From: Candidatus Latescibacterota bacterium
GTDB lineage: Bacteria > Latescibacterota > UBA2968 > UBA8231
Length of the DNA stretch: 64,000 nt
Assembly: GCA_965223905.1 (NCBI GenBank)
Contig: CBDCXV010000001.1
Coordinates: forward strand, 1,152,001-1,216,000
Direction of reading: 5' to 3'
In this document: positions 1 to 64,000 of the stretch, piece after piece
How the letters are laid out: each line of letters starts with the position of its first letter
Position numbering within the stretch: position 1 is the stretch's first letter
The notes under the pieces: generated by a model
Database searches by the model: none
Told to the model about the DNA's origin: nothing
Seen by the model: the letters and a program-made list of their open reading frames with translations, nothing else
Translations under genes and position numbers: made by a program

Positions 1-55
1 GGCCCCTCGTTTCTTAGTCTCCCCCAACCAGACAACGCCACAGGAGAATCAGGAA

Positions 56-1357
56 ATGGACCTTACCAGGCAGCCGCCCCGGCGGCCCTCCAACCTCGGC
101 GTGGCCGGCATCGTCGGGGCGGCGCGCATGACGGACAAGGCGCGCGCCTCCAAGGAGGAGCTGCTCGGGGAGTACAAGTATGGCAGGGACTCCGGCCTCG
201 ACCGGGACGTCCTCGAGTTCATCGGCATGGAGGCGGAGGACTTCGTCGAGCGGGCCGTCGAGCTCGACGACGCCGCCCTTGGCGAGCTGGTTCTGCAGAA
301 CGCCGGCCGCCGCGCCGAGGAGATCGGCGCGTTCAACCGCTACCGCCTGGAGCAGACGCCGCAGGACGAGCTGCACGAGCGCCTGCTCGTCGAAAGGATC
401 GCCAGGTACGCTCCGGGGAACACCAGCATCACAACGGTCTTGCAGTCGATGGAGCTCGACGACTGGGGGGCCTTCCGCGACAGGGACCTGACCGCACGGC
501 CGCCGCGCACCCCCTATCTGCGCAGCGTCGCCGGCATCGCCGGGGCCGCGCGCATGGCGGACAAGGCCCGGGCGGCCAGGTCGGGAAACCCCGGCGAGTA
601 CCGCTACGGCCACGTCTCCCCCCTGGACCGCCGCATTCTCGAGACCCTCGGCATCGCCGAGGAGGACTTCGTGGAAGGGGCGTACGAGAACCCGAACGAC
701 GACGAGCTCAGCGAATGGATCGCGGCGCGCAGCGAGGTCTCGAAGGGGGCGATCTCCATGCTGAACGGCGAGCTGTGCGACATGGGGATTCGCACTCCCG
801 TGCTGGGGAAGCGGTTCGTAAAACGTCGCGGAGAGATCTGCCCGGACCGCCTCGACGTCGAGACCTTCTTCGACCTGATCGACATCGACGACCAGCAGAG
901 CTTCGGCATCGTCGACCTCACCCGGCGGCCGCCGCGCAGCCCCTACGACCGCAGCATCGGCGGGGTCATGGGCCTGGCGCGCATGCTCGACAAGGCGCGG
1001 GCCTTCGCCAGCGGCCACCTCGGGGAGTACTACTTCGGCGACGACTCCGGGTTCGACCGCTGGGTGATGGAGCTTCTCGGCCTCACCCAGGAGGAGGTGG
1101 TCGGCGCCGCAAGAGAACACGCCACCGACGAGGCGTTCGCCGCCTGGCTCGGAAGCCGCCTCGACAGGAGCGAGGCGGAGATCGCCGTGCACAACGAGCG
1201 CCTGTCGGAGTACTCGCCGGGCAACGAGCGCCAGGAGAGGTTCTTCGCGAAAGCGATCGCGAACCTCGACCGCAGCCGCACCGACATCCGCACCTTCGCC
1301 GCCCTGTCGCTTCTCGACGACGCCATCGTCTTCGCCCGCCTGCACGCCGGCACCTGA
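56..1357 (+). CDS. DUF5069-like domain protein, three tandem copies
   Basis: The motif DLTxxPPRxP...GxARMxDKARA...GEYxYG..S.LD occurs three times; AGGA RBS upstream. Confidence 0.75.
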   Translation: MDLTRQPPRRPSNLGVAGIVGAARMTDKARASKEELLGEYKYGRDSGLDRDVLEFIGMEAEDFVERAVELDDAALGELVLQNAGRRAEEIGAFNRYRLEQTPQDELHERLLVERIARYAPGNTSITTVLQSMELDDWGAFRDRDLTARPPRTPYLRSVAGIAGAARMADKARAARSGNPGEYRYGHVSPLDRRILETLGIAEEDFVEGAYENPNDDELSEWIAARSEVSKGAISMLNGELCDMGIRTPVLGKRFVKRRGEICPDRLDVETFFDLIDIDDQQSFGIVDLTRRPPRSPYDRSIGGVMGLARMLDKARAFASGHLGEYYFGDDSGFDRWVMELLGLTQEEVVGAAREHATDEAFAAWLGSRLDRSEAEIAVHNERLSEYSPGNERQERFFAKAIANLDRSRTDIRTFAALSLLDDAIVFARLHAGT

Positions 1358-1362
1358 TCCCT

Positions 1363-2058
1363 GTGGCCCGCCCCGTCATCGGCATCACCGCCTCCTTCGA
1401 CCGCGAGTCCGCGGCGCAGCAGGTCGACCAGCGCTACGTCGATGCCGTGGTCAGGGCCGGAGGGGCCCCGGTGCTGCTGCCGGCCGCCCCGGAGGAGGCG
1501 TTGCTGCCCGCGGTCGCCGCTCTCGACGGACTCGTCATCACCGGGGGCAACGGGGTCGTGGACGGGCTCACCGGAAAGCTGCCGGAGGACCTTCCCGAGG
1601 AATCCCCCGAGCGCACCCGGCGGGACCACCGGGCGCTGGAGGTTTTCCTGGCGACGGAGCGGCCTGTGCTCGGCATCTGTTTCGGCATGCAGCTGATCAA
1701 CGCCCATCTCGGCGGCACCATCTGCGGCGACGCGGAAAGGGAGCTGCAGGCGCGGCCGCACTCGCCGAAACGGACCCAGGGGCAGCCGGTCGAGCACCCG
1801 ATCGATGTGCAGCCGGGAACCCACCTGCAGGAGCTGTGCGGGGGCGAGGAGAGTCCGCTGGTGAACAGCTTCCACATTCAGGCGCTCGCCGAGGTGGGTG
1901 CGGGACTGCGGGTGAGCTCGCGAAGCCCGGACGGGCTGATCGAGTCGATCGAGACAGCGGACGGCCGCGTCATAGGAGTCCAGTTCCACCCGGAGCGGAT
2001 GGAGGGCCGCCTGGCGGACAACCTGCTGGCGAACCTGGTCAGTAGCGCCGGGGCCTGA
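1363..2058 (+). CDS. Peptidase C26 / gamma-glutamyl-gamma-aminobutyrate hydrolase family (class I glutamine amidotransferase-like)
   Basis: RPVIGIT start, LDGLVITGG, GICFGMQ nucleophile, VNSFH, GVQFHPE; GTG start at 1363. Confidence 0.85.
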   Translation: MARPVIGITASFDRESAAQQVDQRYVDAVVRAGGAPVLLPAAPEEALLPAVAALDGLVITGGNGVVDGLTGKLPEDLPEESPERTRRDHRALEVFLATERPVLGICFGMQLINAHLGGTICGDAERELQARPHSPKRTQGQPVEHPIDVQPGTHLQELCGGEESPLVNSFHIQALAEVGAGLRVSSRSPDGLIESIETADGRVIGVQFHPERMEGRLADNLLANLVSSAGA

Positions 2059-2064
2059 CTCTCT

Positions 2065-2261
2065 CAGCCCGTTGAAAAGTCCATCCGGGCTGCGGCCTGC
2101 CCAGGCGGTCGCTAACCTTTCGGGTCGGAACGCTCGCAAGAGCGTTCCGTAAACGGCGTTGCGCTCCCTCCCCGAATCCCCTGCGATTCGACTGGTCGCG
2201 CGCCTTGTCTTCGACCTCCCTGACTCAGCCTCGCCTGCAGAGCAACTTTATCAACGGGCTG
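2065..2261. mobile_element. MITE-like element (about 197 bp) with terminal inverted repeats
   Basis: CAGCCCGTTGAAAAGT at 2065 and ACTTTATCAACGGGCTG ending 2261; internal hairpin CGGAACGCTC-GCAA-GAGCGTTCCG; fills the gap between convergent genes. Confidence 0.65.
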
Positions 2262-2954
2262 TCATCTGCCGAACCAGACCCGCTCGCTGTCGACCTGCAC
2301 GAGGCGGCGCTCCTCCAGCAGCCAGGCGCTGAGCCGGCCACCGTACACGCAGCCGGTGTCGAGACCGAGCAGGCAGGGCTGATCGCCTGTCGCTTCCGAT
2401 TCCCCTTTGCGATACACGCGCACCAGGCCGCCCGGGGCGTCGTGGCCGAAGACGATGGTGCCGGCCGGAGGCTCGATCCGTTCGTGCCAGCGGGTCCCGC
2501 CGACCCCCGGGCCGGGGGGCCACAGGCGGATGGAGAGGAACTGCTCCCTCGTGGTGCGGGCGAGCCCCCCTTCCGGGTCGATGCCGGCGTGGACGAGGAG
2601 GAACCGGTCCCCCTCGATCCGGAGCGGGACCTCCTGCAGCCAGGGGAGCAGCTCGTCTGCGACCGGAAGGAGTTGCTCCACCGTCGTCCGGTGATCCGGC
2701 TTGCGATACTCGACGTCCTGTCCCTGCGCCAGCGTGCCGAGATGCCGCAGCAGCCGGTCGTCGTGGTTGCCGAGGACCATCTCCGCCCCGGTCTCGCCGA
2801 TGGTCCGCCACACCCCGGCCGGGTCGGGGCCGCGGCCGAAGGCGTCGCCGGTCAGCAGCAGGCGGTCGCTGGCCGCGTCGAAATCGATCTCGCGCAGCAG
2901 GCGGCGCAGCTCGCGGTTGCATCCGTGGACGTCGCCGACGAAAACGGTTCTCAT
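2262..2954 (-). CDS. Calcineurin-like metallophosphoesterase (ApaH/PrpE-like)
   Basis: GDVHGC, GD..GRG, GNHD, VHAG, VFGH and LDTGCVYGGRL motifs. Confidence 0.88.
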   Translation of the reverse strand: MRTVFVGDVHGCNRELRRLLREIDFDAASDRLLLTGDAFGRGPDPAGVWRTIGETGAEMVLGNHDDRLLRHLGTLAQGQDVEYRKPDHRTTVEQLLPVADELLPWLQEVPLRIEGDRFLLVHAGIDPEGGLARTTREQFLSIRLWPPGPGVGGTRWHERIEPPAGTIVFGHDAPGGLVRVYRKGESEATGDQPCLLGLDTGCVYGGRLSAWLLEERRLVQVDSERVWFGR

Positions 2955-3040
2955 GGGGAATCGGGATCAGATTGGGGAGCTCGGGAGGCGGGTCCCGGGG
3001 TCGAGAGAATCATCAGCACGTAACCCGGAACAAGGGCCAG

Positions 3041-3075
3041 CTCGTTCAGGCGCCTTGCGAGCCGGGTGCCCCGGC
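3041..3075 (+). repeat. REP-like dispersed palindromic repeat, copy 1
   Basis: CTCGTTCAGGCGCCTTGCGAGCCGGGTGCCCCGGC matches the reverse complement of 6530-6564 at 30/35 positions. Confidence 0.55.
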
Positions 3076-3314
3076 GGTCCAGTTTTTCCAATCCACCTCC
3101 GGACAGGACCAAGGTTGGGCGGAGGCACTGCCCAGGATGTGGGAATCGGGATGACGGGTCCTTGCGGGGCCGCAGGAGGTCTGCCCGCGTTCAGCAGTCG
3201 CAAGGACAGGCGATCCACGCTGCGGACTCTTCAGGCCGATCCCCTGTTGCTGCACCGGTTTGGCTGCCGTATCGTACGCGCCGCCGCTGTTCCCCCGAAC
3301 CGGCCCTCCAACGA

Positions 3315-4646
3315 ATGACACAAGCCCCGTCCTCCACGCCGCCCGCCGCCAGCCACGTGATGGCCAAGCCGTCCGGCTCGGTCTGCAATATCGACTGCAC
3401 GTACTGCTTCTATCTCGAGAAGGAGAAGCTGTATCCGCAGGCGCGCAAGAACTGGCGCATGGGCGACGAGGTGCTCGAGCTCTACGTCAAGCAGTACATC
3501 GAGGCCCAGGACGTGCCCGCAGTGAACTTCGCCTGGCAGGGTGGGGAGCCGACCCTGCTGGGGGTCGACTTCTACCGCCGCGCCGTGGAGCTGCAGAAGC
3601 GCTACGCAAACGGCAAGACGATCACCAACGCCTTCCAGACCAACGGCATCCTGCTCGACGACGAGTGGGGGGAGTTCCTCGCGCAGGAGGATTTCCTGAT
3701 CGGGCTCTCCATCGACGGCCCGCGCGAGATGCACGACCGCTACCGGGTCGACAAGGGGCAGAAGCCGACCTTCGACCGGGTTATGGCGGGCCTCGAGGTG
3801 CTCAAGAAGCACAAGGTCGAGTACAACACCCTGACGGTGCTGCAGAACCACAACGCCGATCACCCCCTGACCGTGTACCGCTTCCTCAAGGAGATCGGCA
3901 GCGGCTTCATGCAGTTCATCCCGATAGTCGAGCGCGCCGCCGAGGCCCCGGCCGAAGACGAGCTGACCCTGATCGACCCGGCCTTCGAGGGCAAGGCGCA
4001 GGTGACGAAATGGTCGGTCGGCTCGGCGCAGTACGGCAGGTTCCTGTGCGCCGTGTTCGACGAATGGGTGCGCCGGGACGTCGGGCGGTTTTTCGTGCAG
4101 ATCTTCGACGTGTCTCTCGGATCCTGGCTCGGCCAGGACGCCAGCCTCTGCATCTTCGCCGAGACCTGCGGCAACGCCCTGATCATCGAGCACAACGGCG
4201 ATCTCTACTCGTGCGACCACTTCGTCTACCCGGAGTACAACCTCGGCAACGTGCGCGACTACTCGATTCGGGACATGGTCGCCGGGACGCAGCAGCGCAA
4301 GTTCGGGACCGACAAGCGGGACACCCTGCCGCAGTACTGCCGCGAGTGCGAGTTCCGCTTCGCCTGCAACGGCGGCTGCCCCAAGCACCGCTTCACGCGG
4401 ACCCCTGACGGCGAGCCGGGTCTCAACTACCTGTGCAAGGGGTACAAGATCTACTTCGCCCACGTGGCGCCGTACATGGAGTTCATGGCGCGGGAGCTGC
4501 AGCGCGGGCGTCCCGCGGCCAACGTCATGGAGTGGGCGCGCGAGCGCGACCGGCGCAAGGCCGAGGACTCCGTGCGCCCTCCCGGCCGCAACGACCCCTG
4601 CTCTTGCGGCAGCGGCCGCAAGTACAAGCGCTGCTGCGGCGCCTGA
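3315..4646 (+). CDS. Anaerobic sulfatase maturase (radical SAM/SPASM) with C-terminal SEC-C motif
   Basis: AKPSGSVCNIDCTYCFYL, WQGGEPTL, SPASM cysteines (YSCDH, CRECEFRFACNGGCPK), GRNDPCSCGSGRKYKRCC. Confidence 0.93.
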   Translation: MTQAPSSTPPAASHVMAKPSGSVCNIDCTYCFYLEKEKLYPQARKNWRMGDEVLELYVKQYIEAQDVPAVNFAWQGGEPTLLGVDFYRRAVELQKRYANGKTITNAFQTNGILLDDEWGEFLAQEDFLIGLSIDGPREMHDRYRVDKGQKPTFDRVMAGLEVLKKHKVEYNTLTVLQNHNADHPLTVYRFLKEIGSGFMQFIPIVERAAEAPAEDELTLIDPAFEGKAQVTKWSVGSAQYGRFLCAVFDEWVRRDVGRFFVQIFDVSLGSWLGQDASLCIFAETCGNALIIEHNGDLYSCDHFVYPEYNLGNVRDYSIRDMVAGTQQRKFGTDKRDTLPQYCRECEFRFACNGGCPKHRFTRTPDGEPGLNYLCKGYKIYFAHVAPYMEFMARELQRGRPAANVMEWARERDRRKAEDSVRPPGRNDPCSCGSGRKYKRCCGA

Positions 4647-4703
4647 AAACCGCTGTCCACCGCGCCAAGGATTAATCCCGAAAACCAACCGAACCGAGGT
4701 GCC

Positions 4704-5612
4704 ATGATCGAAATCCAGCTCCTGCCGGAGGAATGCAAGGCCGCCGTCACCATCGACGGCACGCTGTTCACCGAGTACCGCTACGGCCACTACCTCTGCC
4801 GGCCCTACCTCTACCCGGTCCTGACTCCTGGAGGGCAGCGGCTGACGCGCGGCTTCCCGGCGGAGCCGGTCGAGGGGGAAAACGACGACCATTACCACCA
4901 CCGCAGCATCTACGTCGCTCACGGCCTGGTAAACGGCCACAACCTCTGGGACGAGGGGGTCGGCCACGGGGCCATGCTGCAACGGGGCGAGCCGGTGACC
5001 GGCGTCGTCGAAGACGTGGCGACCATCGACGGCATCGTCGACTGGTTCGGACCCAACGGGGAGAAGCTCCTCGAGGAGCGGCGGAGCCTCTGGCTCTGCG
5101 GCAAAGGGGATCTGCGCGTCCTCGATCTGCGCAGCGAGTACCGCGCCGTGCACGGCGACGTCACCTTCGGCGACACCAAGGAGGGGGGCCTGTTCTCGAT
5201 CCGCGTGCCGACCTCGATGGACGCCAAGGAGAAGGGCCGCATCGAGAATTCGGAAGGGGACGTCTTCGACAGCGGGGAGGGGGAGGAGACCACCTGGGGG
5301 AAGCGGGCCGCCTGGGTCGACTACTCGGGACCGCTGGCCGACGGGGAGGAGTGGGGGCACACCGTCGTCGACCACCGGAACAACCCGCGCCACCCGACCT
5401 ACTGGCACGTGCGCGGCTACGGGCTGTTCACCGCCAATCCCTTCGGCGCCCACGACTTCAAACGGGACGAGAGCGTCGACGAGAGTCTGACGATCCCCGC
5501 GGGCGGCAGGGAGATCTTCTCCTATCGCCTGATCATCCACCCGGGCAGGGGGATGGCGGCCCATCCCCAGGTCGCCGGGCTGATCGACCGGTTCCAGGAA
5601 ACCGAAGGGTAG
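4704..5612 (+). CDS. DUF6807 / PmoA-like (PF14100-type) beta-sandwich protein
   Basis: RPYLYPV, DHYHHRSI, FGDTKEGG, WVDYSG, WHVRGYGLFTANPFG motifs. Confidence 0.75.
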   Translation: MIEIQLLPEECKAAVTIDGTLFTEYRYGHYLCRPYLYPVLTPGGQRLTRGFPAEPVEGENDDHYHHRSIYVAHGLVNGHNLWDEGVGHGAMLQRGEPVTGVVEDVATIDGIVDWFGPNGEKLLEERRSLWLCGKGDLRVLDLRSEYRAVHGDVTFGDTKEGGLFSIRVPTSMDAKEKGRIENSEGDVFDSGEGEETTWGKRAAWVDYSGPLADGEEWGHTVVDHRNNPRHPTYWHVRGYGLFTANPFGAHDFKRDESVDESLTIPAGGREIFSYRLIIHPGRGMAAHPQVAGLIDRFQETEG

Positions 5613-5620
5613 CGAGCGCG

Positions 5621-5729
5621 GCGGCAGGGGCGACAGCCCCGGAACCGACGGCCCGGGCTGCGGCAGGGCGGGCGGCCCCGGAATCGAGAGCCCGGGCGGC
5701 AGGGTGGGCGGTCCCGGAATCGACGATCC
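5621..5729 (+). repeat. Three degenerate tandem repeats of about 36 bp
   Basis: Units GCGGCAGGG...CCCGGAA(C/T)CGA start at 5621, 5660 and 5696. Confidence 0.6.
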
Positions 5730-5882
5730 TGATGGGAGCGGGTCGCGCGGGCGGGGAATCCGCGGGTCTGCCAGCCGCGGAGCCGGACCTGGCGTAGCGC
5801 CCCAAGCCTCCGGGAATCTCCGGCGCTGCCGAACACAGAAACGCCTCCAGGCAGAAGCACCTCAAAGCAGAAGCCCTCCAGA

Positions 5883-6473
5883 ATGCAAACAGACGCGCTG
5901 GCCGCGCAGATCGACTTCATCATCGAAGCCGACAAGCTCAAGCAGGTCCTGCGCCAGACCCTGCTTCCCGCCGACCGCCGGCAGGAAAACGACGCCGAGC
6001 ACTCCTGGCACCTGGCCATGATGGCCTGCCTGCTCGCCGAACACGCCGCCGCGGAGATCGACCTGCTGCGCGCCGTCAGGATGCTGCTCTTTCACGACGT
6101 GGTCGAAATCGACGCCGGCGACACCTTCGCCTACGACACCCGGGGCAACGAGGACCGGGTCGAGAGGGAGCGCGCCGCTGCCGCGCGCCTGTTCGGGATG
6201 CTGCCGCCGGGGCAGGCCGCGGAGTACCGCTCGCTGTGGGAGGAGTTCGAGGAGAGGAAGACGCCGGAGGCGAAGTTCGCCGCGGCCATGGACCGCTTTC
6301 AGCCGATCCTGCTGAACTACTGCGCCGGCGGGGAGACTTGGAGGCGCCACGGAGTGAGGCGGGACGAGGTGGTGGCGCGCAACCGACACATCGCCGAGGG
6401 CGCCCCCGCGCTATGGAAGGCGGCCGAGCGGCTTATCGCAAAGGCGGTGGCCGAGGGCAAGATCGAGGACTGA
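5883..6473 (+). CDS. HD-domain hydrolase (HD_3/HDDC2-like)
   Basis: DKLKQVLR, ENDAEHSWH, HDVVEIDAGD, EAKFAAAMDR. Confidence 0.88.
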   Translation: MQTDALAAQIDFIIEADKLKQVLRQTLLPADRRQENDAEHSWHLAMMACLLAEHAAAEIDLLRAVRMLLFHDVVEIDAGDTFAYDTRGNEDRVERERAAAARLFGMLPPGQAAEYRSLWEEFEERKTPEAKFAAAMDRFQPILLNYCAGGETWRRHGVRRDEVVARNRHIAEGAPALWKAAERLIAKAVAEGKIED

Positions 6474-6529
6474 TACCGGACCAGTGCCTGTGCGCGTAAG
6501 TAACGAGGGCGAGGATCAACCGTCCTTTC

Positions 6530-6564
6530 GCCGAAGCGCCCGACTCGCAAGGCGCCTGAGCGAG
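6530..6564 (-). repeat. REP-like dispersed palindromic repeat, copy 2
   Basis: Inverted near-copy of 3041-3075, located between convergent genes. Confidence 0.55.
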
Positions 6565-6650
6565 TCCTACCGGGGTGCAGCGGCGGCCGTATTCACGCGG
6601 AATTGCGCGCAGGCGCTGGCATCGACCCGGTCCGGCCCCGGAATTGCAGG

Positions 6651-7982
6651 CTATCCCGATTTGCCGGCTTCCGCCGCGTATCGATCCAGCTGCCAGCGCT
6701 CCGCCCGGACCGCGTCGAGCCGCACCCTGACCCGCACCTCCTCGGAATCGTAGCTGCGTTCCAGGATCTCCCCTTGGTCGAACAGCTGCGACAGAAGCCG
6801 CCCCTCCCGCTGCGGGATCCGCAGGTCGAGGGTGACCTCCCGCTCCTCGCAGTAGAAGCGGATCTTCTCCTTCAGGAGGTCGAGTCCGGCGCCGCTGAGC
6901 GCCGATACCCCGACCTTGCCGGCCTGCGACAGCAGCGAGCGGGCGTAGAGGCCCCCCTCCTCCTCCATCCGGTCGAGCTTGTTGTGCACCTCGATCACCG
7001 GTTTGTCCGCGGCGCCCAGCGTCGACAGGACTTCGGCGACCGTGGCGGCGTGCGCCCCCCAGTGGGGGTGGCTGGCGTCGAGGACGTGCAGCAAAAGGTC
7101 GGCCTGCGCCGCCTCCTCGAGCGTGGCCCGGAAGGAGGCGACGAGGTGATGCGGCAGGCGCCTGATGAAGCCGACCGTGTCGGTCAGCAGGATCTTCCGG
7201 TTGCCCTCGAGCTCGACGGAGCGCGTCGTCGAGTCCAGGGTGGCGAAGAGCTGGTCCTCCACGAGCACGTCGGCCCCCGAGAGCGCCCTCATCAACGTCG
7301 ACTTGCCGGCGTTGGTGTAGCCGACCAGGGCCACCCGGAACTCCTCGCGACGGCCCCTGCGGCTGGTCTCCAGCTGGTTGCCGATGCGGTCCAGCTCGCG
7401 GGTCAGCGCCCCAATGCGGCGGCGGATCATGCGGCGGTCGGTCTCCAGCTGCGTTTCCCCCGGACCGCGCACCCCGGCAGCTCCCATGCCGCGGATGGCG
7501 CCGCCGCCGGCCTGCCGGGACAGGTGGCTCCACTGGCGCGTCAGGCGCGGCATCAGGTAGTTGAGCTGGGCGACCTCGACCTGGACCTGGGAGGTCCGCG
7601 TGCGCGCGTGGCGTGAGAAGATGTCGAGGATGATGGCGCTGCGGTCGAGGATCCGCAGGTCGGTGAGGTTCTCGAGGTTGCGCATCTGCGCCGGGGTGAG
7701 ATCGCAGTCGAAGACGATCATTCCGGCACCGGCGGCAGCGGCCCTTGATTTGAGCTCTTCCGCCTTGCCCTTGCCTATGTAGTAGCGGGGCTCGACGCGC
7801 GGGCGCGCCTGGGTGATGCGGCCGGCCACCTTGATCGTTGCGGTCGTGACCAGGCGGGAAAGCTCGTCGAGCGAGTCCTCGGTTTCCCCGCGCGGGGTGT
7901 CGGGCAGCGAGAGACCGACGAGGAGGGCGGACTCGGGCGAATGCCGAGCGGACTCTTCATGCTGTCGAGATGTCGCTTCCAG
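6651..7982 (-). CDS. hflX: GTPase HflX
   Basis: RGPGETQLETDRR, G1 GYTNAGKST, DQLFATLDST, DTVGFI, NKLD; start inferred at CTG 7982 downstream of AAGGAG. Confidence 0.93.
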   Translation of the reverse strand: MEATSRQHEESARHSPESALLVGLSLPDTPRGETEDSLDELSRLVTTATIKVAGRITQARPRVEPRYYIGKGKAEELKSRAAAAGAGMIVFDCDLTPAQMRNLENLTDLRILDRSAIILDIFSRHARTRTSQVQVEVAQLNYLMPRLTRQWSHLSRQAGGGAIRGMGAAGVRGPGETQLETDRRMIRRRIGALTRELDRIGNQLETSRRGRREEFRVALVGYTNAGKSTLMRALSGADVLVEDQLFATLDSTTRSVELEGNRKILLTDTVGFIRRLPHHLVASFRATLEEAAQADLLLHVLDASHPHWGAHAATVAEVLSTLGAADKPVIEVHNKLDRMEEEGGLYARSLLSQAGKVGVSALSGAGLDLLKEKIRFYCEEREVTLDLRIPQREGRLLSQLFDQGEILERSYDSEEVRVRVRLDAVRAERWQLDRYAAEAGKSG

Positions 7983-8008
7983 GGGCGTCTCCTTCGAGGT
8001 TTCGCGGA

Positions 8009-8038
8009 ATTGTAGAAGGTTGAATGCAACCAAGTCAA
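8009..8038 (-). promoter_or_regulatory. Putative sigma70 promoter of hflX
   Basis: Minus-strand TTGACT-N18-TACAAT, followed about 15 nt later by an AAGGAG RBS. Confidence 0.5.
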
Positions 8039-8952
8039 CCGGAAATCTCAGGGGTGGGGAAATTCCAGAGGTAGCCGATTCCATCGGCCTGGACGGGTAT
8101 CGGGATGGCTTGGGCTCTGAAATTGGGGCGTGGAATTGACCACGTGATGGGGCCGGGTAGTGGGGCGGCACTATCCAGGAATGTCAACCCGTGCCTCGCC
8201 AAGGGAGCTTGGTAAGGCGAGCCCGGGATCCGGTGACGGCATTGTGCCAGGATCGAGCCTGGGCTTTCCCCCCATCTCTTGACCCTCCAAAATAAGACCC
8301 TTTATTTGCCCAATCTGACTCCTTGAATGGATCGAGGGGGCTAAGCCATGTTGACCAACGTCCCGCCCCCTGAAGCTCGCTATTTCGATATTGGAGGATA
8401 TACCCATGGCAGAATTCCTCACCACAACCGGCATTTCATTCCGCCTTGAAGGAATCATCAAGAGCGCCACTGAGCGTCTTGTGATCATCAGCCCGTTTCT
8501 CAAAGTAAACGAGCGTATCAAGGAACTCCTTGAGGACAAGGGCCGCTTGAAAATCGATATTCGTGTAATTTATGGAAAAAACGAGCTACAGCCGGGAAGA
8601 AAACAACTGGCTCGAATCGATGACTTCGATAAGGACAAGCTTTTGCAAAAATCTTCACGCGAATGTTATTTGAATGAGAATGAAGCGCTCCTTACCTCGA
8701 TGAACCTTTATGAATTTTCCCAGCAGAACAACAACGAAATGGGTATAATCGTATCTCGTGAAATAGAACCCGAACTCTACAACCAGATTTGGGAAGAATC
8801 GAAGCGGATCGTGAGGTTAAGTGAAGAGATTCGGGTGACAGTCGCAAGGGTTGAAGCAACCGAAGACGACAAAGGGCATTCGGATGCGCTAAAGTCTCGC
8901 AGAAAAACCCGCCCGATTCTGCAGAAGCCGGAGAATGGGTTCTGTATTCGGT

Positions 8953-10527
8953 GGGCGTCTTAAGTAATTGTTATAGCGCAATTCAGGTGCGTATGTGTAT
9001 ATTTTACAGTAAGTTGCTTTCTTTTTCCGCATCCCCTGCGGCGCGCTCCCCTGATTTCAGAAAGAAGGGGAGCGATGAGTGCGATTCTCTCTCTGGAAGT
9101 TTTTCAGGAGCGGCAGAGTCAGGACCGCTTTCGAAGCCGGGCGCATGAAGCCTTGGACCAATGGCTGGATCGGGTGGAGACGCAAATGAGCGAGCGCGGA
9201 TCTTGTGCGCCGACGTTGATGGAGATCACCGCGGCGATGTCTCAAGAGCGCTCCGGGCTCACCGCGGCCTTGGTGGAAGCCTTCGTCGAACGCCGCCACG
9301 GCCATTTCCTGGCCCAGGAAGAGGCGGCCTGCCCCAAGTGCAAAGGCCTGCTGCGAGCGCGCCCGTCTCGCTCGCGCACGGTGGAGACGCTGCTCGGGCC
9401 GGTGACCTTGGAGCGTCCCTATTTCTACTGCGTTGGCTGTCACCACGGGTTCTATCCGCTGGACGAGGCCCTGGGCCTGTCGGCGCAGCGCAAGCAGTGG
9501 GACGTGCAGCAGGCCGGGGTCAAGCTGGGGCTGGAGATGCCCCACCGGCGCGCCGCCGAACTGTTGGACGAGCTCACCGACGCGTCGATGAGCGATTGTG
9601 TGATTCACGAGGTGCTGCAACAGACCGGGTCGTTGGACGTGCTGCAGGTGTGTCCGGACGCGGCCGATATCCAGGATCGCATTGCGCAAGCCGCCGCCGG
9701 TCGCAAGTGGCGGCCGATCGTGGTGTTGGCCATCGACGCGGCCGACGTGCCCAGTCGTCCCCAGACCGCCAAAGGCACCCGTCCCGGACGCAAGAAGAGC
9801 CGGGCTCGGCGAAGGCGTTGGCAGGGGGAATACCACGAAGCCAAGGGCTTTCGCTTCTACCTGATAGACGATGAGCGCATCGAGCAGCTGATCTCCTGGC
9901 ACCAGATGGGCAACGAACAGGCCTTCGGCGCGGCCTTGCGCCAGGTCAAGGAGGCGGGGCTGATCCCGGAGGATCAGGTGCGCTTGTGTGCCATCGGAGA
10001 TGGCGCTCCGTGGATCTGGAAGTGGGTGGAAGAGCTGTTCCCGAGCGCCCGTCAGATCCTCGACTACTACCATTGCAGCAGCTACCTGCACGCGGTGGCC
10101 GAGGCCCAATACGGCGCCGATGCGGCGCGTGCTGCCCATTGGCTGGAAGCGACCCTGGCGCGCCTGTTCTGCGGCGAGGGCAGCGGCGTGGTCTGGGGTC
10201 TGCAGCGCATGCAGCCGCTCTCGGAAGAGGCCGGAGAGGCCATCGGCACGGCCTTGACCTACCTGCAAAAGCGACTGCACCAGGTCGATTTCGGCAGCCA
10301 TCGCAAGGGCGGATACCCGATCGGGTCGGGGGCGATCGAATCGGCGCATCGCTTCATCGGCCACGTTCGTCTGAAACGGTCGGGCGCTTGGTGGTATAAG
10401 GAAAACAGCAACGCCATTCTGGCCCTGCGCTGCGCCTTGTACAATGGAACGCTTGACCGGGTCTTTCAGCAGTACCGAGAAAACCTAAAAACAACCACCG
10501 AAACCGTAACAATCAGCTAAGACACCC
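8953..10527 (+). mobile_element. ISKra4-family insertion sequence, copy 1 (1575 bp)
   Basis: Ends GGGCGTCTTA / TAAGACACCC; 8-bp target duplication TATTCGGT at 8945-8952 and 10528-10535; near-identical copy at 42334. Confidence 0.92.
9075..10520 (+). CDS. ISKra4-family (UPF0236-like) DDE transposase
   Basis: CPKC..YFYCVGCH..PLDEALGL, IGDGAPWIW, QILDYYH, GYPIGSGAIESA. Confidence 0.88.
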   Translation: MSAILSLEVFQERQSQDRFRSRAHEALDQWLDRVETQMSERGSCAPTLMEITAAMSQERSGLTAALVEAFVERRHGHFLAQEEAACPKCKGLLRARPSRSRTVETLLGPVTLERPYFYCVGCHHGFYPLDEALGLSAQRKQWDVQQAGVKLGLEMPHRRAAELLDELTDASMSDCVIHEVLQQTGSLDVLQVCPDAADIQDRIAQAAAGRKWRPIVVLAIDAADVPSRPQTAKGTRPGRKKSRARRRRWQGEYHEAKGFRFYLIDDERIEQLISWHQMGNEQAFGAALRQVKEAGLIPEDQVRLCAIGDGAPWIWKWVEELFPSARQILDYYHCSSYLHAVAEAQYGADAARAAHWLEATLARLFCGEGSGVVWGLQRMQPLSEEAGEAIGTALTYLQKRLHQVDFGSHRKGGYPIGSGAIESAHRFIGHVRLKRSGAWWYKENSNAILALRCALYNGTLDRVFQQYRENLKTTTETVTIS

Positions 10528-11018
10528 TATTCGGTGCAAAGTCTCCATACCGGCTAATCCTGCTCAGCCGTACTGTAAACGCTGCTACACGAGTTGGAAA
10601 CGGTACGAGAACGAAGAGTACGAGGAAAACCATTGCCATCTGTGCGGAATCGAATATGAGGGGACTTTGCTCAAGCCTGTGTGTCGTGGCTGCTACAAAA
10701 AACATAAGGACGCTTTTGAGTTCGCAGTCAGCTAGCCCCCATTTCAGAAACAATCAAACCGCAAGGTATCGATGCCCTGAAAACACCTACTGGGAGTTGT
10801 ATGTCTTTACTGCGGGAAGATTTCCAGGAATGGAAAAGTGTATTTCTTCCATAATGAATGCGTTCACTGGCAGATGAGTCGAGAGAATTTCGATACCATC
10901 TCACTTTCATCAAGTCCGATTCGCCACGAAGGTTCCTTCGACTGTCCGAGGCTGATGTCGCTGACCTGCCAGCCCATCGCAGTTGCTCTTTTTGTTGGGT
11001 CCCCCAGCGTTTCCGGCC

Positions 11019-11843
11019 ATGATGCCTGAGCGCGGCGACAGCCTCGCCGTCCAGCCCACCGGCGGCGCCCTCGGCGCCGAGATCGCCGGATGCGACCTGT
11101 CGGAGCCGCTGACCCCCGCCCAGGTCGTCCGGGTGCGCCGCGCCCTGCTCGACCACGGTGTGGTCTTCTTTCGCCGGCAGCGGCTCGGCGACGAGGACTT
11201 GGTGCGCTTCACCGCCTGCTTCGGCAAACCGGTGCCCCACGTCCGCAAGCAGCGCCCGCGGCGGGTCAAGGAGATCTTCCTCATATCCAACATCAGGGAG
11301 AACGGCGAGCCGATCGGGGAGCTGGGTGACGAGCTGATCCCCTTCCACTCGGACCTCTCCTACCTCCAGCGTCCCGGCACTCTCTCCGTGCTCTACGCGC
11401 TGGAGATACCTTCGACCGGCGGCCAGACCCAGTGGTGCAACTGCACCGCGGCCTACGAGGAGCTCGACGGCGCCATGAAGGTCCGCCTGAAAGGGATGCG
11501 CGCCGTGCACCGCCACTACGTCGAAGCGCAGAACCCTCCCGGGCACGTCGCCCACCCGATCGTGCGCACCCACCCGGAGACGGGCCGGCGCTCGCTCTAT
11601 GTCGGCCCGCACCTGACGCGCTACGTCGTCGGCCTCGGCCCACAGGAGAGCGACTCCCTGCTCGCCGAGCTCTACGCCCATCTCGAGCAGCCCCGGTTCG
11701 TCTGGACCCACGAGTGGCAGGTCGGCGACGTCGTCCTCTTCGACAACCGTCCGACTTTGCACCGGCGCCTCCCCTTTCCCCCGGACCAGCGCCGCCTGAT
11801 GAAGCGCACCCAGGTCTTCAACGACGAGATACCGGTGGAGTAG
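11019..11843 (+). CDS. TauD/TfdA-family 2-oxoglutarate dioxygenase
   Basis: LGAEIAG, FHSDLSY (HxD), HPIVRTHPETGRRSLY, FDNR..LHRR. Confidence 0.9.
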   Translation: MMPERGDSLAVQPTGGALGAEIAGCDLSEPLTPAQVVRVRRALLDHGVVFFRRQRLGDEDLVRFTACFGKPVPHVRKQRPRRVKEIFLISNIRENGEPIGELGDELIPFHSDLSYLQRPGTLSVLYALEIPSTGGQTQWCNCTAAYEELDGAMKVRLKGMRAVHRHYVEAQNPPGHVAHPIVRTHPETGRRSLYVGPHLTRYVVGLGPQESDSLLAELYAHLEQPRFVWTHEWQVGDVVLFDNRPTLHRRLPFPPDQRRLMKRTQVFNDEIPVE

Positions 11844-11870
11844 CCCCGGGCGGCTCGAGCGAGCGATGAG

Positions 11871-14624
11871 ATGAAAGAGACGGAACTGACCGAACTCGAA
11901 CGGGAGCTGCAGGAGGCCCGGGCCCGCGGCAGCGCCCTGGAGGCGCGCCGGGAGTTCCGCACCACCCGGATCGAGCAAATCGAGGAGCGCCACCTGCGAG
12001 GGGAGGGAGGCCTGGCAATCGCCCGCGCCATCGCCGACGTCACCGACGCCATCGTCCTCGACGCGTACCGGGAGGCGACGGGCGCGGCCGCCGATCCGGC
12101 GCCGGCCCATGCCCTGGTGGCCCTGGGAGGGTACGGCCGCCGGGAGATGTCCCCCTTCTCCGACGTCGACCTGCTGTTCCTGTTCGACAAGGAGAAGGAC
12201 AAGAGCGCCGGACTGATCTCCGGGGTCCTCCATCCGCTGTGGGACGTCGGCTTCGACATCGGCCACGGCAGCCGCACGATCGCCGAGTCGGTGCGCATGA
12301 CCCGCGACGACATCGAGTCCTGCACCGCCATGCTGGACGGGCGCCTCCTCGCCGGGGACCGCGAGCTGTTCGACAGGTTCCAGAAGCGGCTGTTCGCGGG
12401 TCTGCCGAAGAAGACGGTGAACCGGCTCGCGGCGCTGCGGCGCTTCCGCAAGGACCGCTCCGGGCGGGTGCAGGTGCTCGAGCCGAACGTCAAGGAGAGC
12501 GCCGGCGGCCTGCGCGAGATCCACCTGCTCGAGTGGGCCCTGAAGGGGCGCGGCGGACCGGATCTCGCCAAGGTGTGGCCGCGCTTCCTCGACGCCGAGG
12601 ACGTCGAGACCCTGGCCGCGGGGCGCGATTTCCTGTGGCGGGTTCGCCACCAGCTGCACTTCGCGATGGGGCGCAAGCACGACGTCCTCGAACACGAGCA
12701 CAAGACCGCGATCGCCGCGGCCCTGGGATATGACGACCGCGCCGTCGGCGGGGAGGAGCCGGCCGGAGAGCCCGCCCAGGCAGGCGGCAACGGCGACCCC
12801 CGGCACCGGGTCGGAGCCGCGGACCGGCTCGGGGAGGACCGCGGGCTCGAGCTGGCCTCCGAGCATTTCATGCGCGACTACTACCTGCACGCCCGCGGCG
12901 TCTTCCACCTGGTCGAACTCGGTTTCGAGCGCGTCGTCGACAAGCCGCGGCGGCGCAGCCGCCGAATGCTGCTCGAGGATGGGGTGGTGGCCGTCGACGG
13001 CGAGATATCGCTGCCGGACGGCGAGGCCTACTTCCGCGAAGAGCCGCTTCGCCTGCTGCGGATATTCGCCCTCGCCCAGAGCCGGAACATGCGTCTCGGA
13101 GAGCAGGTGCAGCGCTGCATCCTGCAGGCCCTCGACCTGATCGACGACGGCTTCCGCCGCAGCCCCGACGCGAAGGCGATTTTCTCCGCGGTCATCCGCC
13201 GCAAGCAGCGGGTCGCCGCGACCATGAGGTCGATGCACGAGCTGGGGGTGCTGGGAGCCTACCTGCCGGAGTTCGGCTCGCTGACCTGTCTCGTCCAGTA
13301 CGACATCTTCCACCTCTACACCGTCGACGAGCACACCCTGGTCGCCCTGGAGAACCTCGAGACCCTGTCGAAGCGGGAGGAAGGCTCGAGCCTGAAACAG
13401 GTCCTCGGCGCCCTCGAGCGGCGCGACCTGCTGGTGCTCGGCATCCTCCTGCACGACGTCGGCAAGTCGCGGCGGCAGGAGCACATCTCCTGCGGGGTGG
13501 AGATGACGACGGAGCTCCTCGAGCGCCTGCAGCTGCCCGAGGCGGACCGCCGCTTCGTCCTCTTCCTGGTCGAGAATCACCAGGAGATGGTCCTCATCTC
13601 GCAGCGGCGCGACCTCGAAGACCACCGCATGATCGCCGAGTTCGCCGGCAGGTTCGCCAACCCCGACTGGCTGCACGCCCTCTACCTGCTCTCCTACGCC
13701 GACCTGTCCGCGGTCGCCAGCGACGCCTGGAACGACTGGCACGGCGCCCTGCTGTGGGAGCTCTACCGCAAGACCCTGGAGCAGCTCGAGTCGGGGCTGA
13801 AGACCCTGGAGGACCGGCAGTACGCCCGCCAGGCCCTCGACCGCCATCTCAAGGAGATCGCCGGCTCCTGGCCCGCCTCGAAGGTCAAGGCTTTCCAGGC
13901 GCACGTCGAAGCGCTCCCGGGCCGCTACCTGTCCGCCTACGGCCGCGAGGAGATCGAGCGCCACCTCGAGGCCATCGACGCCTTTCTCGCGGCCGAGCCG
14001 AAACAGGGGATCGCCGCCGGCTTCGTCGACCACCCCAGCCACACCGAGGTCCTGGTCTGCGCCCGCGACCAGCCCCACCTGCTGGCGAAGATCTGCGGCG
14101 TCCTGTCCGTCCACGACATCGACATCCTCCGCGCCGGGGTGAACACCCGCGACGACGGCATCGCCCTCGACGTCTTCCAGGTGACCGACGTCGACGGCAC
14201 GGCGCAGCTGCCGGAATGGAAGCGGGAGCGGGTGCGCGCGCAGCTGCAGGAGGTGATCGCCGGCATCAGCGACGTCGAGGACCTGTTCCGGCAGTACAGC
14301 GAGAACTGGCTCCGCCGCCGCCGCAACCTCCCGGTGCGCACCCCGGTGGTCGAGTTCGAGAACCAGGTCTCGGAGGAGTTCACCGTCGTCGACACCGACG
14401 TCCAGAACGGCGTCGGCGTGCTCTACGCCATCACCAGCCTGCTGGCGGAGTTCGATCTCAGCGTCCACACCGCCATCGTCACCACGGTCGCCGACCGCGC
14501 CAGGGACGCCTTCTACGTCGCCGACGGCAGCGGCCGGAAGATCGTCAACTACCAGGTCATGCAGGGGATTCGCGAGCGCCTCCTCGAAACTCTCGGGGCC
14601 GGGTCCGGGCCCCAAACGGCCTGA
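11871..14624 (+). CDS. glnD: [Protein-PII] uridylyltransferase / uridylyl-removing enzyme
   Basis: ALGGYGRREMSPFSDVDLL, EPNVKESAGGLR, HLYTVDEHT, LLHDVGK, two C-terminal ACT domains. Confidence 0.93.
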   Translation: MKETELTELERELQEARARGSALEARREFRTTRIEQIEERHLRGEGGLAIARAIADVTDAIVLDAYREATGAAADPAPAHALVALGGYGRREMSPFSDVDLLFLFDKEKDKSAGLISGVLHPLWDVGFDIGHGSRTIAESVRMTRDDIESCTAMLDGRLLAGDRELFDRFQKRLFAGLPKKTVNRLAALRRFRKDRSGRVQVLEPNVKESAGGLREIHLLEWALKGRGGPDLAKVWPRFLDAEDVETLAAGRDFLWRVRHQLHFAMGRKHDVLEHEHKTAIAAALGYDDRAVGGEEPAGEPAQAGGNGDPRHRVGAADRLGEDRGLELASEHFMRDYYLHARGVFHLVELGFERVVDKPRRRSRRMLLEDGVVAVDGEISLPDGEAYFREEPLRLLRIFALAQSRNMRLGEQVQRCILQALDLIDDGFRRSPDAKAIFSAVIRRKQRVAATMRSMHELGVLGAYLPEFGSLTCLVQYDIFHLYTVDEHTLVALENLETLSKREEGSSLKQVLGALERRDLLVLGILLHDVGKSRRQEHISCGVEMTTELLERLQLPEADRRFVLFLVENHQEMVLISQRRDLEDHRMIAEFAGRFANPDWLHALYLLSYADLSAVASDAWNDWHGALLWELYRKTLEQLESGLKTLEDRQYARQALDRHLKEIAGSWPASKVKAFQAHVEALPGRYLSAYGREEIERHLEAIDAFLAAEPKQGIAAGFVDHPSHTEVLVCARDQPHLLAKICGVLSVHDIDILRAGVNTRDDGIALDVFQVTDVDGTAQLPEWKRERVRAQLQEVIAGISDVEDLFRQYSENWLRRRRNLPVRTPVVEFENQVSEEFTVVDTDVQNGVGVLYAITSLLAEFDLSVHTAIVTTVADRARDAFYVADGSGRKIVNYQVMQGIRERLLETLGAGSGPQTA

Positions 14625-14634
14625 GGCCGCGGCG

Positions 14635-14940
14635 ATGACTCAGGAGAAATCAGCAAGGCGGGGGGGTTGGGACCCGGTGTTCCTGCACTCCCGCCGCGAG
14701 GCGCTGGTGATCTTCGCGGTCTGGCTCGCGGCGCTGGCCTGGGCGGTTCCCTTCTGCTACCTGACCGGGTACGGAGCCGGCGTGGCGCCGGCCACGGTGC
14801 TCGGCATTCCCTCCTGGGCCTTCTGGGGGATCGCCATGCCCTGGGTCCTCGCCAACGTCTTCACCGTCTGGTTCTGCTTCCGGTTCATGGAGGACGACCC
14901 GCTCGAAGCGTCCGCGGCCGACCCGGAGCAGGGGAGTTGA
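14635..14940 (+). CDS. Small two-TM protein accessory to an SSS transporter (DUF997-like)
   Basis: HSRREA, LGIPSWAFWGI.PW, MEDDPL; overlaps the SSS start. Confidence 0.65.
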   Translation: MTQEKSARRGGWDPVFLHSRREALVIFAVWLAALAWAVPFCYLTGYGAGVAPATVLGIPSWAFWGIAMPWVLANVFTVWFCFRFMEDDPLEASAADPEQGS

Positions 14941-16835
14941 CCGGCGCCGGCGGTTCCAACGCCGCCCTGTGGACGTTCCTCGTCTACATCGGCGGCGTCC
15001 TCTTCCTGGCCGCCCTGGCCAACCGCCTGCTCACGAACCGCAGCTTTCTCGGCGAGTACTTCCTCGGCAGCCGCAGCCTCGGAGTCTGGGCCTTCGCCCT
15101 GACCTTCGCGGCGACCAGCGCCTCGGGGGGCAGCTTCACCGGGTTCCCCTCGAAGATCTACACCCACGGCTGGATCCTGGCGCTGTGGATCGGCAGCTAC
15201 ATGGTGGTGCCGATCTGCATGATGGGCCTGATCGGCAAGCGCCTGAACCAGGTGGCCCGGATCTCGGGGGCCATCACCGTCCCCGACGTCTTCCGCGACC
15301 GCTTCGCCAGCCCCGGCTTCGGCCTGCTGGCCACCGCCCTCATCGTCTTCTTCATGGCCTTCAACCTGATCGCCCAGTTCAAGGCGGGGAGCCTGATACT
15401 CCAGACCCTGCTCGCCGACGTTCCGGCCTTTCAGGACTTCGCCCGCGGCGCGGCGCCCGCGGCCAGTGCCTGGGGCGGCTCCGTCGATCCGGGGTACCTG
15501 GTCTGCCTGGCCGCCTTCGGCCTCGTCGTCATCCTCTACACCACGTACGGCGGCTTTCACGCCGTCGTCTGGACCGACGTGCTGCAGGGAGCGGCGATGG
15601 TGCTGGGGGTCCTCATCATGCTGCCGCTGACCCTCGGCGAGGTCGGGGGGCTGCGGCAGGCGACAAAGGAGCTGGCGAAGATGACGCCGCCGCGCATCGG
15701 CACCGGCACCCTGGAGCTGCCCGAGTCGCGGCAGGCCGCCCGCATCCCCTCCGGCCACTGGATCTACCGCGGGGAAGCTGCCGGCCGAGCGGAGCTGTTC
15801 CGCGTCACCCGGGCGGTCGACGCCGCCCCGGGAGAGCAGGTCGAAGTGAACCTGCTCGAGGTGACCGCCTCCGAAGAGATCGCCCGCATCCGCTCCGATC
15901 TCGGCCTCGCGGAAAGCGACCTCCGACTAAGCAACCTCGAGCTCGAGCCTTACGCCCATGGCGCCGGGCAGCAGGGAGTCTACGTCTCCGGGCCGGGGCC
16001 TAGCCGCAGCTCTGCCGACGGTTTTCTGCCGCTGAGCCTCGCCTTCTCCTTCTTCTTCATGTGGGCGATCGCCGGCACCGGGCAGCCGGCCCACTACGTC
16101 CGGCTGATGGCCTTCCGCAGCTCGCGGACGCTGATGCGCTCCATAGTCACCGTCGCCTTCTACTACTCGATGATCTATTTCCCGCTGGTCATCATCTTCT
16201 GCTGCGCCCGCATCCTGCTGCCGGGGATGGAGACCGAGTCCGACCGCATCATGCCCGCGGTCGCCATCTACCTGACCGAGAACGCCGGCGTCGCCTGGCT
16301 CGGCGGCCTGCTGGTCGCGGCCCCGTTCGCCGCGGTGATGTCGACGGTCGACAGCTTCCTGCTGATGATCTCCTCCGCCCTGGTGCGGGACGTGTACCAG
16401 CGCAACGTCAACCCCGGGGTCGGGCAGGGCCGCATCCGGGCCCTCAGCTACCTCGTCACCCTGCTGGTCGGAGTCGCGGCGATGGCCGGCGCCGTCGATC
16501 CCCCGCAGTTCCTGCAGGACATCATCGTCTACACCGGCAGCGGCCTCGCCGCCTGCTTTCTCGGCCCGACCGTGTTCGCCCTCTACTGGCCGCGGGCCAA
16601 CGTCTGGGGGTGCGCCGCGGGCATGGCGGCCGGGTTCGCCGCGCACCTGGCGATGTACGCCGGGGGCATCTTCGTCAACGGCAGCTTCTTCCAGCCGGTC
16701 CGTATATTCAACCTCGATCCGATCCTCGCCGGCCTCGCCGTTTCCTTCGCCGGCACCTGGCTCGTCGCGCGCGCGACGCCGACGCCGCCGGACGAAATCA
16801 CCGAAACCTACTTCCGCACGGGAGGACGACAGTGA
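14937..16835 (+). CDS. Sodium:solute symporter (PanF/PutP-like)
   Basis: EYFLGSRSLG, ATSASGGSFTGFP, GGFHAVVWTDVLQG, AAVMSTVDSFLL; TTG start coupled to the upstream stop. Confidence 0.9.
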   Translation: MTGAGGSNAALWTFLVYIGGVLFLAALANRLLTNRSFLGEYFLGSRSLGVWAFALTFAATSASGGSFTGFPSKIYTHGWILALWIGSYMVVPICMMGLIGKRLNQVARISGAITVPDVFRDRFASPGFGLLATALIVFFMAFNLIAQFKAGSLILQTLLADVPAFQDFARGAAPAASAWGGSVDPGYLVCLAAFGLVVILYTTYGGFHAVVWTDVLQGAAMVLGVLIMLPLTLGEVGGLRQATKELAKMTPPRIGTGTLELPESRQAARIPSGHWIYRGEAAGRAELFRVTRAVDAAPGEQVEVNLLEVTASEEIARIRSDLGLAESDLRLSNLELEPYAHGAGQQGVYVSGPGPSRSSADGFLPLSLAFSFFFMWAIAGTGQPAHYVRLMAFRSSRTLMRSIVTVAFYYSMIYFPLVIIFCCARILLPGMETESDRIMPAVAIYLTENAGVAWLGGLLVAAPFAAVMSTVDSFLLMISSALVRDVYQRNVNPGVGQGRIRALSYLVTLLVGVAAMAGAVDPPQFLQDIIVYTGSGLAACFLGPTVFALYWPRANVWGCAAGMAAGFAAHLAMYAGGIFVNGSFFQPVRIFNLDPILAGLAVSFAGTWLVARATPTPPDEITETYFRTGGRQ

Positions 16836-18478
16836 ACGGCAACCGCGCAATCGCAAAAATCCTCAGGGCCGAGGGGGTCGACTGGGCCGCCGCTTTCCCC
16901 GAGCAGCCGCTGATCGATGAGCTCGTCGAGGAGGGGATCCGGCCGATCATCTGCCGCCACGAGCGCACCGGCGTCAACATGGCGGACGGGTACAGCCGCA
17001 CCCTGAACCAGTCCCGCTTCGGCGTCTTCACCATGCAGACGGGACCGGGCGCGGAGAACGCGCTGGGGGGCGTCGCCCAGGCCTTCGCCGACTCGATCCC
17101 GATCCTGCTGCTGCCGGGGGGGCAGTCGCGGCAGCGGACCCAGGTGCACCCCCACTTCGAGTCGGTGGAGAACTACCGGCTGATCACCAAGTGGGCGGCC
17201 GAAATCAACCTCGTCACCCGGGTACCCGAGCTGATGCGCCGCGCCTTCACGCTGCTCAAGAACGGCCGCCCCGGGCCGGTGCTGCTGGAGATCCTGCGCG
17301 ACGTCGGCCTCGAGGAGTTCCCGGGCGAGCTGGAGTACACCCCGGTCGCGAGGCTGAGGTCGGCCGCGGCCGCCGAGGACGTGCGCGACCTGGTCGCCGC
17401 CCTTGCGAAGGCGGAACGGCCGATGATCGTCGCCGGGCACGGCGTGCTCTGGGCCGAGGCCAGCGGGGAGCTGGCGCGCTTCGCCGAGCTGGCCGCGGTG
17501 CCGGTGATGACGACGCTGGCCGGAAAGAGCGGCTTTCCCGAGGACCATCCCCTTTCGCTGGGCTGCTACGGCAGCTCCGGAACCGACATGGCCGGCCGCT
17601 TTCTCACGAACGCCGACTTCATCCTCGGGGTCGGCACCAGCTTCACTCCCGCCAATCTCAACGCGGCGATTCCCGACGGGCCGGTGCTGGCGCAGATCAC
17701 CAACTGCCTCGAGGACGTCAACAAGTACCACGCCGTCAGCTACGGCGCCGTGGGGGACGCCCGGCTGGTTCTGAGGCAGGCGGTCGAGGAGGCGAAACGG
17801 CAGTTCGGAGAGCAGGGGCGGGATTCCTCCGGAGTCGCCGGGGAGATCGCCCGCATTCAGGCGGGCTTCATGGCGGAGTGGAAACCGCGCCTGACCTCGA
17901 ACGAGGTGCCGGTCAGCCCCTACCGCGTCTTCACCGAGATCGCGTCGGCGGTCGACGTCGCCAATACCATCATCACCCACGACTCCGGGTTTCCCCGAGA
18001 TCAGCTCGCCCCCTTCTGGCAGTCGACGACGCCGCGCAGCTACATGGGCTGGGGCAAGTCGACGCAGCTCGGCTACGGCCTCGGCCTCGCCCTCGGGGCC
18101 AAGCTCGCCGCCCCGGACAAGCAGGTCGTCAACGTCATGGGGGACGCCGCCTTCGGCATGGCGGGCTTCGACATCGAGACCGCGGCGCGCGCCGAGATAC
18201 CGATCCTCACCGTGGTGCTGAACAACGGCGTGATGACCCACTACCACGAGCACATGCCGCTGGCGACGGAACGCTGGGGCAGCAACAGGCTGGGGGGCGA
18301 CTACGCCGGGGTCGGCGCGGCGCTCGGGGCGTACGCGGAACGGGTCGACGACCCGGATGAGGTCGGCGCCGCCCTGCGCCGCGGGATCGCCGCCAACCGC
18401 GAGGGCAGGCCGGCGGTGATCGAGGTGATGACGAAGGAGGAAGAGGAGATCCCGATGTCGCTCCCGAGATCGGGCTGA
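16832..18478 (+). CDS. Thiamine pyrophosphate-requiring enzyme (acetolactate synthase-like family)
   Basis: CRHERTGVNMADGY, GPGAEN, GRPGPV, GDAAFGM..LNNG TPP-binding motif. Confidence 0.88.
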   Translation: MNGNRAIAKILRAEGVDWAAAFPEQPLIDELVEEGIRPIICRHERTGVNMADGYSRTLNQSRFGVFTMQTGPGAENALGGVAQAFADSIPILLLPGGQSRQRTQVHPHFESVENYRLITKWAAEINLVTRVPELMRRAFTLLKNGRPGPVLLEILRDVGLEEFPGELEYTPVARLRSAAAAEDVRDLVAALAKAERPMIVAGHGVLWAEASGELARFAELAAVPVMTTLAGKSGFPEDHPLSLGCYGSSGTDMAGRFLTNADFILGVGTSFTPANLNAAIPDGPVLAQITNCLEDVNKYHAVSYGAVGDARLVLRQAVEEAKRQFGEQGRDSSGVAGEIARIQAGFMAEWKPRLTSNEVPVSPYRVFTEIASAVDVANTIITHDSGFPRDQLAPFWQSTTPRSYMGWGKSTQLGYGLGLALGAKLAAPDKQVVNVMGDAAFGMAGFDIETAARAEIPILTVVLNNGVMTHYHEHMPLATERWGSNRLGGDYAGVGAALGAYAERVDDPDEVGAALRRGIAANREGRPAVIEVMTKEEEEIPMSLPRSG

Positions 18479-18519
18479 GCACGGTGGCGGGGGGCGCCGC
18501 GGAAGAGGAAAGCGACGGC

Positions 18520-19401
18520 ATGAGCGACCGCTACCGGATGACCGCGGAGGAGAAGTACTACTTCGACCTGCGGGGACACCTCGTGGTGCGGGATGTGCTG
18601 ACCGCCGCGGAAACAGCCGAGTGCAACGCCGCCATCGACCGCTTCGCCGGGCAGATGACGGAGCGCTCCCTCGAGGGGGGCGGCCTAGCCCGCGGTTCGC
18701 AGGCGCTCCGGGGAAGCAGCGGGCGGCGCGAGCTCACAGGAATGCTCGGGTGGCCGGCGTCCTGGCGCGAGCCGTTCCGCAGGCTGCTCGTCCATCCCGT
18801 GGTGGTGTCGCGGCTGAACGAGATCAGCGGCCGCGGCTTCCGCCTCGACCACGGACCCACCCTGATCGCGACGGCCGCCGGCACCGAGGGGCACGCCCTT
18901 CACGGCGCCGGGGAACCGTTCGCCCCTGCGACCTGGTATCACCACCAGAACGGCCGCATCCACTGCCGCGGCGTCACCGTCGCCTGGCAGCTCACCGACG
19001 TCAAGGCCGGCGACGGTGGTTTCGCCATCGTCCCGGGAAGCCACAAGTCGCGCGAGCCCACCCCCGCGGAGGTGCGCTCCGCAGAGGACGACATGGGGCT
19101 GATCGCGCAGCCGCAGATGCGGGCCGGGGACGTGCTCTTCTTCGCCGAGACCGCAACCCACGGCACCCTGCCCTGGCGCGGCGCCGGAGAGCGGCGGTCC
19201 GTCCTCTACAAGTACGCCTCGCGGGGAGCGGCGCGCAGCGTCGGGCGATTCTTCACGCCCCGCGACCGCTACGGCGAGTGGACGGAGGAGCTGACCCCCG
19301 AGCAGCAGGCGGTGCTGTACGGCCCCGGCGTCCACACCGGCGGGAAGCTGCCGATCCTCGAATCGGACGGGCGCACGGTTTCCGTCTCCGGGCGCAGGTG
19401 A
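18520..19401 (+). CDS. Phytanoyl-CoA dioxygenase (PhyH) family protein
   Basis: YYFDLRGHLVV, GFRLDH, GDGGFAIVPGSHKS, AGDVLFF..THGTLPW. Confidence 0.85.
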   Translation: MSDRYRMTAEEKYYFDLRGHLVVRDVLTAAETAECNAAIDRFAGQMTERSLEGGGLARGSQALRGSSGRRELTGMLGWPASWREPFRRLLVHPVVVSRLNEISGRGFRLDHGPTLIATAAGTEGHALHGAGEPFAPATWYHHQNGRIHCRGVTVAWQLTDVKAGDGGFAIVPGSHKSREPTPAEVRSAEDDMGLIAQPQMRAGDVLFFAETATHGTLPWRGAGERRSVLYKYASRGAARSVGRFFTPRDRYGEWTEELTPEQQAVLYGPGVHTGGKLPILESDGRTVSVSGRR

Positions 19402-20011
19402 GATCGTGTCCTGGCTCGCCCATATCCCGCCGCGGCAGGGAGCCGCTTTTCAGGCCGGTCCATTTGCGGGTAACAATCGCGATTCAATCCGGGTGAGCTC
19501 ATCTGGGTGGGATTCTCTTCTCGGTTCGTTCTGGCCAGCCCGACTGCGATAATCCATTTCCGCACAGGAGCCAGGCATGGATGACAGGGAGCGGTATTAC
19601 TGGGACCTGACGGGGTACCTGATCGTCAAGGGAGTCCTCGGTCCGGAGGAGCTGCAAAGGGCCAACGAGGGGGTCGATTACTGTCTTCAACACCACGCCT
19701 TCGATCCGGTGATGGATTCCGCCCGCCAGTCGCGGGCCCTGGGCGGTTCGCAGCGGCGGGCCATCCAGGCCGACATGGTCCTGCTGACCCTGGAGAAGCC
19801 GCACTGCGATCCGTTCCGTGAGATGCTCGCCCACCCGCAGGTCGTCGCCCGGCTCAACGCCATGTGCGGGCCCGGGTTCCGGTTCGATCACGGCCCCCAC
19901 TTCATCGGCGGCGTCAAAGGGACGGAGGGCCTGGTAATGCACGGTGCCGGCGAACCCCACCGGCCCTACGTCGGTTACCACCACCAAGGCGGCGAGTCCC
20001 ACTGCCAGGGG

Positions 20012-21681
20012 CCTGAATCCGTGATCACTTCTATAGCAAATGGTCAAGTTTGATATTTAGCATGATCAGGCACTTCTCAACAGAGGATTTGGGTGTCAAC
20101 GACTCGCCATTACGGCTGATGCCGCTGTCGGTGGCTCTCGACGTCGGCTGGAGTCGCAAGAACGGGCATACAGGTGCCTTGCGTACGGCGGAGAGTCGAG
20201 TGCGGGTGAGATCGTCGCCTTCAGGTGCACACACGCAGGTAGGTCCGTCTCCAGACATCGAACCAGGGATTGAAACACCCGAAGCTGAGGCCGAAACGGC
20301 GCGCATGCCGGACCCAGCGGGCCGCTTGGTACATGAGATCGAGAAGGACGCTGCGGAGACGACGACGGCCGGCCTTTTTACGAAAAGCCACGTGCTTTTC
20401 GGGGGGCAGATTGCCGGACTCGCGCAGACCGATTTGGCCGCACAGGCGCAGAGCGTTGTAGGCCATCATGGCCAGCAGCAGCAGGAGCGCGTTGGTGGCG
20501 AACTTGCCCGACGGCAGGCGTTCCAGATCCAGGTCCGTTTTCAACTCGGAGTGGAATTGCTCGCAGGTGCTGTGCTCGCGGTAGAGCCGGATCACGTGCG
20601 CCGGCGGCGCCATCAGGTTGGTCCACCAGGTCTGCACCTCGATTTCGGGGATCAGCAGCGCCTGACCGTCGACGCTGATCGTGCGCCGCACGACCTCGTA
20701 AACGACGCGTTCGAAGGTGTCCTTGCGCTCGCACACCAGCGAGCCGGTGAAGATCTCCTTGCCGGGCCGCGGACAGGTGCGCTCGCCCAGGGCTTCGGCG
20801 TCCTCCAGCCAGGTCTGTTTCGATTCGCTGCGCAGGTTGCGTTTGACGATGAAGTCGGTCTTGGGAGTGCGGCGCAACTGCTGTACGGTGGCGATGTCGT
20901 CATGGGCGCTGTCCATGCGCACCAGCAGCTTTTCCTTGGTGATGCGGCGCGCCAGCCGCAGCGTCTCTCGAATAAAGTCCGGGGCTCCTTCCTGGGAGTG
21001 CTGACTGCCTTCGCGCAGCTGGCAGTTGAGCAGATACCCTTCCTCGCCCAGGTAGGCGAAGATCGGGGCAAAGCCGTCGACCTTCTTGTAGGTCCACGAC
21101 ACCCCTTGTTTTTTGGTGTGGGAGTTGTCGAACACCGACACGTCGATATCCAGCGCGATCCAGGGACCGTAGCGCCCGTCGGCGACTTCGTAACAGGGGG
21201 TGAGCGGCGGCGCGTGACGGGCCACCATGTCGGCCGACTCCTCTCGAATGGCGGTCTCCCCCTGTGCGCCCAAGCCATCGAGCCGCTGCCGCAGCGTGGC
21301 CGCCGACGGCACCGCATCCAGGCCCAGGGCCTGGGCGAAGAAGGGATCGGTGCGAAACGCTTCCACCGCCTCGAAATCCGGCTTGCCCAGCGCCAGCAAG
21401 CCGATCATCGACGTCATCACGTCGCCGTGAGAAACCTCGGGGCAGGGTCGCTCCGGCAAGAGGATTTCATCCACCCGCGCGGCCAAGCGCGTGCGTCCCA
21501 TCAAGGCCCCGATCAAGGCCAAGCCCGAATGCGAGGTCAGCGCTTCTTCGCCCTGCGTAACTTCATACGAAACCAGTCGCAATTCTTCACCTCCAAGGTG
21601 AGTGGATATCCTCCTCTAAGATAGCCCACATTCCCCTCGGAAAACCACCGAAAATCAAGCTCTGGACTTCACGGATTCAGG
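20012..21681 (-). mobile_element. IS1380-family insertion sequence (1670 bp)
   Basis: Perfect 13-bp TIR CCTGAATCCGTGA / TCACGGATTCAGG; 5-bp target duplication AGGGG. Confidence 0.92.
20221..21582 (-). CDS. IS1380-family transposase
   Basis: LTSHSGL, LDIDVSVFDNS, VRMDSAHD, CEQFHSELKTDLDLERLPSGKFATN. Confidence 0.9.
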   Translation of the reverse strand: MRLVSYEVTQGEEALTSHSGLALIGALMGRTRLAARVDEILLPERPCPEVSHGDVMTSMIGLLALGKPDFEAVEAFRTDPFFAQALGLDAVPSAATLRQRLDGLGAQGETAIREESADMVARHAPPLTPCYEVADGRYGPWIALDIDVSVFDNSHTKKQGVSWTYKKVDGFAPIFAYLGEEGYLLNCQLREGSQHSQEGAPDFIRETLRLARRITKEKLLVRMDSAHDDIATVQQLRRTPKTDFIVKRNLRSESKQTWLEDAEALGERTCPRPGKEIFTGSLVCERKDTFERVVYEVVRRTISVDGQALLIPEIEVQTWWTNLMAPPAHVIRLYREHSTCEQFHSELKTDLDLERLPSGKFATNALLLLLAMMAYNALRLCGQIGLRESGNLPPEKHVAFRKKAGRRRLRSVLLDLMYQAARWVRHARRFGLSFGCFNPWFDVWRRTYLRVCT

Positions 21682-22089
21682 AGGGGGTGACCGTCTCCTG
21701 GTTCCTGGCGGACGCGGGCCCCGGAGACGGGGGTTTCGCCTGCGTTCCCGGAAGCCACAAGTCGCGCGAGCCGATACCGCCGGGAGTGCGGTCGTGCGAC
21801 GCCGACATGGGCGTCGTCGAGCAGCCGGTGGTCGAAGCGGGGGACGTGCTGTTCTTCATGGACGGCGCCCAGACCCACGGCACCCTGCGGTGGAACGCCG
21901 ACCACGAGCGGCGCTCCATCCTGTTCAAGTACGCCGGCCGCACCGCCTCCCGGGGAGGGGCCTCGCGGGAGGTGTCCCGGCCAGAGCGCTACTGGCCCGC
22001 CGAGATCGTCGACGGCATGAGCGATGAGCAGCGGGCGGTGATGTTCGGGCCCTGCTCCGCCCCGGGGACGGACAAGGTGTTTCTGCGGG

Positions 22090-22145
22090 TGGATGAGGAC
22101 GGCACGGTCCGCGTCGACCGGAAGGACGGGTAGCCGATCAGGACC
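22090..22145 (+). repeat. 56-bp direct repeat (phyH 3' end), copy 1
   Basis: 50/56 identical to 23091-23146. Confidence 0.75.
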
Positions 22146-22325
22146 TTTGCTGAATTTGAACTACGGACAATGCTGGATAATGCCTCAGAATTGGTACCCG
22201 CCCACAATCAGGGGCGCTGGATTATCCATACTCACCATACAGGACAACCATGGCGTGTGGTGGTCGAGCCAGATCCAGAAGACCAAATCCTGATGATCGT
22301 AACGGCATTTCCTAAAGAGGTGTAA
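22146..22325 (+). pseudogene. 5'-truncated DUF4258-like putative toxin
   Basis: Frame reads FAEFELRTML..GRWII..PWRVVVEPD..LMIVTAF; lies directly before a DUF2283-like gene. Confidence 0.55.
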
Positions 22326-22327
22326 CC

Positions 22328-22597
22328 ATGAAAACTGTTTCTTTACAAATCACATATCGTAAGGGCAAACCATTCGCTGCCTATATTTACCTATCCCGCC
22401 AGAACGGCCAAAAAAGTGTCCGCACTGAAGTCATATCCGAGGATCTCCTGATTGACTACGCTCAGGACGAGACACCTCTTGGGATTGAAATAGTCTCTCC
22501 TGAAATGGTGAGCATTGACGAAATACAGGCAGTCTTTGATCGCTTGGGGCTTGGTAGACCATCACTTATAGAACTGGAACCACTTAAAGCAGCGTAG
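22328..22597 (+). CDS. DUF2283-like putative antitoxin
   Basis: AAYIYL..KSVRTE..LLIDY..PLGIEI. Confidence 0.7.
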   Translation: MKTVSLQITYRKGKPFAAYIYLSRQNGQKSVRTEVISEDLLIDYAQDETPLGIEIVSPEMVSIDEIQAVFDRLGLGRPSLIELEPLKAA

Positions 22598-22599
22598 CC

Positions 22600-22900
22600 A
22601 CCTTGCCCATCATGACTGACGAGAAGACCTCGTCGTCATACCACGTCTTCCCCCCGCTCGTCGAAAATTTCCGCCCAAGTTGGTTTGAGCAAACGTCGAC
22701 GAACCCATTGATCTGGGGACTGTTGACCCGCGTGGTTCGGTGTTCGATTCCTTCCAGCTGTAGAAACAACTCGTAGGGAAAACCGTCCTGCCCGCCCTAG
22801 TATTCCTGTCCGTTGTCGGAGAGGGCTACTTGGATGGAAGCCAAATGCTTCTCAAAGACCCTGCAAGACTTGGTTGTTGAGCAGCTGCCCCGCCGTCAGC
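22600..22900 (-). pseudogene. IS481-family transposase remnant
   Basis: YELFLQLEGIEHRTTRVNSPQINGFV preceded by a degenerate LSDNGQE motif; frame is broken. Confidence 0.6.
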
Positions 22901-23090
22901 GACAGCCTGTTGGGAAGAGCCGGGCCCAGGCGTAGCGGCTGTGGCAGTCAATGGCGGGTCCCGACGCGGGAGGTGTCCACGCCGAGCAGCTCGCCGGTGT
23001 ACAGAGTCTCGATGTGGCGATTCGCAAAGTCGGGACTGAACCGCTCTTGGGGGTCGGATTTACTGCTCGCTCAATTCGAGACGTCGCTCC

Positions 23091-23146
23091 TGGATGAGGA
23101 CGGCACGGTCGGAGTCGACCCGAAGGACGGTTAGCCTGTCAGGACC
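23091..23146 (+). repeat. 56-bp direct repeat, copy 2; contains the recombinase stop codon
   Basis: Diverged copy of 22090-22145. Confidence 0.75.
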
Positions 23147-24021
23147 GGGCGGGGCCCAACAGCGTGTCGAGTGGGCTCTCGATCCGCACCAGGTCCTTCC
23201 GCCGCACGTGGGTGTAGATCTCCGTCGTTTTGGAGCTCCTGTGTCCGAGGAGCTCCTGTATGTAGCGCAGATCGGTCCCCCCTTCGAGCAGGTGCGTCGC
23301 AAAGCTGTGTCTCAGGGTGTCCACGGTCACCCGCTTGCGGATTCCCCGCGGCGGCAACCGCACGGGAGAACACTTTCTGCACCGACCGTTCGGTGAGATG
23401 CCGTCCTTCCCGGGCTCCGGGAAACAGCCACGTCGACTGCCGGTACGCCTTCCAGTAGGACCGAAGATCCTCGAGAATCGACCTGGGCAGCAGGGTGTAG
23501 CGATCCTTGCGCCCCTTGCCCTGCTGCACGCGGATCAACATGCGATCGCTGTCGATGTCGCTCACCTTGAGACGCACGACCTCCCCCACACGCAGCCCCC
23601 CGGCATACACCAGGGCCAGGATGACCCGGTGCTTGGGATTCCGAAGGGAATCGAGCAGTCGCAGCATTTCCCGCTGGCTGAGGATTTCGGGAAGCTGGCG
23701 ACCGCCACGCGGCCTGCGCAGACCCTCCAGGGAGGCGGGCTGCTTAAGGACTTCCCCGTAGAGGAAACTGAGAGCACTGTATGCGATGTTGAAGGCGGAG
23801 CGGCTCACCCCGCGGTCGAGGAGCCATTCGAGGTGGGACCGCACCTCGTCATGCCGTTCCCCCCGGTAGTCCCGTTTCCACTGAAGGAATCGCCGGCAGT
23901 AGCCCATGTACGACTTCTGCGTTTTCCTCGCGTACCCCCTCAGCTTCAGCTCGGATTCGACCCGGTTCAGGGTGTCGACCTCTTCGTCGGTCAGGTCTGG
24001 ATGTCTCCGATAGCGCCGCAT
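23139..24021 (-). pseudogene. Tyrosine recombinase (N-terminal SAM-like domain plus XerD-like catalytic domain), frameshifted; putative cassette integrase
   Basis: [63 protein letters not shown]; one extra base in the C4 run at 23344-23347. Confidence 0.88.
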
Positions 24022-24216
24022 GGGCCCGGTTACTCCAAGGCAAAGGTTTGGCCCTGCCGTAGAGAAAGCCGTGCCAGTCCGACACGGAAACCCGAAATCG
24101 TCCTATCTGTCGCAACCGCAATGAGTTACGCCGGATATCCCGAATCGGGAAAATAGTTGCAACTGTTCACCCCGGCACGTACCATCGTATCAGATAAGTT
24201 ACACCCAGCGGCCATT

Positions 24217-24259
24217 ATCCGAACCATTTGTTCGGATGCAATCAGATATATGACATGGG
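24217..24259 (+). other. Putative attI-like primary recombination site
   Basis: Palindrome ATCCGAAC-CATTT-GTTCGGAT, then GATATATGACATGGG, which complements the right end of cassette 1. Confidence 0.6.
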
Positions 24260-24344
24260 TTGTCACAGTACCAGTGAAATTCGACAGAGGCAAAGCTGGC
24301 ACGGTTGAAATCATGAGCCTGCAGGCGCTGGAGAAAAAACTGAC

Positions 24345-24836
24345 GTGGATCGCGTAGCCGTATTCGCAGATGTACAGAATGTTTACTACACAGTTAAGCA
24401 GCAACATAATTGCCATTTCGACTATGGTTCTTTCCTCAGGGAGGCGACAGCCGGCCGGAAACTGGTGAAGGCAGCAGCCTATGCTATTGACAAAGGCGAC
24501 AGAAAGCAGGCCCAATTTCAGCAAATTCTGAAACGGCTCGGTTTTGAGGTAAAGCTCGCGCCTTATATTCAGAGAGCTGACGGCTCAGCCAAAGGGGACT
24601 GGGACGTGGGCATTACGGTCGATATGTTGGAGTACGCAGATCGCGTGGATGTCGCTGTCCTGGTTTCAGGTGACGGAGACTACGCGCCTGCAATTGACAA
24701 GCTAATCAAGGAATCCAAGGTATCCGTCGAGGTGTACGGTGTCCCAGGACTAACTGCTAGTCGTCTAATCGAATCGTCGACGCGATTTGTGCCAATTCAA
24801 GGAGATCTGTTGCTGCCTATTCCCACCACGTGGTGA
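24345..24836 (+). CDS. Cassette 1: NYN-domain (LabA/DUF88) protein
   Basis: VFADVQNVYY, KGDWDVGITVD, LVSGDGDY, VEVYG. Confidence 0.88.
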   Translation: MDRVAVFADVQNVYYTVKQQHNCHFDYGSFLREATAGRKLVKAAAYAIDKGDRKQAQFQQILKRLGFEVKLAPYIQRADGSAKGDWDVGITVDMLEYADRVDVAVLVSGDGDYAPAIDKLIKESKVSVEVYGVPGLTASRLIESSTRFVPIQGDLLLPIPTTW

Positions 24837-24926
24837 CGTGGAAGCGACACTGTTTGCAAAGCCATGCACGCTAACGCACTCTCGCGTCGCTACCTCTCCG
24901 CGTTGATCAGCCTTGGAGCAATCATA

Positions 24927-25030
24927 CCCACGTCATATATCACAGCAATTCACGCTGCCGCCATTCGGCGCTTGGCCTTCGGCAAGTCGCTTTCGCGACT
25001 TCGTGAATTGTGAGAACGTTATGTGACATG
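24927..25030 (+). repeat. attC-like cassette site 1
   Basis: GTCATATATC-N4-CAATTCACG...CTTGGCCTTCGGCAA...CGTGAATTG-N7-GTTATGTGAC. Confidence 0.8.
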
Positions 25031-25065
25031 CGAAAACCTGCTATTCTGTTCAGTATAGAAGCCGA

Positions 25066-25954
25066 ATGATCCTCAGAATCTTCATTGCCCTGTTCACTGC
25101 TCAAGTATGGTCACTACCCCAGAGCCAGGCTTGTACGCTAGAGGACAGCGCTATTATCCACAGAATTCAAAGTACCGACGTACTTGTGGAAGCCACTGTG
25201 CTGTCAACGGTGAAGGATACACTAGGTGCATACATCGTACCTAGGGAAGCAACGCTTTCCGTCCAACGGGCTCTAGTGGGTGGCCCGCTATCGGAAGTCA
25301 TACACATGGAGCTCGACTCAACGCTCACCGAATTTTCCTCCTGTCTCGATTTGTATCAGGGCTACGAGGAAGGTGACCATTTTCTTGTCTTCCTCAGTAG
25401 AAAGAAGGATCTGGACGTTTTCTGGGCAGCACCCCACGTTCGTCCCTGGGTCGTTGACTACGATCCTGTGGATCCGTCTATACTTGCTAGATACATAGAA
25501 CAGACCGTTGCGCAGGAGGTAGAGCCTATCGCCTTCAGCTTTGAGGGGCCAGACACGGTTGTCGCCGGGGCCCAATTCAGATCTCGACTCACTATCACGG
25601 AACCGTTTCGACGAAACGCTGAGGGTTAGGATACCTGCAGAGAGGACCCTAGAAACCAGTTTTGAGTTCACTTTCTTGATACAAAATCCTGACGGAGATC
25701 GCTTTCCAGCTGATCACCCAATACTAGTTACAATTAAGCCCGGCGAAACCAAGACTGTTGAGTTGGACGACGCCTTTGAGAAAGTGCCGGAAGGTCATTT
25801 CAAGTATGAGGGAACATTGTGGTTGCCCGGCAACAAGGATCACTCAATCGCATACCACAACCGACTGTTTTCCAGGTGGATGTCTGCTCTACCCACCTCT
25901 GTCGAGCCTTCTTCTTGGGGCAATGTCAAGCATAGTTACTCGTCTTCGCCATGA
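25066..25954 (+). CDS. Cassette 2: secreted hypothetical protein, frameshift near 25600, C-terminal PTSVEPSSWGNVK motif
   Basis: Signal-peptide-like N terminus; ORFs 25066-25629 and 25541-25954 join with a 1-nt indel. Confidence 0.6.
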
Positions 25955-25962
25955 CCTGTAAA

Positions 25963-26066
25963 CACGTCACATAACACCTCGGTTTGCGCTTCGGCGCTGA
26001 ACGCGCCTCGACCTTCGGCAACCCCTTTGGGGTTCGCAAACCGGAGAACGTTAAATGAACATGGGA
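25963..26066 (+). repeat. attC-like cassette site 2
   Basis: GTCACATAAC-N4-CGGTTTGCG...CTCGACCTTCGGCAA...CGCAAACCG-N6-GTTAAATGAA. Confidence 0.82.
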
Positions 26067-26128
26067 AAAACGGTTTTATTGCAGTCTATTACACTATATA
26101 CACCGGACATCTAACGAGTGTTTTAACT

Positions 26129-27121
26129 ATGGATATAGAACTTCGGAAAATAGTCTCTGCTATTAGAGATTATGCCGTAGAAAAATTCAGTGATGCAGAG
26201 TGGGTCGATTTTGGGTACGTAACCGAGGCTTCAGATTTGATTGAAAACCATCCTCGACTTTTGAGATCACTTGCTTTTAATGACGATGATTACAGCTACT
26301 GTGCTACACAGGTCGTAAATGAGGCACTGGAAGAGCGCCCCGAGAAAATTCAGGAAGTTGTAGAACACTTTGGCGTCGATCTTTGGCTTGAGGAAAAAGA
26401 TGAACGTCGCCATCAGAGAGTATTTACGGAAACCCGACCGCTTGTTCCTTCCCCACGCTTCTGGCGGGAGGGGTATTTCCGACTCTTCATCAGCCATTTA
26501 GCGGATCACAAAGCCAATGTCCAAAGGCTTAAGCGGGAACTGGAGAAGTGGGGAGTATCTGCATTCGTTGCCCACACAGATATTGAGCCCACTCGAGAGT
26601 GGCAATTGGAGATCGAAGCAGCACTCTTTTCGATGGATGCAATGCTTCCAGTATTGATGCCAGGATTTAAAGAGTCAAACTGGACAGACCAGGAAGTCGG
26701 TGTAGCAATTGGCCTTAGGAAACTTATTATTCCGGCTCGACGAGGTATAGATCCCTACGGATTTATAGGAAAATATCAAGGTTTTCAGGCAGATGGAAGG
26801 ACTGTCGGACAAGTAGCTGAAGATGTCGTTAAAATTCTGCTTAAGAGCGAAAAGACGCGAGCCCAGATAGTTAGAGGTTTATCAGCGCGGATTAAAGTTG
26901 AAGTCAACGATCAGGTTGTTACCTCACGCTTAAAATTGATTGATGAGTTGAAAATTTGGAGCAAAGAGCAGGTAAAAGAGATTCTTGAAAGCGTTCTCAT
27001 CCGAGGTGGTGAGATGGCAGAAGACGTACAGGTAGCCTTCAATGATCTACAGGCTTCGCATGGCGTTGTTATAGTGCCACCGAAAGTAACAGCCTTTGAT
27101 GACGATGACCTTCCTTTCTGA
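26129..27121 (+). CDS. Cassette 3: TIR-domain protein with AbiJ-N-terminal-like domain
   Basis: HPRLLRSLAFNDDDY N-domain; TIR motifs RLFISH, AFVAHTDIEPTREW, SNWTDQEVG; AT-rich. Confidence 0.82.
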   Translation: MDIELRKIVSAIRDYAVEKFSDAEWVDFGYVTEASDLIENHPRLLRSLAFNDDDYSYCATQVVNEALEERPEKIQEVVEHFGVDLWLEEKDERRHQRVFTETRPLVPSPRFWREGYFRLFISHLADHKANVQRLKRELEKWGVSAFVAHTDIEPTREWQLEIEAALFSMDAMLPVLMPGFKESNWTDQEVGVAIGLRKLIIPARRGIDPYGFIGKYQGFQADGRTVGQVAEDVVKILLKSEKTRAQIVRGLSARIKVEVNDQVVTSRLKLIDELKIWSKEQVKEILESVLIRGGEMAEDVQVAFNDLQASHGVVIVPPKVTAFDDDDLPF

Positions 27122-27134
27122 CAGCAAGAATATA

Positions 27135-27244
27135 TCCCACGTCATTTAACATCCCGTTGACGCAGCGCCGCCATACGGCGGCTTGGCCTTCGGCACCCTG
27201 GCTACGCCAGGGTCGTCAACGGAAGAACCGTTATACGAACTGAG
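27135..27244 (+). repeat. attC-like cassette site 3
   Basis: GTCATTTAAC-N3-CCGTTGACG...CTTGGCCTTCGGCAC...CGTCAACGG-N7-GTTATACGAA. Confidence 0.82.
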
Positions 27245-27291
27245 AAAACCGACCATCGTGAATCCGACGCGAATCAGACAAGGGTTTACGA

Positions 27292-28011
27292 ATGATCCTT
27301 GAAGCATTGAATGATCTTTTCACATCAGAATTGCTGGCTGCCCACCCTGAAGAATGGGGCGTGACCGATCATTGTGATGCGCCTTCCGGCGTAGGGTACG
27401 CGACCACGATTACGCCGAGGGCAATTTCGACGGCACTCGACCGCGGTGCCGACGTAATTGTCACGCATCATGACGCCTGGGATTTTATGTATGGACAAAG
27501 AGAGAAGGTATACGATCTCTTACGCGACAACAGCCTGACCCATGTGTGGGCCCGACTGCCGTTGGACCAGTCGGACTTTGGCACATCGGCCACGCTTCTC
27601 TCGAAAATTGGCTGCGTGGAGGTCTGTAAGCCATCGAAAGGTGAAGTACGCCTTGGTGAACTGGATGAATCAACTGACTTCGAGGCGATCCGTTTGAAGC
27701 TCGATTCCCTATTGCAGGACCAACCACGTAGCCTCCATGATTCGGGTCGAGCCATCCGCAGAATAGGCTGCGTGACTGGGGCTGGCGTCTACACGAGTTA
27801 CCTCAAGGATGCGATGCCCCATGGTATTGACCTTTATCTGACAGGAGAGACTAGCCTTTACTTATTGGAGTGTGCCGTCCACCTTGGACTCAGCGCCCTG
27901 GTTTACTCCCACAACTATACCGAGTTGCCAGGAGTCCATATGTTCGCAGAGCGTTTTTGCCAAGCTCTTCAACTCGAGATGAAGGGACACCTCGGTGACT
28001 CTCACTTCTGA
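27292..28011 (+). CDS. Cassette 4: Nif3-like dinuclear metal-centre protein
   Basis: DVIVTHH, LPLD, IGCVTGAG, YLTGE, SHNYTE. Confidence 0.8.
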   Translation: MILEALNDLFTSELLAAHPEEWGVTDHCDAPSGVGYATTITPRAISTALDRGADVIVTHHDAWDFMYGQREKVYDLLRDNSLTHVWARLPLDQSDFGTSATLLSKIGCVEVCKPSKGEVRLGELDESTDFEAIRLKLDSLLQDQPRSLHDSGRAIRRIGCVTGAGVYTSYLKDAMPHGIDLYLTGETSLYLLECAVHLGLSALVYSHNYTELPGVHMFAERFCQALQLEMKGHLGDSHF

Positions 28012-28024
28012 TTCGGGCGAGCGA

Positions 28025-28127
28025 CTCAATTCGTAACACCGCGGTGTTGCGCTGCGCCGCTGTCGCTCCTTGGCCTCCGGCAAGCCGGCAACGCCAGGTT
28101 CGCAAACCGTGAGACGTTATATGGAAT
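28025..28127 (+). repeat. attC-like cassette site 4 (partly degenerate)
   Basis: TTCGTAAC-N4-CGGTGTTGCG...CTTGGCCTCCGGCAA...CGCAAACCG-N6-GTTATATGG. Confidence 0.75.
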
Positions 28128-28134
28128 ATCTGAA

Positions 28135-28895
28135 ATGAGAAAAGAAGAATCAATCGACGGAGACTATCTGGCCCCAGCGAAATACGACAAATACTACGAC
28201 GCGTATGCTACGCTTCCAGAACGGTTTCTGGCTGACCTCGCCTCTCGCGGAAGGGTCCTTGAACTGGCATGTGGAACTGGCCGGATAGCAATTCCCATGG
28301 CGGAGAACGGCCTTGAGGTGACCGGGATCGATTATTCCGAGCCGATGGTAAGCCTTGCCAGATCAAAGGCCGAAGACAGACAGGTGAGGGTCGACTGGAT
28401 CCGCGACGATATACGCTGCTTTGACACCGGTAAACGATATGGGTCGATCTTGCTACTGCACAACGCATTATGGCACCTGCACAACCTTTCCGATTTCGAA
28501 GAGTGCATTCGCTGTGTGAAGCGTCATCTCCTTCCGGGTGGTTTCTTCATTTGGACGTCTTTGTCCCTGGGGTGGAGATCCTCAATCGCGACCCAGGCAT
28601 TCGGTACCCATTCTCTAGCTACACGGACGTTGACACGGGACAAGAAGTGCAGGTTACTCAGTCCTACAGGTATGAAGCAGACACCCCGATCGCGCGCATG
28701 GTGCACTACAGAAAGGACTCTGATGAGATCGTTGGGGGTCTGAATCTCCGGATGTATTTCCCGAAGGAACTGGATGCCTTGCTGAAGTACAACGGGATAA
28801 GGATCAAGGAGAAATTCGGGAGCTGGGACCGTGACCCCTTTGGGCCGGACTCCAGGCATCAGCTTTGTTTCTGCACCACCACGGAGGACGGCTGA
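28135..28895 (+). CDS. Cassette 5: class I SAM-dependent methyltransferase, frameshift near 28551
   Basis: VLELACGTGR, GIDYSEPM; continues in a second frame as LDVFVP..LRMYFPKELDALL. Confidence 0.8.
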
Positions 28896-28907
28896 GCAGC
28901 CGGAATC

Positions 28908-29005
28908 GCATATCGGATATCACTCCAATTCACCCGGCGTCGACCGCTCTCCTGAGGCTGTGCCCACCCCGCATGCGCGAGACCGGAATTGTGAGAAAGT
29001 CTGGG
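28908..29005 (+). repeat. Eroded attC-like site 5
   Basis: ATATC-ACTC-CAATTCAC ... GAATTGTGAGAA resembles the arms of site 1; core and GTT are lost. Confidence 0.45.
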
Positions 29006-29165
29006 GACCTTAGGATGAATTAGTCGCGAGATACGGGAGATAATTCAGGCATGGCCAACTTGAAGGACGGGCCCTTCGACAAGCGCGTCGATTACGACCC
29101 GGATAGCAATGTTCCTGTTCTGTCCCCGGCATACGCAGTGGACTTCGAAGAATTTCGAGAGGTAG

Positions 29166-29705
29166 GTGATGAAATCTGAATACGTGATGGCGTTGATTTT
29201 TCGAATTCTGGGCCTTCTGTTGGGACTTCAAGCAGTAGCCTTCATCCCGGGCATAATGTTGGCGACTTCAGAGCCGTTTTCCGGGGGTTCGCCAACATGG
29301 CCGCTCGTGATGCCTCAAGTGCTCGGATTGGTGCTGTGTCTGCCAGTAGCTTTCGTGTTGTTTCGCTACGGACGATGGCTTGCCAACCTCGTTGTGGGTG
29401 AAGACGAGCATCTGGAACTGGCGGGAGTGGCCGTAGAGACCGCCGATACCCTACCGGTTTTTCGTTTGCTCTTGCGCGTTGTTGGCGCATTCGTTGTTGC
29501 CTGGTCGGTGCCCGAGTTGGCCGGTCATGGTTTCGGCCACGTGATGCTGTACCAGATGAGCGGCCCGCAAATCTGGACTCAGATCGCCCCGGGCGTTGTG
29601 AAGCTGGCTATAGGCGTATATCTGCTCAAAGGTGGGACACACCTTGTACGCTTCGCGTACGGCTCCCAGGCCATATCCGATGACCCAGGAAATGACGAAA
29701 CCTGA
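29166..29705 (+). CDS. Hypothetical four-TM membrane protein
   Basis: Four hydrophobic segments; GAGG RBS. Confidence 0.7.
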   Translation: MMKSEYVMALIFRILGLLLGLQAVAFIPGIMLATSEPFSGGSPTWPLVMPQVLGLVLCLPVAFVLFRYGRWLANLVVGEDEHLELAGVAVETADTLPVFRLLLRVVGAFVVAWSVPELAGHGFGHVMLYQMSGPQIWTQIAPGVVKLAIGVYLLKGGTHLVRFAYGSQAISDDPGNDET

Positions 29706-29882
29706 TTACATGCCAGTCTGGAAAGGCATAAGAAAGTCGCTTCCGTGAGGAGGTCATTTGTCGTGTAACAGCGCCATTCCGGATGGAGCTTTCACCTTCG
29801 CCAGAATGCTTCCCAAGTTCGGGAAACCGGCCGACTTGCTGTGAGAAGTGCAAGATCAGATCACCAGGATCGAGGACTCCCG

Positions 29883-30190
29883 ATGTATGAACAGGACAGG
29901 TACGTATTTGACACCCAAGGTTACGTGGTGTGGTGCTTCCCGACATCCTCACTCATTCCGAGGTTGAGCGCCTCGTCGACGCCTTCCCAAGGGATGACAA
30001 GGGTCAGGTCATGCTCGAAGCTCCTGACGACAACTCACATCATGAAAACAGGATCCAGGGAAGGGTGCTCGATCATCGAGCTCTGATTGAGGCCAGCGTC
30101 ACCGGCTACCTGGGACGCAGCTGCATGAAGCATCCTGCCGCCTGGGACATCGGTTCCGTCGGTAGCCTGGGGCCCATCAGGATCGCCTGA
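29883..30190 (+). pseudogene. PhyH-family N-terminal fragment
   Basis: DRYVFDTQGYVV..LPDILTHSEV; frameshifted and truncated. Confidence 0.5.
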
Positions 30191-30271
30191 TAGGGCACTG
30201 ATTCTCACCGAATCCGACCGGTATGTCCTCAAGGCAGTAGGCGATTTGATTGGAAAAAGGGGGCCCTCGAT

Positions 30272-31015
30272 ATGCCAGGTTTCATGTCATGGAAGGAAAT
30301 GAACTGGCTTCTGCCTGACTTTAATGAGACCGGGTTGATCTACCACGGAAGTCAGCCTGAAAATCTGGCTTCTATCTTCCAGAATGGCCTGATTCCCCAA
30401 TGCAATAGTCCCAGAGATGGGCACGAAACAATCTACAATGCACACTACCGGTACCGGCCCAAGTCCATTCCAGACTGGGTGGATCCGAGACGATGTATTT
30501 TTGGTTACATGAACCGGGCCAGACAAGGAGGCTGGGGCGGCATTGTGGATGGAATAGTCAATGGTGTAACCATTGGCATTAAAGCAGCAGATCATATCAC
30601 TGAGCGGACCTGGACAGCCTGCGTCCGGTTTTCAGATATGGTGGACTGCCCGGAGGAGGCAGGGTACTTCGATACGGAGGAGAGAAAAGCCTTTTTCAAG
30701 GACAGAATGGAACCGGTTTCGTGTAAAGCATACTGGGAGACCAGCCTCTCATTTCACGATAACTTGAAGATTCGCCTGGATCATTTGCTCCCGATGCAGG
30801 GATATCATGAGCTATTGATTTGTTCGGAGATTGATCCTGGGTTACTAAATCTTCGAGGGTTCAGAGTGCGGGGGGCAAATGGAACACGCGAGGTTGTCAG
30901 CAATGACCTGCCCGAGGTGTTTCTGAATGCCGAAGAAAAGCTTCGGAACAACATGCCAATTGTGGGGGAACTGAAGGCCGTCAGCGAATTCTGCGGCCGT
31001 GCCGCCAGCGCCTGA
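30272..31015 (+). CDS. Hypothetical protein with an ART-like YHG(S)..NL.SI..GL.P N-terminal motif
   Basis: IYHGSQPENLASIFQNGLIP; 247-aa intact ORF. Confidence 0.6.
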   Translation: MPGFMSWKEMNWLLPDFNETGLIYHGSQPENLASIFQNGLIPQCNSPRDGHETIYNAHYRYRPKSIPDWVDPRRCIFGYMNRARQGGWGGIVDGIVNGVTIGIKAADHITERTWTACVRFSDMVDCPEEAGYFDTEERKAFFKDRMEPVSCKAYWETSLSFHDNLKIRLDHLLPMQGYHELLICSEIDPGLLNLRGFRVRGANGTREVVSNDLPEVFLNAEEKLRNNMPIVGELKAVSEFCGRAASA

Positions 31016-31206
31016 CAACAACGGTTTCCCTTTGAACTGCGGCGGTATTTGCACGGCCGGGCTCAAAGGTGCGTAACAACCCGGGGAGACCAGAGTCTGG
31101 TGACCGCACCCCTGAAAGAAATGCGGGCAGCTGTGGCGGCCATGAAAAACGCAGGTGGGTATTGGCCTGGAGCTGAACCCAACAACGCCAACGAGGAGTC
31201 CCGAGA

Positions 31207-31548
31207 ATGAAAGAGATTGCGCCCACACTTCCGGTATCGGATGTGGAGAAAGCTGTCGAGTTCTATCGGGACAAGTTGGCGTTCAGTGTCGGTTTCCAGA
31301 ATCATCCCGTCTTTGCTTTGGTTCGGCGCGGCGCTGTCAGTATCGGTTTGCAGCTTGCTTCGCAGCGACGGGCAGCCGGGACAGGAAGCTGCTACATCTG
31401 GGTGGATGATGTCAGGGAAATTTATAATGAGTTGTCCGCAAGAGGAGTTGAATTCGCAGATGACATCGCGTTTCGCGATGAATATGAAATGACCGACTTC
31501 GTCCTCCATGATCCGGATGGGAACCACATCGGGATTGGCGGTGACTGA
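31207..31548 (+). CDS. VOC / glyoxalase-bleomycin resistance family protein
   Basis: LPVSDVEKAVEFYRDKL, YIWVDDV, DPDGNHI. Confidence 0.88.
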   Translation: MKEIAPTLPVSDVEKAVEFYRDKLAFSVGFQNHPVFALVRRGAVSIGLQLASQRRAAGTGSCYIWVDDVREIYNELSARGVEFADDIAFRDEYEMTDFVLHDPDGNHIGIGGD

Positions 31549-31648
31549 GGGGGTCATGAATGCGAATCTGGCAGGTTCCATCGCCCTGACTCCACCTCTA
31601 AGGCCAATGGGGGTAAAAAGCGGACGTTCTTAGTGGAAGCTCGATTCC

Positions 31649-32413
31649 ATGGAACTGACCAGAGATGACATTGAAGCTGGCTTCCGTAATCTCGGCCTGA
31701 AGGAAGGCGAAACAGTTGAAGTTCATAGCTCATTGAGCAGCTTGGGCAATGTGCAAGGGGGAGCTGAAACTGTCGTGGATGCCTTGATGAGTGTCGTGGG
31801 CGAAAGTGGAGCGTTGGTGATGTCCAACTATCCGCTCACTCCCCCGATCCCTTTGACTTCCGAAGAGAAATCCAAGGGAATAGGTTGGAAACTCAGGATT
31901 CTATCCGAGGGCTCAGACGAAAGGACCGTGACCGGGGCCATTTCCGACGAGTTTCGCTTCAGAGCTGATGTTGTATGCGGTTCTGGGACCCGTCGTGTCT
32001 GTGCCTGGGGCCCGGATGCGGATTTGCACGCCAGGGGATATCGACACTTGCTCGAAGTCGATGGGCTAGTTCTTCTCCTTGGTGTAGACATAGACCGATG
32101 TTCAAGCATGCATCTCGCGGACGGTGTGAAGGTTACCAGGCAGGCCAGGAAGCGGATGAATGCATTATGGCCTGATTCAGGGTGCAAAATCACGGACGAA
32201 GTCAGGCGGGAATATCCTTCAGATATAATCATTGGCCCCAGGGAAGGGACATCTGGAAATCCTTGGGAAAATGCCAGGCAGGAAGCTGAAAGACGAGGAT
32301 TGATAAGGAGAGGTAAGGTCGGTCGAGCAGACTGCTTGCTATTCAGGGCGAGGGATCTAGTCGGTCTGATTGAGGAAGTTCGTAAATCTGGGCCTTTCAA
32401 AGACGCATTGTAG
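31649..32413 (+). CDS. AAC(3) / Antibiotic_NAT-family N-acetyltransferase
   Basis: EVHSSLSSLGNVQGGAETVVDAL, TGAISD, VLLLGV..CSSMHLA. Confidence 0.8.
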   Translation: MELTRDDIEAGFRNLGLKEGETVEVHSSLSSLGNVQGGAETVVDALMSVVGESGALVMSNYPLTPPIPLTSEEKSKGIGWKLRILSEGSDERTVTGAISDEFRFRADVVCGSGTRRVCAWGPDADLHARGYRHLLEVDGLVLLLGVDIDRCSSMHLADGVKVTRQARKRMNALWPDSGCKITDEVRREYPSDIIIGPREGTSGNPWENARQEAERRGLIRRGKVGRADCLLFRARDLVGLIEEVRKSGPFKDAL

Positions 32414-32624
32414 AACATTTAGACGAGGAATAAATGGCGTCAAGGGGTTTGGCGCTGTCGATGCTTCGAAGGCGGGGAGGAAGCGGCCGTCGTGGTTGCG
32501 GTACAGCCCCACAAGAAGGGGTGCCGCTGTCCTCAGTGTGGGCGCCGGGGCGCGTGATAGCTCAGCGCGGAGAAAGCAGGGCAAAGGTCCAAGACGAACC
32601 GCGGCGGTCCTGGCCGGAAAGACT

Positions 32625-34105
32625 ATGCAATACTTCCAACCTGATGGGGACTTTTTCGTCGGGACTGCTTCCTGTGTCGTGTGGGTCGAAACGATCGATA
32701 TGTTCTCCGGGACCATCTGCCCTTCTACCACGAAGGTGTCTTCCGGCTCTTCTACCTTCTGGACGAGGGCCACCACGGAGCACTCGGCGGGTTGGGAGGC
32801 CATCAATGGGCACAGGCCAGCACGACGGACCTCGTTCACTGGGAACACCATCCGCTCCAAGCATGCCATCCCGATCACCGAGGAACGTGAAGGTTCCATC
32901 TGCACCGGTTCGGTGTTCTTCCACGAAGGGACATACTACGGTTTCTACGCGACGCGCATGCGCGACAGGACGCAGCATCTGAGTCTTGCAACCAGTCGAC
33001 TGCATGCCCTTCTACCACGAAGGTGTCTTCCGGCTCTTCTACCTTCTGGACGAGGGCCACCACGGAGAAGGCCGACCCCAACCCCTTCGCCTCGCCGCCC
33101 ACCGGCTACGACCCTGTTCATTACCGAGACCCCATCGTCTTCAAGGATCGTTGTGAGGGGCTCTTCCACATGCTCGTTACGGCGTTCCTGGAAGACTGGC
33201 CCATCGGCGACCGCGGCGGATGCCTTGCCCACCTGGTCTCCCCCGACTTGAAACACTGGGAGAACAGAAAGCCGTTTATTGTCCCGGGTTTGCCGGGGGC
33301 GCCCGAATGTCCGGACTATTTCTTCTGGAATGGCTGGTACTACCTCATTTTCAGCAACCGTGGGGTTGCCCGCTACAGAATGTCGCGAGAGCCATTTGGA
33401 GCCTGGCTTCGGCCGAAGGTCGACACGCTTGACGGAAATGCCGCACGGGTAATGAAGACGGCGCCATTCGGGGACGGCAGGCGCCTTGGTGTTGCCTGGA
33501 TCGGCACACGCGAGAACAACCGGGACGATGGACCGTTTCAGTGGGGGGGCAACGCGGTTTTCCGAGAACTTGTACAGCATGACGACGGCACCCTTGGTGC
33601 GAAATTCCCGGACGAGCTGACCCCTTCCGGTGAGCCGTTGTCCGCCATGAACATGTCCGCCCTCCACCTGTCCGCGCTCGATGCCGATACGAGAGTTGAG
33701 GGACGCAGTGTCCACGCAGCAGCTCGGCAAGGCCTGGCAGCGGCCGGGTGCTCAGGCATTCCACGCAATGCGCGACTGGCAATCCGTGTCCTTCCTCAGC
33801 CAGGCCCCCTGGGTTTCGGGCTTCGTCTCAGGGCTGGTGAGCCCTTCGACTCCGGATACGACCTGCGCTTCTCACCCTGTGACCGGGTCGCCAGGCTGCA
33901 CGATCAGTGGATATATGGTGTCGATGGACTGGATCGCTCCTTCTCCCTGGAGATAGTTCTCAGGGACGACATCATTGACGTTTGCATCGACGGCCGCAGG
34001 ACGCTTGTCGATCGATGTCCGGAAAGGCGGGGCGACCGGATGCTGCTGTATGCGCAGGATTCCGGGGTCACGTTTGAGGTTGCCGAGATCGCTGCTCTGC
34101 CGTAG
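32625..34105 (+). pseudogene. GH32-like five-bladed beta-propeller glycosidase, scrambled
   Basis: HQWAQASTTDLVHW, SICTGS, YRDP and PECPD motifs; frameshifts and a 63-bp internal duplication. Confidence 0.7.
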
Positions 34106-34143
34106 CGCAAAGAGAATTGCGGGCCACACCACCCGCCACCAAT

Positions 34144-34200
34144 CCCCAACACCCGGGGAACAGAAGCTGGGGTTCACAAACAGACAGCCCGTTAGGCGCC
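34144..34200 (+). repeat. Right half of an eroded attC-like site
   Basis: GGGGTTCACAAAC..GTTAGGC resembles GGGGTTCGCAAAC..GTTAAAT of site 2. Confidence 0.4.
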
Positions 34201-34220
34201 AGTCGAGAAAACTCCCGAAC

Positions 34221-34775
34221 GTGAGACGGACGGCCACCAAAATCCCACTCAGGGTGCAGACAACGCGGTTGGAAACCTTCAACCGCGAACGTCACGACTG
34301 GCCGGTCTCCCTGCGCCGGAAGTGCTCGGCGGATTCAGGGCGAACCTGGGTCTTCACGGATGGTGGCGGTGATGGAAGGTTCGGGGCTGTCGTTGTGCGT
34401 CCGGGAATCGAAGAGCACCGGATAGCGGGACGGCGTGAGTCACGGGCAAACAGCGTGGTTGCCGAACTCGATGGGGTCGTGTTGGGTCTGGAGAATTGCC
34501 AACTGGGTGAGAGAATCACGATCGTGTCCGACTATCTGTGGACAGCTTACTATATCAACGGCTGGCGCCGCGTGCACAACCCCCGGCTGCGTGAAGGGGT
34601 TGTACAGGCGAGGACCTGTCTCGAAAAGCTGCGGGGCGCCGTGTTCGTGCATTACGCGCTGGAAACCGGGGGCGAATGTGCCTTCAGACGATGGAACGCT
34701 GTCGCTCATGACCTGTGTCAAAAGGACATGGTCGGGACCAACTCGCGTACTCGTTGGGACAAGACCAGCGCTTGA
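34221..34775 (+). CDS. RNase HI-like domain protein (start uncertain)
   Basis: WVFTDG, VAELDGV..GL, ITIVSD, NAVAHDL. Confidence 0.6.
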   Translation: MRRTATKIPLRVQTTRLETFNRERHDWPVSLRRKCSADSGRTWVFTDGGGDGRFGAVVVRPGIEEHRIAGRRESRANSVVAELDGVVLGLENCQLGERITIVSDYLWTAYYINGWRRVHNPRLREGVVQARTCLEKLRGAVFVHYALETGGECAFRRWNAVAHDLCQKDMVGTNSRTRWDKTSA

Positions 34776-34873
34776 GCGGAATCTCTCTCATGCCAGGGAG
34801 TGACTCTTAAGAGGTCGCCTTTCCCCGGTATTATCATTAGTCAGACACGTCACCTAAAAAGGAAACGCGCAAA

Positions 34874-35641
34874 ATGGGACACTGCTGGACGCTTGCCCTT
34901 GAACAGCAGACCGACCTGACCCCATCCCATGGCTCGGTTTCCGAGTTGGCGGCAGCGGTACGCCGAGGCGCGGATCTCAGGCTTTACATGACCACGGATC
35001 GGTACGAGGAAACCCTCTACTTCCAGCAGACTTATGCCGGTGAGAATGGCGCGTTCGCAGGGCTGATGAGCCACCACCACAGCTACGTGCACCGCGGCCA
35101 GGACATAGAGCAACCATACATCAGCATCTTCAAATACGACGACTCCGGGACCTTCTCCCACGTGAAGTGGATGTGGCGAGATATCCGCCTGGATGAGAGC
35201 CAGGCCTATCCGTACGGGATATATCGATGGTTTACCTGCGACCGCTGGCGAACCGTCTACGAGCACGATGCCGATGGCAGTCCCGTGCGCGGAAATCTGG
35301 AGGAACTGAAAGAGCATGTCCGGCTGGGGCACTCGGTTCAGGTAGGAGTCCGCCAACTGTTCGGTTTGGCCGAGGATACCACTGCCGGGCCATCGCACAT
35401 CTCGTTTGTCACCACGATGCAGCCGCTCATCCGGGATGGCCATGTGCAGTCCAACTGCGACCTCGTTGCGATAGGCGCCCCGAAATGGCCGTGCACCTGG
35501 CGCGACGGCCTCCATGTGGCAGTGATGCTCCCCTCCACGTCCGGTGAGATTCTCTGCTTCCTTGCCGAACCGGGGAATCTCCCGTTTAGACGGGTCATGC
35601 GCCGGCGCCCCATGCAGTGGATGGTGGCGGAGATGGAGTGA
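34874..35641 (+). CDS. Hypothetical protein
   Basis: 255-aa ORF with RBS, co-oriented with the array. Confidence 0.65.
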   Translation: MGHCWTLALEQQTDLTPSHGSVSELAAAVRRGADLRLYMTTDRYEETLYFQQTYAGENGAFAGLMSHHHSYVHRGQDIEQPYISIFKYDDSGTFSHVKWMWRDIRLDESQAYPYGIYRWFTCDRWRTVYEHDADGSPVRGNLEELKEHVRLGHSVQVGVRQLFGLAEDTTAGPSHISFVTTMQPLIRDGHVQSNCDLVAIGAPKWPCTWRDGLHVAVMLPSTSGEILCFLAEPGNLPFRRVMRRRPMQWMVAEME

Positions 35642-35719
35642 ACGCGCGAACCGTTGAATGAACCGCCAAACCCGGAGTAGGAACAGGAAGCGTTGCCGCC
35701 GGGAAACCAACCGAGGAAT

Positions 35720-36205
35720 ATGCCAAGAAAACCGATTCAAGTGCTTGTGATTCCATTCCGCATAGGATCTGAGCCGGAGTTTGCGGTTTTTCACCGTTCC
35801 GACGAGGAGATGTGGCAATTCATTGCCGGTGGCGTTGAGGACCAGGAGGACGCAATGCAGGCCGCCCGGCGGGAGGCAGAAGAAGAGGCGTCCATACCGA
35901 GTAACTTGTCGTTTGTTTCGCTGGATTCAGTTGCCTCGATTCCCAGGACATCATTTGAAGAGACGGAGCACTGGCCGGAAGATCTGCTTGTTGTACCCGA
36001 GTATTCGTTCGCCGTCGATGTCGGCGACCGAGAGCTGGTGCTATCCTTCGAACACGACGAGGTGAGGTGGGTGCCTTACGACAAAGCCCGGTGTCTCCTT
36101 ACATGGGACAGCAATCGGGTGGCGCTCTGGGAGCTCAACGAGAGGCTGGCCAACCACACAACAGTGAGGTCTCCAGAACTTTTCGGTAGTCTTCCGGGTG
36201 TGTAA
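35720..36205 (+). CDS. NUDIX hydrolase (NudB-like)
   Basis: WQFIAGGVE..AARREAEEE Nudix box, LSFEH..W. Confidence 0.88.
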   Translation: MPRKPIQVLVIPFRIGSEPEFAVFHRSDEEMWQFIAGGVEDQEDAMQAARREAEEEASIPSNLSFVSLDSVASIPRTSFEETEHWPEDLLVVPEYSFAVDVGDRELVLSFEHDEVRWVPYDKARCLLTWDSNRVALWELNERLANHTTVRSPELFGSLPGV

Positions 36206-36317
36206 TTCCACCATCCGCAAATACATCGGTATTCGCCTCGACGCTGATCAGGAGGTCCGAGGGCAGTTAATTGTTTGGGGATAATTGGTCCAAACCAGGA
36301 GACAGGGAGAAAAGGGA

Positions 36318-36938
36318 ATGTTCGGAAAACTCTTCGTCGTATGCCTCATTGTTGCCGGTTCATGTTTCAGAGTCGAGGCCGAGCGTCCGGCTGGAATGGT
36401 TCTCTACTTCAAGTCCGGGGACGAGGTATTCCTGCTTCTCGCGGACCATCGGGAAAAGGACAGAGGTTGGGCGGGTTACGGAGGAGGTCCGTATGAGGGG
36501 GAGAGCGCGGCTGAAACGGCGGCGAGAGAAACGGAGGAAGAGACGAGAGGCTACTTTCTGCGGGATGATCTGCTCGCCCTGATCAAGGGCCAGAAGCCAG
36601 TGATAGACAATGGCTTTGCCTTGTACTTCGCGGAAGTTCCCTTTGTTCCCGCACCACTTGTGACCAACAATCCACTTCCCAGCGACGACGAATCCTACGT
36701 TGAAAGAGGTCCGTACGCATGGATTCCGTATTCCGAACTCGAGCCATACTTGAAAGGTCCGATCGAACCTGAAGACAGATATTCAATTGAAGAGAGGTTA
36801 CTTCCCGGTGAGCGATATACTTCCTGGTACTGGCCTGTCTGGCTTGGCAGTGTCTGGAAATCCGTGGAAACGAATTCGATTCCCTGGGACGTCGGAGTGA
36901 GCCCCGACCTGTCCGGAAAGGGGAGCCATGACCCCTGA
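36318..36938 (+). CDS. Secreted NUDIX-domain protein
   Basis: Signal-like N terminus; GGG..EGESAAETAARETEEET. Confidence 0.75.
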   Translation: MFGKLFVVCLIVAGSCFRVEAERPAGMVLYFKSGDEVFLLLADHREKDRGWAGYGGGPYEGESAAETAARETEEETRGYFLRDDLLALIKGQKPVIDNGFALYFAEVPFVPAPLVTNNPLPSDDESYVERGPYAWIPYSELEPYLKGPIEPEDRYSIEERLLPGERYTSWYWPVWLGSVWKSVETNSIPWDVGVSPDLSGKGSHDP

Positions 36939-37776
36939 GTCCGAGAGCGGGATGAAGGTCGGTGAGCAGATCGCCAGATACTACACTGAACTGCCCGAGG
37001 TGGCCGGAGTAGTCCTTGGCGGGTCAGTAGCACGGGGCACTGCCGACCCGAGTTCCGATCTGGACCTCTTCGTTTTCTGCCACGACTACCCAAGTAAACG
37101 TTTTCGATCTGAAGTCGTTGCCGGATTTCAGGGGGAAGGGTGGAAGCAACATGGCAATAAGCTCGATCGGGGGATTTTGAGGGACTGCTTTCGGGGTTCC
37201 GGTCATCGAATCGATATCGAGCACGTACGCGTCAGCAGCTATGAGTCTGCAGTCGAAGATGTCTTGTGTCGCCACGACACCGATCGCGACAAACAAAGCC
37301 TGCTGGGAGGATTGCTCGACTCCCGTTCATTGCATGACACCGGGATTATCGAAAAATGGAAGTCGAGGATATCCAAGTGCCCGGATGGCCTGCAGCGAAA
37401 GGTGCTCGAGGAGAATCTTTCCATGAGTCCTCTTTGGATCCCCGAGATCTACGCCCGGAACCGGGACGATCACTTGTATCTGTTGGAGGCGCTGAGCAGT
37501 GTTGGAACCTCCATCCTCGGCTTGCTGCATGGCCTCAACCGGATGTACCAGCCTGGCGAGTACAAGCGGGTCACGCTCCTTCTGTCCCGACTGGAGGTGG
37601 CACCACCGAACATCGTGGAAAGGTGGAAGTCCGTTTTCCAGTACGGGTCCGTTGGAGTGGTAAAGGAGCTTGAGACCATCGTTCTGGAGATCTTCAGCCT
37701 CGTTGAGGCACGCTGTCCGGATATTGATGTCGCATCCGCTCGGACCGGCTTCACGACCGACACGGATACAGAGTAG
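36928..37776 (+). CDS. Pol-beta-type nucleotidyltransferase domain protein
   Basis: LGGSVARGTADPSSDLDL. Confidence 0.82.
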   Translation: MTPESESGMKVGEQIARYYTELPEVAGVVLGGSVARGTADPSSDLDLFVFCHDYPSKRFRSEVVAGFQGEGWKQHGNKLDRGILRDCFRGSGHRIDIEHVRVSSYESAVEDVLCRHDTDRDKQSLLGGLLDSRSLHDTGIIEKWKSRISKCPDGLQRKVLEENLSMSPLWIPEIYARNRDDHLYLLEALSSVGTSILGLLHGLNRMYQPGEYKRVTLLLSRLEVAPPNIVERWKSVFQYGSVGVVKELETIVLEIFSLVEARCPDIDVASARTGFTTDTDTE

Positions 37777-38007
37777 ACGTAGACCCTGGAATTTATGGCG
37801 AAGAAAGGAAGGAGCTCAGGGAAATTAGCCCCAAACCTCGTTCCTTCGGTTGCACCCCATCTTGTCCGGATCTGACCCCAAACGATGCGCATCGGTCTTA
37901 TTTCAGATACTCACTGCCCAGAGCGATGCTCCGCCTACCCAGTCGCTTTGGGCCAGGTATTCCGGGATCTCGATCTGACAGCCGGTCAACTCTCCACCCG
38001 GATCGTT

Positions 38008-38481
38008 ATGGCGACCCTGCACCTGCTTTGCGGTTTCATTGGAGCAGGTAAAACAACCTTCGCGAAATCGCTGGAAAGAGATCATTCCGCGGTTCTGTTC
38101 AGCCATGATGAATGGATGGTCCGGCTGTATGGGCGAAATCCCCCCAGTGAACATTTTCAGACATACTATCACAGGGTCGAGGATCTGATCTGGCAGATGG
38201 CCTCCCGTTTTCTCGCCCTGGGACATGATGTTGTTCTCGATCATGGTTTTTGGAGTCGCGCTGACCGGGATCTGGCAAGGCGCAAGTCTCAGGAAATCGG
38301 CGTTCCAGCGAAGCTCTATTTTCTGCACTGCTCCGAGGAAGTAATGCGGGAACGAGTACTGATCCGGACTGAAGAATCACAAGAATCCCTTTACATCAAC
38401 GAACATGCTTTCGAGAAGCTCAGGGAGCGATTTGAAGCACCCATGGATGACGAGGAGTACGTTGCGGTCAAGACCGACTGA
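38008..38481 (+). CDS. P-loop kinase (AAA_33-like), preceded in frame by a metallophosphoesterase stub from 37885
   Basis: LLCGFIGAGKTTFA, SHDEW, VVLDHGFWSRADR; stub MRIGLISDTH. Confidence 0.8.
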   Translation: MATLHLLCGFIGAGKTTFAKSLERDHSAVLFSHDEWMVRLYGRNPPSEHFQTYYHRVEDLIWQMASRFLALGHDVVLDHGFWSRADRDLARRKSQEIGVPAKLYFLHCSEEVMRERVLIRTEESQESLYINEHAFEKLRERFEAPMDDEEYVAVKTD

Positions 38482-38535
38482 AACCAGGGGAACACACTTA
38501 TTCCCTCCACGCAGGCTGAGAGGGTATTGAAGACT

Positions 38536-38706
38536 ATGCAGATCTCGGTCGAAGATAATCCCACTTCTGAAGATTGCGATTTCGTTCGGAACCGCCTCCA
38601 TGAGCATAATGCAGCAATTGTGGGACCGGACAACTATGTGCCTCTTGCCATTTTCGTCCGTGACGATACGGGCACAATTCCCGCAGGCCTGCTCATTGTT
38701 CGATGA
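38536..38706 (+). pseudogene. GNAT acetyltransferase N-terminal fragment
   Basis: LHEHN...PLAIFVRDD.G.I.AGL followed by an early stop. Confidence 0.5.
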
Positions 38707-38737
38707 TTCAGATTCATGCCATCAAGGGGATCCTGAG

Positions 38738-39210
38738 ATGATTTCCGTGTTGCTGTTCGATGTCGGGGATACCCTTCTGGACGCATCCTCCGGACAACAG
38801 GACGCCCTGCAGGAGGCACATCGAACCGCTCTTGCCAAATTTGGATTCGAGCTGTCAGCGGGAGAGTACCAGCAGCTCGACCACGAAAAAATGCTGCAGT
38901 TCGTCCCCAGTGCCATGCACGCCATCACCTGGCACTTTGCCAGGCCCGACGTGTGCCTGTTCAATGAGATTATCGAGGAAGTGGGGTCACACTATCCCCA
39001 AATTCGCGCTCTCGGGTTCAGGTTGCATCCCGGAATCGCAGCGGTCCTCGAACAGCTGGCCGGGGAATCCGGGGAATACACGCTTGCGCTGGCTGGCAAC
39101 GCCCCGGCAGACATCACCGAGGTCCTGGACGACCTGGGTGTGTTGCGCTGGTTTCGCCACAGGGAGGTGTCGGGAAGCATAGGGGTCAAGAAGCCTGACG
39201 AACGTTTCTT
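38738..39210 (+). pseudogene. HAD-family hydrolase, 3'-truncated
   Basis: LLFDVGDTL...GVKKPDERFF, then runs directly into the antisense SDR fragment. Confidence 0.7.
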
Positions 39211-39530
39211 CCGCGGCGGAAGAGATGTTGACGATCCTGCCGTAGCGGCGCTCGATCATGTGCGGGGCGAGCGCCTTGCAGAGGAAGAAGGGGCCCTTGA
39301 CGTGTATGTCGTAGTTGCTGTCCCATTCCTCGCCGGTGAAGTTGGTGAACGGGGAACCGACGATGCTGCCGAAGTGGCCGGCGTTGTTGACGAGAATGTC
39401 GATGGCGCCGAGGCGCTCGATCGACTCTGAGACGAGGTCCTGGCAGGCGGACTCATCGGTTATGTCGGCGCCGATGGCGATCGCGGTTGCCGCTTCGCTC
39501 TCGAGCTGGTCGGCGGTGGCCTGCGCCCTG
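39211..39530 (-). pseudogene. Internal SDR fragment, diverged duplicate of 44119-44438
   Basis: DILVNNAGHFGSIVG..HVKGPFFLCK; aligns colinearly over 320 bp. Confidence 0.85.
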
Positions 39531-39673
39531 CCGCCGCTCAGTTCTATGAGCACCAGAACGGGCGAATTCCGCGGCCCGATGGGGGATTGGATCGCTCGAT
39601 ACTGTACCCAGACGTATTTGCGCCGCATCCGATTTGACCGCCCCCGAGACGACCTCTCCATTAATCCGATACT

Positions 39674-40528
39674 TCAATTTTTTGGCATCCGCGTGTGAGT
39701 CCTTGTCATCGGGGGCGGCACTACGTACCTCTCGAATGCGTATCCTGGTGCCGTTATTCCGTTTTGTATGATGCAAAACAGCGATACGAGCAGATATTCG
39801 AGACTATTTTCGGGTTTCACGAAAGTAACCCCCGGACAACCCAGTGCGCTATAGGACATTTGCCTCTCCGATGCCGGTGCCAGCATTTCCTGGTCGACAG
39901 TCAACACCACGTTTGGCCTCAACTCTGCCGGAAACTGATCGTACAGGTCCATAGTATGCGTCACCATCGTCTCAGGATTGGCACCGAAGGACTGACCGAG
40001 CCCAAACGCATAGATCTGCGCAGAAGAGGATGAATTTTGTATTGTTTCCTTATTGCCGTCCATGAGACGCGTGTTCTTGTCAAGATACGTGCGAACTTGG
40101 ACTGATCCTTGTGGCGGTCCATTGTCCCTTACTGGTCTTGCGAATCTCTTCAACCTCCTTACAGAAGCCACGTTACTGTATATGTCTCCTAATTCCTTTT
40201 TCCCAATCGTGCTTTTTATCGAACCAATGGCAATCACCGCCTCACACGGATAGTAACTCACGTCATCCGATACATTGAAGACTGGACAGAATTGTTGTTC
40301 ATAAAGAATTACGTCGATTTGTCCTGATGCGTTACCTTCGCTATCAATGACGCATCCGGTTCCTACTCCGACGCCACCTGGCAGAATCGATTCAAGTTTT
40401 GCCCTGACGGCCCTTTCCCTCGCTTGCCCTTTCAGCCCAGGCGTGGTTGCCTGTCCTGAGCTGCTATATGTGAGTACCAACTCCTCGCCGAGGCTCTTGA
40501 TGTACGCGTGTGTGTCGAATTGAGGCAT
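39674..40528 (-). CDS. DUF6602-like protein (putative PD-(D/E)xK-fold nuclease)
   Basis: KGQARE, LPGGVGVGTGCVIDS, SGQIDVILYE, PCEAV..SIKS. Confidence 0.7.
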   Translation of the reverse strand: MPQFDTHAYIKSLGEELVLTYSSSGQATTPGLKGQARERAVRAKLESILPGGVGVGTGCVIDSEGNASGQIDVILYEQQFCPVFNVSDDVSYYPCEAVIAIGSIKSTIGKKELGDIYSNVASVRRLKRFARPVRDNGPPQGSVQVRTYLDKNTRLMDGNKETIQNSSSSAQIYAFGLGQSFGANPETMVTHTMDLYDQFPAELRPNVVLTVDQEMLAPASERQMSYSALGCPGVTFVKPENSLEYLLVSLFCIIQNGITAPGYAFERYVVPPPMTRTHTRMPKN

Positions 40529-40925
40529 GTTGCTATACCCGCGCTTTCGTCGCGTTGCCGTTCAAAGTGACCATTCGAGCCGGACCTTTCCCGTTGTGCT
40601 CGACTCAGTCTGCGTGTGCACCTTCGCCTCTTCCAACTGCGCCATCGTCTGTCTTGCCTTGCGGTCCATCGCAGTGATCAGTTCGGGCCATTTCATTCTT
40701 TATTTCTCTGCCCTCTTGTCTGCGACGTTCTGCGGCTGATTACGCCCTTCCTGGCCGTCGTTAGAGGGCGTACTGCCGCACTTAGTTGAAGGCGGCGTCA
40801 AGGTCCGAGTGCATCCTCAGGCGAAGCAGTCCCGCTTCCCCACGTCGGCTCAGCCATTGCCGCAGGTATCCTTGAGGCCGCCGCTACAAAAGCGAAGAAA
40901 ATAAACCGACGCGGGTGGATAAGTT

Positions 40926-41735
40926 TTAGGGGGAGAGCATTTCGGCGATTTCATCGAGATACTCTTTAAGGGGTAAGCCGTGGCTTCTTGCTAAAATAGC
41001 TAGCGTATCAATCTTTGTCCGTTCCCCCTTTTCGATTCTGCGCACATGGCGTTCAGAAAGTCCTCGTATATCGGCTTGCTTAACCCCGTACTGCTTGCGC
41101 AATGCGGCAACGGCCTCTCCGAATCGAAGGTCGTACATTAGTTGTTCCCGATCCTTTTTCTTACGCCATGTTTCGTCTTTTAGGTAGCGAATAGCATCTA
41201 GGTCAATGTGTACATCAACCTCAGGCCAGTGTATATAACTGCCTTCACTGGAGATGGTAAATGAAGAACGCTGTTGGGATGGAATGGACTCCAGGGCGGA
41301 CATTTCTGCAAAACCCACTCTGAATAAATTATGATCACACGCCATGACAAAGAATTCCTCACCTACAACCTGTGCATCGGCAATGAGTTGATCGGGACAT
41401 CCAAGACTCCAAGCCGTTAGCACGCGCTTTGGCACATCCTTAGTCGAATGCACGAGGATATTTCGGCTGCTTTTGAGTTTTGCCTCGTAAAGCATCTGCG
41501 GCAAAAACTGAGCGTTGTCGTCTTCGCGGACGAAAAGGGTTCGAAGATGGTTCCGCTGATTGGCAGCACGGACAAAGTCACTTACCGTAGGAAGATCGGC
41601 AACAGAAGTTAATACGAAAATATCCCGAGCGTCCACTTGGCTCTCATTCGTTCTAACAACGGTGAAAGAGGGCGGAATGATGTCATAGCTAAATAGGTCT
41701 TGAGCCCAGACAATCATTTCAGCAGTCCTTGGCAT
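40926..41735 (-). CDS. DUF2442-domain plus XRE-HTH protein (putative antitoxin)
   Basis: ISSEGSYIHWPEVDVHID; C-terminal LRKQYGVKQ..LSERHVRRIEKG. Confidence 0.75.
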   Translation of the reverse strand: MPRTAEMIVWAQDLFSYDIIPPSFTVVRTNESQVDARDIFVLTSVADLPTVSDFVRAANQRNHLRTLFVREDDNAQFLPQMLYEAKLKSSRNILVHSTKDVPKRVLTAWSLGCPDQLIADAQVVGEEFFVMACDHNLFRVGFAEMSALESIPSQQRSSFTISSEGSYIHWPEVDVHIDLDAIRYLKDETWRKKKDREQLMYDLRFGEAVAALRKQYGVKQADIRGLSERHVRRIEKGERTKIDTLAILARSHGLPLKEYLDEIAEMLSP

Positions 41736-41744
41736 TTTAGCTCC

Positions 41745-42014
41745 TTATATCACTTTGGTTTCCCACTCGGCATAAAGTGCGTCTCTATGCTGAAGCACTA
41801 GACCTACCAGTTTCCTCCGCTCTTTGCTCGAAGGGCCTGATCCCGAAGGGGGAAACTTCACATTAAAAGCTAGATTCTTGGATTTACACGTACCAAAAAA
41901 GACGCGTATCTCCCATTTGTCCGGTTTGCGAGCGTGAAAATGAGGAGGTTCGTGATCTGAGGAATTGAACCATAATTCTACCCCTGCCAATTGAAAGCAT
42001 TCCAACTTTCCCAA
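41745..42014 (-). CDS. DUF4160-family putative toxin
   Basis: FNSSDHEPPHFHA..EWE; TTG start after AGGAG. Confidence 0.8.
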   Translation of the reverse strand: MGKLECFQLAGVELWFNSSDHEPPHFHARKPDKWEIRVFFGTCKSKNLAFNVKFPPSGSGPSSKERRKLVGLVLQHRDALYAEWETKVI

Positions 42015-42333
42015 AAGATGGCTCCTCGCTTCTTTCTTCCAAAGAACATATCCAAAACCGGACAATTAATCAATCGTATACAAATTAACAATGTCCGCCA
42101 TCTGGCTGCAATGATTTCGCTTGATGGTAGCAGATCGGATGCCATTATAGTCGTTGATTCTCAGGTCTATCGTTCAGTCCAGGACCATGCCGCCGCTGAC
42201 GTTTATCGTCTGCCCGGTGACGTTGCGCGCCTCATCGGAGGCGAGGAAGGCGACCATGTTGCCGATGTCCTCGGGCGACTGCTCGCGCTGCATCGGCGTC
42301 GAGTTGGCGATGAACAGGTCGAACACCTCGCGG

Positions 42334-43908
42334 GGGCGTCTTAAGTAATTGTTATAGCGCAATTCAGGTGCGTATGTGTATATTTTACAGTAAGTTGCTT
42401 TCTTTTTCCGCATCCCCTGCGGCGCGCTCCCCTGATTTCAGAAAGAAGGGGAGCGATGAGTGCGATTCTCTCTCTGGAAGTTTTTCAGGAGCGGCAGAGT
42501 CAGGACCGCTTTCGAAGCCGGGCGCATGAAGCCTTGGACCAATGGCTGGATCGGGTGGAGACGCAAATGAGCGCGCGCGGATCTTGTGCGCCGACGTTGC
42601 TGGAGATCACCGCGGCGATGTCTCAAGAGCGCTCCGGGCTCACCGCGGCCTTGGTGGAAGCCTTCGTCGAACGCCGCCACGGCCATTTCCTGGCCCAGGA
42701 AGAGGCGGCCTGCCCCAAGTGCAAAGGCCTGCTGCGAGCGCGCCCGTCTCGCTCGCGCACGGTGGAGACGCTGCTCGGGCCGGTGACCTTGGAGCGTCCC
42801 TATTTCTACTGCGTTGGCTGTCACCACGGGTTCTATCCGCTGGACGAGGCCCTGGGCCTGTCGGCGCAGCGCAAGCAGTGGGACGTGCAGCAGGCCGGGG
42901 TCAAGCTGGGGCTGGAGATGCCCCACCGGCGCGCCGCCGAACTGTTGGACGAGCTCACCGACGCGTCGATGAGCGATTGTGTGATTCACGAGGTGCTGCA
43001 ACAGACCGGGTCGTTGGACGTGCTGCAGGTGTGTCCGGACGCGGCCGATATCCAGGATCGCATTGCGCAAGCCGCCGCCGGTCGCAAGTGGCGGCCGATC
43101 GTGGTGTTGGCCATCGACGCGGCCGACGTGCCCAGTCGTCCCCAGACCGCCAAAGGCACCCGTCCCGGACGCAAGAAGAGCCGGGCTCGGCGAAGGCGTT
43201 GGCAGGGGGAATACCACGAAGCCAAGGGCTTTCGCTTCTACCTGATAGACGATGAGCGCATCGAGCAGCTGATCTCCTGGCACCAGATGGGCAACGAACA
43301 GGCCTTCGGCGCGGCCTTGCGCCAGGTCAAGGAGGCGGGGCTGATCCCGGAGGATCAGGTGCGCTTGTGTGCCATCGGAGATGGCGCTCCGTGGATCTGG
43401 AAGTGGGTGGAAGAGCTGTTCCCGAGCGCCCGTCAGATCCTCGACTACTACCATTGCAGCAGCTACCTGCACGCGGTGGCCGAGGCCCAATACGGCGCCG
43501 ATGCGGCGCGTGCTGCCCATTGGCTGGAAGCGACCCTGGCGCGCCTGTTCTGCGGCGAGGGCAGCGGCGTGGTCTGGGGTCTGCAGCGCATGCAGCCGCT
43601 CTCGGAAGAGGCCGGAGAGGCCATCGGCACGGCCTTGACCTACCTGCAAAAGCGACTGCACCAGGTCGATTTCGGCAGCCATCGCAAGGGCGGATACCCG
43701 ATCGGGTCGGGGGCGATCGAATCGGCGCATCGCTTCATCGGCCACGTTCGTCTGAAACGGTCGGGCGCTTGGTGGTATAAGGAAAACAGCAACGCCATTC
43801 TGGCCCTGCGCTGCGCCTTGTACAATGGAACGCTTGACCGGGTCTTTCAGCAGTACCGAGAAAACCTAAAAACAACCACCGAAACCGTAACAATCAGCTA
43901 AGACACCC
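42334..43908 (+). mobile_element. ISKra4-family insertion sequence, copy 2 (1575 bp)
   Basis: Same ends as copy 1; 8-bp target duplication CCTCGCGG at 42326-42333 and 43909-43916. Confidence 0.92.
42456..43901 (+). CDS. ISKra4-family transposase
   Basis: 481 aa; differs from copy 1 at two visible residues (E/A and M/L). Confidence 0.88.
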   Translation: MSAILSLEVFQERQSQDRFRSRAHEALDQWLDRVETQMSARGSCAPTLLEITAAMSQERSGLTAALVEAFVERRHGHFLAQEEAACPKCKGLLRARPSRSRTVETLLGPVTLERPYFYCVGCHHGFYPLDEALGLSAQRKQWDVQQAGVKLGLEMPHRRAAELLDELTDASMSDCVIHEVLQQTGSLDVLQVCPDAADIQDRIAQAAAGRKWRPIVVLAIDAADVPSRPQTAKGTRPGRKKSRARRRRWQGEYHEAKGFRFYLIDDERIEQLISWHQMGNEQAFGAALRQVKEAGLIPEDQVRLCAIGDGAPWIWKWVEELFPSARQILDYYHCSSYLHAVAEAQYGADAARAAHWLEATLARLFCGEGSGVVWGLQRMQPLSEEAGEAIGTALTYLQKRLHQVDFGSHRKGGYPIGSGAIESAHRFIGHVRLKRSGAWWYKENSNAILALRCALYNGTLDRVFQQYRENLKTTTETVTIS

Positions 43909-44584
43909 CCTCGCGGGCGCTCTTGCCGGCATAGGCGGGATCCACCTCGGCGAGCTTCGGCGCCAGGGTGTGCCAGAAGTTGGTCCACACGAACCCGGGA
44001 CAGACGGCGTTGACGGTGATGTTGTGCGGTCCCAGGTCCTTGGCGGTCAGCCGCGTCAGGCTGAGCATGGCGTTCTTGGCCGCGGCGTAGGTCGGCAGGA
44101 AAGTCGGGTCGCGTCTGGCCGCGGCGGAAGAGATGTTGACGATCTTGCCGTAGCGGCGCTCGATCATGTGCGGGGCGAGCGCCTTGCAGAGGAAGAAGGG
44201 GCCCTTGACGTGCACGTCGTAGTTGCTGTCCCACTCCTCGCCGGTGAAGTTGGTGAACGGGGCGCCGACGATGCTGCCGAAGTGGCCGGCGTTGTTGACG
44301 AGAATGTCGATATGGCCCAAGCGCTCGATGGCCTGGGCAACGAGGTCCTGGCAGGCGGATTCATCCGTTATGTCGGCGTCGATGGCGATCGCGGTGGCCC
44401 CATCGCTCTCGAGTTTGTCCGCGGTGGCCTGCGCCCTGTCGGCGTCGATGTCGGTTGCCGCGATGGCCGCCCCTTCGCGCGCCAGGCAGTTCGAAATGCC
44501 GAGGCCCATGCCGCCCCCGGCGCCGGTGACGATGGCGGTCCTGTCTTTCAGTCGCATGCTGGTCTCCCTTGGATATTTTCGGTA

Positions 44585-45634
44585 TCAGGCCAACTCGGAA
44601 GGCAGGTCGAGTCCGAAGCGGGCGGCCGCGGCCCGCAGCTTGGCCACGGTGCCTGCGGGTAGCGGTATGCCGCGGGCAGATCTCTCTTCGAACGCTTCCT
44701 GCTCGAGGTCGCCGGGCACCTTGAGCGGACCGGCGCCCTCGTGGGTCGGCAGTCCGGCCATGGTGGCGGCGAGCTGGTCGACGTCGTCGCGGAAGGCGTC
44801 GAGGTCGGTGAAGGTGGCGATGTCGATGGCGGCGACGAAGCTGTTCTGCGTTCCCCAGCCGACGTCCCCGCCGTGCAGCCACGGCGTCAGCAGCGGGTTG
44901 CCGGACATCAGGCTCGACATGCACTCGAACAGCAGCGCCAGGCCGTACCCCTTGTAGCCTGCGGCGGGGCGGACGAACGCGGCCCTGGCCGGGTCGGTGG
45001 TGACGTTGCCGTCCTCGTCGAGGGCCCAGTCGTCGGGAATCGCCAGTCCCTTGTCGAGGGCCACGCCGACCTTGCCGTGGGCGACGACACTGGTGGCCAT
45101 GTCGAGGCTGATCGGGACGCGGTTGCGCCCCGGGGCGGCGATGGCGATCGGGCTGTTGTGGGTGCCCCCTGTCTTCGCCCCCGGCGGCGCCATGTTGGCC
45201 GGACAGCTGGTCACCACGGCGATGCCGACCAGTCCCTGCGCCGCCGCCAGGTGGGTGTAGTACGCCATGCAGCCCTGGTGGCGGGTGTTGCGGATGAGGC
45301 TCCAGCCGATGCCGACGTCGCGCGCCTTGGCGATCGCCTTGTTCATCGCCGGCACCGTGACGACCGGCCCGAAGGCGTGGTCGGCCTCCATCAGCAGGAT
45401 CGCCGCGGTCTCCTTTTCGATCCGCACGTTCGGCCGCGGGCGCACGTACCCCTTGTCGACCCAGTCGATGTAGGCCTCGACGAGCTGCACGCCGTGCGAG
45501 TCGACGCCGCGCATGTTGCTCCACACCAGGACCTCGGCCTCGAGGGCCGCGTCTTCGTCCGGCATTCCCAGGGCGGCGAATATCCGCGTCGCAAACTCCT
45601 GCAGCCGCCCTTCTTCGATCCGCACTTCACTCAT
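44585..45634 (-). CDS. Ldh_2-family (malate/L-lactate/sulfolactate-type) oxidoreductase
   Basis: RGVDSHG, NTRHQG, SPIAIAAP, LDMATS, GYKGYGL, VPGD. Confidence 0.88.
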   Translation of the reverse strand: MSEVRIEEGRLQEFATRIFAALGMPDEDAALEAEVLVWSNMRGVDSHGVQLVEAYIDWVDKGYVRPRPNVRIEKETAAILLMEADHAFGPVVTVPAMNKAIAKARDVGIGWSLIRNTRHQGCMAYYTHLAAAQGLVGIAVVTSCPANMAPPGAKTGGTHNSPIAIAAPGRNRVPISLDMATSVVAHGKVGVALDKGLAIPDDWALDEDGNVTTDPARAAFVRPAAGYKGYGLALLFECMSSLMSGNPLLTPWLHGGDVGWGTQNSFVAAIDIATFTDLDAFRDDVDQLAATMAGLPTHEGAGPLKVPGDLEQEAFEERSARGIPLPAGTVAKLRAAAARFGLDLPSELA

Positions 45635-45755
45635 GTCGTCTAGACCTTGTGCATTGACCAAGTAGAGAGGATCTCCTCCGATCTCGATGTTCGCGAGTTA
45701 GCTTCGGTACGAAACACCGCACCCAAGACAGAGCACGCCACGAGAAGGAGGAGGC

Positions 45756-46400
45756 ATGCCGAAGTCTACGAAATTTGTGTCGCTGGAACAGCATAGGGAT
45801 TCGATCGCCGTTGCTGGGAAGACTTCAAATACGCCAAACGCCGGGCGCGGCAGCGGCTCAACTCGTTCCTGTTGCGTCAGGGCCGGGTTTACTCGTGCAG
45901 TCGGTGAACGCAGGCCCATTTCCGCTGGCTGGAGACCTAAAGCTTCGGTCATCCGGCGCAACAGATCGCCTTCCAGGAGTATGGGGACGCAGTGGGAGGA
46001 GGCGACGCGAACGGTGAAGACCCTGGAAGAGGACATGGCGCAGGCGCTGGAGGGCTGGTCTTTGGAACCGGTGGTGCGCGCCCTGATGGCGTTGCGGGGC
46101 GTCGAGCGGGTGGTAGCCATGGCGTCATGGCAGAGCTGGGCGAAATCACGCGTTTCAGCCGTCGCAGTTGATGGCCTCTATCGGTCAAGTGCCCAGTGAG
46201 CATTCCAGCGGTCACACGCGTCGGCAAAACGGGCAACGGCCATGTGCGACGGGTGCTGACGCAGGCGGCTTGGTGCTACCGCTTCCCGGCGCGCAAGACG
46301 TCGCATCTGCAACGGCGTGCCGAGCAGAGCCGCGAAGGAAGAGACGCTCGCGCCACACGAGGTGAGCGAAGATGTTGTCCATGATGACGACAGGCACCCT
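45756..46400 (+). pseudogene. IS110-family transposase relic
   Basis: KFVSLEQHRDSIAVA N terminus, ALMALRGV, PSEHSSG, KTGNGHVRRVL.QAAW; multiple frameshifts and deletions. Confidence 0.75.
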
Positions 46401-46710
46401 GAGACGGGAAAAACCGGGCACTCTGGAAACGCGTCAGCGTAGCCAGAAAGACGGCCAGGGCTCCGACGTTCAAGACACCGATGCCTATGCGCAGACTGGA
46501 CCAGTTGACGGGAATCCGCAGGACGAGAAGGGCGACTGACTACGCCGGGAAGACCAGCAGTCACGGCGGTAAACAGGAGGAGAGTCACGGATGGATATCA
46601 GTTCGAGAGTTCTGTCTCTGCCATCCGGATAACCCATTGCGCCCTTTTCTTGTGTCGGATTTCAGGCTCGGTCTGTTCGTCAGAAAATTAAAGTTCGCAG
46701 TTTGATCGCC

Positions 46711-48465
46711 TCAACGGCGAAACGGCGTACTCTTTTGCAGCCCAGACCCCTCGAGAAGGAAGTGATAGGCGCCCGCTTCGAGCCCTTCTACCTCCTCAAC
46801 CATACCGCTCGGCCAGCGGATCGTAGCGCGGGCTCTGGCGCTGCCTCCGGGTAACCCCACACGGACACGCGGGTCCTGGCTCGCGAGATAGGAAGCGCCG
46901 GCGTGGACCTCCCGAAGCACTGTTCGCCCCGCGGCCTCGATCAGGACTCGCGCTCCGTAAGCATTGCGATTCGATTGCGGAGGAGACCCCTCCAGCCGCA
47001 GGCCGAGGGCGGGGTGGTCCTGCCCCACCATGTTCTCGAGGAGCAACGCCTCGGCGCCGTTGTTGTTGATGATGACGTCATCGTCGCCGTCACCGTCGAT
47101 ATCCGCCGCGGCTAGTCCGCGCCCGGCTCGGCGAGGGAGCAGGCGTCGCCCCCCCTGGGCGGCCAGAATCTCCTGATAGCGTCCGCCGATGTTTTCGAAG
47201 AGCAGGTCGTCCTGCTCAAAGGAGCTGCTCTCCGTGATGAGGTGGATGTTGTCGACAATGTGGCCGTTGGTGGCGACGAGATCGAGGTCGCTGTCGAGAT
47301 CGAAGTCGAGGAAACAGGTGCCGAATCCGACGTAGGCGAGGGTGGCGGCACCCAGGCCGGTCCCATAGCTGACCTCCATGACCGCGGTCCCTTCATCATT
47401 TCGGTAGAGGGAGTTGGTTTGGGCGTCGAGGTTGGTCACCGTGATATCGAGATCGAGGTCGCCGTCAAAGTCGCCCATGTCCGTTCCCATCCCCGCCTCG
47501 GCTCTGGCGCCGTAGCCGTAGGCGGCGCCGTAGTAAAGGGCCTCCTCGGTGAAGTGGATTCGCCCTTCTTCGCGGTGGTTGATATAGAGGAAGTTGGGGG
47601 TCCCGTCGTTGGCCACGTAGAGATCGGGATCACCGTCGCCCTCGAAATCTCCGGCGACGACGCCCAGGCCCTTGCCAGAGCAATCGGTGATGCCCACCTC
47701 CTCGGCGACCTCGGTGAACCTCCCGGTGCCGTCGTTCCGCAGCAACTGATCGCAGAGACCCCCATAGGCTTGCGGTCCGCAGTAGACCAAAAGACCCGCC
47801 CGCCTCCAGGGGATGGAGGTGGCTGGGTCGAAATCGACGTAGCTGGCGACATAGAGATCCAGGTCCCCATCGAGATCGAAGTCGAAGAAGACGGCGGAGG
47901 TGGACCACTGGGGAAGGTCGATCCCCGCCCACTCCGTGATGTCCTCGAAGGTGCCGTCCCGGCGGTTGCGGAAGAGACGGTCTGCTCCGTAGTTGCTCAG
48001 GAAGAGATCGGAGTCCCCGTCGTTGTCGATATCCCCCACGGCGATTCCCATTCCATATCCTTCGTCGCCGAGCCCGACCGCAGCGGTAACCTCCTCGAAG
48101 TTGCCATGTCCGTCGTTTTGGAAGAATCGATTGCGAGGGGGGTCTGGGGGAGGAGGGGTGCCGGGAAGGGGGGCGCCGTTCAGGAGATAGAGGTCGTAGT
48201 CTCCATCCTGCCCATGATCGAGAAAACCGGCTCCCGAACCCATGATCTCCACGATGTAGCGGTTCCCCGTGAATCCCGTGAAGTGCTGGAAGTCGATGCC
48301 CCGCTCTTCGGTGACGTCGCGAAACGGGAGCTCGGCTTCGGTCGTCGCGGCGGAAGGAGCTCGTTCGGAGTCGGCGGAACGCTCCGCGATCGCCGCGCAG
48401 TTGCACCACGCGCCTACCGCCACGAAGAAGACGACGACGAAGGCCGGCGTCCGTCCCGAACTCAT
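46711..48465 (-). CDS. CRTAC1 / ASPIC-UnbV family FG-GAP repeat protein
   Basis: MGSGAGFLD, repeated GDxDxDGDxDL motifs, SNRNAYGARV, SYLASQD, RWPSG. Confidence 0.9.
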   Translation of the reverse strand: MSSGRTPAFVVVFFVAVGAWCNCAAIAERSADSERAPSAATTEAELPFRDVTEERGIDFQHFTGFTGNRYIVEIMGSGAGFLDHGQDGDYDLYLLNGAPLPGTPPPPDPPRNRFFQNDGHGNFEEVTAAVGLGDEGYGMGIAVGDIDNDGDSDLFLSNYGADRLFRNRRDGTFEDITEWAGIDLPQWSTSAVFFDFDLDGDLDLYVASYVDFDPATSIPWRRAGLLVYCGPQAYGGLCDQLLRNDGTGRFTEVAEEVGITDCSGKGLGVVAGDFEGDGDPDLYVANDGTPNFLYINHREEGRIHFTEEALYYGAAYGYGARAEAGMGTDMGDFDGDLDLDITVTNLDAQTNSLYRNDEGTAVMEVSYGTGLGAATLAYVGFGTCFLDFDLDSDLDLVATNGHIVDNIHLITESSSFEQDDLLFENIGGRYQEILAAQGGRRLLPRRAGRGLAAADIDGDGDDDVIINNNGAEALLLENMVGQDHPALGLRLEGSPPQSNRNAYGARVLIEAAGRTVLREVHAGASYLASQDPRVRVGLPGGSARARATIRWPSGMVEEVEGLEAGAYHFLLEGSGLQKSTPFRR

Positions 48466-49559
48466 TCCTCCTCCACGGCCTCTCTCTGCGCCAGCTCGCT
48501 CCTGAAGCGATCCGCAACCTCCCGTGCGCGTTCGTGTTCACCCAAGTGGCGGAGCGTGATTCCCAGCGCCCGGAGTGAAGGAGGGTGCGCAGGGGAGATC
48601 CTCAGCGACTCTTCCAGGTGTTTCTTGGCGAGGGGATGGTCACCGAGCTGTTGAGCGACGAGCCCTCGCTGCAGATGGGCCTCGGTGCGGTTGCGGGGCC
48701 CGACTTCGTCACCCTTTGCCAGCAACTCATCGAGCGTTCCTGATGCGCGTTCGAACTCGCCGAGTCGATAGAGCAGTACCCCCAGCTTGAGCAGCACAGA
48801 ATCGTCCTCAGGTCTGAGCTCGACCCCCATCTCCAAGGCCTTGCGCGCGTCCTCGAGCGCGTTGGCCGCCAGCGCGTACTCGACGATTTTGTCGAGGGTG
48901 TGCATGTGTCGCTCGTCGGGTGGATAGAGCTCGAGCAGCTCGTAGTAGCCCCACAGCGCGCGCCGGGCAACCTCGGTCCTGGCGCCGAGATAAAGTGCCT
49001 CGGCGAAGGACATCCAGTTCGAGTGGTTCCCGGGCTCCAGCCCCACGGCCTCCCGCAGATCCCGCCGAGCCGCTTCGTAGTTCCTCACCTGCAGATGCGC
49101 GTATCCGCGCAGTTTATAGAGAATTACCTTTTCCGGGGCCTTTTCGATGGCCCAGGAAAATCGCTTGATGGCGTCATCGAATTTACGTTCGCGCAAGAGG
49201 GCGTATCCGATGGCGTGATCGAGACCGGAATCGAGCGGCGACGGGCTCAACACTTCCGCGGCAAGGAGGACGTTCTTGGCGTGCTCGAACGCTTCCCGGG
49301 TTTCCGGTTTGTTTGCGTCCTTCTTCTCCAGCTGCTGGGCCTGGTTGAAGAGGATCTGACCGAGCAAGTAGGCCAGCCGATGATCCTCCGTGCCCTGCAT
49401 CCCGGCCTGGCACACCTCGGCCGCCTCGGCGAGTTGCCCTTTTTGGAAGAGCTCTTGCGCCCGAGCGTAATGGTCTGGGACCTGTTGTCGAGCCCGGATC
49501 TCGGATCCTGTACCGAGGAGGACGAGAGGAACTGCGATGGAAAGCACACAATGAATCAT
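48462..49559 (-). CDS. Tetratricopeptide repeat protein with signal peptide
   Basis: Repeated helical TPR patterns; translationally coupled to the CRTAC1-like gene. Confidence 0.8.
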   Translation of the reverse strand: MIHCVLSIAVPLVLLGTGSEIRARQQVPDHYARAQELFQKGQLAEAAEVCQAGMQGTEDHRLAYLLGQILFNQAQQLEKKDANKPETREAFEHAKNVLLAAEVLSPSPLDSGLDHAIGYALLRERKFDDAIKRFSWAIEKAPEKVILYKLRGYAHLQVRNYEAARRDLREAVGLEPGNHSNWMSFAEALYLGARTEVARRALWGYYELLELYPPDERHMHTLDKIVEYALAANALEDARKALEMGVELRPEDDSVLLKLGVLLYRLGEFERASGTLDELLAKGDEVGPRNRTEAHLQRGLVAQQLGDHPLAKKHLEESLRISPAHPPSLRALGITLRHLGEHERAREVADRFRSELAQREAVEEE

Positions 49560-50183
49560 TTGAACCTCTTTCCATCCCATTCGGACTCTCTTCAACTGAG
49601 TGGCTCCTCTGACGGGGCGACTCCGGAGTTGAGCGCTCTGCCTGTGAATCTCGAGCGGGAGTTTAGTAGGTTGGGACAATCCGCTTTCAGCTTCAAGGGG
49701 CTCACCGTGGGCACAGCTCTATGTGGTGCCATCGGCACCATCGCCCCTCCGGCGTCGCGGAACGCTCGATACAGCCAGTGGTCGCGTCACCACGATCACT
49801 AGGCCCTCGTGAAAGGTAACCATTCAGTTCCGCATGGGTCGTTGAGCGAATTTGAAAATGAGCTGTTCTTTTTGGGCGTTCGCTGGACCACGGCCTGTCA
49901 AGCCGCCCTACCAGCCAGCTCCTTCGCTCCTGCCCCAAGTCAACCCAAACCTCACGGTAGTTCCAACGCCCCGCACTCTTTTCTGGCCCTATCACCCAGG
50001 GATCTGAACGGTTACCGTGAAAGGGCTCGCGGCAAGGCAAGGCCTGTAGGCGTGGTCTCACATACATTTGTTTGCGGGCGACGATGGTCCAAAAACCGCA
50101 AATCGTGCGGAAGTTTGCCACGGGTTCACTGGGCGCCACCCCAATAGGAGCGTGCTGGTGTCAGCCTCCAGGTCAACCGAGCC

Positions 50184-51059
50184 ATGAGAAGGACAACGGT
50201 CTTCGCCGTAATCGCTGGTTTGGCGGTGCTGATGTTGTCGGTCCAATACGGATACTCCAGATGGGACTATGCGCGATTCCAGCGGGGATTACAAGCGCGA
50301 ATGGATGCGCTCACGGCAGTCCACCAGGAGCGCCTCGACGACGCACCGCGAATCGCCCGCGAGCGCATCGCCTACGCCGCACACATGGACGAATGGGAGA
50401 GGCGCACGGCACACGACCCCGAACTCGCGTCGACGGCAAGAGAGAAAACCCTGGTGCGCATGCAGGCGCTGGCTCAGAGCGGTCTCACCGCTGTCGAGCG
50501 CCTGAAAGAGATCGCGACACTCGCCTCGCCTCGCCAGTCAAACGTCAAGGTCCGCGGCGCGCCGGGTCAGTATCGCGTGCACGTAACCTTCAACCTGACC
50601 GAGTTGACCTCTGGCGAACAAGGTTCGGCTACGAAACACAAGAGCGTTGCATCCCTGAAACGCGAAGTCGTAAGCACCATCTGCAGGATCATGAGGGATC
50701 TCTACAGACATTGCGGAACGCAGGATCTGCGCGACGTCACTGTGGGCTGTCAGCGAGGGGTATTGGCCAGGGAGCTCGACCAGGACAAGCTGCGCCGTTC
50801 GGGCATGACGATGAAGGAGCTGGCCCAGCGTCTTCAAAACGCCAGCCCAATCTCACGGGAACGGCTGATGCAAAGCGTCACAACGGAACGACTGACGACG
50901 ATGACGATCTACCGAGCTGCTCTGGATCGGAGAGCAACGAGGAGAATCGGAGATTGGCAGAGCGCGCAGCTCCACGAGATAGAACTCATCCTCAGCCGGG
51001 TTGAGGATGAGTTTCCCAATATGAAGCTCGTGGTCCGTTCGGATTCGAGCTCCCCGTAG
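50184..51059 (+). CDS. Hypothetical membrane-anchored protein
   Basis: N-terminal TM segment, 291 aa. Confidence 0.6.
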   Translation: MRRTTVFAVIAGLAVLMLSVQYGYSRWDYARFQRGLQARMDALTAVHQERLDDAPRIARERIAYAAHMDEWERRTAHDPELASTAREKTLVRMQALAQSGLTAVERLKEIATLASPRQSNVKVRGAPGQYRVHVTFNLTELTSGEQGSATKHKSVASLKREVVSTICRIMRDLYRHCGTQDLRDVTVGCQRGVLARELDQDKLRRSGMTMKELAQRLQNASPISRERLMQSVTTERLTTMTIYRAALDRRATRRIGDWQSAQLHEIELILSRVEDEFPNMKLVVRSDSSSP

Positions 51060-51087
51060 TTTCTGATCACAAGAGAGTCCCGCTCGC

Positions 51088-51645
51088 ATGAAAGATGCCG
51101 AACGCGACGATTTCATTCAGAGACTGATCTGGGGCGCAGTCATCCTGCTCGCCAGTTCCGGACTCGGATACCTCGTGTTCATACAGCCTGCCGAGCTGGA
51201 GAAGGAAGCGGCGCTACTGAAACACGAACAGCGAGAAGCCGACCTCGCAGTTCAATGGGAGTTGCAGCGCTGGGGAAAGCTCGGGGAAGGCGACGTGATC
51301 AAGGGCATAGCCAGCGATCCCGAGCTCGACATAACCGAGATGCTGGAACGAGCTGCGTCCTTTGCCATGCCCGAGAACTGTGAAGTGAAGGTTATCCGTG
51401 ACAGCTTCACCGAAATCGATGTTCACGTCACGGCCAGGAAAAAGATCGGCAAGGACCAACTCGTCGCGGCCACCATGAGATTCATGCCGCGCTGCTGGTT
51501 GTTCGTCAACTCGGTATCCTATGAGGCGCCGGATGGAACACTGATGGTACTCGGCAGACGCGAGATCGAAGGCGTACGCGATTGGCACAGTATAGACCAA
51601 GACCGGTTGAGTCGGATGTTCACCACCGTAGCTCGTACCTACTGA
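51088..51645 (+). CDS. Hypothetical membrane-anchored protein
   Basis: N-terminal TM segment, 185 aa. Confidence 0.6.
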   Translation: MKDAERDDFIQRLIWGAVILLASSGLGYLVFIQPAELEKEAALLKHEQREADLAVQWELQRWGKLGEGDVIKGIASDPELDITEMLERAASFAMPENCEVKVIRDSFTEIDVHVTARKKIGKDQLVAATMRFMPRCWLFVNSVSYEAPDGTLMVLGRREIEGVRDWHSIDQDRLSRMFTTVARTY

Positions 51646-51666
51646 AATACTGAACGCGTGGGTCGC

Positions 51667-54252
51667 TCAATACACCAGAGCGACTGTCTGGAGGGCGTGT
51701 TTCTTGTCGAGGCCGGCACCATCGGTGTCGGCCTCCAGGCCCAATCTCACTGCATACAGTCCCGGAGGCGCCAAGTGGCCAGAGTCATCCGTGCCGTCCC
51801 AGGCGATCCGATAGCGACCCGCACCAGTTTCGCGGCGCTGCGTCAAGCGGCGCACGAGCCGACCGCTCACATCGTAGATCTCCATCTCCACGGTCTGGTT
51901 CGCCCCGACCAGCACGAGGGTAAACTCCACCATGACCTCATCGTTGATACCGTCGCCGTTGGGAGAGGCGACTCGTGGCGAGATATTCAGTTCCCAAAAC
52001 AGCACCCTGCTCTCGGGCTGTGCGACCACGATGAACGTGCTGCTGGCGACCTCGCCGGTGGCGTCCCCCGGATCGACCCGCTGCCAGAATTCCGAGTCCG
52101 AGTTGCGCAGGGAAGCCTCCAGAACACCGCCGCTCGAATACAGCGTCGCGGGAAAATCCAGCCGCAGGACCTCTATTCCTGATTCCACGGGAGGGAATTT
52201 CACATGCAGACTGTCTCCATAGCCCAACACCTCGAGGCCCGGGCTCTCATCCAGCTCTGTGGCCGGCCCGGAAAACAGGCGTATGTGCTTCTGCACATCA
52301 TCTCCCTCGCCCAGTACCATGCCAGATGGCGGCCGCACCAACAGCTCGTCGAATTGCCGCTCCAGCGTGTCCACCTTCACATACAGCGAAAAGGAGCGCT
52401 CGACGCCCATCGCCTCCACCAGCGTCGGCGTGACTTCGCCCAGTAGTCGCCGCGCGAAGGGATCGGAAAAGCGCAACCGGACCGACCGGAGAGTGGCGGC
52501 AGTATGAGCGTCGTCGGAGAGCAACGTCGCCCGGACCTTGACGATTTTCCGCGGCGACGGCGAGGTGATCTTGCTCCCGGAGGGGTCCTCGTAACGCCCG
52601 CTCAGAGGCGACCAATCCGGTCCCTCTTCGTGAAGGAGTATCTTCTCGCCCCGGATGCTCTTGTAAGCCCTGCTGTAGTACTTTTTCGCCCCCGCGTCTC
52701 CCTTCCCGAGCAACTGCCCTTCAGTCGTGTAGTAGAGCGTATCTGTGATCACGGTGTTTCCCGTCTTCGTCTGCAGCACCACCTGCGTCCCGGGCGGTGT
52801 GTCCGCCTCCCACGATATCTCGGTGAGATTCTTGCTTCTCCGCATCTCGATGTTGTCCGACTCCAGCCACACCTCCGGCTGGAAGCCCGAACCGAACAGC
52901 TGCATTTCCGCCAGATAGGCGTTGGCCCACCCCTCCCACAGGAGCCGGAAGAAGCGCGCCTTGACCGGATCGAAATCGTGCCGATCGATAAGCATGGTGC
53001 TCGCCGGGCGGTAGCCGGAATACTCCCGCTCGATGCGCGTCGCCACCGTCCATACGAGGCTACCGTCAGCATGCCGTTGACCGTCTGAGAAATTCAGCTC
53101 GTAATTGGAGAAACCGCGAGCCGAACCGCTCCCCCGAAAATTCGTGGCCATTCGCTGGCTGTCGACCCAGTAGGATGAACCCAGATCGACCACAAGGTCG
53201 TCCTGACCCGTGGTATTCTTCAAAATGATGCTCGTGACCAGATCATGGTCGAGGAAGGCTCCGGGCTCGATCTCTTGCCGCGTCACGATCGTCCCACCGC
53301 GGAACAGCGTCCCGCCGAGGATCTCGTCGCCACCCCCCCAGACTTCAAGCTCCGCCAGCCGGGGCCGCTCACGGCGGAAGTAGCGGATGCTGCCCCGTCT
53401 CTCGGGCTCCAGCTTCCAGTAGACTTTCTCGGGTACTGCCGACTCCCTCGTGTCGCTGAGGCGCGTGGAATATTCCACCAGCCCCTTTTCCCCGGCATCG
53501 AGGCCGTCGTAATCCAGTTTACTCACCTCGGCGCCGCGGTCCAGATTACTGCCCCGGACGACGACCTGCACGAACCTGACGAGACTCTCTCTCGCTTCCT
53601 GGCCGGCGTTGGACAGATCCACTTCGAAGTGCCGCCGGGTCCTGTTGGGCTCGATCGTCTGTATCACCGACAGGTACTCGATGGCATTGCCGCCGAGCGC
53701 GGAGATCGGCTTCTGGCCGTCCGAGGTGAGGACGTCAAACAGGAGAAAGGGATCACCCTGCCCGGGACCGACGAAACGCACGACGAGCCGGTTGGCGAAG
53801 ACGACCCGTCCCAGATCCACCGTGAACCACCACTCGTCGGCCAGATTGATTTGGGCTGACGACGGGGGGTCGGGCTCCCAGTAGGTGCTCATGTCGCCGT
53901 CGAAGACATTGACTACATCCTCACGGTTCGAGCCGGCCTGCACGGCGTCGAGCAGCTCGATCTCCTCCGTCGGCTTGTTCCTCAGGTGCTTTGGTGGCCG
54001 TTGGCGCAAGGCTTCTACGATTTCGAGGGCGGCGTTCGTGTGCCTGCGCAGGCGCCGCGGACGAACGCCGTCCGCGGAGACCTCGACGGTCGCGGCGGCC
54101 GATACCCAGTTCTCGAAGTGACGGCTCCCCTCGATTACCACTTGGTTCGCCCTGATCGAGTGACCCCTCTGGGCCCAGGCGTCGGTGACGGGGAACAAGA
54201 GAAGCGAAGCAACCAGCAGGCGATAGGCGATGTCGCGTAGCGATTCGGGCAC
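51667..54252 (-). CDS. Large secreted protein with discoidin-like modules and C-terminal FlgD-Ig-like domain
   Basis: Signal peptide; FDGDMSTYW, VDLG; SPNGDGIND..IYDVSGRLVR..WDGTD..PGLY..ALVY. Confidence 0.75.
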   Translation of the reverse strand: MPESLRDIAYRLLVASLLLFPVTDAWAQRGHSIRANQVVIEGSRHFENWVSAAATVEVSADGVRPRRLRRHTNAALEIVEALRQRPPKHLRNKPTEEIELLDAVQAGSNREDVVNVFDGDMSTYWEPDPPSSAQINLADEWWFTVDLGRVVFANRLVVRFVGPGQGDPFLLFDVLTSDGQKPISALGGNAIEYLSVIQTIEPNRTRRHFEVDLSNAGQEARESLVRFVQVVVRGSNLDRGAEVSKLDYDGLDAGEKGLVEYSTRLSDTRESAVPEKVYWKLEPERRGSIRYFRRERPRLAELEVWGGGDEILGGTLFRGGTIVTRQEIEPGAFLDHDLVTSIILKNTTGQDDLVVDLGSSYWVDSQRMATNFRGSGSARGFSNYELNFSDGQRHADGSLVWTVATRIEREYSGYRPASTMLIDRHDFDPVKARFFRLLWEGWANAYLAEMQLFGSGFQPEVWLESDNIEMRRSKNLTEISWEADTPPGTQVVLQTKTGNTVITDTLYYTTEGQLLGKGDAGAKKYYSRAYKSIRGEKILLHEEGPDWSPLSGRYEDPSGSKITSPSPRKIVKVRATLLSDDAHTAATLRSVRLRFSDPFARRLLGEVTPTLVEAMGVERSFSLYVKVDTLERQFDELLVRPPSGMVLGEGDDVQKHIRLFSGPATELDESPGLEVLGYGDSLHVKFPPVESGIEVLRLDFPATLYSSGGVLEASLRNSDSEFWQRVDPGDATGEVASSTFIVVAQPESRVLFWELNISPRVASPNGDGINDEVMVEFTLVLVGANQTVEMEIYDVSGRLVRRLTQRRETGAGRYRIAWDGTDDSGHLAPPGLYAVRLGLEADTDGAGLDKKHALQTVALVY

Positions 54253-54262
54253 GGTTATGCCT

Positions 54263-55879
54263 TTACAAGTTCTCCTCGAAGACCTCGACGCCGTATTTCT
54301 GGCGCAATCCTCTGATGAACTTGACGTATTTCAAGCCTGATCTGTGGAGGGTGACATAGGCCTTTGCACGCCGCTGCGAGTACGCGTTGAACGGCTTCGT
54401 CGTGGAAGGGCGCCGCTCCTGGACCACGAGTATGGTGAAGCCCTCCTTCCCTCTGATCGGGCCGGCTACTTCCCCGATTCCCAAATCCTTGACGATATCC
54501 CACCAGCCGGGATACAGGGCCTCTTCATACCTGGTCAACTCGACTCTCCCGCCGTGGTGTTCCGCCCCCTCGCGGATGGTGTGCAGGGACGCGAGCTCGA
54601 CTGGATCGGCGCCCGCGTCGATCTGCCGGCACAGCTCCTCCGCCCGTTGTCTGGTCCCGACCAGGATCTCGGTGACGACGATGGTTTCGATCGTCTGAAA
54701 CTTCTCGGGATGCCGCTCGTAGAAAGTGCGCGCTTCCTCGAAGGTGACCTCGGGAATGAGGTCATCCACGCCTCGTTTACGCAGGCGGCTCACGAGCTGG
54801 TCCTCTCTCTCGTCGTTCACCGCCGATTCGATCACCGGGTCGTCGTCGAAGCCGAGGCGACGGCCTTCTTCGAGAAACAGCCGCAAGGGTAGAACGGCCT
54901 TCACGAGGGAGTCCACTCGGTCTGCATTGGTGAAGTCCGCTCTAGGTAACAGGGTGCGCAGATTTCCGAATGTCACGTTTCCTCCCGCGAAAGTGCACAG
55001 GACCTGATCGTCGAACCGGGAGCTGTCCGCGACGTCCCCGGCAAACGCTTGCGACAGCCGTGCGATAGTCGAGTCGATAGTCTGAGGTGCGTAGGCCTCG
55101 AGCAGAGAGTCCACGACGACCAGGGTCCGCTCCTTCTTTTTTCGCTGCAGGACCTCCCCTCTGACGAGGTCTTCCGCCTGCGCCAGCGGCACCGGTATTT
55201 CGTCCAGAATCTTGATCACCATCCACTTGCCTTGGAACGGCAGGGGCTCCGACAGTTCACCGACTGCCAGCTTGAAAATATGGTGTTTCAGAACCCAAGA
55301 GGTTTTGTCCACGAGGAGATAGACGCCGCTGTCTCCCCCCTGGTCCCGGGTCTCGTGTTCCGACCGCTCTCTGGCGAGCTGGGCGAAACTGGCCCCCGCT
55401 TCCAGCTCCTCCAACACATGCTCCGCCTCCTTCCACGTCGGCACGAGAATGCTGGCCACCCTGAGGGCTCGATCTCTCTCCGTGGCGTGGAAATGCTCGA
55501 TAAGCTCGTCCTCGGAGACGCTGACCTTCCGGTGGATCTCCAGGCTGGAGTAGCGCCTGGCGATCTGCGTCTCGCGGAACCGCGCCAGCCTTTTTCTGAA
55601 GCCGGGTTCCCTGTCGATGCCCAAACTCATCGCCTCCGCGAGCAGGACTGTCTTGTCGACCAAGCTGCGCAACAGAGCGCTATCGGTCTGGGCGTTCTCC
55701 GGCGTCATACGGACAAACTGCGCCTTGAACTGTTCGAAATCGGCTCTCGTGATGGCGCGGCCGTCGACCGTTGCCAGCACGGCGGCAGGCGGTGCGGCCT
55801 TCACCTGCTCAGACGGAAATCCCGACAGAGCCAGCGCCACAGCGACGCTGCAAAGGTGCGGTGCGGATCTGATCATCAT
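54263..55879 (-). CDS. Periplasmic peptidyl-prolyl isomerase with two parvulin domains (SurA/PrsA-like)
   Basis: LATVDGRAIT, GASFAQLARERS..GGDSG, second GAD..LASLHT..GG unit. Confidence 0.82.
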   Translation of the reverse strand: MMIRSAPHLCSVAVALALSGFPSEQVKAAPPAAVLATVDGRAITRADFEQFKAQFVRMTPENAQTDSALLRSLVDKTVLLAEAMSLGIDREPGFRKRLARFRETQIARRYSSLEIHRKVSVSEDELIEHFHATERDRALRVASILVPTWKEAEHVLEELEAGASFAQLARERSEHETRDQGGDSGVYLLVDKTSWVLKHHIFKLAVGELSEPLPFQGKWMVIKILDEIPVPLAQAEDLVRGEVLQRKKKERTLVVVDSLLEAYAPQTIDSTIARLSQAFAGDVADSSRFDDQVLCTFAGGNVTFGNLRTLLPRADFTNADRVDSLVKAVLPLRLFLEEGRRLGFDDDPVIESAVNDEREDQLVSRLRKRGVDDLIPEVTFEEARTFYERHPEKFQTIETIVVTEILVGTRQRAEELCRQIDAGADPVELASLHTIREGAEHHGGRVELTRYEEALYPGWWDIVKDLGIGEVAGPIRGKEGFTILVVQERRPSTTKPFNAYSQRRAKAYVTLHRSGLKYVKFIRGLRQKYGVEVFEENL

Positions 55880-55993
55880 GGCTGATCGATTGTCCTCAAG
55901 CAAAGCGAACCGCCCACGAACACGCCAGTGCCCTCAACTGCAATCCTCGTATTCTCGACGCCGAAGTTTCAAAGATTTCTATTGCATGGCGCA

Positions 55994-58954
55994 CTAACGC
56001 AGTCCGGCGAAGACAGTCATGTACCCCAGCCCCGCCGTGGACGACTCAGAATCGTCGCCGATGACCTCCAGGGAGCGCTGGTCGATGCGGAGGCCGACCT
56101 GGGTCGTCAGTGCATATCCGCGGTAGTCGCTCACGTTTGTGAGCTGGATAGCCGCGGCGGTGCCGCGAAAATCTCCGGATGTGTCACCCGCCAGATCGCC
56201 CTCACCCCGCAGGTTGTAGAAGAATCGCTGCTCGAGGCCCGCTTTAATGCGAGTTCTCCTGAGGATGGGAAATTCGAAGAGGAAGAAGCCAATACCATCC
56301 CACGAGCGCTGCTTCTCCTTCGTCAGGGCGAACGGGACTTGGCGGAGGAACTCGCTCTTGAACCTGGGCGAAATCGTGAAGTTACCCAATCGGTGGGTGT
56401 ATTCGATTTTGTTGATAAGGCCGAGAAAGCCGGAATTCTCGCGACCGTAGCGTCCTTCGATGCCGAAGGGATCGAATACGGACAGAGTGTCGCCGGCCTC
56501 GTCCACCGTCACCTGTACGTCCGCATCCCGCTGCTGCCAAGTCTCCCACTTGAAGCGGTGTAAGGTCTTCCAGTTCAGCGAGGATTGGTACTGCCAGTCG
56601 GTGTAAAAGGTATTGATCCACGTATCCTCCGCCGCCAGGGGGTCTCCGATCTGCTCCATCTGCCCCGATGAACCCGTGGGCCGCCCCTCCTCAACGGGCT
56701 GCATCACCCACTGGATCAGGTCGTCGGCGATGGTATCCTTCGCGCTCCTGAGCATGTCGAACACGCGCAGCCGTCCCGCCGACGACCAGTCGCGCTCGTA
56801 GGTGAACATGCCGTAAGTCGTGTGGTTCCGGCGCCGGGATTTCCCCTCATCCTGCTGCAGTTGCCCGAGGGTGAGCTTGCTGCCGGGGGTGAACTCGGCG
56901 CTGCCGTACAGATTGTAGCCGAAATGGTCCCTCCTGTACGGGTAGTCCGGTTCGTCATCATTTTCGAAGCGCTCGACCCAGCCGTTGTTGTTCAGGTCGA
57001 TGCCGAACAGGAACTCCGGCCGGTCGGAGCTGTAACGCAGGAATGGCTCGTCGTAATCCGGGAAGAAGTTAGGGCGCTCCGGAGTGCTGTTCTGGTTGAA
57101 GTCGGAGATGAAATCGAGATTCTCGTCGTAGCCGGGAAAGAGATCCGGGTCCGGTACTCCCCTGCCTTCTATCGAATCGAATCCGCGTCGCGGCACGAAG
57201 GATCCCTCGCGGACGCGGTGCCAATCCGGCTGACGGTCATTGTCGTCGTTGTCATCGACCCACTCGTAGAGTAGCCTCGTGGCGTCGGGCGAGTAGTCGG
57301 GCAGCCCGCTACCGTCCAGGGGCAGTACGCTCGTGGTGTATTCGTCGTCCATGCCGAAGCCCTCGGCGAACAGCGAAAACGGGCCAACCCCCTGCCATGA
57401 CAGATTCACCATCCAGCCTAGGGCGTTCCTGTCGCCCTGGATCCCGGAGATGGCGCGGTGCTGATCGCGGCCCAGTCCCGGGTACTTGCGGTACTGGGTG
57501 TTGACGTTGATCTCACCGTAGACGTCGATGCCGTGGTAGCCCCGAATCTCGGCAGTGAGACCCATGATGGTGGCGGCGGTGGGGAGGCCGTAGTCGAAGA
57601 CGACTTCGCGCTGGTTGAGGCCACTCTCGATGTTCCCCTCGGCCCGTGCGACGGGCCTGAACTGAGGTACGCCGAATTTATCCGTCTGTCGGTCCGAGGT
57701 GACCTCTACCCGGTAGTCGTTGGCCAGGATGAGCCTGACCCGCAGGTTCTTTATCGCCGACAGGGCCTCCTGTGCGTCCTCGCGGTTCAAGCCGACCTGC
57801 GTCTGAAGAAGAGAGCGCAGTGTCAAGCGCTCGACAGACGCCCGCTGCTCGTCGTCAGTCACCGTGGGCGGCACGTCGAGCAGGTAACTCAAGACGATGG
57901 CGTCCGGGCCGTCCGCGGTGCGAAGCCCATCCACGAATTTGCCCCCGCCGACTCCCACCTCCCCGGTGAGGAACTGCAGTCCCGCAATAGAGCCGAAGCC
58001 GATGCCGCTGCCCACGATGACGGTGTCTCGCGGCACCATGGCGACCGTGTCGCCGAACACCTCCTGCCGCACGAGTGTCGTCGTGATCTCGATTTCGTCG
58101 CGCACGAGGACGGCGCCGCCTTTGCCGTCTTCGGGGGAGTCATCCGACAGCCGCACGACGAGCGTCGTGATACCCTTGGAGAGCTGCTCGGGCGCGAGGT
58201 ACCCCTTGAGCGGATTCCCCTGCCCGGCGTTGAAGGCGCCATTGTTGTTGTGGCTGTTGACCAGATTGAACCCGAGGGTGAGGGCGTCGGTGACGTCCAC
58301 TTCCAACCTGCCGCCCACCAGATTCGTCATGTTCTGGGTGCTCGTGTCCCCGGTGCCGAGAAAGGGGTCACTGATCCGGGAGAACAAAGCGGTCGTTCGG
58401 TACGGACCGGCTTCGAGGCTGGCGACGACCCCATTGAAGCCGGCCTTGCGGAAGATCATGGGGGTGAGCAGAGCCGACACCTCGTCACCGACGAGGACGG
58501 AGACGGCGTACTCGCCCTTGCGGTCAGAGCTGATGAGCAGGCGGTCGAACCATTTGTCATAGCGGCCACCCGCCTGAACGATCTGCGAGCTCCCAGAGAC
58601 TTGCGGCTGGCTCTGGCGCCAGTCGTAAACCAGCCATCCCTTGGTGGTGAGGTTTCCGTACACGTCGTAGAAGTAGTCACCTTCCAATGACCTGTCGATG
58701 TAGCGCTGGTATCGCTCGCGGGCGAGATTCGTGTACTCCCACTGGCTGCGCCCGAGTTCGGCGAACATCGTCGGGGGCACGTACCAGCGGTGCACGGTCG
58801 GGTCGAGCGCATTCGTGTAGATGGGAACGCCGGAGCTGCTGTAGACCATGTCCTCGCCCGGGCGGGTTCCCAGGTGATTGCCGTAATCCTGAGCCGTTAC
58901 AGACGTGCTCGCGAGGGCGAGGCAGGCCAGTGCGACGGCGAGTCGGGAAAACAT
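55994..58954 (-). CDS. Large secreted hypothetical protein (paralog B) with Asp-rich motifs
   Basis: Signal peptide; shares LDPTVxRWYVP, EGDYFYD, GWLVYDWRQSQP, SDDSP, FGIDLNNNGW with paralog A. Confidence 0.75.
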   Translation of the reverse strand: MFSRLAVALACLALASTSVTAQDYGNHLGTRPGEDMVYSSSGVPIYTNALDPTVHRWYVPPTMFAELGRSQWEYTNLARERYQRYIDRSLEGDYFYDVYGNLTTKGWLVYDWRQSQPQVSGSSQIVQAGGRYDKWFDRLLISSDRKGEYAVSVLVGDEVSALLTPMIFRKAGFNGVVASLEAGPYRTTALFSRISDPFLGTGDTSTQNMTNLVGGRLEVDVTDALTLGFNLVNSHNNNGAFNAGQGNPLKGYLAPEQLSKGITTLVVRLSDDSPEDGKGGAVLVRDEIEITTTLVRQEVFGDTVAMVPRDTVIVGSGIGFGSIAGLQFLTGEVGVGGGKFVDGLRTADGPDAIVLSYLLDVPPTVTDDEQRASVERLTLRSLLQTQVGLNREDAQEALSAIKNLRVRLILANDYRVEVTSDRQTDKFGVPQFRPVARAEGNIESGLNQREVVFDYGLPTAATIMGLTAEIRGYHGIDVYGEINVNTQYRKYPGLGRDQHRAISGIQGDRNALGWMVNLSWQGVGPFSLFAEGFGMDDEYTTSVLPLDGSGLPDYSPDATRLLYEWVDDNDDNDRQPDWHRVREGSFVPRRGFDSIEGRGVPDPDLFPGYDENLDFISDFNQNSTPERPNFFPDYDEPFLRYSSDRPEFLFGIDLNNNGWVERFENDDEPDYPYRRDHFGYNLYGSAEFTPGSKLTLGQLQQDEGKSRRRNHTTYGMFTYERDWSSAGRLRVFDMLRSAKDTIADDLIQWVMQPVEEGRPTGSSGQMEQIGDPLAAEDTWINTFYTDWQYQSSLNWKTLHRFKWETWQQRDADVQVTVDEAGDTLSVFDPFGIEGRYGRENSGFLGLINKIEYTHRLGNFTISPRFKSEFLRQVPFALTKEKQRSWDGIGFFLFEFPILRRTRIKAGLEQRFFYNLRGEGDLAGDTSGDFRGTAAAIQLTNVSDYRGYALTTQVGLRIDQRSLEVIGDDSESSTAGLGYMTVFAGLR

Positions 58955-61798
58955 TCAATTCACTCCGGCGAAGACGGTGATGAAGCTGGTGGTCTCTGTC
59001 CTGCCTGCACTCACCTTCTCGACCTGTCCGGGAACTCCTTCCCGTGCTTGAACCTGCTCCACCGAGACCCGCGCCAGCCGCAGGCCGATGTGTGTCGTCA
59101 AGCGGTAGCCCAGATACGACGAGCGGTTGGCCACCTGGACGGCCACGTTGACGGAGCGTTCATCCCCGGTCGGGCCGACCCTGCCCGTCTCTACCAGCTG
59201 GTCTTCGTCCATCACCCTGTCGGCGAACTGGGCCAGCTCGATGCCCGCCGTCAGCGAGCTTTGGGTGAGGACCGGGACCTGGGCCAGGAGCATGGCCAAA
59301 CCAGTCCACTGCTTCTGCTCGCCCTCTTCTTTCACGAACGCATCCTGCCGCAGATACTCGCTCTTCAGACGCGGCCACAGCGTCAGGGACCCGAGGTTTA
59401 TGTCGTATTCGAGCTTGTTGATCAACCCGAACAGACTCGGCGCCCTTGCCATCTTGCGACCCGTCAGATCCCGGGGATCGTCCTGCGTCTGGTTGAAATA
59501 CTCGTACTTCAGCGTCCCCTCGACCTTCAGCTTCTCGATCGCCGTGTAGCTGAGCCCCAGCCACGCGGTGTTGATCCAAGTGTCCTGAGCCCGTAGAAAG
59601 TCCTTCACAATGGGTTGGGCCGGTGCACGGAGAAAAGGCGACAGCTGCCGACGATCATCAGGGATCGAATCCGAGGCCCGCCGAACCATGTCGAAAACGC
59701 GCACCCGACCTCGCCCCCCATAGGTCTTGTCGAAGGTGAACAGCCCGTAGGTGGTGGTGTTGTCCTGGTCGTCCGACTGCATGTGCTCGTCCGTGCGTCC
59801 CACCATCAACCGCATCTCCGGTGTCAGGTGCATCCCGAGGAAGGCGTTGTACCCTTCGCGGTCAGCCTTGTAGGGATAGTCAGGCAGATCGTCGTCTTCG
59901 AAACGGTCGATCCAGCCGTTGTTGTTCAGGTCGATTCCGAATAGAAGCTCGGGCCGCTCCACATCGTAGCGCAGAAACGGCTCCTCGTAGTCAGGCAGCT
60001 CGTTGGACACCAACCCGTTGTCGTTCTGGTTGAAATCGGAGATGCCATCGTTGTTCTCATCCCAGCCGGGGAATACGTTTCGATCTATCACACCCGAACC
60101 CGGGCGCACCCAGTCCGCCACCGCGTCCTGATCGTCGTTGTCGTCCACGAACTCGAAGACCCGAAGGGTGGGTCGGTCGTACTGCGTATTCCCGCCTCCA
60201 TCCACGACGAAGGCGCTGCTGGCGTAGTCCTCGTCGATACCGTAGGCCTCGCCGTAGGCGAAGAATGGAAACTGCTGCTTGGAGAGTGTAACGTAGCGCG
60301 CATCGGCCTCCCGCCGGGAAATCTCGTGGCCCTCGTTCGCGTCGAAGAGGGTCGCATTGGGATACTGGAAGTAGCGGAAACTGCGGTCCCACTCCCCGTA
60401 GAAATCGATTCCCCAGATGTCCGTTCCCGCGATCGTAAAACCGGCCACCACGGTGGCGGTAGGCAGTCCGTAATCGAACTTCACCCGCTGGATGTTCGAG
60501 ATGTTCGTGACGTTGTCGGCAGCGCGGCGCACGACCAGGAGGGCAGGCTTTTCCGCGTCGATGAGGTCGCCGGTGAGCGGCGGCGACGGAACCCTGCTCT
60601 GGCCGGTCTGCCGGTTCGACCACAACTCGATCTTGAAATCGTTCGCCAGGACATAGTCGAACTCGACCTCGACGATGTTGGTGGCATCGAGTTCGGTGCC
60701 GTCATCTCGCACGAGCTGGAAGGCGGGATCGGTGAAGTCGTAGTTGAGGACGATGCGCTCGTCGCCGTCTGCGGCGATGAACCCGGTACGCACGAAGCCG
60801 CCGAACACGGCGGGCCACTCCGTCCCCGACCGCACCACCTGGTCCAGGGTCCACACCTGTTGGGTGTCCGTCTCGAAATCCTGCGTCGTGATGCGGATGT
60901 CGTGACTGAACAGGGCCGCACCACCCGCGCCGTCATCGGGCGAATCGTCGCTGAGAATGACGGCGATGGCCGTTACCGGAGCGCTGCCCTGACCGGCCGT
61001 CAGGTTGCCAGCCAGAAAGTTGCCGCTGAACAGATCGAGGGCGGTGTAGGAGTTGCGGCCGTCGACGAAGGTGCCGCCCAGGGTGATCCGATCGCTCACG
61101 TCGACCTCGGCTCGAACGCCGACAAGGCTGGTGGAATTCGTCGTCCGCCGCGGCTGTGGAACGGCCAGCCTGAGGGGATCGCTGATGCGCGAGGCGAGCA
61201 CGGTGAAGGCGTACCTGTCGGAAACGAGGTCCGCCTGGATGCCGTTGAAGGCGGGCTTCGAAAACGTCATCGGCGTCAGCGTCGTGCGAATCTGATTACC
61301 TACAGTGATGGCGTAGGCATCGTCCCCTTTCCGGTCGCTGCTGACGGTGACCTTGCTGAACCACTGAGTAAATTGGTTACTCTTGAACAAGGCGCTGCCG
61401 TCCTGCGTCGGCTGTGACTGCCGCCAGTCGTAGACGAGCCAGCCCCGGCTGAGGTAATCGCCGAAGAAATCGTAGAAGTAGTCCCCCTCGCGAACCGTGC
61501 TGACGTAGCGCTGGTATCGATTGCGGGCGTAGTTGGAGTATTCCCTCTGGTTCCACTGGTACTCGACGAACAGCTCCTGCGGTACATACCAGCGCTGCAC
61601 CGTCGGGTCGAGCGCGCCGAAGAGCACTCCGGAGCCACGGGGATCGAAGCTCACTTTGCGGCCGCGCTGCGCGTCGCGAGCGCCGTACGACTGGGCCCCG
61701 GGTCCATCGACCGCGGACAACACGACGACCAAAAGGCACGCGAGAATCCTGTGAACATCCCTCGATGGTCTGTGTCTGTCTGCGGCGGCCGACGGCAT
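58955..61798 (-). CDS. Large secreted hypothetical protein (paralog A) with Asp-rich motifs
   Basis: Same conserved blocks as paralog B; C terminus ITVFAG. Confidence 0.75.
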   Translation of the reverse strand: MPSAAADRHRPSRDVHRILACLLVVVLSAVDGPGAQSYGARDAQRGRKVSFDPRGSGVLFGALDPTVQRWYVPQELFVEYQWNQREYSNYARNRYQRYVSTVREGDYFYDFFGDYLSRGWLVYDWRQSQPTQDGSALFKSNQFTQWFSKVTVSSDRKGDDAYAITVGNQIRTTLTPMTFSKPAFNGIQADLVSDRYAFTVLASRISDPLRLAVPQPRRTTNSTSLVGVRAEVDVSDRITLGGTFVDGRNSYTALDLFSGNFLAGNLTAGQGSAPVTAIAVILSDDSPDDGAGGAALFSHDIRITTQDFETDTQQVWTLDQVVRSGTEWPAVFGGFVRTGFIAADGDERIVLNYDFTDPAFQLVRDDGTELDATNIVEVEFDYVLANDFKIELWSNRQTGQSRVPSPPLTGDLIDAEKPALLVVRRAADNVTNISNIQRVKFDYGLPTATVVAGFTIAGTDIWGIDFYGEWDRSFRYFQYPNATLFDANEGHEISRREADARYVTLSKQQFPFFAYGEAYGIDEDYASSAFVVDGGGNTQYDRPTLRVFEFVDDNDDQDAVADWVRPGSGVIDRNVFPGWDENNDGISDFNQNDNGLVSNELPDYEEPFLRYDVERPELLFGIDLNNNGWIDRFEDDDLPDYPYKADREGYNAFLGMHLTPEMRLMVGRTDEHMQSDDQDNTTTYGLFTFDKTYGGRGRVRVFDMVRRASDSIPDDRRQLSPFLRAPAQPIVKDFLRAQDTWINTAWLGLSYTAIEKLKVEGTLKYEYFNQTQDDPRDLTGRKMARAPSLFGLINKLEYDINLGSLTLWPRLKSEYLRQDAFVKEEGEQKQWTGLAMLLAQVPVLTQSSLTAGIELAQFADRVMDEDQLVETGRVGPTGDERSVNVAVQVANRSSYLGYRLTTHIGLRLARVSVEQVQAREGVPGQVEKVSAGRTETTSFITVFAGVN

Positions 61799-61811
61799 AA
61801 CGAGCGTCCCC

Positions 61812-64000
61812 TCAATAAGCGACTGCGATGACGCCGGTAGCGGTCGATACGACGCCGACGGAAGTCGACACTCTGGGTCCGGCGTCCACGGAAACCGAAT
61901 AGATGTAATTGCCAGGCGGCGTCAGGTCGCCGCCGGCGTCGGTGCCATCCCAAGGCCAGGCAAAACGACCGCTGCTGCGAAGCTCCTCACGGCTCACGAT
62001 CAAGCGCCCCGAGAGATCGTAGATCTTTATCTGCACCAATGTGGGAGCCCCGATATTCGTGAGGTCGAAGCGGATGAGGGACCTGTCGTTGGCACCGTCT
62101 CCGTTCGGCGTCACGACAGGCGGGTCGGCTTCCACGTTTACGAGCAGGTTCGGGGTAATCGGCACGACCACCGACAGGTTCCTCGAACCGAGACTGCCGA
62201 CGGGCCGTTGAGGTGGGTCGGGATCGGGCCGATCGGGCCTGCTGAGATCCGCCGCATTGCCGGCGATAACCGACTGACCCACGACGGGATTGTCGGCATT
62301 GCGCACCCGCGCCGTGAACTGGGTGCCGAAGCGCAGAACGGCATTGTCGAAGTCGACCCTGATCAGACCGCCGCTCTGCATCCGCGGAAACGAAATGACG
62401 AAGCCGTCGTCCCGCACCTCGGTGATGGAGATGTTGTCGGCCGTGAGGGGCAGAGCTTCGTCGCTCAGAGCGCTGCCGGAAAAATCGGCCCGCTCCACGA
62501 CTCCGTCCGACCCGCTGATGACGACCTCGCGCACGGCGGACGTCCGCAAGGGGGTGTCGATCTCCAGCTGATCGAAACCGATGCCACGAGGGCCGGGCCG
62601 GTTCAAAACCGCGTAGGTAAACGGTGTCGTCTCGCCTACGACCGCGGTGCGCGGCAGGATCTCGGCGATCAGGGAATCTGTCAACGCCGGCCGCGACACG
62701 TCGAAAGCGAGCCCTCCGAGGCCGGTGGCGGAGTCGAAGGAACCATTTTCGAACTCCACCATGAACTGGAAGTATCGCCGCGGGTTCGGCGAGGTGACCG
62801 GCACCCCGGCTCCCAGACTCCCCAGCGCGTCACTCTCCACGAGTCCAGACAGGGAATACGGAGCGGACCAGTCACTCCAGTTGGTCAGGTCGTCCTTCAG
62901 ATTTCTCTTGTCGCTGTCGGCTACGCCCGCGTAGTAGTCCCGATCGATCTCGAGCTCCAGTCTCTGCTCGAGGGGCAGCTCACTGAAGAAGAGGAGGGCC
63001 TCTCTGCCATCGACATCGGGGTTGTCCAGGACGGTCGTCACGATGCTCTTCAACTCGGCATCCTCGACGTCGGCCGCCCGTTTCCACAGAGCGTCGATAG
63101 GGATGTCGTGCGGCTGTATCCCGCCGCTGCCGAGCACGGACGCCGATGTCACGTGCACGAGGATGACGCGTCCCGACGCCTGCAGTCCAACGCGGGGATA
63201 CACGATTGGCTGCGGATCGACGCCGGTGCGGGTGCGGATCTGCGCCTTCGCCAAGAACGGATCGCCCCTGTGCTCGAGAACCCAGCGGATGTTCCCCAGC
63301 AGGGAGGGCTCGTCAAAATCGAAGACGTTCGAGACGTATCTGGCCTCGGGCACATAGCCGCGGGCGAAGATCTGGAATTCGGCGATCTCGAAGTCTGTAT
63401 TGGAGAGCGATTTGAGCCTCAGATGACGGACGAACTGCGGCTCGAATTTCAGGTCGACCACCGCGTCCTCGTTCTGGGGCACGAATCCCCCATCGAGATT
63501 CGGGAAACGGAGGATGTTGTCGCGTTCGTTCTCCGGCGCTCCGTCGTTGACGAAGATCTCGAACCCCTTGAGGAAGTCCCTCTGAAACGGATATCGAGGT
63601 GCGGGATAGTCGGAGTCGGCGTTGCGAGGAAAGAACTTGATCCGGTTGATGCCGAAGATGGCTCCCAGGTCGAACTGGATGATCATGCCGAAGGCGTTGG
63701 CGCTCTGCCCGGGCTCGTCCGCCCGCACCTCGAGGGCGGTGTCCCCGTCGTCGTCGATCATGAGGGAAAAGCTCTTCTCGAGATCGCGAAAGCCGAAGGT
63801 CGGCGTGGTCATGCTGCCGCCGCGCGCCTCCAGGGCGAGCATGATGTTCTGAGTGGTGTCCGCTCGTTGCGGAAAGATCCAGTTCGCCCTGTCCGCCACG
63901 CCGAAATCGATGACCCCGCCGGGAGCGTTCGTCTGTTCCACGGAGTGGGCCCCCCGGATTACGATCGCATCGATTTTTTTACACCGGTCGCACGATGCTC
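61812..64000 (-). CDS. Large protein with C-terminal FlgD-Ig-like domain (frame open to the window edge)
   Basis: TPNGDGAND..IYDLSGRLI..WDGTD..PPGNY..AVAY; paralogous to 51667-54252. Confidence 0.75.
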   Translation of the reverse strand, partial: ASCDRCKKIDAIVIRGAHSVEQTNAPGGVIDFGVADRANWIFPQRADTTQNIMLALEARGGSMTTPTFGFRDLEKSFSLMIDDDGDTALEVRADEPGQSANAFGMIIQFDLGAIFGINRIKFFPRNADSDYPAPRYPFQRDFLKGFEIFVNDGAPENERDNILRFPNLDGGFVPQNEDAVVDLKFEPQFVRHLRLKSLSNTDFEIAEFQIFARGYVPEARYVSNVFDFDEPSLLGNIRWVLEHRGDPFLAKAQIRTRTGVDPQPIVYPRVGLQASGRVILVHVTSASVLGSGGIQPHDIPIDALWKRAADVEDAELKSIVTTVLDNPDVDGREALLFFSELPLEQRLELEIDRDYYAGVADSDKRNLKDDLTNWSDWSAPYSLSGLVESDALGSLGAGVPVTSPNPRRYFQFMVEFENGSFDSATGLGGLAFDVSRPALTDSLIAEILPRTAVVGETTPFTYAVLNRPGPRGIGFDQLEIDTPLRTSAVREVVISGSDGVVERADFSGSALSDEALPLTADNISITEVRDDGFVISFPRMQSGGLIRVDFDNAVLRFGTQFTARVRNADNPVVGQSVIAGNAADLSRPDRPDPDPPQRPVGSLGSRNLSVVVPITPNLLVNVEADPPVVTPNGDGANDRSLIRFDLTNIGAPTLVQIKIYDLSGRLIVSREELRSSGRFAWPWDGTDAGGDLTPPGNYIYSVSVDAGPRVSTSVGVVSTATGVIAVAY

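Follow-up and report, generated by a model that had tools for sequence, protein, structure and literature searches.

A probable integron-like cassette platform with an I2-less recombinase in a Latescibacterota genome

Introduction

Which enzyme built a cassette array whose adjoining recombinase is without the segment thought to define and to enable all integron integrases? The question is raised by a locus in the window, that is, the whole stretch of 64,000 nucleotides of Candidatus Latescibacterota DNA that was analysed. Integrons as defined by IntI require of the integrase an additional segment near patch III, about 35 aa long and including helix I2; as reportedly established by Messier and Roy in 2001, the I2 segment is necessary for IntI activity on folded attC. 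The reading that we regard as probable is that of a sedentary chromosomal integron-like cassette platform with a non-IntI integrase, which belongs to an I2-less family that is sister to IntI. The recombinase would excise cassettes as circles by recombining two attC-type hairpin sites. Their point of insertion would be a conserved platform site that lies some 225 bp upstream of the recombinase gene, and the cut there would fall, as it does in classical integrons, between G and TT. The platform module probably supplies a promoter for the otherwise promoterless cassettes.

Organization of the locus

The features of the locus are as follows.

23139..24021, minus strand: tyrosine recombinase gene, assigned to the I2-less sister family of IntI, broken in the assembly (profile matches and comparison with orthologues)
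24022..24152, no strand: recombinase-proximal leader, conserved in patches in six genomes, with a hairpin at 24069-24087
24153..24245, plus strand: platform (attI-like) module (95.4 bits with model R3; conservation in six genomes)
24246..25018, plus strand: cassette 1, NYN-domain gene (24345-24836) and site 1 (24928-25029, crossover G 25018) (covariance model, domain match)
25019..26050, plus strand: cassette 2, gene of unknown kind in two overlapping frames (25066-25629, 25541-25954) and site 2 (25962-26061, crossover G 26050)
26051..27230, plus strand: cassette 3, AbiJ_NTD5 and TIR-domain gene (likely start 26129, end 27121) and site 3 (27137-27241, crossover G 27230)
27231..28116, plus strand: cassette 4, NIF3/DUF34 gene (27292-28011) and site 4 (28024-28127, crossover G 28116)
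28117..29005, plus strand: cassette 5, SAM-methyltransferase gene in two frames (28135-28743, 28470-28895) and a decayed site (about 28905-29005)
29006..39430, plus strand: co-oriented lower-GC block without recognisable sites (ORFs, domains, GC)

As the first-pass annotation had stated, the recombinase is transcribed away from co-oriented, lower-GC genes: all long ORFs between 24345 and 39430 are on the plus strand and the recombinase is on the minus strand, and GC content is 0.45-0.62 over the co-oriented genes against about 0.64 in the genome and 0.68-0.72 in the left flank. The same annotation had the five proximal genes each bounded by related sites of about 100 nt, which stands for four of them. 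A covariance model built from these four sites scores them at 94.9-100.6 bits, and the next best match in the 64-kb window, with filters off, reaches 11 bits. The fifth site shares only L-box-like words with the other four, has no fold better than shuffled sequences (z +0.85) and is matched by neither site model; it is decayed, so that the count is of four good sites and one decayed site, not of five. The annotated array of about 15 kb is co-oriented over its length, but recognisable sites bound only the first 4.9 kb or so, and the remaining 10 kb or so is free of them.

The sites had been expected to possess an architecture of their own; as far as layout, fold, covariation and crossover show, theirs is instead the classical attC layout. 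The four sites of the window are hairpins of about 100 nt with the layout R''(..TAAC)-L''...L'-R'(GTTA..), and site 2 has an L'-R' arm that exceeds its R''-L'' arm by 2 nt. Folding is better than that of shuffled sequences in three of the four (z -3.5 to -5.9). Across 25 sites of the genome, in an alignment that was itself fitted to the model, 86.7% of cells pair and compensatory changes occur in 20 of 27 pairs; their covariation score was reached by none of 500 shuffles, and slid controls pair at 29-43%. The marks by which attC is recognised, namely imperfect palindromes with R'', L'', L' and R' boxes and a structure kept over sequence, are present. So is the mark of once-circular cassettes with a G|TT crossover: every cassette start finds its best match in the reverse-complemented R'' box of the site that closes that cassette (10, 10, 8 and 8 of 11). 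The sites would act as folded single strands.

The site-free block encodes an AAC(3)-like acetyltransferase, a GH32-like protein, two NUDIX proteins, a nucleotidyltransferase, an AAA_33 kinase, a HAD hydrolase and unknowns. A remnant resembling a 3' half-site is seen at 29734-29761. Collinearity with the genome of a congener, G011, extends from 27.2 kb of the window to 36.7 kb or beyond, at 83-98% amino acid identity, and the ORF at 34874-35641 has its counterpart inside a site-bounded array of another genome (G010). The genes of the block are probably old cassettes with eroded sites.

Platform module and movement of cassettes

The platform module contains two conserved hexamers, TTGCAA (24157-24162) and TACCAT (24180-24185), the box CAGATAAGTTACAC, and the inverted repeat ATCCGAAC / GTTCGGAT at 24217-24237, whose hairpin still pairs where both of its arms have changed. 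The crossover G at 24245 (...CAATCAG|) is the last nucleotide of the module. Six genomes from five genera share the conserved leader up to exactly ...CAG|TT, and beyond that point each has a different first cassette. This junction, together with one metagenome contig that holds 359 extra nt exactly at 24245, identifies the end of the module as an entry site adjoining the integrase gene, which is what is demanded of an attI. Five copies of the module are found in the genome, one of which adjoins the recombinase gene. The arrangement TTGCAA-N17-TACCAT is conserved, matches only 8 of 12 consensus positions, and is reported as no site by a sigma-70 scan; the module may hold a promoter.

Cassettes are polymorphic between congeners and in natural populations. 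The NYN cassette is identical at 777 of 785 nt (99%) to a copy within a 17-site array on another contig, the identity beginning at the junction G at 24245; copies occur in two other arrays of the genome and in G011 and G015. This cassette is the first of the window array and the fourth in G011, from whose array cassettes 2 and 3 are missing. Invariant gene order across related strains, which had been named beforehand as an observation that would count against gene capture, is thus not what is found, since order differs between congeners. Metagenome contigs from four runs in four studies start or end at 24245, and one contig joins the end of a platform module directly to the start of cassette 4 (27230). 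Metagenome depth between neighbouring cassettes varies up to about 20-fold.

The recombinase and its missing segment

The recombinase ORF spans 23131-24021 on the minus strand and is split over two frames by one extra G within a G-run near 23343-23346. The N-terminal part lies in the frame 23346-24021 and ends ...SRAVAAAG, and the C-terminal part (...IYTHV) lies in the frame 23139-23534, of which 23139-23345 is assigned to it. The box II His is replaced by Asp (V-D-TLRH). Intact orthologues are 293-314 aa long, the window gene being of the 293-aa type with the Pfam domains Phage_int_SAM_4 and Phage_integrase, and full-length uninterrupted copies are found in only three of seven relatives (G011, G013 and G015). 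The window copy is now probably inactive, and the array is accordingly likely to be a recent fossil.

The annotation had also remarked that the stretch from KDR to WLFP is short and that the IntI insertion is absent, and measurement bears this out. The spacing from GKG to HxLRHSF amounts to 73 residues in the window recombinase, whereas 11 canonical IntI have 113-114 and Xer-like proteins 77-80; the spacing is exactly 73 in all 34 family members examined, which come from many phyla. Where VchIntIA (IntI4, 2a3v) has 61 residues the window recombinase has 19, so that about 41-42 residues of the IntI-specific segment, the site of the I2 helix, are absent, and the additional segment by which IntI is defined is lacking. 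The Trp of IRIWQGKG in IntI4, which holds an extrahelical base, is aligned with Arg in the window recombinase. An AlphaFold model (pLDDT 84) has no helix at 194-210, where I2 would be; its best match among solved structures is VchIntIA (2a3v, E 4.8e-18), followed by XerA.

Profile scores place the protein near IntI and below the limits set for it. The integron-integrase model TIGR02249, with a curated cut-off of 265 bits, is the best-scoring named model, and it gives the intact orthologue P0002 233.8 bits over two separate stretches, between which the central part of the profile (about positions 180-230) is left unmatched; the two pieces of the window gene score 128.4 and 85.9 bits, and a canonical IntI from the same bacterial family scores 367.1 bits. 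No gene of the genome passes this cut-off, in agreement with the earlier suggestion that standard integron models may miss such a system. On NF040815 (recomb_XerA_Arch, an NCBIfam equivalog with a cut-off of 220 bits) P0002 falls outside at 213.5 bits; of seven array-linked relatives from other phyla, six reach 221-249 bits, and the seventh, a partial protein, has 199.3. Identity as XerC or XerD was considered and rejected, P0002 having only 177.3 and 177.6 bits on TIGR02224 and TIGR02225, whose cut-offs are 335 and 330 bits.

In trees made by a quick method, with few Xer rows and without true archaeal XerA rows, the recombinase falls outside the Xer rows both times, and rooting on Xer makes IntI (11 rows, SH-aLRT 99) sister to the I2-less family (47 rows, SH-aLRT 96). 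These trees separate the recombinase family from the 11 IntI rows, as the first-pass annotation had supposed. By sequence, then, the recombinase belongs to a large I2-less family, sister to IntI, whose members NCBIfam places among the XerA-type recombinases.

These data bear on the idea that the gene is a canonical intI decayed by deletion of the segment, in which case the locus would be an ordinary integron with a dead integrase. The window copy is indeed broken, and both the best named model and the best structure are integron integrases; on the other hand, the spacing common to 34 of 34 members would have to be a product of decay, the family forms a separate clade outside the 11 sampled IntI rows, and its members are about 37% identical or less to their matches in the IntI-bearing genomes of the bacterial family. 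Catalytic residues are moreover conserved across the family (among 50 members the positions R, K, H, R, H and Y vary hardly or not at all), and we find this idea hardly credible.

Linkage of the recombinase to arrays

All six orthologous loci with enough flank have 4-19 sites divergently next to the gene; they may derive from one ancestral arrangement, and hence do not count as six separate observations. Sites are also found beside three more distant paralogues (46-54% identity), in G006, G007 and G010. Beyond the bacterial family, 80 loci of relatives at 43-60% identity from other phyla were scanned, among them loci titled Altiarchaeum, Micrarchaeota and Methanoperedenaceae. All 45 site-model matches lie downstream of the gene and on its strand, with none in the 545 kb upstream of these loci, and a match is present at 20 of the 48 loci that have 1 kb or more of downstream sequence. 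In a complete Desulfitobacterium genome the recombinase gene is followed by 11 sites and 12 co-oriented ORFs. The proposal of a capture platform tied to a non-IntI clade is strengthened by this recurrence in relatives and in other phyla.

The expected link of the sites to the recombinase clade recurs in the same way, but it is not exclusive. Sites of this type are present in 38 of the 76 genomes of the bacterial family, many of them of the genus g12, which has sites and platform modules (the latter in 20 of 31 genomes, and situated inside arrays as well) without the I2-less recombinase. Four further arrays or single cassettes in the window's own genome have no recombinase gene, among them the 17-site array on contig C10. 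It might be argued from this that the arrays are CALINs of a canonical IntI, either lost or acting in trans, and that the short recombinase is a bystander that settled at an array head in one ancestor and has another job (resolution or stabilisation). Such an account gains from the persistence of arrays and modules in g12, from the four of five array heads in the window's genome that have no recombinase, and from the published view that I2 is needed (PMC4889954, PMC9024848). It gains too from the presence of canonical IntI in 9 of the 76 genomes, two of which, G006 and G007, have 39 and 14 matches to sites of the window type. No site of this type, however, was found within about 20 kb of the canonical intI genes in eight genomes of the family, and no canonical IntI above the TIGR02249 cut-off was found in the window's genome or in seven others that carry the clade. 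A bystander also leaves aside the conservation of the insertion point together with the recombinase gene, and the distant members in other phyla, with a polarity of 45 out of 45 and canonical IntI in none of five array-bearing genomes. We consider this account unlikely.

A further account would have housekeeping XerC/XerD-like recombinases move the cassettes, the short recombinase being a dispensable paralogue. The pdif modules of Acinetobacter plasmids are thought to be moved by XerC/XerD-like recombinases, and five closed g12 genomes, with 7-11 modules each as well as arrays, have only two Xer-like recombinases each by the recombinase-family profile. A dif-type site, though, is short, with two arms around a central spacer, and differs from hairpins of about 100 nt whose arms covary and whose crossover is at G|TT; the strict polarity and the position beside members of the I2-less family in different phyla would be left unexplained, and the account seems to us quite improbable. 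The integron-like platform with its own I2-less integrase remains the preferred reading: site structure and covariation, exact borders, a conserved junction and recurrent linkage characterise the system, and the adjacent recombinase is the putative catalyst of cassette recombination.

We also lean towards the wider proposition that a large I2-less family, sister to IntI, runs attC-type cassette platforms in many phyla of bacteria and archaea (Gemmatimonadota, Bacillota, Bacteroidota, Ignavibacteriota, Nitrospirota, Atribacterota and DPANN archaea among them), and that in some lineages, such as g12, arrays and modules would persist or turn over without a dedicated recombinase. If so, cassette capture at hairpin sites either predates the I2 insertion or does without I2, and integron-type platforms are far commoner than IntI-based surveys report.

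Comparison with known systems

The closest parallel is offered by the sedentary chromosomal integrons, such as that of Vibrio cholerae, whose VchIntIA (2a3v) is the best match of the window recombinase among solved structures in both sequence and fold. Common to both are a divergent recombinase with an adjoining insertion site and co-oriented promoterless cassettes, each closed by imperfect palindromes with ...AAC / GTT... boxes; the G|TT crossover, with a cassette start complementary to its own R''; sites that are homogeneous within a taxon; variable cassettes nearest the insertion site; and integrase-less arrays elsewhere in the genome. The window system differs in that its recombinase lacks the IntI-specific segment and falls below the TIGR02249 cut-off, in that the platform module is multi-copy, and in that in relatives from other phyla the gene is mostly co-oriented with the array.

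Archaeal XerA is a chromosome-resolution enzyme that acts at dif. It has the same domain plan as the window recombinase, lacks the insertion and aligns with it end to end (NF040815; PDB 4a8e, 5hxy), whereas the genes described here head cassette arrays and their products are closer in sequence and fold to VchIntIA.

Integrons in archaeal MAGs, with attC arrays outside the classical phyla, were described by Ghaly et al. 2022 (PMC9668308); in that paper attI is described as immediately downstream of the integrase gene, and the IntIs are stated to have the IntI-specific additional domain and to be matched by both IntegronFinder profiles. The downstream geometry is also that of the relatives at 43-60% identity, whereas the proteins studied here are without the additional domain. 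In the rAID-1 clusters of Bacteroidales (Ross et al. 2019; bioRxiv 10.1101/471110), an XerD-family recombinase heads a long, low-GC, co-directional array whose intergenic sequences are repetitive and, in the authors' words, reminiscent of integrons, and the arrays are described, in one order, as stores of immunity genes; the available text has no analysis of attC-type hairpins, of a crossover or of the relation of the recombinase to IntI. The criteria given there are a 5' XerD-like recombinase with an identity of 44% or more to the B. fragilis reference, two or more co-directional downstream genes and low GC. By description, low GC and repeats are shared with the window; its recombinase gene is divergent and not 5' co-directional, and for that reason the co-directional criterion would fail.

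CALINs were defined by Cury et al. 2016 (PMC4889954) as clusters of attC sites lacking an integrase. In that paper 21 such recombinases, each near fewer than three attC sites and four of them 'intermediate between IntI and Xer', were set aside. In the literature as far as it was accessible, this is the only dismissal of such systems, and the rAID-1 clusters are the only hint of them. IntegronFinder would most likely call the window locus and the other arrays of the genome CALINs; from CALINs as there defined, the window array is set apart by the conserved recombinase gene and the conserved insertion site that adjoin it.

Recombinase and its relation to IntI

The first-pass annotation had proposed an integron-like platform driven by a recombinase clade other than IntI, and the observation behind it is real: the evidence supports reading the locus as an integron-type cassette platform whose adjacent tyrosine recombinase belongs to a sister family of IntI without the IntI-specific segment (the I2-less family). 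In the 7.9-Mb assembly (11 contigs, GC 0.64), GC content is 0.68–0.72 in the left flank of the window and drops to 0.45–0.62 between about 20 kb and 43 kb; two more low-GC kilobases (0.50 and 0.56) lie at 8001–11000, within flank otherwise at 0.64–0.72. The principal features, the sites being delimited by a common layout and a covariance model, are:

23139–24021, minus strand: tyrosine recombinase gene (Pfam Phage_int_SAM_4 and Phage_integrase)
24245: crossover G, at which the attI-like platform module ends
24928–25029: intergenic attC-type site of about 100 nt
25962–26061: intergenic attC-type site of about 100 nt
27137–27241: intergenic attC-type site of about 100 nt
28024–28127: intergenic attC-type site of about 100 nt

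The absence of the IntI-specific insertion, also claimed in that annotation, was borne out. The GKG-to-HxLRHSF distance is 73 residues throughout the family members compared (12 close, 22 more distant), against 113–114 in 11 canonical IntI and 77–80 in seven Xer-like proteins. On alignment with VchIntIA (2a3v), residues 22–187 and 207–285 match residues 10–178 and 240–318, leaving 19 residues between the blocks here and 61 in IntI4; with archaeal XerA (4a8e) the alignment is unbroken. An AlphaFold model of the intact orthologue P0002 (pLDDT 84.4) shows no helix anywhere from 194 to 210, and its top solved structure is VchIntIA (E 4.8e-18), with XerA behind. The integron-integrase model TIGR02249 has a cut-off of 265 bits; on it the pieces of the window recombinase score 128.4 bits (profile positions 2–181) and 85.9 bits (254–315), P0002 reaches 233.8 bits, split over two stretches, and a canonical IntI from the same bacterial family scores 367.1 bits. 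In a tree rooted on Xer-like rows, made by a quick method with few Xer rows and no true archaeal XerA, 11 IntI (SH-aLRT 99) form the sister group of 47 I2-less proteins (SH-aLRT 96), among which the window clade nests; an earlier 52-row tree did not resolve the relationship between IntI and the I2-less proteins. The reading as a decayed canonical IntI was rejected on the strength of the alignments and the trees.

The window copy of the recombinase is probably now inactive. Its reading frame is split in two, the N-terminal part stopping at ...SRAVAAAG and the C-terminal part (...IYTHV) lying in another frame; the break is one surplus G within a G-run, where three relatives have one G fewer. In addition, a C-to-G change places Asp in box II, where at least 90% of 50 family members have His. 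The surplus G is either a real mutation or an assembly error, and the indels listed for public contigs do not include its place. Single surplus bases also occur at 24334 and 24853, both outside the ORF of the first cassette; another copy of that cassette elsewhere in the genome lacks them, and so do the contigs of all four public runs. Taken with the three genes split between frames within 5 kb, they hint at indel errors in the assembly.

Two further observations concern the surroundings of this gene. A GC-rich hairpin of 8 bp with a T-rich run behind it (24069–24087, minus strand) lies in the leader, 48–66 nt upstream of the start codon, adjoining patches kept in six genomes (AGAGAAA, ATGCCAG and CTATCT), and could have a role in regulating the recombinase. 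On the other side, a 56-nt direct repeat (22090–22145 and 23091–23146, 89% identity) flanks about 1 kb that is missing from a congener (G011), in which a PhyH-like gene (window 21687–22133) lies immediately next to the recombinase gene at its 3' end; this insert carries a DUF2283 ORF (22328–22597) and a second copy of the flanking gene's 3' end.

attC-type sites and cassette borders

The four sites share the layout CACGTCAyATAAC-(5 nt)-L''...L'-(6–7 nt)-GTTAnnn. A covariance model built from them (R1) scores these same training sites at 95–101 bits and the rest of the window at 11 bits or less with filters off. When folded as single strands, three of the four beat their shuffles, with z between -3.5 and -5.9. 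Across 25 sites of the genome, pairing holds in 86.7% of cells and changes on both sides occur in 20 of 27 pairs, in an alignment that had been fitted to the model and is thus biased towards structure; pairing in slid controls is 29–43%, and of 500 shuffles none attained the covariation score. The beginnings of the cassettes agree with the reverse complement of R'' of their own closing site at 10, 10, 8 and 8 of 11 positions, the top value in each row, and such agreement is the signature of units that were formerly circles. Five related sites had been claimed; four are good, and the fifth is decayed, with support neither from folding nor from either site model. The further claim that the system has a site architecture of its own did not hold: so far as the tests reach, the architecture is that of classical attC, with crossover at G|TT.

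Beyond the site-bounded cassettes, 28.1–39.2 kb yielded no further sites (best R1 match 8.6 bits with filters off; none with R2, the 25-site model). Cassette 3 encodes a defence-like protein in which AbiJ N-terminal domain 5 is fused to a TIR domain (26129–27121). In the site-less distal block lies an aminoglycoside 3-N-acetyltransferase-family gene (31649–32413; PF02522, 103 bits), also present in the collinear block of the congener. A perfect 63-nt direct repeat (32718–32780 and 33005–33067, 287 nt apart) inside overlapping GH32-like ORFs (32370–33251 and 33023–34105) looks like a short tandem duplication disrupting a gene.

Orthologues and the insertion site

Close orthologues of the recombinase (the clade) are 74–94% identical and 293–314 aa long when intact; the next relatives found by sequence search are at most 57% identical. 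The clade occurs in eight of the 76 genomes of the bacterial family (G000, the genome of the window, and G009 to G015), the seven other copies being as follows:

G011, G013, G015: full-length, uninterrupted
G014: one stop codon
G010: truncated
G009: at a contig end
G012: fragment

The 25-site model gave 70 matches within 11 stretches. At the six orthologous loci with enough flank there are 5, 6, 4, 19, 14 and 13 sites, all located 5' of the recombinase gene on the opposite strand. About 225 bp from the start codon to the first cassette can be aligned across these six genomes of five genera; conservation ends exactly at ...CAATCAG|TTA (window 24245), beyond which the sequence differs in each. 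The last 95 bp of this leader form a conserved module with two promoter-like hexamers, a CAGATAAGTAACAC box and a hairpin of 8–9 bp whose pairing is kept despite changes on both arms. A sigma-70 scan of 23900–24400 returned no promoter-like sites, and a search of Rfam with 22000–30000 (E up to 1) gave no match, which sets the module apart from known RNAs. A further reading, of the module as a full attC-like fold or an ORF-less cassette, was rejected: single-strand folding gives only the hairpin, and the 5' end shows no complementarity to an internal R''-like box. The six loci may trace to a single ancestral arrangement, and independent weight therefore lies in the differing first cassettes, in the paralogues and in other phyla.

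Evidence of cassette movement

Cassette 1, which encodes a NYN domain, is identical at 777 of 785 nt to a cassette within a 17-site array on another contig (C10), the identity starting at the junction G, and a third copy lies on C10 behind another module. The NYN cassette is first in the window and fourth in the congener G011, from which window cassettes 2 and 3 are missing; gene order, whose invariance would have counted against a capture platform, is thus not invariant. Collinearity of the two genomes (83–98% amino-acid identity) sets in at cassette 4 (27.2 kb) and extends to at least 36.7 kb, from which it follows that the variable part adjoins the insertion site and that the distal block (29006–39430) is old and fixed. 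An ORF of this block (34874–35641) is found inside a site-bounded array of G010, another family genome, which fits the block being composed of putative eroded cassettes.

Public data point the same way. Contigs from four runs in four studies begin or end at 24245; one contig has 359 further nt inserted exactly there, and one loose contig end has cassette 4, from its start at 27230, joined directly to the end of a module. The summed depth of neighbouring cassettes differs up to about 20-fold. Three other joints (24990>28033, 25022>28099 and 27195>28033) were left uncounted, their sides being only 21–22 nt long and lying within similar sites.

Relatives in other phyla and paralogues

A scan of species genomes gave 80 loci with relatives of 43–60% identity, a set that excludes the close clade, from many phyla including some archaea. 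Around these recombinase genes, for which the set holds 545 kb of upstream and 304 kb of downstream sequence, the site model, trained on the window genome only, has 45 matches (E up to 0.1), and all 45 lie downstream and on the strand of the gene; a match is present in 20 of the 48 loci having at least 1 kb of downstream sequence. In a complete Desulfitobacterium genome, ...GGTAG|TTATCTG stands 135 nt after the stop codon of a 385-aa recombinase, and beyond it lie 12 co-oriented ORFs with 11 sites between them, of the same R''/L''/L'/R' build. Among seven such relatives, six proteins pass the cut-off of NF040815 (recomb_XerA_Arch), to which NCBI gives the product name 'site-specific tyrosine recombinase/integron integrase', and all seven fall below that of TIGR02249, each matched in two stretches. 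Canonical IntI was found in none of the five array-bearing genomes of relatives examined. Within the bacterial family, three more paralogues (46–54% identity; G006, G007 and G010) adjoin co-oriented sites, with a single GNAT or APH cassette at two of the three loci. At the locus L179 on contig C3 of G006, a group II intron reverse transcriptase/maturase gene (11017–12690) heads an array of at least seven sites.

Canonical IntI, and arrays without a recombinase gene

No gene of the window genome reaches the TIGR02249 cut-off. Canonical IntI occurs in nine of the 76 family genomes, none of which has the clade. In eight genomes, no site of the window type was found within 18–20 kb either side of canonical intI genes (106 kb gave no match at E up to 0.01, and 205 kb gave a single one, of 15.7 bits, at E up to 1). 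A self-similarity scan near these genes, which heterogeneous attC sites would escape, found no repeat arrays.

Other distributions sit less easily with this reading. The site type is present in 38 of the 76 genomes, including 22 of 31 of the genus g12, and in G006 and G007 it accompanies canonical IntI elsewhere in the genome. The platform module occurs in 30 of the 76. The window genome has five modules, each at the head of an array or single cassette, and a recombinase gene adjoins the window copy only. The 17-site array on C10 (1333434–1352473; L026 11434 to L027 12473) likewise has a module at its head and no recombinase gene; a TonB-dependent receptor gene and an MmeI-type restriction-modification gene lie upstream of it. 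Modules are found in 20 of 31 g12 genomes, up to 11 in each and some inside arrays, and in five closed g12 genomes the family profile detected only two Xer-like recombinases each. In two closed g12 genomes (loci L180 in G049 and L181 in G054), modules inside arrays alternate with attC-type sites, with no recombinase of the I2-less family. Arrays of this kind are either relics, or served in trans by the recombinase from elements outside the assemblies, or open to movement by another enzyme. For the I2-less family as a whole, the anatomy together with the comparative and population data makes it fairly likely that its members catalyse the cassette movements.

Significance and comparison with known systems

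The IntI-specific domain serves both to define integrons and to search for them, and is held to enable a tyrosine recombinase to act on folded single-stranded attC. A conserved family that is catalytically intact, lacks I2, and stands at the head of attC-type arrays whose crossover is likewise G|TT raises the question of how the hairpins are recognised; alternatively, these enzymes would act on double-stranded sites. The family may also represent the state ancestral to integron integrases, and complete platforms may be present in many arrays now classed as integrase-less CALINs and in phyla said to be without integrons. Since intact orthologues, an insertion site and hairpin sites are defined to the base, the question is directly testable.

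Cury et al. (2016; PMC4889954) describe 21 recombinases that lack intI_Cterm and lie close to attC sites where the genome has no IntI. Four of them are 'intermediate between IntI and Xer', each accompanied by fewer than three attC sites, and the verdict of the authors is that such proteins are not IntI. In the IntegronFinder 2.0 paper (PMC9024848) the IntI-based definition is kept and elements reported in Firmicutes and Bacteroidetes are rare, and in Ghaly et al. (2022; PMC9668308) archaeal IntIs are said to have the extra domain. A full-text literature search, with most subscription journals outside its reach, gave no description fuller than that dismissal and a remark on rAID-1 of Bacteroidales (Ross et al. 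2019; bioRxiv 10.1101/471110). The rAID-1 paper, in the text available, is without analysis of the sites or the recombinase; it describes clusters headed at the 5' end by a XerD-family recombinase, with repeats between the genes that are called 'reminiscent of integrons'.

What the first reader, a model, noticed from the sequence alone, without database searches (positions are those of the whole stretch)
24245..28037. Each cassette's left end base-pairs with its own right end, including a compensatory GATA/TATC core
Seen: cassette 1 GATATATGACATGGG (24245) versus CCCACGTCATATATC (24927), 14/15 complementary; cassette 2 GTTATGTGACATG versus CACGTCACATAAC, 12/13; cassette 3 GTTAAATGAACATGGGA versus TCCCACGTCATTTAAC, one gap and one mismatch; cassette 4 GTTATACGAACTGAG versus CTCAATTCGTAAC, a 2-nt gap and one mismatch. 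The ends match better within a cassette than across a junction. Inference: each gene existed as an excised circle, with crossover just after the first G. The normally invariant GTT/AAC core is replaced by GAT/ATC at both ends of cassette 1. The recurring A/C top-strand mismatch becomes a G-T wobble on the bottom strand, which suggests bottom-strand folding.
Basis: partly seen in the sequence, partly recalled or inferred. Interest (0 to 1): 0.85.

Follow-up and report, generated by a model that had tools for sequence, protein, structure and literature searches.

The report
Integron cassette ends, variant GAT core
The matching left and right ends of each gene are the two halves of an integron cassette's recombination site, a known feature, but one cassette carries a real GAT/ATC core and the neighbouring integrase lacks the domain that defines integron integrases.

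Summary
Observation confirmed. All four end pairs are in the window as described. Own ends match better than junction or shuffled pairs: 0 of 20000 permutations reach the observed value in this genome. In relatives, own ends beat junction ends in 108 of 126 cassettes.

Interpretation supported, but it is textbook integron biology. Cassettes circularise, the crossover lies between G and TT, and the bottom strand folds.

GAT/ATC is not a sequencing error. Cassette 1 has three copies in this genome with the same G|ATATAT boundary, and four independent runs hold it unchanged. In 141 cassettes of the attC family, GAT on the left goes with ATC on the right (6 both, 2 left only, 1 right only, 132 neither; p=2e-8). 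First-base variants are never mirrored (0 of 6), which places the crossover after the G. IntI1 experiments in print already showed that GAT/ATC is tolerated.

The A/C mismatch (T·G wobble on the bottom strand) at position 11 is fixed across the family, in 118 of 141 cassettes.

Beyond the finding: the integrase beside attI is frameshifted here. Intact relatives lack the IntI-specific extra (I2) domain, yet they sit beside attC arrays in several phyla. This may be an unrecognised integron class.

The parts
23139..24021 (-). intI-like tyrosine recombinase gene, a pseudogene with one frameshift near 23345. It is of the short type that lacks the IntI-specific additional (I2) domain.
   Evidence: The translations show the frame change. 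TIGR02249 matches only profile positions 2-181 and 254-315. tblastn with the intact 312-aa relative gives two pieces, 24021-23344 and 23345-23154.
24148..24245 (+). attI, the conserved platform sequence ending in ...CAG. The last G is the crossover base.
   Evidence: Alignment A5 of four genomes is conserved up to the G and diverges immediately after it. A second, diverged attI copy in this genome carries the same cassette.
24217..24237 (+). Palindrome inside attI (8-nt arms, 5-nt spacer). One arm position changes in a compensatory way between genomes.
   Evidence: Sequence. Alignment A5 shows C/G in one arm matched by G/C in the other in G020. In G004 the arm position does not pair.
24246..25018 (+). 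Cassette 1, with a NYN-domain gene (24345-24836) and a variant GAT/ATC core.
   Evidence: Pfam NYN, E=5.5e-38. Boundaries come from the two other copies in the genome.
24245..24259 (+). Left end of cassette 1: the attI G plus 14 cassette bases (GATATAT...).
   Evidence: Unchanged in a contig of run X9 that spans 24245-24440 with 0 other letters.
24927..24941 (+). Right end of cassette 1: the outer stem plus R'' ending in ATC.
   Evidence: Unchanged in X9 and X5 contigs that span it.
24935..25024 (+). attC1 as it stands in the array. It is a hybrid: its own R'' (ATC type) with an R' made of its own G plus the TTATGT of cassette 2.
   Evidence: Covariance model R1, 107.4 bits. Coordinates.
25019..26050 (+). 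Cassette 2, a gene of unknown family, split here into two overlapping frames.
   Evidence: ORFs 25066-25629 and 25541-25954. No Pfam or NCBIfam match. Contigs of three runs lack one base at 25599.
25969..26056 (+). attC2
   Evidence: R1, 96.4 bits. Coordinates.
26051..27230 (+). Cassette 3, an AbiJ_NTD5 + TIR domain protein (defence-like).
   Evidence: Pfam PF18865, E=9e-24, and PF13676, E=2e-13.
27144..27236 (+). attC3
   Evidence: R1, 98.3 bits. Coordinates.
27231..28116 (+). Cassette 4, a NIF3/DUF34 family protein.
   Evidence: Pfam PF01784, E=5e-22.
28031..28122 (+). attC4
   Evidence: R1, 86.4 bits. Coordinates.
28117..29015 (+). Cassette 5 remnant: a frameshifted SAM methyltransferase and a degenerate attC (28907-29015). 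Its ends do not match each other.
   Evidence: ORFs 28135-28743 and 28470-28895. Pfam methyltransferase. R1, 21.2 bits, and R2, 32.1 bits. The degenerate R' was read.

Best explanation
The region is the start of a chromosomal integron: a broken integrase gene, attI, then four intact cassettes and one decayed cassette.

A cassette is a circle when free, and its attC site is then contiguous. On insertion the site is cut between the G and the second base of its R' box. The last G and the rest of attC end up at the cassette's right end. The following 6 bases of R', and in this family about 8 more bases of outer stem, end up at its left end. So each cassette's left end pairs with its own right end, and pairs less well with its neighbour's.

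Cassette 1 belongs to a sub-lineage of attC sites whose R box has A·T in place of T·A at the second position (GAT/ATC). The pair is kept on both arms because both arms are parts of one site.

The fixed A·C mismatch on the top strand, a T·G wobble on the bottom strand, at position 11 makes the bottom-strand hairpin the better folded one.

Shown here: the boundaries, the own-end specificity, the reality and cassette linkage of GAT/ATC, the repeated insertion of cassette 1, and the wobble asymmetry.

Inferred: that the bottom strand is the recombined strand, and that the neighbouring short integrase, or its intact relatives, did the recombination.
For: - **Own-end specificity.** 0 of 20000 permutations reach the observed value in this genome. 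In relatives, own ends beat junction ends in 108 of 126 cassettes, with 12 the other way and 6 ties. Observed identity is 1279 against a permuted mean of 887 (max 954 in 5000 permutations).
- **Folding.** The native circular junction folds best in 16 of 18 cassettes. Mean bottom-strand energy is -30.3 for circular junctions, -23.5 in array context and -23.6 with shuffled left ends.
- **Boundaries.** Cassette 1 in C10 is identical to the window copy from the G onward, with 5 substitutions and 2 single-base indels in 774 nt. A third copy sits at a second attI. There the attI side is 81 of 105 identical and the cassette side 233 of 236. The attI alignment of four genomes diverges right after the G.
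- **Crossover position.** Position-1 variants are mirrored in 0 of 6 cassettes. GAT is mirrored in 6 of 8. The 2x2 table is 6/2/1/132, Fisher p=2e-8.
- **Not an error.** Contigs of runs X1, X5, X6 and X9, from four studies, carry cassette 1. The X9 pieces spanning 24245-24440 and 24411-24958 differ only at 24475, 24664 and 24899 and by single-base gaps. Contigs break at 24245 and about 25021, with other sequences beyond.
- **Literature.** Crossover between G and TT. Self-pairing extends beyond the 7-nt boxes to 9-11 nt in most cassettes (PMC2727003). GAT with its complement changed is recombined by IntI1 with an increase in frequency, and GAT is a preferred secondary site (PMC2811028).
- **Wobble.** The position-11 pair is A on the left and G in the reverse complement of the right end in 118 of 141 cassettes. 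Bottom-wobble-type transitions number 94 against 18 of the top-wobble type.
Against: - The integrase in the window is frameshifted, and I found no intact copy in this 93.6%-complete assembly. Recombination here is therefore historical, or needs a helper that was not seen.
- The integrase type lacks the domain that canonical IntI needs for attC recombination. Carrying the canonical mechanism over to it is an assumption.
- Some cassettes do not obey the rule. Window cassette 5, C10_c13 and C10_c5 are poor or at chance level. In the wider set there are 2 GAT/GTT cassettes and 1 GTT/GAT cassette.
- No circle junction was seen. Only assembled contigs were available, and these cannot show rare forms.
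- Related genomes are not independent samples, so the p-values across them are overstated.
Confidence: 0.9

Rival explanations
1. The complementarity only reflects a family-wide consensus shared by all cassette ends. Any left end would then pair with any right end, and nothing would be specific to a cassette.
For: Part of the ends is indeed conserved across cassettes: G1, T2, T3, A4, G8 and A/G at position 11. Junction pairs therefore still share 7.0 of 14 positions on average.
Against: Own pairs exceed every permutation, including at the variable positions 5-7 alone: 42 against 16.2 in this genome and 283 against 122 in relatives.
Confidence: 0.02
2. GAT/ATC is a base-calling or assembly error in an AT-rich repeat.
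For: ATATAT runs are error-prone, and the genome is a metagenome-type assembly with 5.1% contamination.
Against: Three copies in this assembly share it. Five further distinct GAT/GAT cassettes occur in this genome's C10 array and in G001, G004 and G020. Contigs of four independent runs carry it.
Confidence: 0.01
3. The paired ends are terminal inverted repeats of small transposon-like elements, or they are RNA hairpins (terminators) between genes. On this view they are not halves of a recombination site.
For: Inverted repeats bracket each gene. The attC hairpins would also fold in RNA and lie just after stop codons.
Against: The inter-gene elements have the attC layout (R''-L''...L'-R', AAC/GTT). 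They score 86-107 bits with a model that finds arrays in 29 of 61 relatives. Boundaries share a single G and show no target duplications. The same cassette sits at two attI sites and inside an array. An integrase-type gene lies beside attI in 7 genomes.
Confidence: 0.03
4. These elements recombine by a mechanism that differs from canonical integrons. It might use double-stranded sites, or recognise other features, because the integrase lacks the I2 domain. Bottom-strand hairpin recombination would then be the wrong model, even though the crossover position is the same.
For: The I2-less integrase is the only IntI-like gene in the genomes that hold these arrays. The unpaired excess lies on the ' arm of the bottom strand in 90 of 113 sites. 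Canonical extrahelical bases lie near L'' (PMC5027507).
Against: The strand asymmetry (T·G on the bottom strand, A·C on the top) is conserved from this genome to Paenibacillus and Desulfitobacterium arrays: 118 of 141 and 24 of 26. That is hard to explain for a purely double-stranded site. Array-context hybrid sites stay functional-looking despite R-box mismatches.
Confidence: 0.15

Closest known systems
Integron gene cassettes and their attC (59-base element) sites, with the crossover at G|TT of GTTRRRY
   Same: Same layout: R''-L''...L'-R' with AAC/GTT triplets, one ORF per cassette, and attI next to an integrase gene. The first 6 bases of R' belong to the following cassette, so a cassette's own ends pair. 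Extension of the pairing beyond 7 nt is described for most cassettes (PMC2727003).
   Different: In this family the outer pairing is longer, about 15 nt. It has a fixed G at position 8 and a fixed A·C/T·G asymmetry at position 11. Cassette 1 has GAT/ATC.
Engineered attC/attI1 cleavage-site mutants of Frumerie et al. 2010 (PMC2811028)
   Same: T2->A2 with the complementary base changed gives the same GAT/ATC R box. It was recombined by IntI1 with an increase in frequency, and GAT is reported as a preferred secondary site.
   Different: Those were laboratory mutants of attCaadA7 and VCR with IntI1. Here it is a natural, heritable sub-lineage at 5-7% of sites, in a family served by another integrase type. 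I saw no report of natural GAT/ATC attC sites in the passages I read, but I ran no search aimed at that question.
Sedentary chromosomal integrons and CALIN elements (Cury et al. 2016, PMC4889954; IntegronFinder 2.0, PMC9024848)
   Same: Long arrays of homogeneous attC sites with mostly unknown or defence-like cassettes. The second array (C10) has no integrase nearby and fits the CALIN definition.
   Different: The integrase beside attI would not pass the IntI-specific domain criterion that those tools use. Even the window array would be called CALIN.
VchIntIA (PDB 2a3v) and canonical IntI with the I2 helix
   Same: It is the best solved-structure match of the intact relative (E=2.5e-45). The catalytic motifs and the C-terminal SPLD-like motif are conserved.
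   Different: Only 17 residues stand where VchIntIA has 59, between the two matched stretches. Gaps of 29 and 9 residues appear against a canonical IntI of a related genome.

Membership tests
Integron (platform plus cassette array) | attC sites: imperfect inverted repeats R''-L''...L'-R' with the conserved AAC/GTT triplets, following each ORF | tested here: met
   Alignments A1 and A2 and the consensus fold. Four sites score 86-107 bits. The triplet is GTT at 147 of 167 R' sites and 146 of 168 R'' sites of the family.
Integron (platform plus cassette array) | attI next to the integrase gene, with cassettes inserted at a fixed G | tested here: met
   attI is conserved in four genomes up to ...CAG, with a different first cassette after it in each. 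A second attI in this genome carries cassette 1 at the same point.
Integron (platform plus cassette array) | Crossover between the first and second base of R' (G|TT) | tested here: met
   Comparative evidence only. Identity between cassette copies starts at the G. Position-1 variants are mirrored in 0 of 6 cassettes and position-2 GAT in 6 of 8.
Integron (platform plus cassette array) | Integron integrase carrying the IntI-specific additional domain (I2) | tested here: not met
   TIGR02249 matches only profile positions 2-181 and 254-315 here, and 2-179 and 235-315 in intact relatives, always below the cut-off.
Integron (platform plus cassette array) | Intact, active integrase in this genome | tested here: not met
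   Frameshift near 23345. No other copy in the assembly, which is 93.6% complete.
Integron (platform plus cassette array) | Recombination of the folded bottom strand of attC | tested here: inconclusive
   In silico only. The bottom strand is more stable in 17 of 18 sites. T·G on the bottom strand against A·C on the top at position 11 in 118 of 141 cassettes. This needs strand-specific assays.
Canonical attC | Extrahelical bases on the '' arm near L'' (as described in PMC5027507) | tested here: not met
   In minimum-energy folds of the bottom strand, the unpaired excess lies on the 5' (') arm in 90 of 113 sites with a well-formed stem. It lies on the other arm in 15 and is equal in 8. These are predicted folds, not structures.
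Canonical attC | GTT/AAC conserved triplet | tested here: not met
   Cassette 1 has GAT/ATC. Cassettes 2-4 have GTT/AAC.
CALIN (cluster of attC sites lacking an integron integrase) | Two or more attC sites with no intI nearby | tested here: met
   This applies to the C10 array, not the window: at least 16 attC sites over C10:1329326-1351795, with no integrase match near them.

The most novel reading that the evidence does not exclude
The window belongs to an unrecognised, widespread class of integrons. Its integrase is IntI-like but lacks the I2/additional domain that is held to be the innovation allowing single-stranded attC recombination.

Its attC sites differ from canonical ones in three ways:
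- an 8-bp R box (GTTANNNG);
- an outer stem with a fixed T·G wobble (A·C on the top strand) 11 nt from the cut;
- unpaired bases on the cleaved arm.

These features could take over strand choice from the extrahelical-base/I2 contact.

Such arrays are currently scored as CALIN. That would explain part of the 'unexpected abundance' of CALIN, including in Firmicutes. The natural GAT/ATC sub-lineage shows that the second triplet position is free in this system as well.
Probability: 0.35. Interest if true: 0.85.

Novelty: new variant of a known kind. Interest (0 to 1): 0.5.

Why it matters
The finding as written repeats, from raw sequence, the classic argument for circular cassettes and a G|TT crossover.

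Two things do add something.

First, it gives a natural, heritable GAT/ATC core with left-right covariation. Together with first-base variants that do not covary, this maps the crossover without any experiment. It also shows that the tolerance measured for IntI1 in the laboratory is used in nature.

Second, and outside the finding, the integrase beside these arrays lacks the I2 domain, while the attC sites share a conserved strand-asymmetric wobble across phyla. If these recombinases are active on these sites, three things would need revision:
- the definition used to find integrons;
- the count of integrons in Gram-positive and other phyla;
- the account of how single-strand recombination evolved.

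Tried and rejected
- **Rfam.** No family matched anywhere in the window at gathering thresholds, so I built my own models, R1 and R2.
- **Circle junctions.** The four runs laid were assembled contigs only. The joints listed are attC-to-attC joins of other arrays, and none is a circle junction of a window cassette. This says nothing about whether circles exist.
- **Start-codon idea.** I asked whether the A at position 11 is kept because ATG at 11-13 starts a leader or gene. ATG is there in only 70 of 141 left ends, while A11 is in 129 of 141, and in window cassettes 1-3 it opens only short frames. I rejected it as the general reason.
- **C10:1667825 as an independent ATC-type site.** It is the attC of a third copy of cassette 1, cut by an insertion element in its R''. 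It is not independent.
- **Cassette 5.** Its ends do not pair, by my reading. Its gene is frameshifted and its attC is degenerate. I treat it as decay or fusion.
- **More attC sites in the low-GC stretch 29-43 kb.** R1 and R2 with filters off found none beyond 29015.
- **Bacteroidota relatives of the integrase (43-48% identity).** No R1 or R2 match beside them, apart from L166 (both models) and L137 (R2). They may have other sites or another role.
- **Three apparent GAT/GTT cassettes in the distant arrays.** They come from my crude pattern rule for R', and I do not count them.
- **Literature.** Searches for an I2-less integron integrase, or for attC together with wobble, gave nothing relevant in titles and abstracts of the listings. 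Supplements were not seen. Figure S1 of PMC2727003, an alignment of natural attC sites, may bear on how rare GAT is.

Full report
**What is there**

The window holds a tyrosine-recombinase gene on the minus strand (23139-24021). After it comes a 220-nt spacer, then a run of plus-strand genes. Each gene is followed by an 88-93-nt imperfect palindrome. The flanks have about 69% G+C, and the run from 24 kb onward has 45-60%. The palindromes align with each other and have the attC layout: R'' ending in AAC, L'', a variable centre, L', and R' beginning with GTT. Rfam has no matching family. A covariance model built from the four sites (R1) scores them at 86-107 bits. It also finds one degenerate fifth site at 28907-29015.

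**Check of the observation**

Own-end identity over positions 2-15 is 13, 11, 10 and 4 of 14. Across the junction it is 10, 6, 9 and 5. With gaps allowed, the scores are 13, 9, 10, 8 against 7, 4, 5, 2.

Four cassettes allow only 24 permutations, so I looked for more. The same genome holds a second array on contig C10 with at least 16 attC sites and no integrase. With 17 cassettes (the duplicate copy of cassette 1 dropped), own-end identity sums to 179. The permuted mean is 121 (max 150), and 0 of 20000 permutations reach the observed value. The result holds for the variable positions 5-7 alone and for the outer positions 8-15 alone.

I circularised each cassette in a script and folded it with DNA parameters.
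- The native junction gives the most stable bottom-strand hairpin among 16-17 alternative left ends in 16 of 18 cassettes. The exceptions are C10_c5 and C10_c13.
- Mean energy is -30.3 kcal/mol for circular bottom strands and -27.3 for circular top strands.
- It is -23.5 for the array context and -23.6 for shuffled junctions.
- The bottom strand is the more stable one in 17 of 18.

**Relatives**

R1 finds sites in 29 of 61 related genomes. From 20 fetched regions, together with this genome's C10 loci and the window, I obtained 168 sites and 141 cassettes of at most 4 kb between consecutive detected sites. Five larger intervals were dropped.

In the 126 cassettes from other genomes, own ends beat junction ends in 108, lose in 12 and tie in 6. 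Observed identity is 1279 against a permuted mean of 887 (max 954 of 5000). Related genomes are not independent, so the size of the effect matters more than any p-value.

**Where the crossover lies**

Three independent lines place it right after the first G.
1. Cassette 1 (NYN domain) occurs again inside the C10 array. Identity to the window copy starts exactly at the G and continues through the next G, with 5 substitutions and 2 single-base indels in 774 nt. The flanks are unrelated.
2. A third copy sits at a second, diverged attI on C10. There the 100 nt up to the G are 81 of 105 identical and the first 235 nt after it are 233 of 236 identical. That copy is broken by a small and a large copy of an insertion element.
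3. The attI regions of four genomes are conserved up to ...CAG and differ from the next base on. This genome continues with ATATATG. The other three begin with TTA.

Across the 141 cassettes, a non-G first base (6 cases) is never mirrored in the cassette's own right end. An A at the second base (8 cases) is mirrored in 6.

This agrees with the published crossover between G and TT (passages read in PMC3518468, and PMC12901181).

**GAT/ATC**

It is not an error.
- The three copies in this genome share it.
- A second, unrelated cassette in C10 has GAT on the left and ATC on the right.
- In the 141 cassettes the table is 6 with both, 2 with GAT on the left only, 1 with ATC on the right only, and 132 with neither (Fisher p=2e-8). 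The six differ in size and lie in four genomes.
- GAT is the commonest non-canonical triplet, at 9 of 167 R' sites and 12 of 168 R'' sites.
- Of the nine array sites whose R' reads GAT, seven have an AAC-type R''. These are the hybrids expected from a cut after the G.
- Contigs of four public runs from four studies carry cassette 1. Pieces spanning 24245-24440 and 24411-24958 are unchanged at both cores. Contigs break at 24245 and about 25021, and other sequences lie beyond them. So the cassette stands in further contexts.

Frumerie et al. showed with IntI1 that the second triplet position is tolerant. T2->A2 with its complement changed gave an increase in recombination frequency, and GAT is a preferred secondary site (abstract, section 14 and discussion passages of PMC2811028). 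So the variant is real and natural, but mechanistically expected.

**The A/C mismatch**

It is more than recurrent. At position 11 from the G, the left end has A in 129 of 141 cassettes. The reverse complement of the right end has G in 128. The pair A/G occurs in 118. On the top strand this is A·C. On the bottom strand it is T·G. Among cassettes with good own pairing, transitions that give a bottom-strand wobble number 94 against 18 of the opposite kind.

Positions 4 (A) and 8 (G) are also nearly fixed on both sides. The family's R box is in effect GTTANNNG followed by an outer stem.

Pairing beyond the 7-nt boxes is described for most cassettes (PMC2727003). A role of nucleotide skew between the strands is proposed in the abstract of PMC5027507. 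I found no paper holding attC, wobble, bottom strand and integron together.

**The integrase**

The gene in the window is frameshifted. It matches the integron-integrase model only over profile positions 2-181 and 254-315. No other copy is in this 93.6%-complete assembly.

Intact relatives of 293-312 aa (84-100% identical to the G020 query) lie on the attI side of arrays. In G020, G004, G016 and G012 I checked that they are transcribed divergently from the cassettes. G002 has one beside a conserved attI. G001 has fragments. They show the same gap:
- 29 and 9 residues against a canonical IntI of a related genome;
- 17 residues where VchIntIA (2a3v), the best solved match, has 59.

This gap lies where IntI carries its specific additional domain; that placement rests on my recall. 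The listing abstract of PMC7790495 calls the I2 helix the step that allowed single-strand recombination. IntegronFinder requires a match to the IntI-specific domain (PMC9668308 passages; PMC4889954).

Among the 61 relatives, 11 have a canonical IntI over the cut-off. Only 2 of those 11 have R1-type sites. Of the 15 genomes with 8 or more R1 sites, 12 show the split, I2-less pattern.

**Beyond the family**

A scan of species-representative genomes returned 80 loci with 43-59% identical relatives from many phyla.
- R1 finds 21 sites in 10 of these loci.
- A broader model, R2, finds 56 sites in 20 loci. R2 was built from 65 sites, including some of those R1 hits, so those match by construction. 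Ten of the 20 loci are new to R2.
- Every hit lies downstream of the integrase, on the strand that makes the cassettes co-directional with it.
- Many of the other loci end within 1-2 kb of the gene.

In three Paenibacillus genomes, a Desulfitobacterium chromosome and an Ignavibacteriota genome, no canonical IntI is found (0 of 5), only the split pattern. In these distant arrays, own ends beat junction ends in 27 of 35 cassettes. The position-11 A/G pair is present in 24 of the 26 with good pairing.

In minimum-energy folds, the unpaired excess lies on the cleaved (') arm of the bottom strand in 90 of 113 sites. Canonical extrahelical bases are described near L''.

IntegronFinder 2.0 reports a single complete integron in Firmicutes and a few CALIN (PMC9024848 passage). 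Four searches gave no paper on an I2-less integron integrase, judged from listings only.

**Verdict**

The inference is the founding argument of integron biology, so the finding itself is ordinary.

The GAT/ATC core is a real natural variant that covaries between the two ends. It marks the most often re-inserted cassette of this genome.

The surroundings are less ordinary. This integron type is run by an integrase without the defining domain, and its attC sites carry a phylum-spanning strand-asymmetric wobble. That lead rests on comparative evidence only and needs a recombination assay.

Noticed in passing
window 23139-24021; L080:1441-2376; L081, L071, L076, L063: The integrase beside attI lacks the IntI-specific additional (I2) domain. 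It is frameshifted here, but in relatives it is an open frame of 293-312 aa or a full-length match, lying at the attI side of the arrays.
   Followed up: partly
L164 (Paenibacillus), L122, L123, L093 (Desulfitobacterium), L127, L120, L098 and 13 other loci: Relatives of this short integrase (43-59% identical) in other phyla are followed by co-directional arrays of similar attC sites. All 56 R2 hits lie downstream on one strand. None of the 5 genomes checked has a canonical IntI.
   Followed up: partly
G000 C10:1329326-1351795: A second, larger array of at least 16 attC sites without any integrase (CALIN-like). It holds a second copy of cassette 1 and a second GAT/ATC cassette.
   Followed up: yes
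G000 C10:1667700-1671000 (minus strand); also C11:2029136-2029224 and C1:1609356-1609390: Further attI-like copies without an integrase. The C10 one carries a third copy of cassette 1. That copy is broken by a roughly 80-nt MITE-like element in the gene and by a roughly 2.1-kb copy of the same element inserted in the TAT of R''. The element's end motif occurs 8 times in the genome.
   Followed up: partly
window 24217-24237: attI contains a palindrome with 8-nt arms and a 5-nt spacer, 8 nt before the crossover G. One arm position changes in a compensatory way in G020, and does not pair in G004. It may be a recombinase binding site.
   Followed up: no
window 25066-25954: The cassette 2 gene is split into two overlapping frames. 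Contigs of three public runs lack one base at 25599, so the break may be specific to this strain or may be an assembly error.
   Followed up: no
window 26129-27121: Cassette 3 encodes an AbiJ_NTD5 + TIR protein, a defence-like gene. This fits reports that chromosomal integrons store anti-phage systems (bioRxiv 10.1101/2024.07.02.601686, listing only).
   Followed up: no
window 29000-43000: Low G+C continues for about 14 kb past the last recognisable attC, with many small unrelated genes (glyoxalase-type and others). This is possibly a decayed part of the array. No attC was detected there with filters off.
   Followed up: partly
L074 (G001), junction at the site 2989-3090: One junction reads GATATAT followed by the outer stem of a cassette that elsewhere starts GTTACAT. 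The 7-nt box and the outer stem have different origins, which a single cut after the G does not explain.
   Followed up: no
family-wide, bottom strand just 3' of the cut: R' is usually preceded by AAC, giving AACGTT on the top strand. The 4-5 nt after the cut on the bottom strand are unpaired opposite 0-2 nt. This asymmetry is the reverse of the one described for canonical attC sites.
   Followed up: partly

Follow-up and report, generated by a model that had tools for sequence, protein, structure and literature searches.

Candidate attC-type sites with branched tips in a chromosomal integron-like array beside an IntI-like integrase without the I2 insert

Four structured sites lying behind successive genes in a 64-kb stretch of DNA (the window, meaning the whole stretch analysed) raise the question of how a folded-strand recombination site could be chosen and processed when both site and enzyme lack the elements usually tied to these steps. 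In two accounts, the extra-helical bases of attC and the I2 insert on which they dock are held to define integrons and to explain strand choice as well as the exchange of a single strand (PMC7790495, PMC5027507). An earlier note on this DNA had described a branched layout around a fixed core and had proposed that a multiway junction or the core itself supplies strand selectivity. The layout is indeed present in all four sites: each opens with TAAC or, in site 1 alone, TATC, from which a spacer of 3-4 nt separates a 9-bp arm with CG at its end; hairpin 1, the core and hairpin 2 come next, and after a T the complementary arm leads through a spacer of 6-7 nt to GTTA. The claimed core, the 14-nt CTYGRCCTYCGGCA, is exact in each of them (24971, 26007, 27182 and 28069) with no other exact copy in the window, and a search allowing up to two mismatches has given 13 matches, compared with a mean of 6.02 and a maximum of 11 in 100 shuffles. 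As stated in the note, the arms of sites 1-3 carry no extra-helical base; the first arm of site 4 is 10 nt long with one extra G. Folded as single-stranded DNA, sites 1-3 form the arm and three inner hairpins on either strand (z-scores of -3.4 to -5.6), and site 4 folds no better than its shuffles (z of +0.55 and +0.15), by which it is judged to be partly decayed.

The locus begins with a gene for an IntI-like tyrosine recombinase without the I2 domain (23131..24021, minus strand), recognised by Pfam PF00589 and PF13495 and, in two pieces, by TIGR02249. Next to it lies a putative attI region (24022..24245, plus strand), delimited by alignment A4 and by border comparison, in which an 8-bp palindrome is followed by a 7-nt spacer and the crossover G; a weak R1 match falls there (24204-24260, 7.8 bits, E 5.6). 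The cassettes follow, all on the plus strand. Cassette 1 (24246..25018) combines an NYN-domain gene (24345-24836) with site 1 (24938-25021), whose parts are R'' TATC (24938-24941), arm (24946-24954), hairpin 1 (24959-24971), core (24971-24984), hairpin 2 (24985-25000), complementary arm (25002-25010) and GTTA (25018-25021). Cassette 2 (25019..26050) holds two overlapping reading frames of no Pfam family (25066-25629, 25541-25954) and site 2 (25972-26053), with TAAC at 25972-25975, the arms at 25980-25988 and 26035-26043, the core at 26007-26020 and GTTA at 26050-26053. In cassette 3 (26051..27230), a gene with AbiJ_NTD5 and TIR domains (26129-27121) precedes site 3 (27147-27233; TAAC 27147-27150, arms 27154-27162 and 27214-27222, core 27182-27195, GTTA 27230-27233), and in cassette 4 (27231..28116) a NIF3/DUF34-like gene (27292-28011) precedes site 4 (28034-28119; TAAC 28034-28037, 10-nt arm with the extra G 28042-28051, core 28069-28082, second arm 28101-28109, GTTA 28116-28119), the hairpins of which are imperfect. 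Cassette 5 (28117..29014) carries a SAM-methyltransferase gene in two overlapping frames (28135-28743, 28470-28895) and a degenerate site (28906-29014) with neither core nor GTTA, scored at 10.4 bits (E 0.81); a sixth degenerate site (29754-29853) reaches 7.7 bits.

The ends of these units can be read from several comparisons. The attI adjoins the integrase gene and is conserved in the genome of the window (G000) and in genomes G002 and G016, where it is kept up to CAG and the sequences diverge into cassette-specific DNA beyond (alignment A4); a second copy lies on contig C10. The same contig holds a second copy of cassette 1 (C10:1335334-1336118, 98.7% identical) in another array with different neighbours, and the two NYN cassette copies part exactly at G|ATA and after GTTA. 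Contigs of other public runs likewise show cassette 1 with other neighbours, and run X3 has yielded two contigs in which cassette 4 stands directly behind attI-like sequence, joined at 27230; site-to-site joints, with sides of 20-30 letters and repeats on both of them, and window parts of low contig depth have been set aside in this comparison. The R box extends across cassette boundaries: among 96 neighbour pairs, the 9 nt before TAAC are complementary at 6.23 of 9 positions to the 9 nt after the GTTA of the previous site, compared with 3.72 of 9 when the site's own downstream bases are used and 3.53 of 9 for random pairs. TATC sites come after GATA-ended sites in three of four cases, TAAC/GTTA ends are found in 81 of 110 sites, and R-box pairs are paired in 93.6%. 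Judged from sequence, the cassette borders lie at G|TT, and the four sites can be assigned to the attC type, within a chromosomal integron-like array composed of a divergent integrase, attI and single-gene cassettes. REP- or MITE-like repeats and terminators, which had also been considered, are ruled out by the cassette borders and the integrase synteny.

The covariance model has recovered 110 sites in six related genomes, with an array beside the same integrase in each and with arrays of 50 kb and more among the relatives. Pairing has been counted on 111 model hits and most other site features on the 110 sites. Among the 111 hits, 91.8% of cells are paired, compared with 71.6% after shuffling (reached by none of 500 shuffles) and 29-45% with slid partners; the corresponding values for the 10 core-type sites of G000 are 88.8%, 76.3% (again none of 500) and 26-40%. 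The arms had been noted to differ between sites and yet to stay complementary, and this has been borne out on the expanded set, in which the arm and both hairpins covary strongly: in the alignment fitted to the model, compensatory changes support all 9 arm pairs, all 5 pairs of hairpin 1 and all 6 of hairpin 2, and in the MAFFT-only alignment A2 they are seen in 5 of 9, 3 of 5 and 6 of 6. Since the sites are mutually related, the counts given here, like the Wilcoxon p-value, overstate independence. RNAalifold on a plain MAFFT alignment of 25 sites has recovered hairpin 2 alone because the arms were misaligned, and the structure was therefore set by hand on A2 and realigned with the model. A scan of the window with Rfam, which the note had suggested, has given no match at gathering score.

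Across the family, the arms are free of inserted bases in 91 of 110 sites, and one extra base is found in the classical (R''-L'') arm of 16. The central spacer is lopsided, with 4 nt on one arm in 99 of 111 hits and 7 nt (85) or 6 nt (20) on the opposite arm, so that the two sides differ by +3 in 78 sites and by +2 in 19. The tip is more variable than the four sites of the window suggest: a long linker with a variable third mini-hairpin is present in 59 of 110 sites, the mini-hairpin is absent and replaced by a 7-9 nt linker in 51, and the 14-nt core is exact in 23. The idea that a fixed core, conserved in homologous arrays, is a general requirement has thus not survived the comparison.

A pronounced strand bias has been found in the loops. 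The motif GCGN(N)AGC occurs 86 times on the bottom strands of the sites (in 67 of 110) and never on the top strands, and C-GNA-G occurs 263 times on the bottom and 21 times on the top strands, whereas outside the sites the respective counts are 86 versus 64 and 484 versus 461. The core itself, on the bottom strand, reads GCC-GAA-GGC. Folding predicts the bottom strand to be the more stable one in 88 of 110 sites; counts of G.T versus A.C in the helices, used as a further strand test, show no bias (52 versus 53). On the loop bias and the predicted stability, the bottom strand would most likely be the one that folds and recombines. The proposal that junction or core selects the strand is hence retained in part, as such a role is plausible through bottom-strand G-N-A loops and the lopsided spacer and not through a fixed sequence.

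The neighbouring enzyme has been compared with known integrases at several levels. Its TIGR02249 match covers profile positions 2-181 and 254-315 and leaves 182-253 unmatched, and in the alignment with its best solved relative, VchIntIA (E 2.9e-45), residues 179-238 of the latter (60 residues) correspond to 18, so that the I2 insert is absent. Intact orthologs match in two stretches at 223.6 and 230.7 bits, below the cut-off of 265, and retain all catalytic residues (R, K, H, R, H, Y). In the tree, the integrase and IntI fall together, separated from two host Xer proteins (98/96), and canonical IntI forms a clade of its own (100/100) that excludes the window enzyme. Relative to the intact G002 ortholog, the window copy has a frameshift near codon 226 and a His-to-Asp change in HxxR, and the G004 copy has a stop codon, for which reason the arrays could be relics. 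Site anatomy, covariation, borders, synteny, absence of the insert and loop bias have all been computed directly.

The association of sites and enzyme has to be weighed against the view, unlikely in our estimation, that ordinary attC sites are served by a canonical IntI, lost or acting in trans, and that the insert-less neighbour is a bystander, for instance a Xer-like enzyme or an integrase belonging to a different mobile element such as one of IS91 type. Of 168 genomes from the phylum, 17 encode canonical IntI above the cut-off, some of them in the same family, and these enzymes could act in trans; numerous model hits belong to arrays without a nearby integrase (C10 of G000, G010:487-540 kb, G023:C3:289-363 kb); distant homologs on plasmids occur in multiple copies, 6-8 in each record; and Cury et al. 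2016 argue for a bystander role of recombinases without the IntI region. Yet the same gene stands beside attI and the first cassette in all six genomes examined, with the first model hit 0.65-2.3 kb from the divergent integrase start in G000 and in all five relatives that hold an ortholog. The integrase gene is single-copy in G000, where a TIGR02249 search (genome 93.6% complete) has found no other match, and no transposase adjoins it in G002. Five 20-kb loci around canonical IntI contain no model hit, compared with 12 and 1 around insert-less integrases; G021 encodes a canonical IntI, the position of which is also the only one matched by the insert-less query in that genome, and the model again has no hit there. 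A perfect-stem scan near canonical IntI genes has found no arrays, a result that applies to unbulged sites, since bulged ones would escape the scan and cassettes may still exist there. At 80 loci of distant homologs, sites with an equally lopsided spacer occur, 107 on the integrase strand versus 10 on the other.

We give still less weight to a Xer-like enzyme recombining double-stranded core sites, the palindromy then representing two inverted binding arms. The enzyme aligns end to end with XerA and lacks the insert, regarded in PMC7790495 as the innovation behind recombination of single strands. Duplex binding by one protein, however, gives no explanation for arms and hairpins that vary freely in sequence and stay complementary, nor does it fit the strong strand bias of the loops, which flanking DNA does not show. 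Least probable of all, and hardly credible to us, is a function of the branched fold in the cassette mRNA as terminator, stabiliser or translation control. The sites do follow co-oriented genes at their 3' ends and would be transcribed, and their hairpins are rich in G+C, but the stable loop motifs are on the strand opposite the genes, Rfam has no match in the window, and the R-box partner is found at the start of the site's own cassette, at a distance that can exceed 1 kb, as expected of a circular DNA cassette but not of a transcript end.

The four sites are therefore likely, in our view, to be attC-type elements in a small and decaying integron-like array of the chromosome, recombined as folded strands by the neighbouring insert-less IntI-like enzyme. 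The array would comprise the divergent integrase gene, attI and five to six single-gene cassettes, and each site would be read as a folded single strand, probably the bottom one. The R box, TAAC/GTTA, would extend to about 14 bp once the cassette is excised. Beyond it would come the unpaired spacer, roughly 7 nt long on the arm that bears AAC and roughly 4 nt on the opposite one, and then a 9-bp L arm of free sequence closing with conserved C-G and G-C pairs. Small hairpins would meet directly atop this arm in a three- or four-way junction, with the 14-nt core as the middle one. Exchange is expected at G|TT, the same as in classical integrons. For the strand that folds in the cell, the acting enzyme and the role of the junction, we infer that strand choice derives from two features, the lopsided spacer and G-N-A loops stable on the bottom strand only, extra-helical bases being uninvolved, and that the cognate recombinase is the neighbouring enzyme, exchanging strands without the I2 domain on which such bases dock. 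A bolder extension, which we put forward tentatively and would not yet favour, is that an insert-less lineage beside canonical IntI runs large arrays alone, that the lopsided spacer and a junction of bottom-strand G-N-A mini-hairpins exactly 9 bp above it replace the extra-helical bases, and that the junction, not the insert, selects the strand and blocks a harmful second exchange; single-strand cassette recombination would then predate I2 or have no need of it.

This insert-less IntI relative stands beside arrays that reach about a hundred sites, most of which have no extra-helical bases, and a literature search, with most subscription journals outside its reach, has returned neither insert-less IntI relatives with cassette arrays nor G-N-A loops in attC. 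If the enzyme is active, the system would offer a natural test of cassette recombination before or without I2, compact strand-specific DNA hairpin sites for engineering, and, because current finders require the insert, a wider range of genomes to search for cassette arrays. If it is inactive, the sites still constitute a well-defined, lineage-specific attC family.

One close counterpart is the sedentary chromosomal integron with long attC sites, as in the superintegron of Vibrio cholerae, with which the locus shares the integrase, attI, co-oriented promoterless cassettes and sites that are alike within an array, and with the VCR in particular the RYYYAAC/GTTRRRY-type ends, exchange at G|TT, and a folded hairpin with an unpaired central spacer and a branched tip. 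The earlier description as unlike a simple attC hairpin holds for the branching and for the 91 sites without an extra arm base, but branching sets the sites apart less than supposed, as PMC2727003 and PMC5027507 report complex branched variable terminal structures for VCR and other chromosomal attC. In VCR, according to PMC2727003, the R''-L'' arm carries three extra-helical bases and the spacer contributes 5 nt to either arm, whereas here most sites have no extra base, the spacer measures 4 versus 7 nt, its extra length falling on the other arm, the 9-bp L arm leads straight into the junction and the integrase is without the insert. For class 1, a plasmid locus with three cassettes beside intI1 (L121) has been read in the same way as a control. 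It shares the TAAC...GTTA ends, the C before GTT and, in two of three sites, bottom-strand loops of G-N-A type; it differs in an extra base after the third L'' pair in all three sites, in spacers of 4-5 versus 4-6 nt, in tips that are simple hairpins, and in an IntI1 that is about 44 residues longer than the window integrase over the aligned span. Among integrases, IntI is the best-scoring family (TIGR02249) and provides the best solved relative (VchIntIA, 2a3v), and catalytic residues are intact in the orthologs; the window enzyme differs in scoring below the 265-bit family cut-off, in having 18 residues in place of VchIntIA 179-238, that is, no I2 additional domain near patch III, and in its position outside the canonical IntI clade. 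With respect to what characterises attC, the two or three R''-L'' extra-helical bases and the 5-6 nt of unpaired spacer on each arm are lacking, and the pairing core ends, the G|TT border and the conservation of L-box pairing over L-box sequence are found. Taken as a whole, the locus has the composition of an integron platform: an integrase, an adjacent attI and cassettes that each end in a site.

The four repeats of the window (sites 1-4 at 24938-25021, 25972-26053, 27147-27233 and 28034-28119) match exactly the layout proposed in the earlier note, in which two complementary arms between TAAC or TATC and GTTA enclose two hairpins and a middle segment of 14 nt (the core); the core is exact in 4/4 sites and occurs nowhere else in the window. 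As single-stranded DNA, sites 1-3 fold far better than shuffled sequences on either strand, forming a closing arm and three inner hairpins; site 4 folds no better than its shuffles. The Rfam search proposed together with this layout gave no match in the window. With a covariance model derived from 10 sites in the same genome (G000), 26 places were detected there at E up to 0.01, and 15, 98, 45, 95 and 29 places in five related genomes carrying an ortholog of the integrase (150 candidates scored per genome). An alignment of 111 hits from the arrays of these six genomes has been used, from which one reverse-strand duplicate was dropped for our own counts (110 sites). The arms, claimed to stay complementary while differing in sequence, indeed do so, with compensatory change in 9/9 arm pairs of the 111-hit alignment, and likewise in 5/5 pairs of hairpin 1 and 6/6 of hairpin 2; paired cells amount to 91.8% compared with 71.6% in shuffles (observed value reached by 0/500) and 29-45% with slid partners, figures that are biased towards structure, since the model guided the alignment and the sites are related. 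The same trend in compensatory change has been obtained with a MAFFT-only alignment. The fold of the sites is under selection.

The core itself, which had been called fixed, is not so in homologous arrays. It is exact in 23/110 sites of the six genomes (10/25 in G000, 2/5 in G002, 5/47 in G004, 1/17 in G012, 3/4 in G016 and 2/12 in G020), and within the window its four copies offer no variation that would test its pairing. Hairpins 1 and 2 are separated by a long linker in 59/110 sites and by just 7-9 nt in the remaining 51. A stem of at least 3 bp is possible in 52 of the 59 long linkers compared with 23% of shuffled linkers, the stems being GCC/GGC (35), GCCC/GGGC (4), GGC/GCC (2), TCCC/GGGA (1) and others. 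Because the exact core is this infrequent, the linker stems vary and short-linker sites exist, the core is a recurrent third mini-hairpin, typical of the lineage, and is neither fixed in sequence nor required.

Complementarity also extends across cassettes. The 9 bases 5' of TAAC are complementary to the 9 bases 3' of the previous site's GTTA at 6.23/9 positions (96 neighbour pairs, six genomes), compared with 3.72/9 when the site's own downstream bases are taken instead and 3.53/9 in random pairs, as is expected if a cassette circularises at G|TT. The three variable positions adjoining TAAC are paired in ~80% of cases with all four pair types in use, and the cross-cassette pairing makes the R box about 14 bp long. 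Position 11 holds a conserved C.A mismatch on the top strand in 67/96 pairs, which is a T.G wobble on the bottom strand; the mismatch, judged by eye, results from ATG after GTTA facing CAC at the matching bases 5' of TAAC. By eye, most sites have this conserved ATG 11-13 bases past GTTA (at window 25028-25030, for instance). The exchange point is delimited by a second copy of the NYN cassette with site 1, 98.7% identical, in another array of G000, as agreement of the two copies begins at G|ATATATGAC and ends directly after GTTA. Sites starting with TATC are preceded by GATA-ended sites in 3/4 cases and end themselves in GTTA or GTTT in 8/8, a pattern that puts the exchange point between G and its 3' neighbour. 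The sequence from the integrase to the first cassette (attI) is conserved up to ...CAG and diverges immediately thereafter (G000, G002, G016). In contigs of other public runs, cassette 1 has different sequences on either side, and in run X3 cassette 4 lies directly behind an attI-like end in two contigs, with the junction at 27230; being assembled contigs, these show presence only. The four sites are cassette recombination sites of attC type, belonging to an integron-like platform.

The attI region (24190-24249) resembles a reduced site: TAAC and a spacer lead to an 8-bp palindrome (ATCCGAAC / GTTCGGAT), which a 7-nt spacer separates from the crossover G. The covariance model matches it weakly on either strand (7.8 and 7.0 bits). 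Another attI-like region, likewise followed by the NYN cassette, has been noted on another contig of the genome (L011, G000:C10:1667838-1670895), where one integrase query found no integrase gene and the cassette's site is broken within the R'' box by a ~2.1 kb insert.

A pronounced strand signal is found in the loops. All three hairpins have loops of TTC, TGC, TAC, ATTC or ATAC on the top strand, which become GAA, GCA, GTA, GAAT and GTAT on the bottom strand; the core there forms a GCC-GAA-GGC hairpin. GCGN(N)AGC, of which the consulted part of PMC13037366 speaks as a DNA mini-hairpin of extraordinary stability, occurs 0 times on the top and 86 times on the bottom strand of the sites (67/110 sites), compared with 86 and 64 times in 97,120 bases outside them. 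The wider motif C-GNA-G, with d(GNA) loops being a subject of PMC3201870 as far as its excerpt goes, is counted 21 times on top and 263 times on bottom within sites versus 484 and 461 outside (97,120 bases). Folding predictions with DNA parameters make the bottom strand the more stable one in 88/110 sites, by 1.0 kcal/mol on average. As an excerpt of PMC2727003 places a GAA triplet at the bottom-strand tip of attCaadA1, the G-N-A loop is a trait common to classical sites that is multiplied here.

The tyrosine recombinase gene next to the array (23131-24021, minus strand, PF00589 and PF13495) matches TIGR02249, the model for integron integrases, over two separate parts of the profile (positions 2-181 and 254-315). 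Compared with the intact G002 ortholog (293 aa, 97% identical), the window copy carries a frameshift near codon 226 and a His to Asp exchange in the HxxR motif. Provided that the frameshift is not due to misassembly, this copy appears inactivated. For intact orthologs the match is again in two stretches, scoring 223.6 and 230.7 bits at a cut-off of 265. Among solved structures, the best relative is VchIntIA (query 21-187 aligned to chain 9-178, 206-285 to 239-318), which has 60 residues where the query has 18, whereas XerA aligns end to end; IntI1 and IntI2 have about 44 residues more over the same span. The stretch missing from this insert-less integrase is the I2 helix region. MacDonald 2006 and Messier and Roy 2001 are said to be the sources behind the docking of extra-helical bases by the I2 helix in Escudero et al. 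2020. This docking is stated, citing others, in the portion consulted of PMC7790495 (Escudero et al., 2020). A 32-protein tree unites the 13 canonical IntI in a single clade (100/100), with 17 insert-less proteins branching beside it without resolution, and separates both groups from two host Xer proteins (98/96); with its long Xer branches and the insert columns kept, this tree does not distinguish loss of the insert from ancestry.

The integrase is linked to the arrays by its position. G000 and 5/5 ortholog-bearing relatives have their first site 0.65-2.3 kb away from the start of the divergently oriented integrase gene, and G000 holds neither a further TIGR02249 match nor a second copy of this gene. 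Canonical IntI genes above cut-off are present in 17/168 genomes of the phylum, the same family included. Five 20-kb loci around canonical genes gave 0 covariance-model hits and two loci around insert-less genes gave 12 and 1; 0 hits were likewise obtained in G021, which has a canonical IntI and matches the insert-less query only at that same place. G079, from the same class, has at least two places (G079:C1:2493564-2495430 and 2158606-2160115) where an insert-less integrase gene comes ~400 bases after a canonical IntI gene. At E up to 1e-20, the integrase protein has >7,900 relatives, whose names read 'tyrosine-type recombinase/integrase' or 'site-specific tyrosine recombinase/integron integrase'. 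In the 80 loci of homologs from many phyla (43-56% identical), a simple scan for the lopsided layout yielded 107 sites on the integrase strand versus 10 on the other, with at least 3 sites in 15/80 loci, and the two loci that were read (Desulfitobacterium and Ignavibacteriota) follow a like cassette logic. In the sections consulted, Cury et al. (2016) examined recombinases that lie near attC sites but lack the IntI-specific region, and judged them not to be IntI, and Ghaly et al. (2022) describe an additional domain in archaeal IntI. Our literature search found no description of insert-less IntI relatives beside cassette arrays.

On the plus strand 3' of the integrase, single-gene cassettes follow from 24246: an NYN-domain gene and site 1, two overlapping ORFs without Pfam family and site 2, an AbiJ_NTD5 + TIR gene and site 3, a NIF3-like gene and site 4, and a methyltransferase gene. 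In cassette 2, the ATG at 25028-25030 starts, by eye, a 13-codon ORF whose stop overlaps the main ORF start (ATGA). The protein of cassette 3 (26129-27121) matches retron-TIR and Thoeris ThcB4 models weakly and is a candidate anti-phage gene borne as a cassette. The methyltransferase (28135-28895) is divided between two overlapping frames (202 and 141 aa); this points to a frameshift and is consistent with an array in decay. From 29100 to 42000, small low-G+C genes of cassette type without recognisable sites lie mainly on the plus strand (glyoxalase/bleomycin-resistance-like, aminoglycoside 3-N-acetyltransferase family, two NUDIX, nucleotidyltransferase, AAA_33 kinase, DUF6602) and may represent the decayed distal part of the array. 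G+C is 49-59% at 22 to 42 kb versus 67-70% in most of the 20 kb upstream; it is lowered at 8-12 kb too and reaches 59-66% past 42 kb. Two direct copies of one insertion sequence (8949-10531 and 42329-43914, 99.8% identical, with at least 13 more near-identical copies in the genome) flank ~32 kb containing the entire integron-like region, which could be a composite element. A second insertion sequence (20011-21682; DDE_Tnp_1_4 transposase, 453 aa; four more copies at 99.8-100% identity, others at 87-92%) interrupts a phytanoyl-CoA-dioxygenase-like gene (19577-20053 and 21687-22133) that is unbroken in G002 and directly adjoins the integrase gene there. The final ~40 bases of this gene (22094-22134) recur 1 kb downstream (23094-23134), and the repeats enclose an insert with a DUF2283 ORF (22328-22597) that is not in G002.

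As to known systems, the sites had been called branched and unlike a simple attC hairpin. Branched they are; the consulted parts of PMC2727003 and PMC5027507 (Bouvier et al., 2009; Nivina et al., 2016) describe terminal structures of VCR and other chromosomal sites that can be complex and branched, so branching as such is already known and does not set the sites apart. The same parts give classical attC extra-helical bases on the R''-L'' arm and a spacer of ~5-6 nt per arm. Here, the 5' spacer is 4 nt in 99/111 hits and the 3' spacer 7 nt in 85/111 and 6 nt in 20/111, compared with 4-5 nt and 4-6 nt, respectively, in three class 1 attC sites of one plasmid. An extra arm base, present in the L'' box of 3/3 of these control sites, is absent in 91/110 sites here; in 16/110 the classical arm contains one, which in 12 cases is the G also found in site 4. 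The surplus unpaired bases thus lie on the arm bearing the cleaved AAC (bottom strand), opposite to the classical arrangement. For sites and enzyme alike, mechanism and activity are inferred. Compared with classical attC, the sites are unusual in nearly lacking the classical extra-helical bases, in their lopsided spacer, in the multiplied G-N-A hairpins of the bottom strand and in having an insert-less IntI relative as neighbour.
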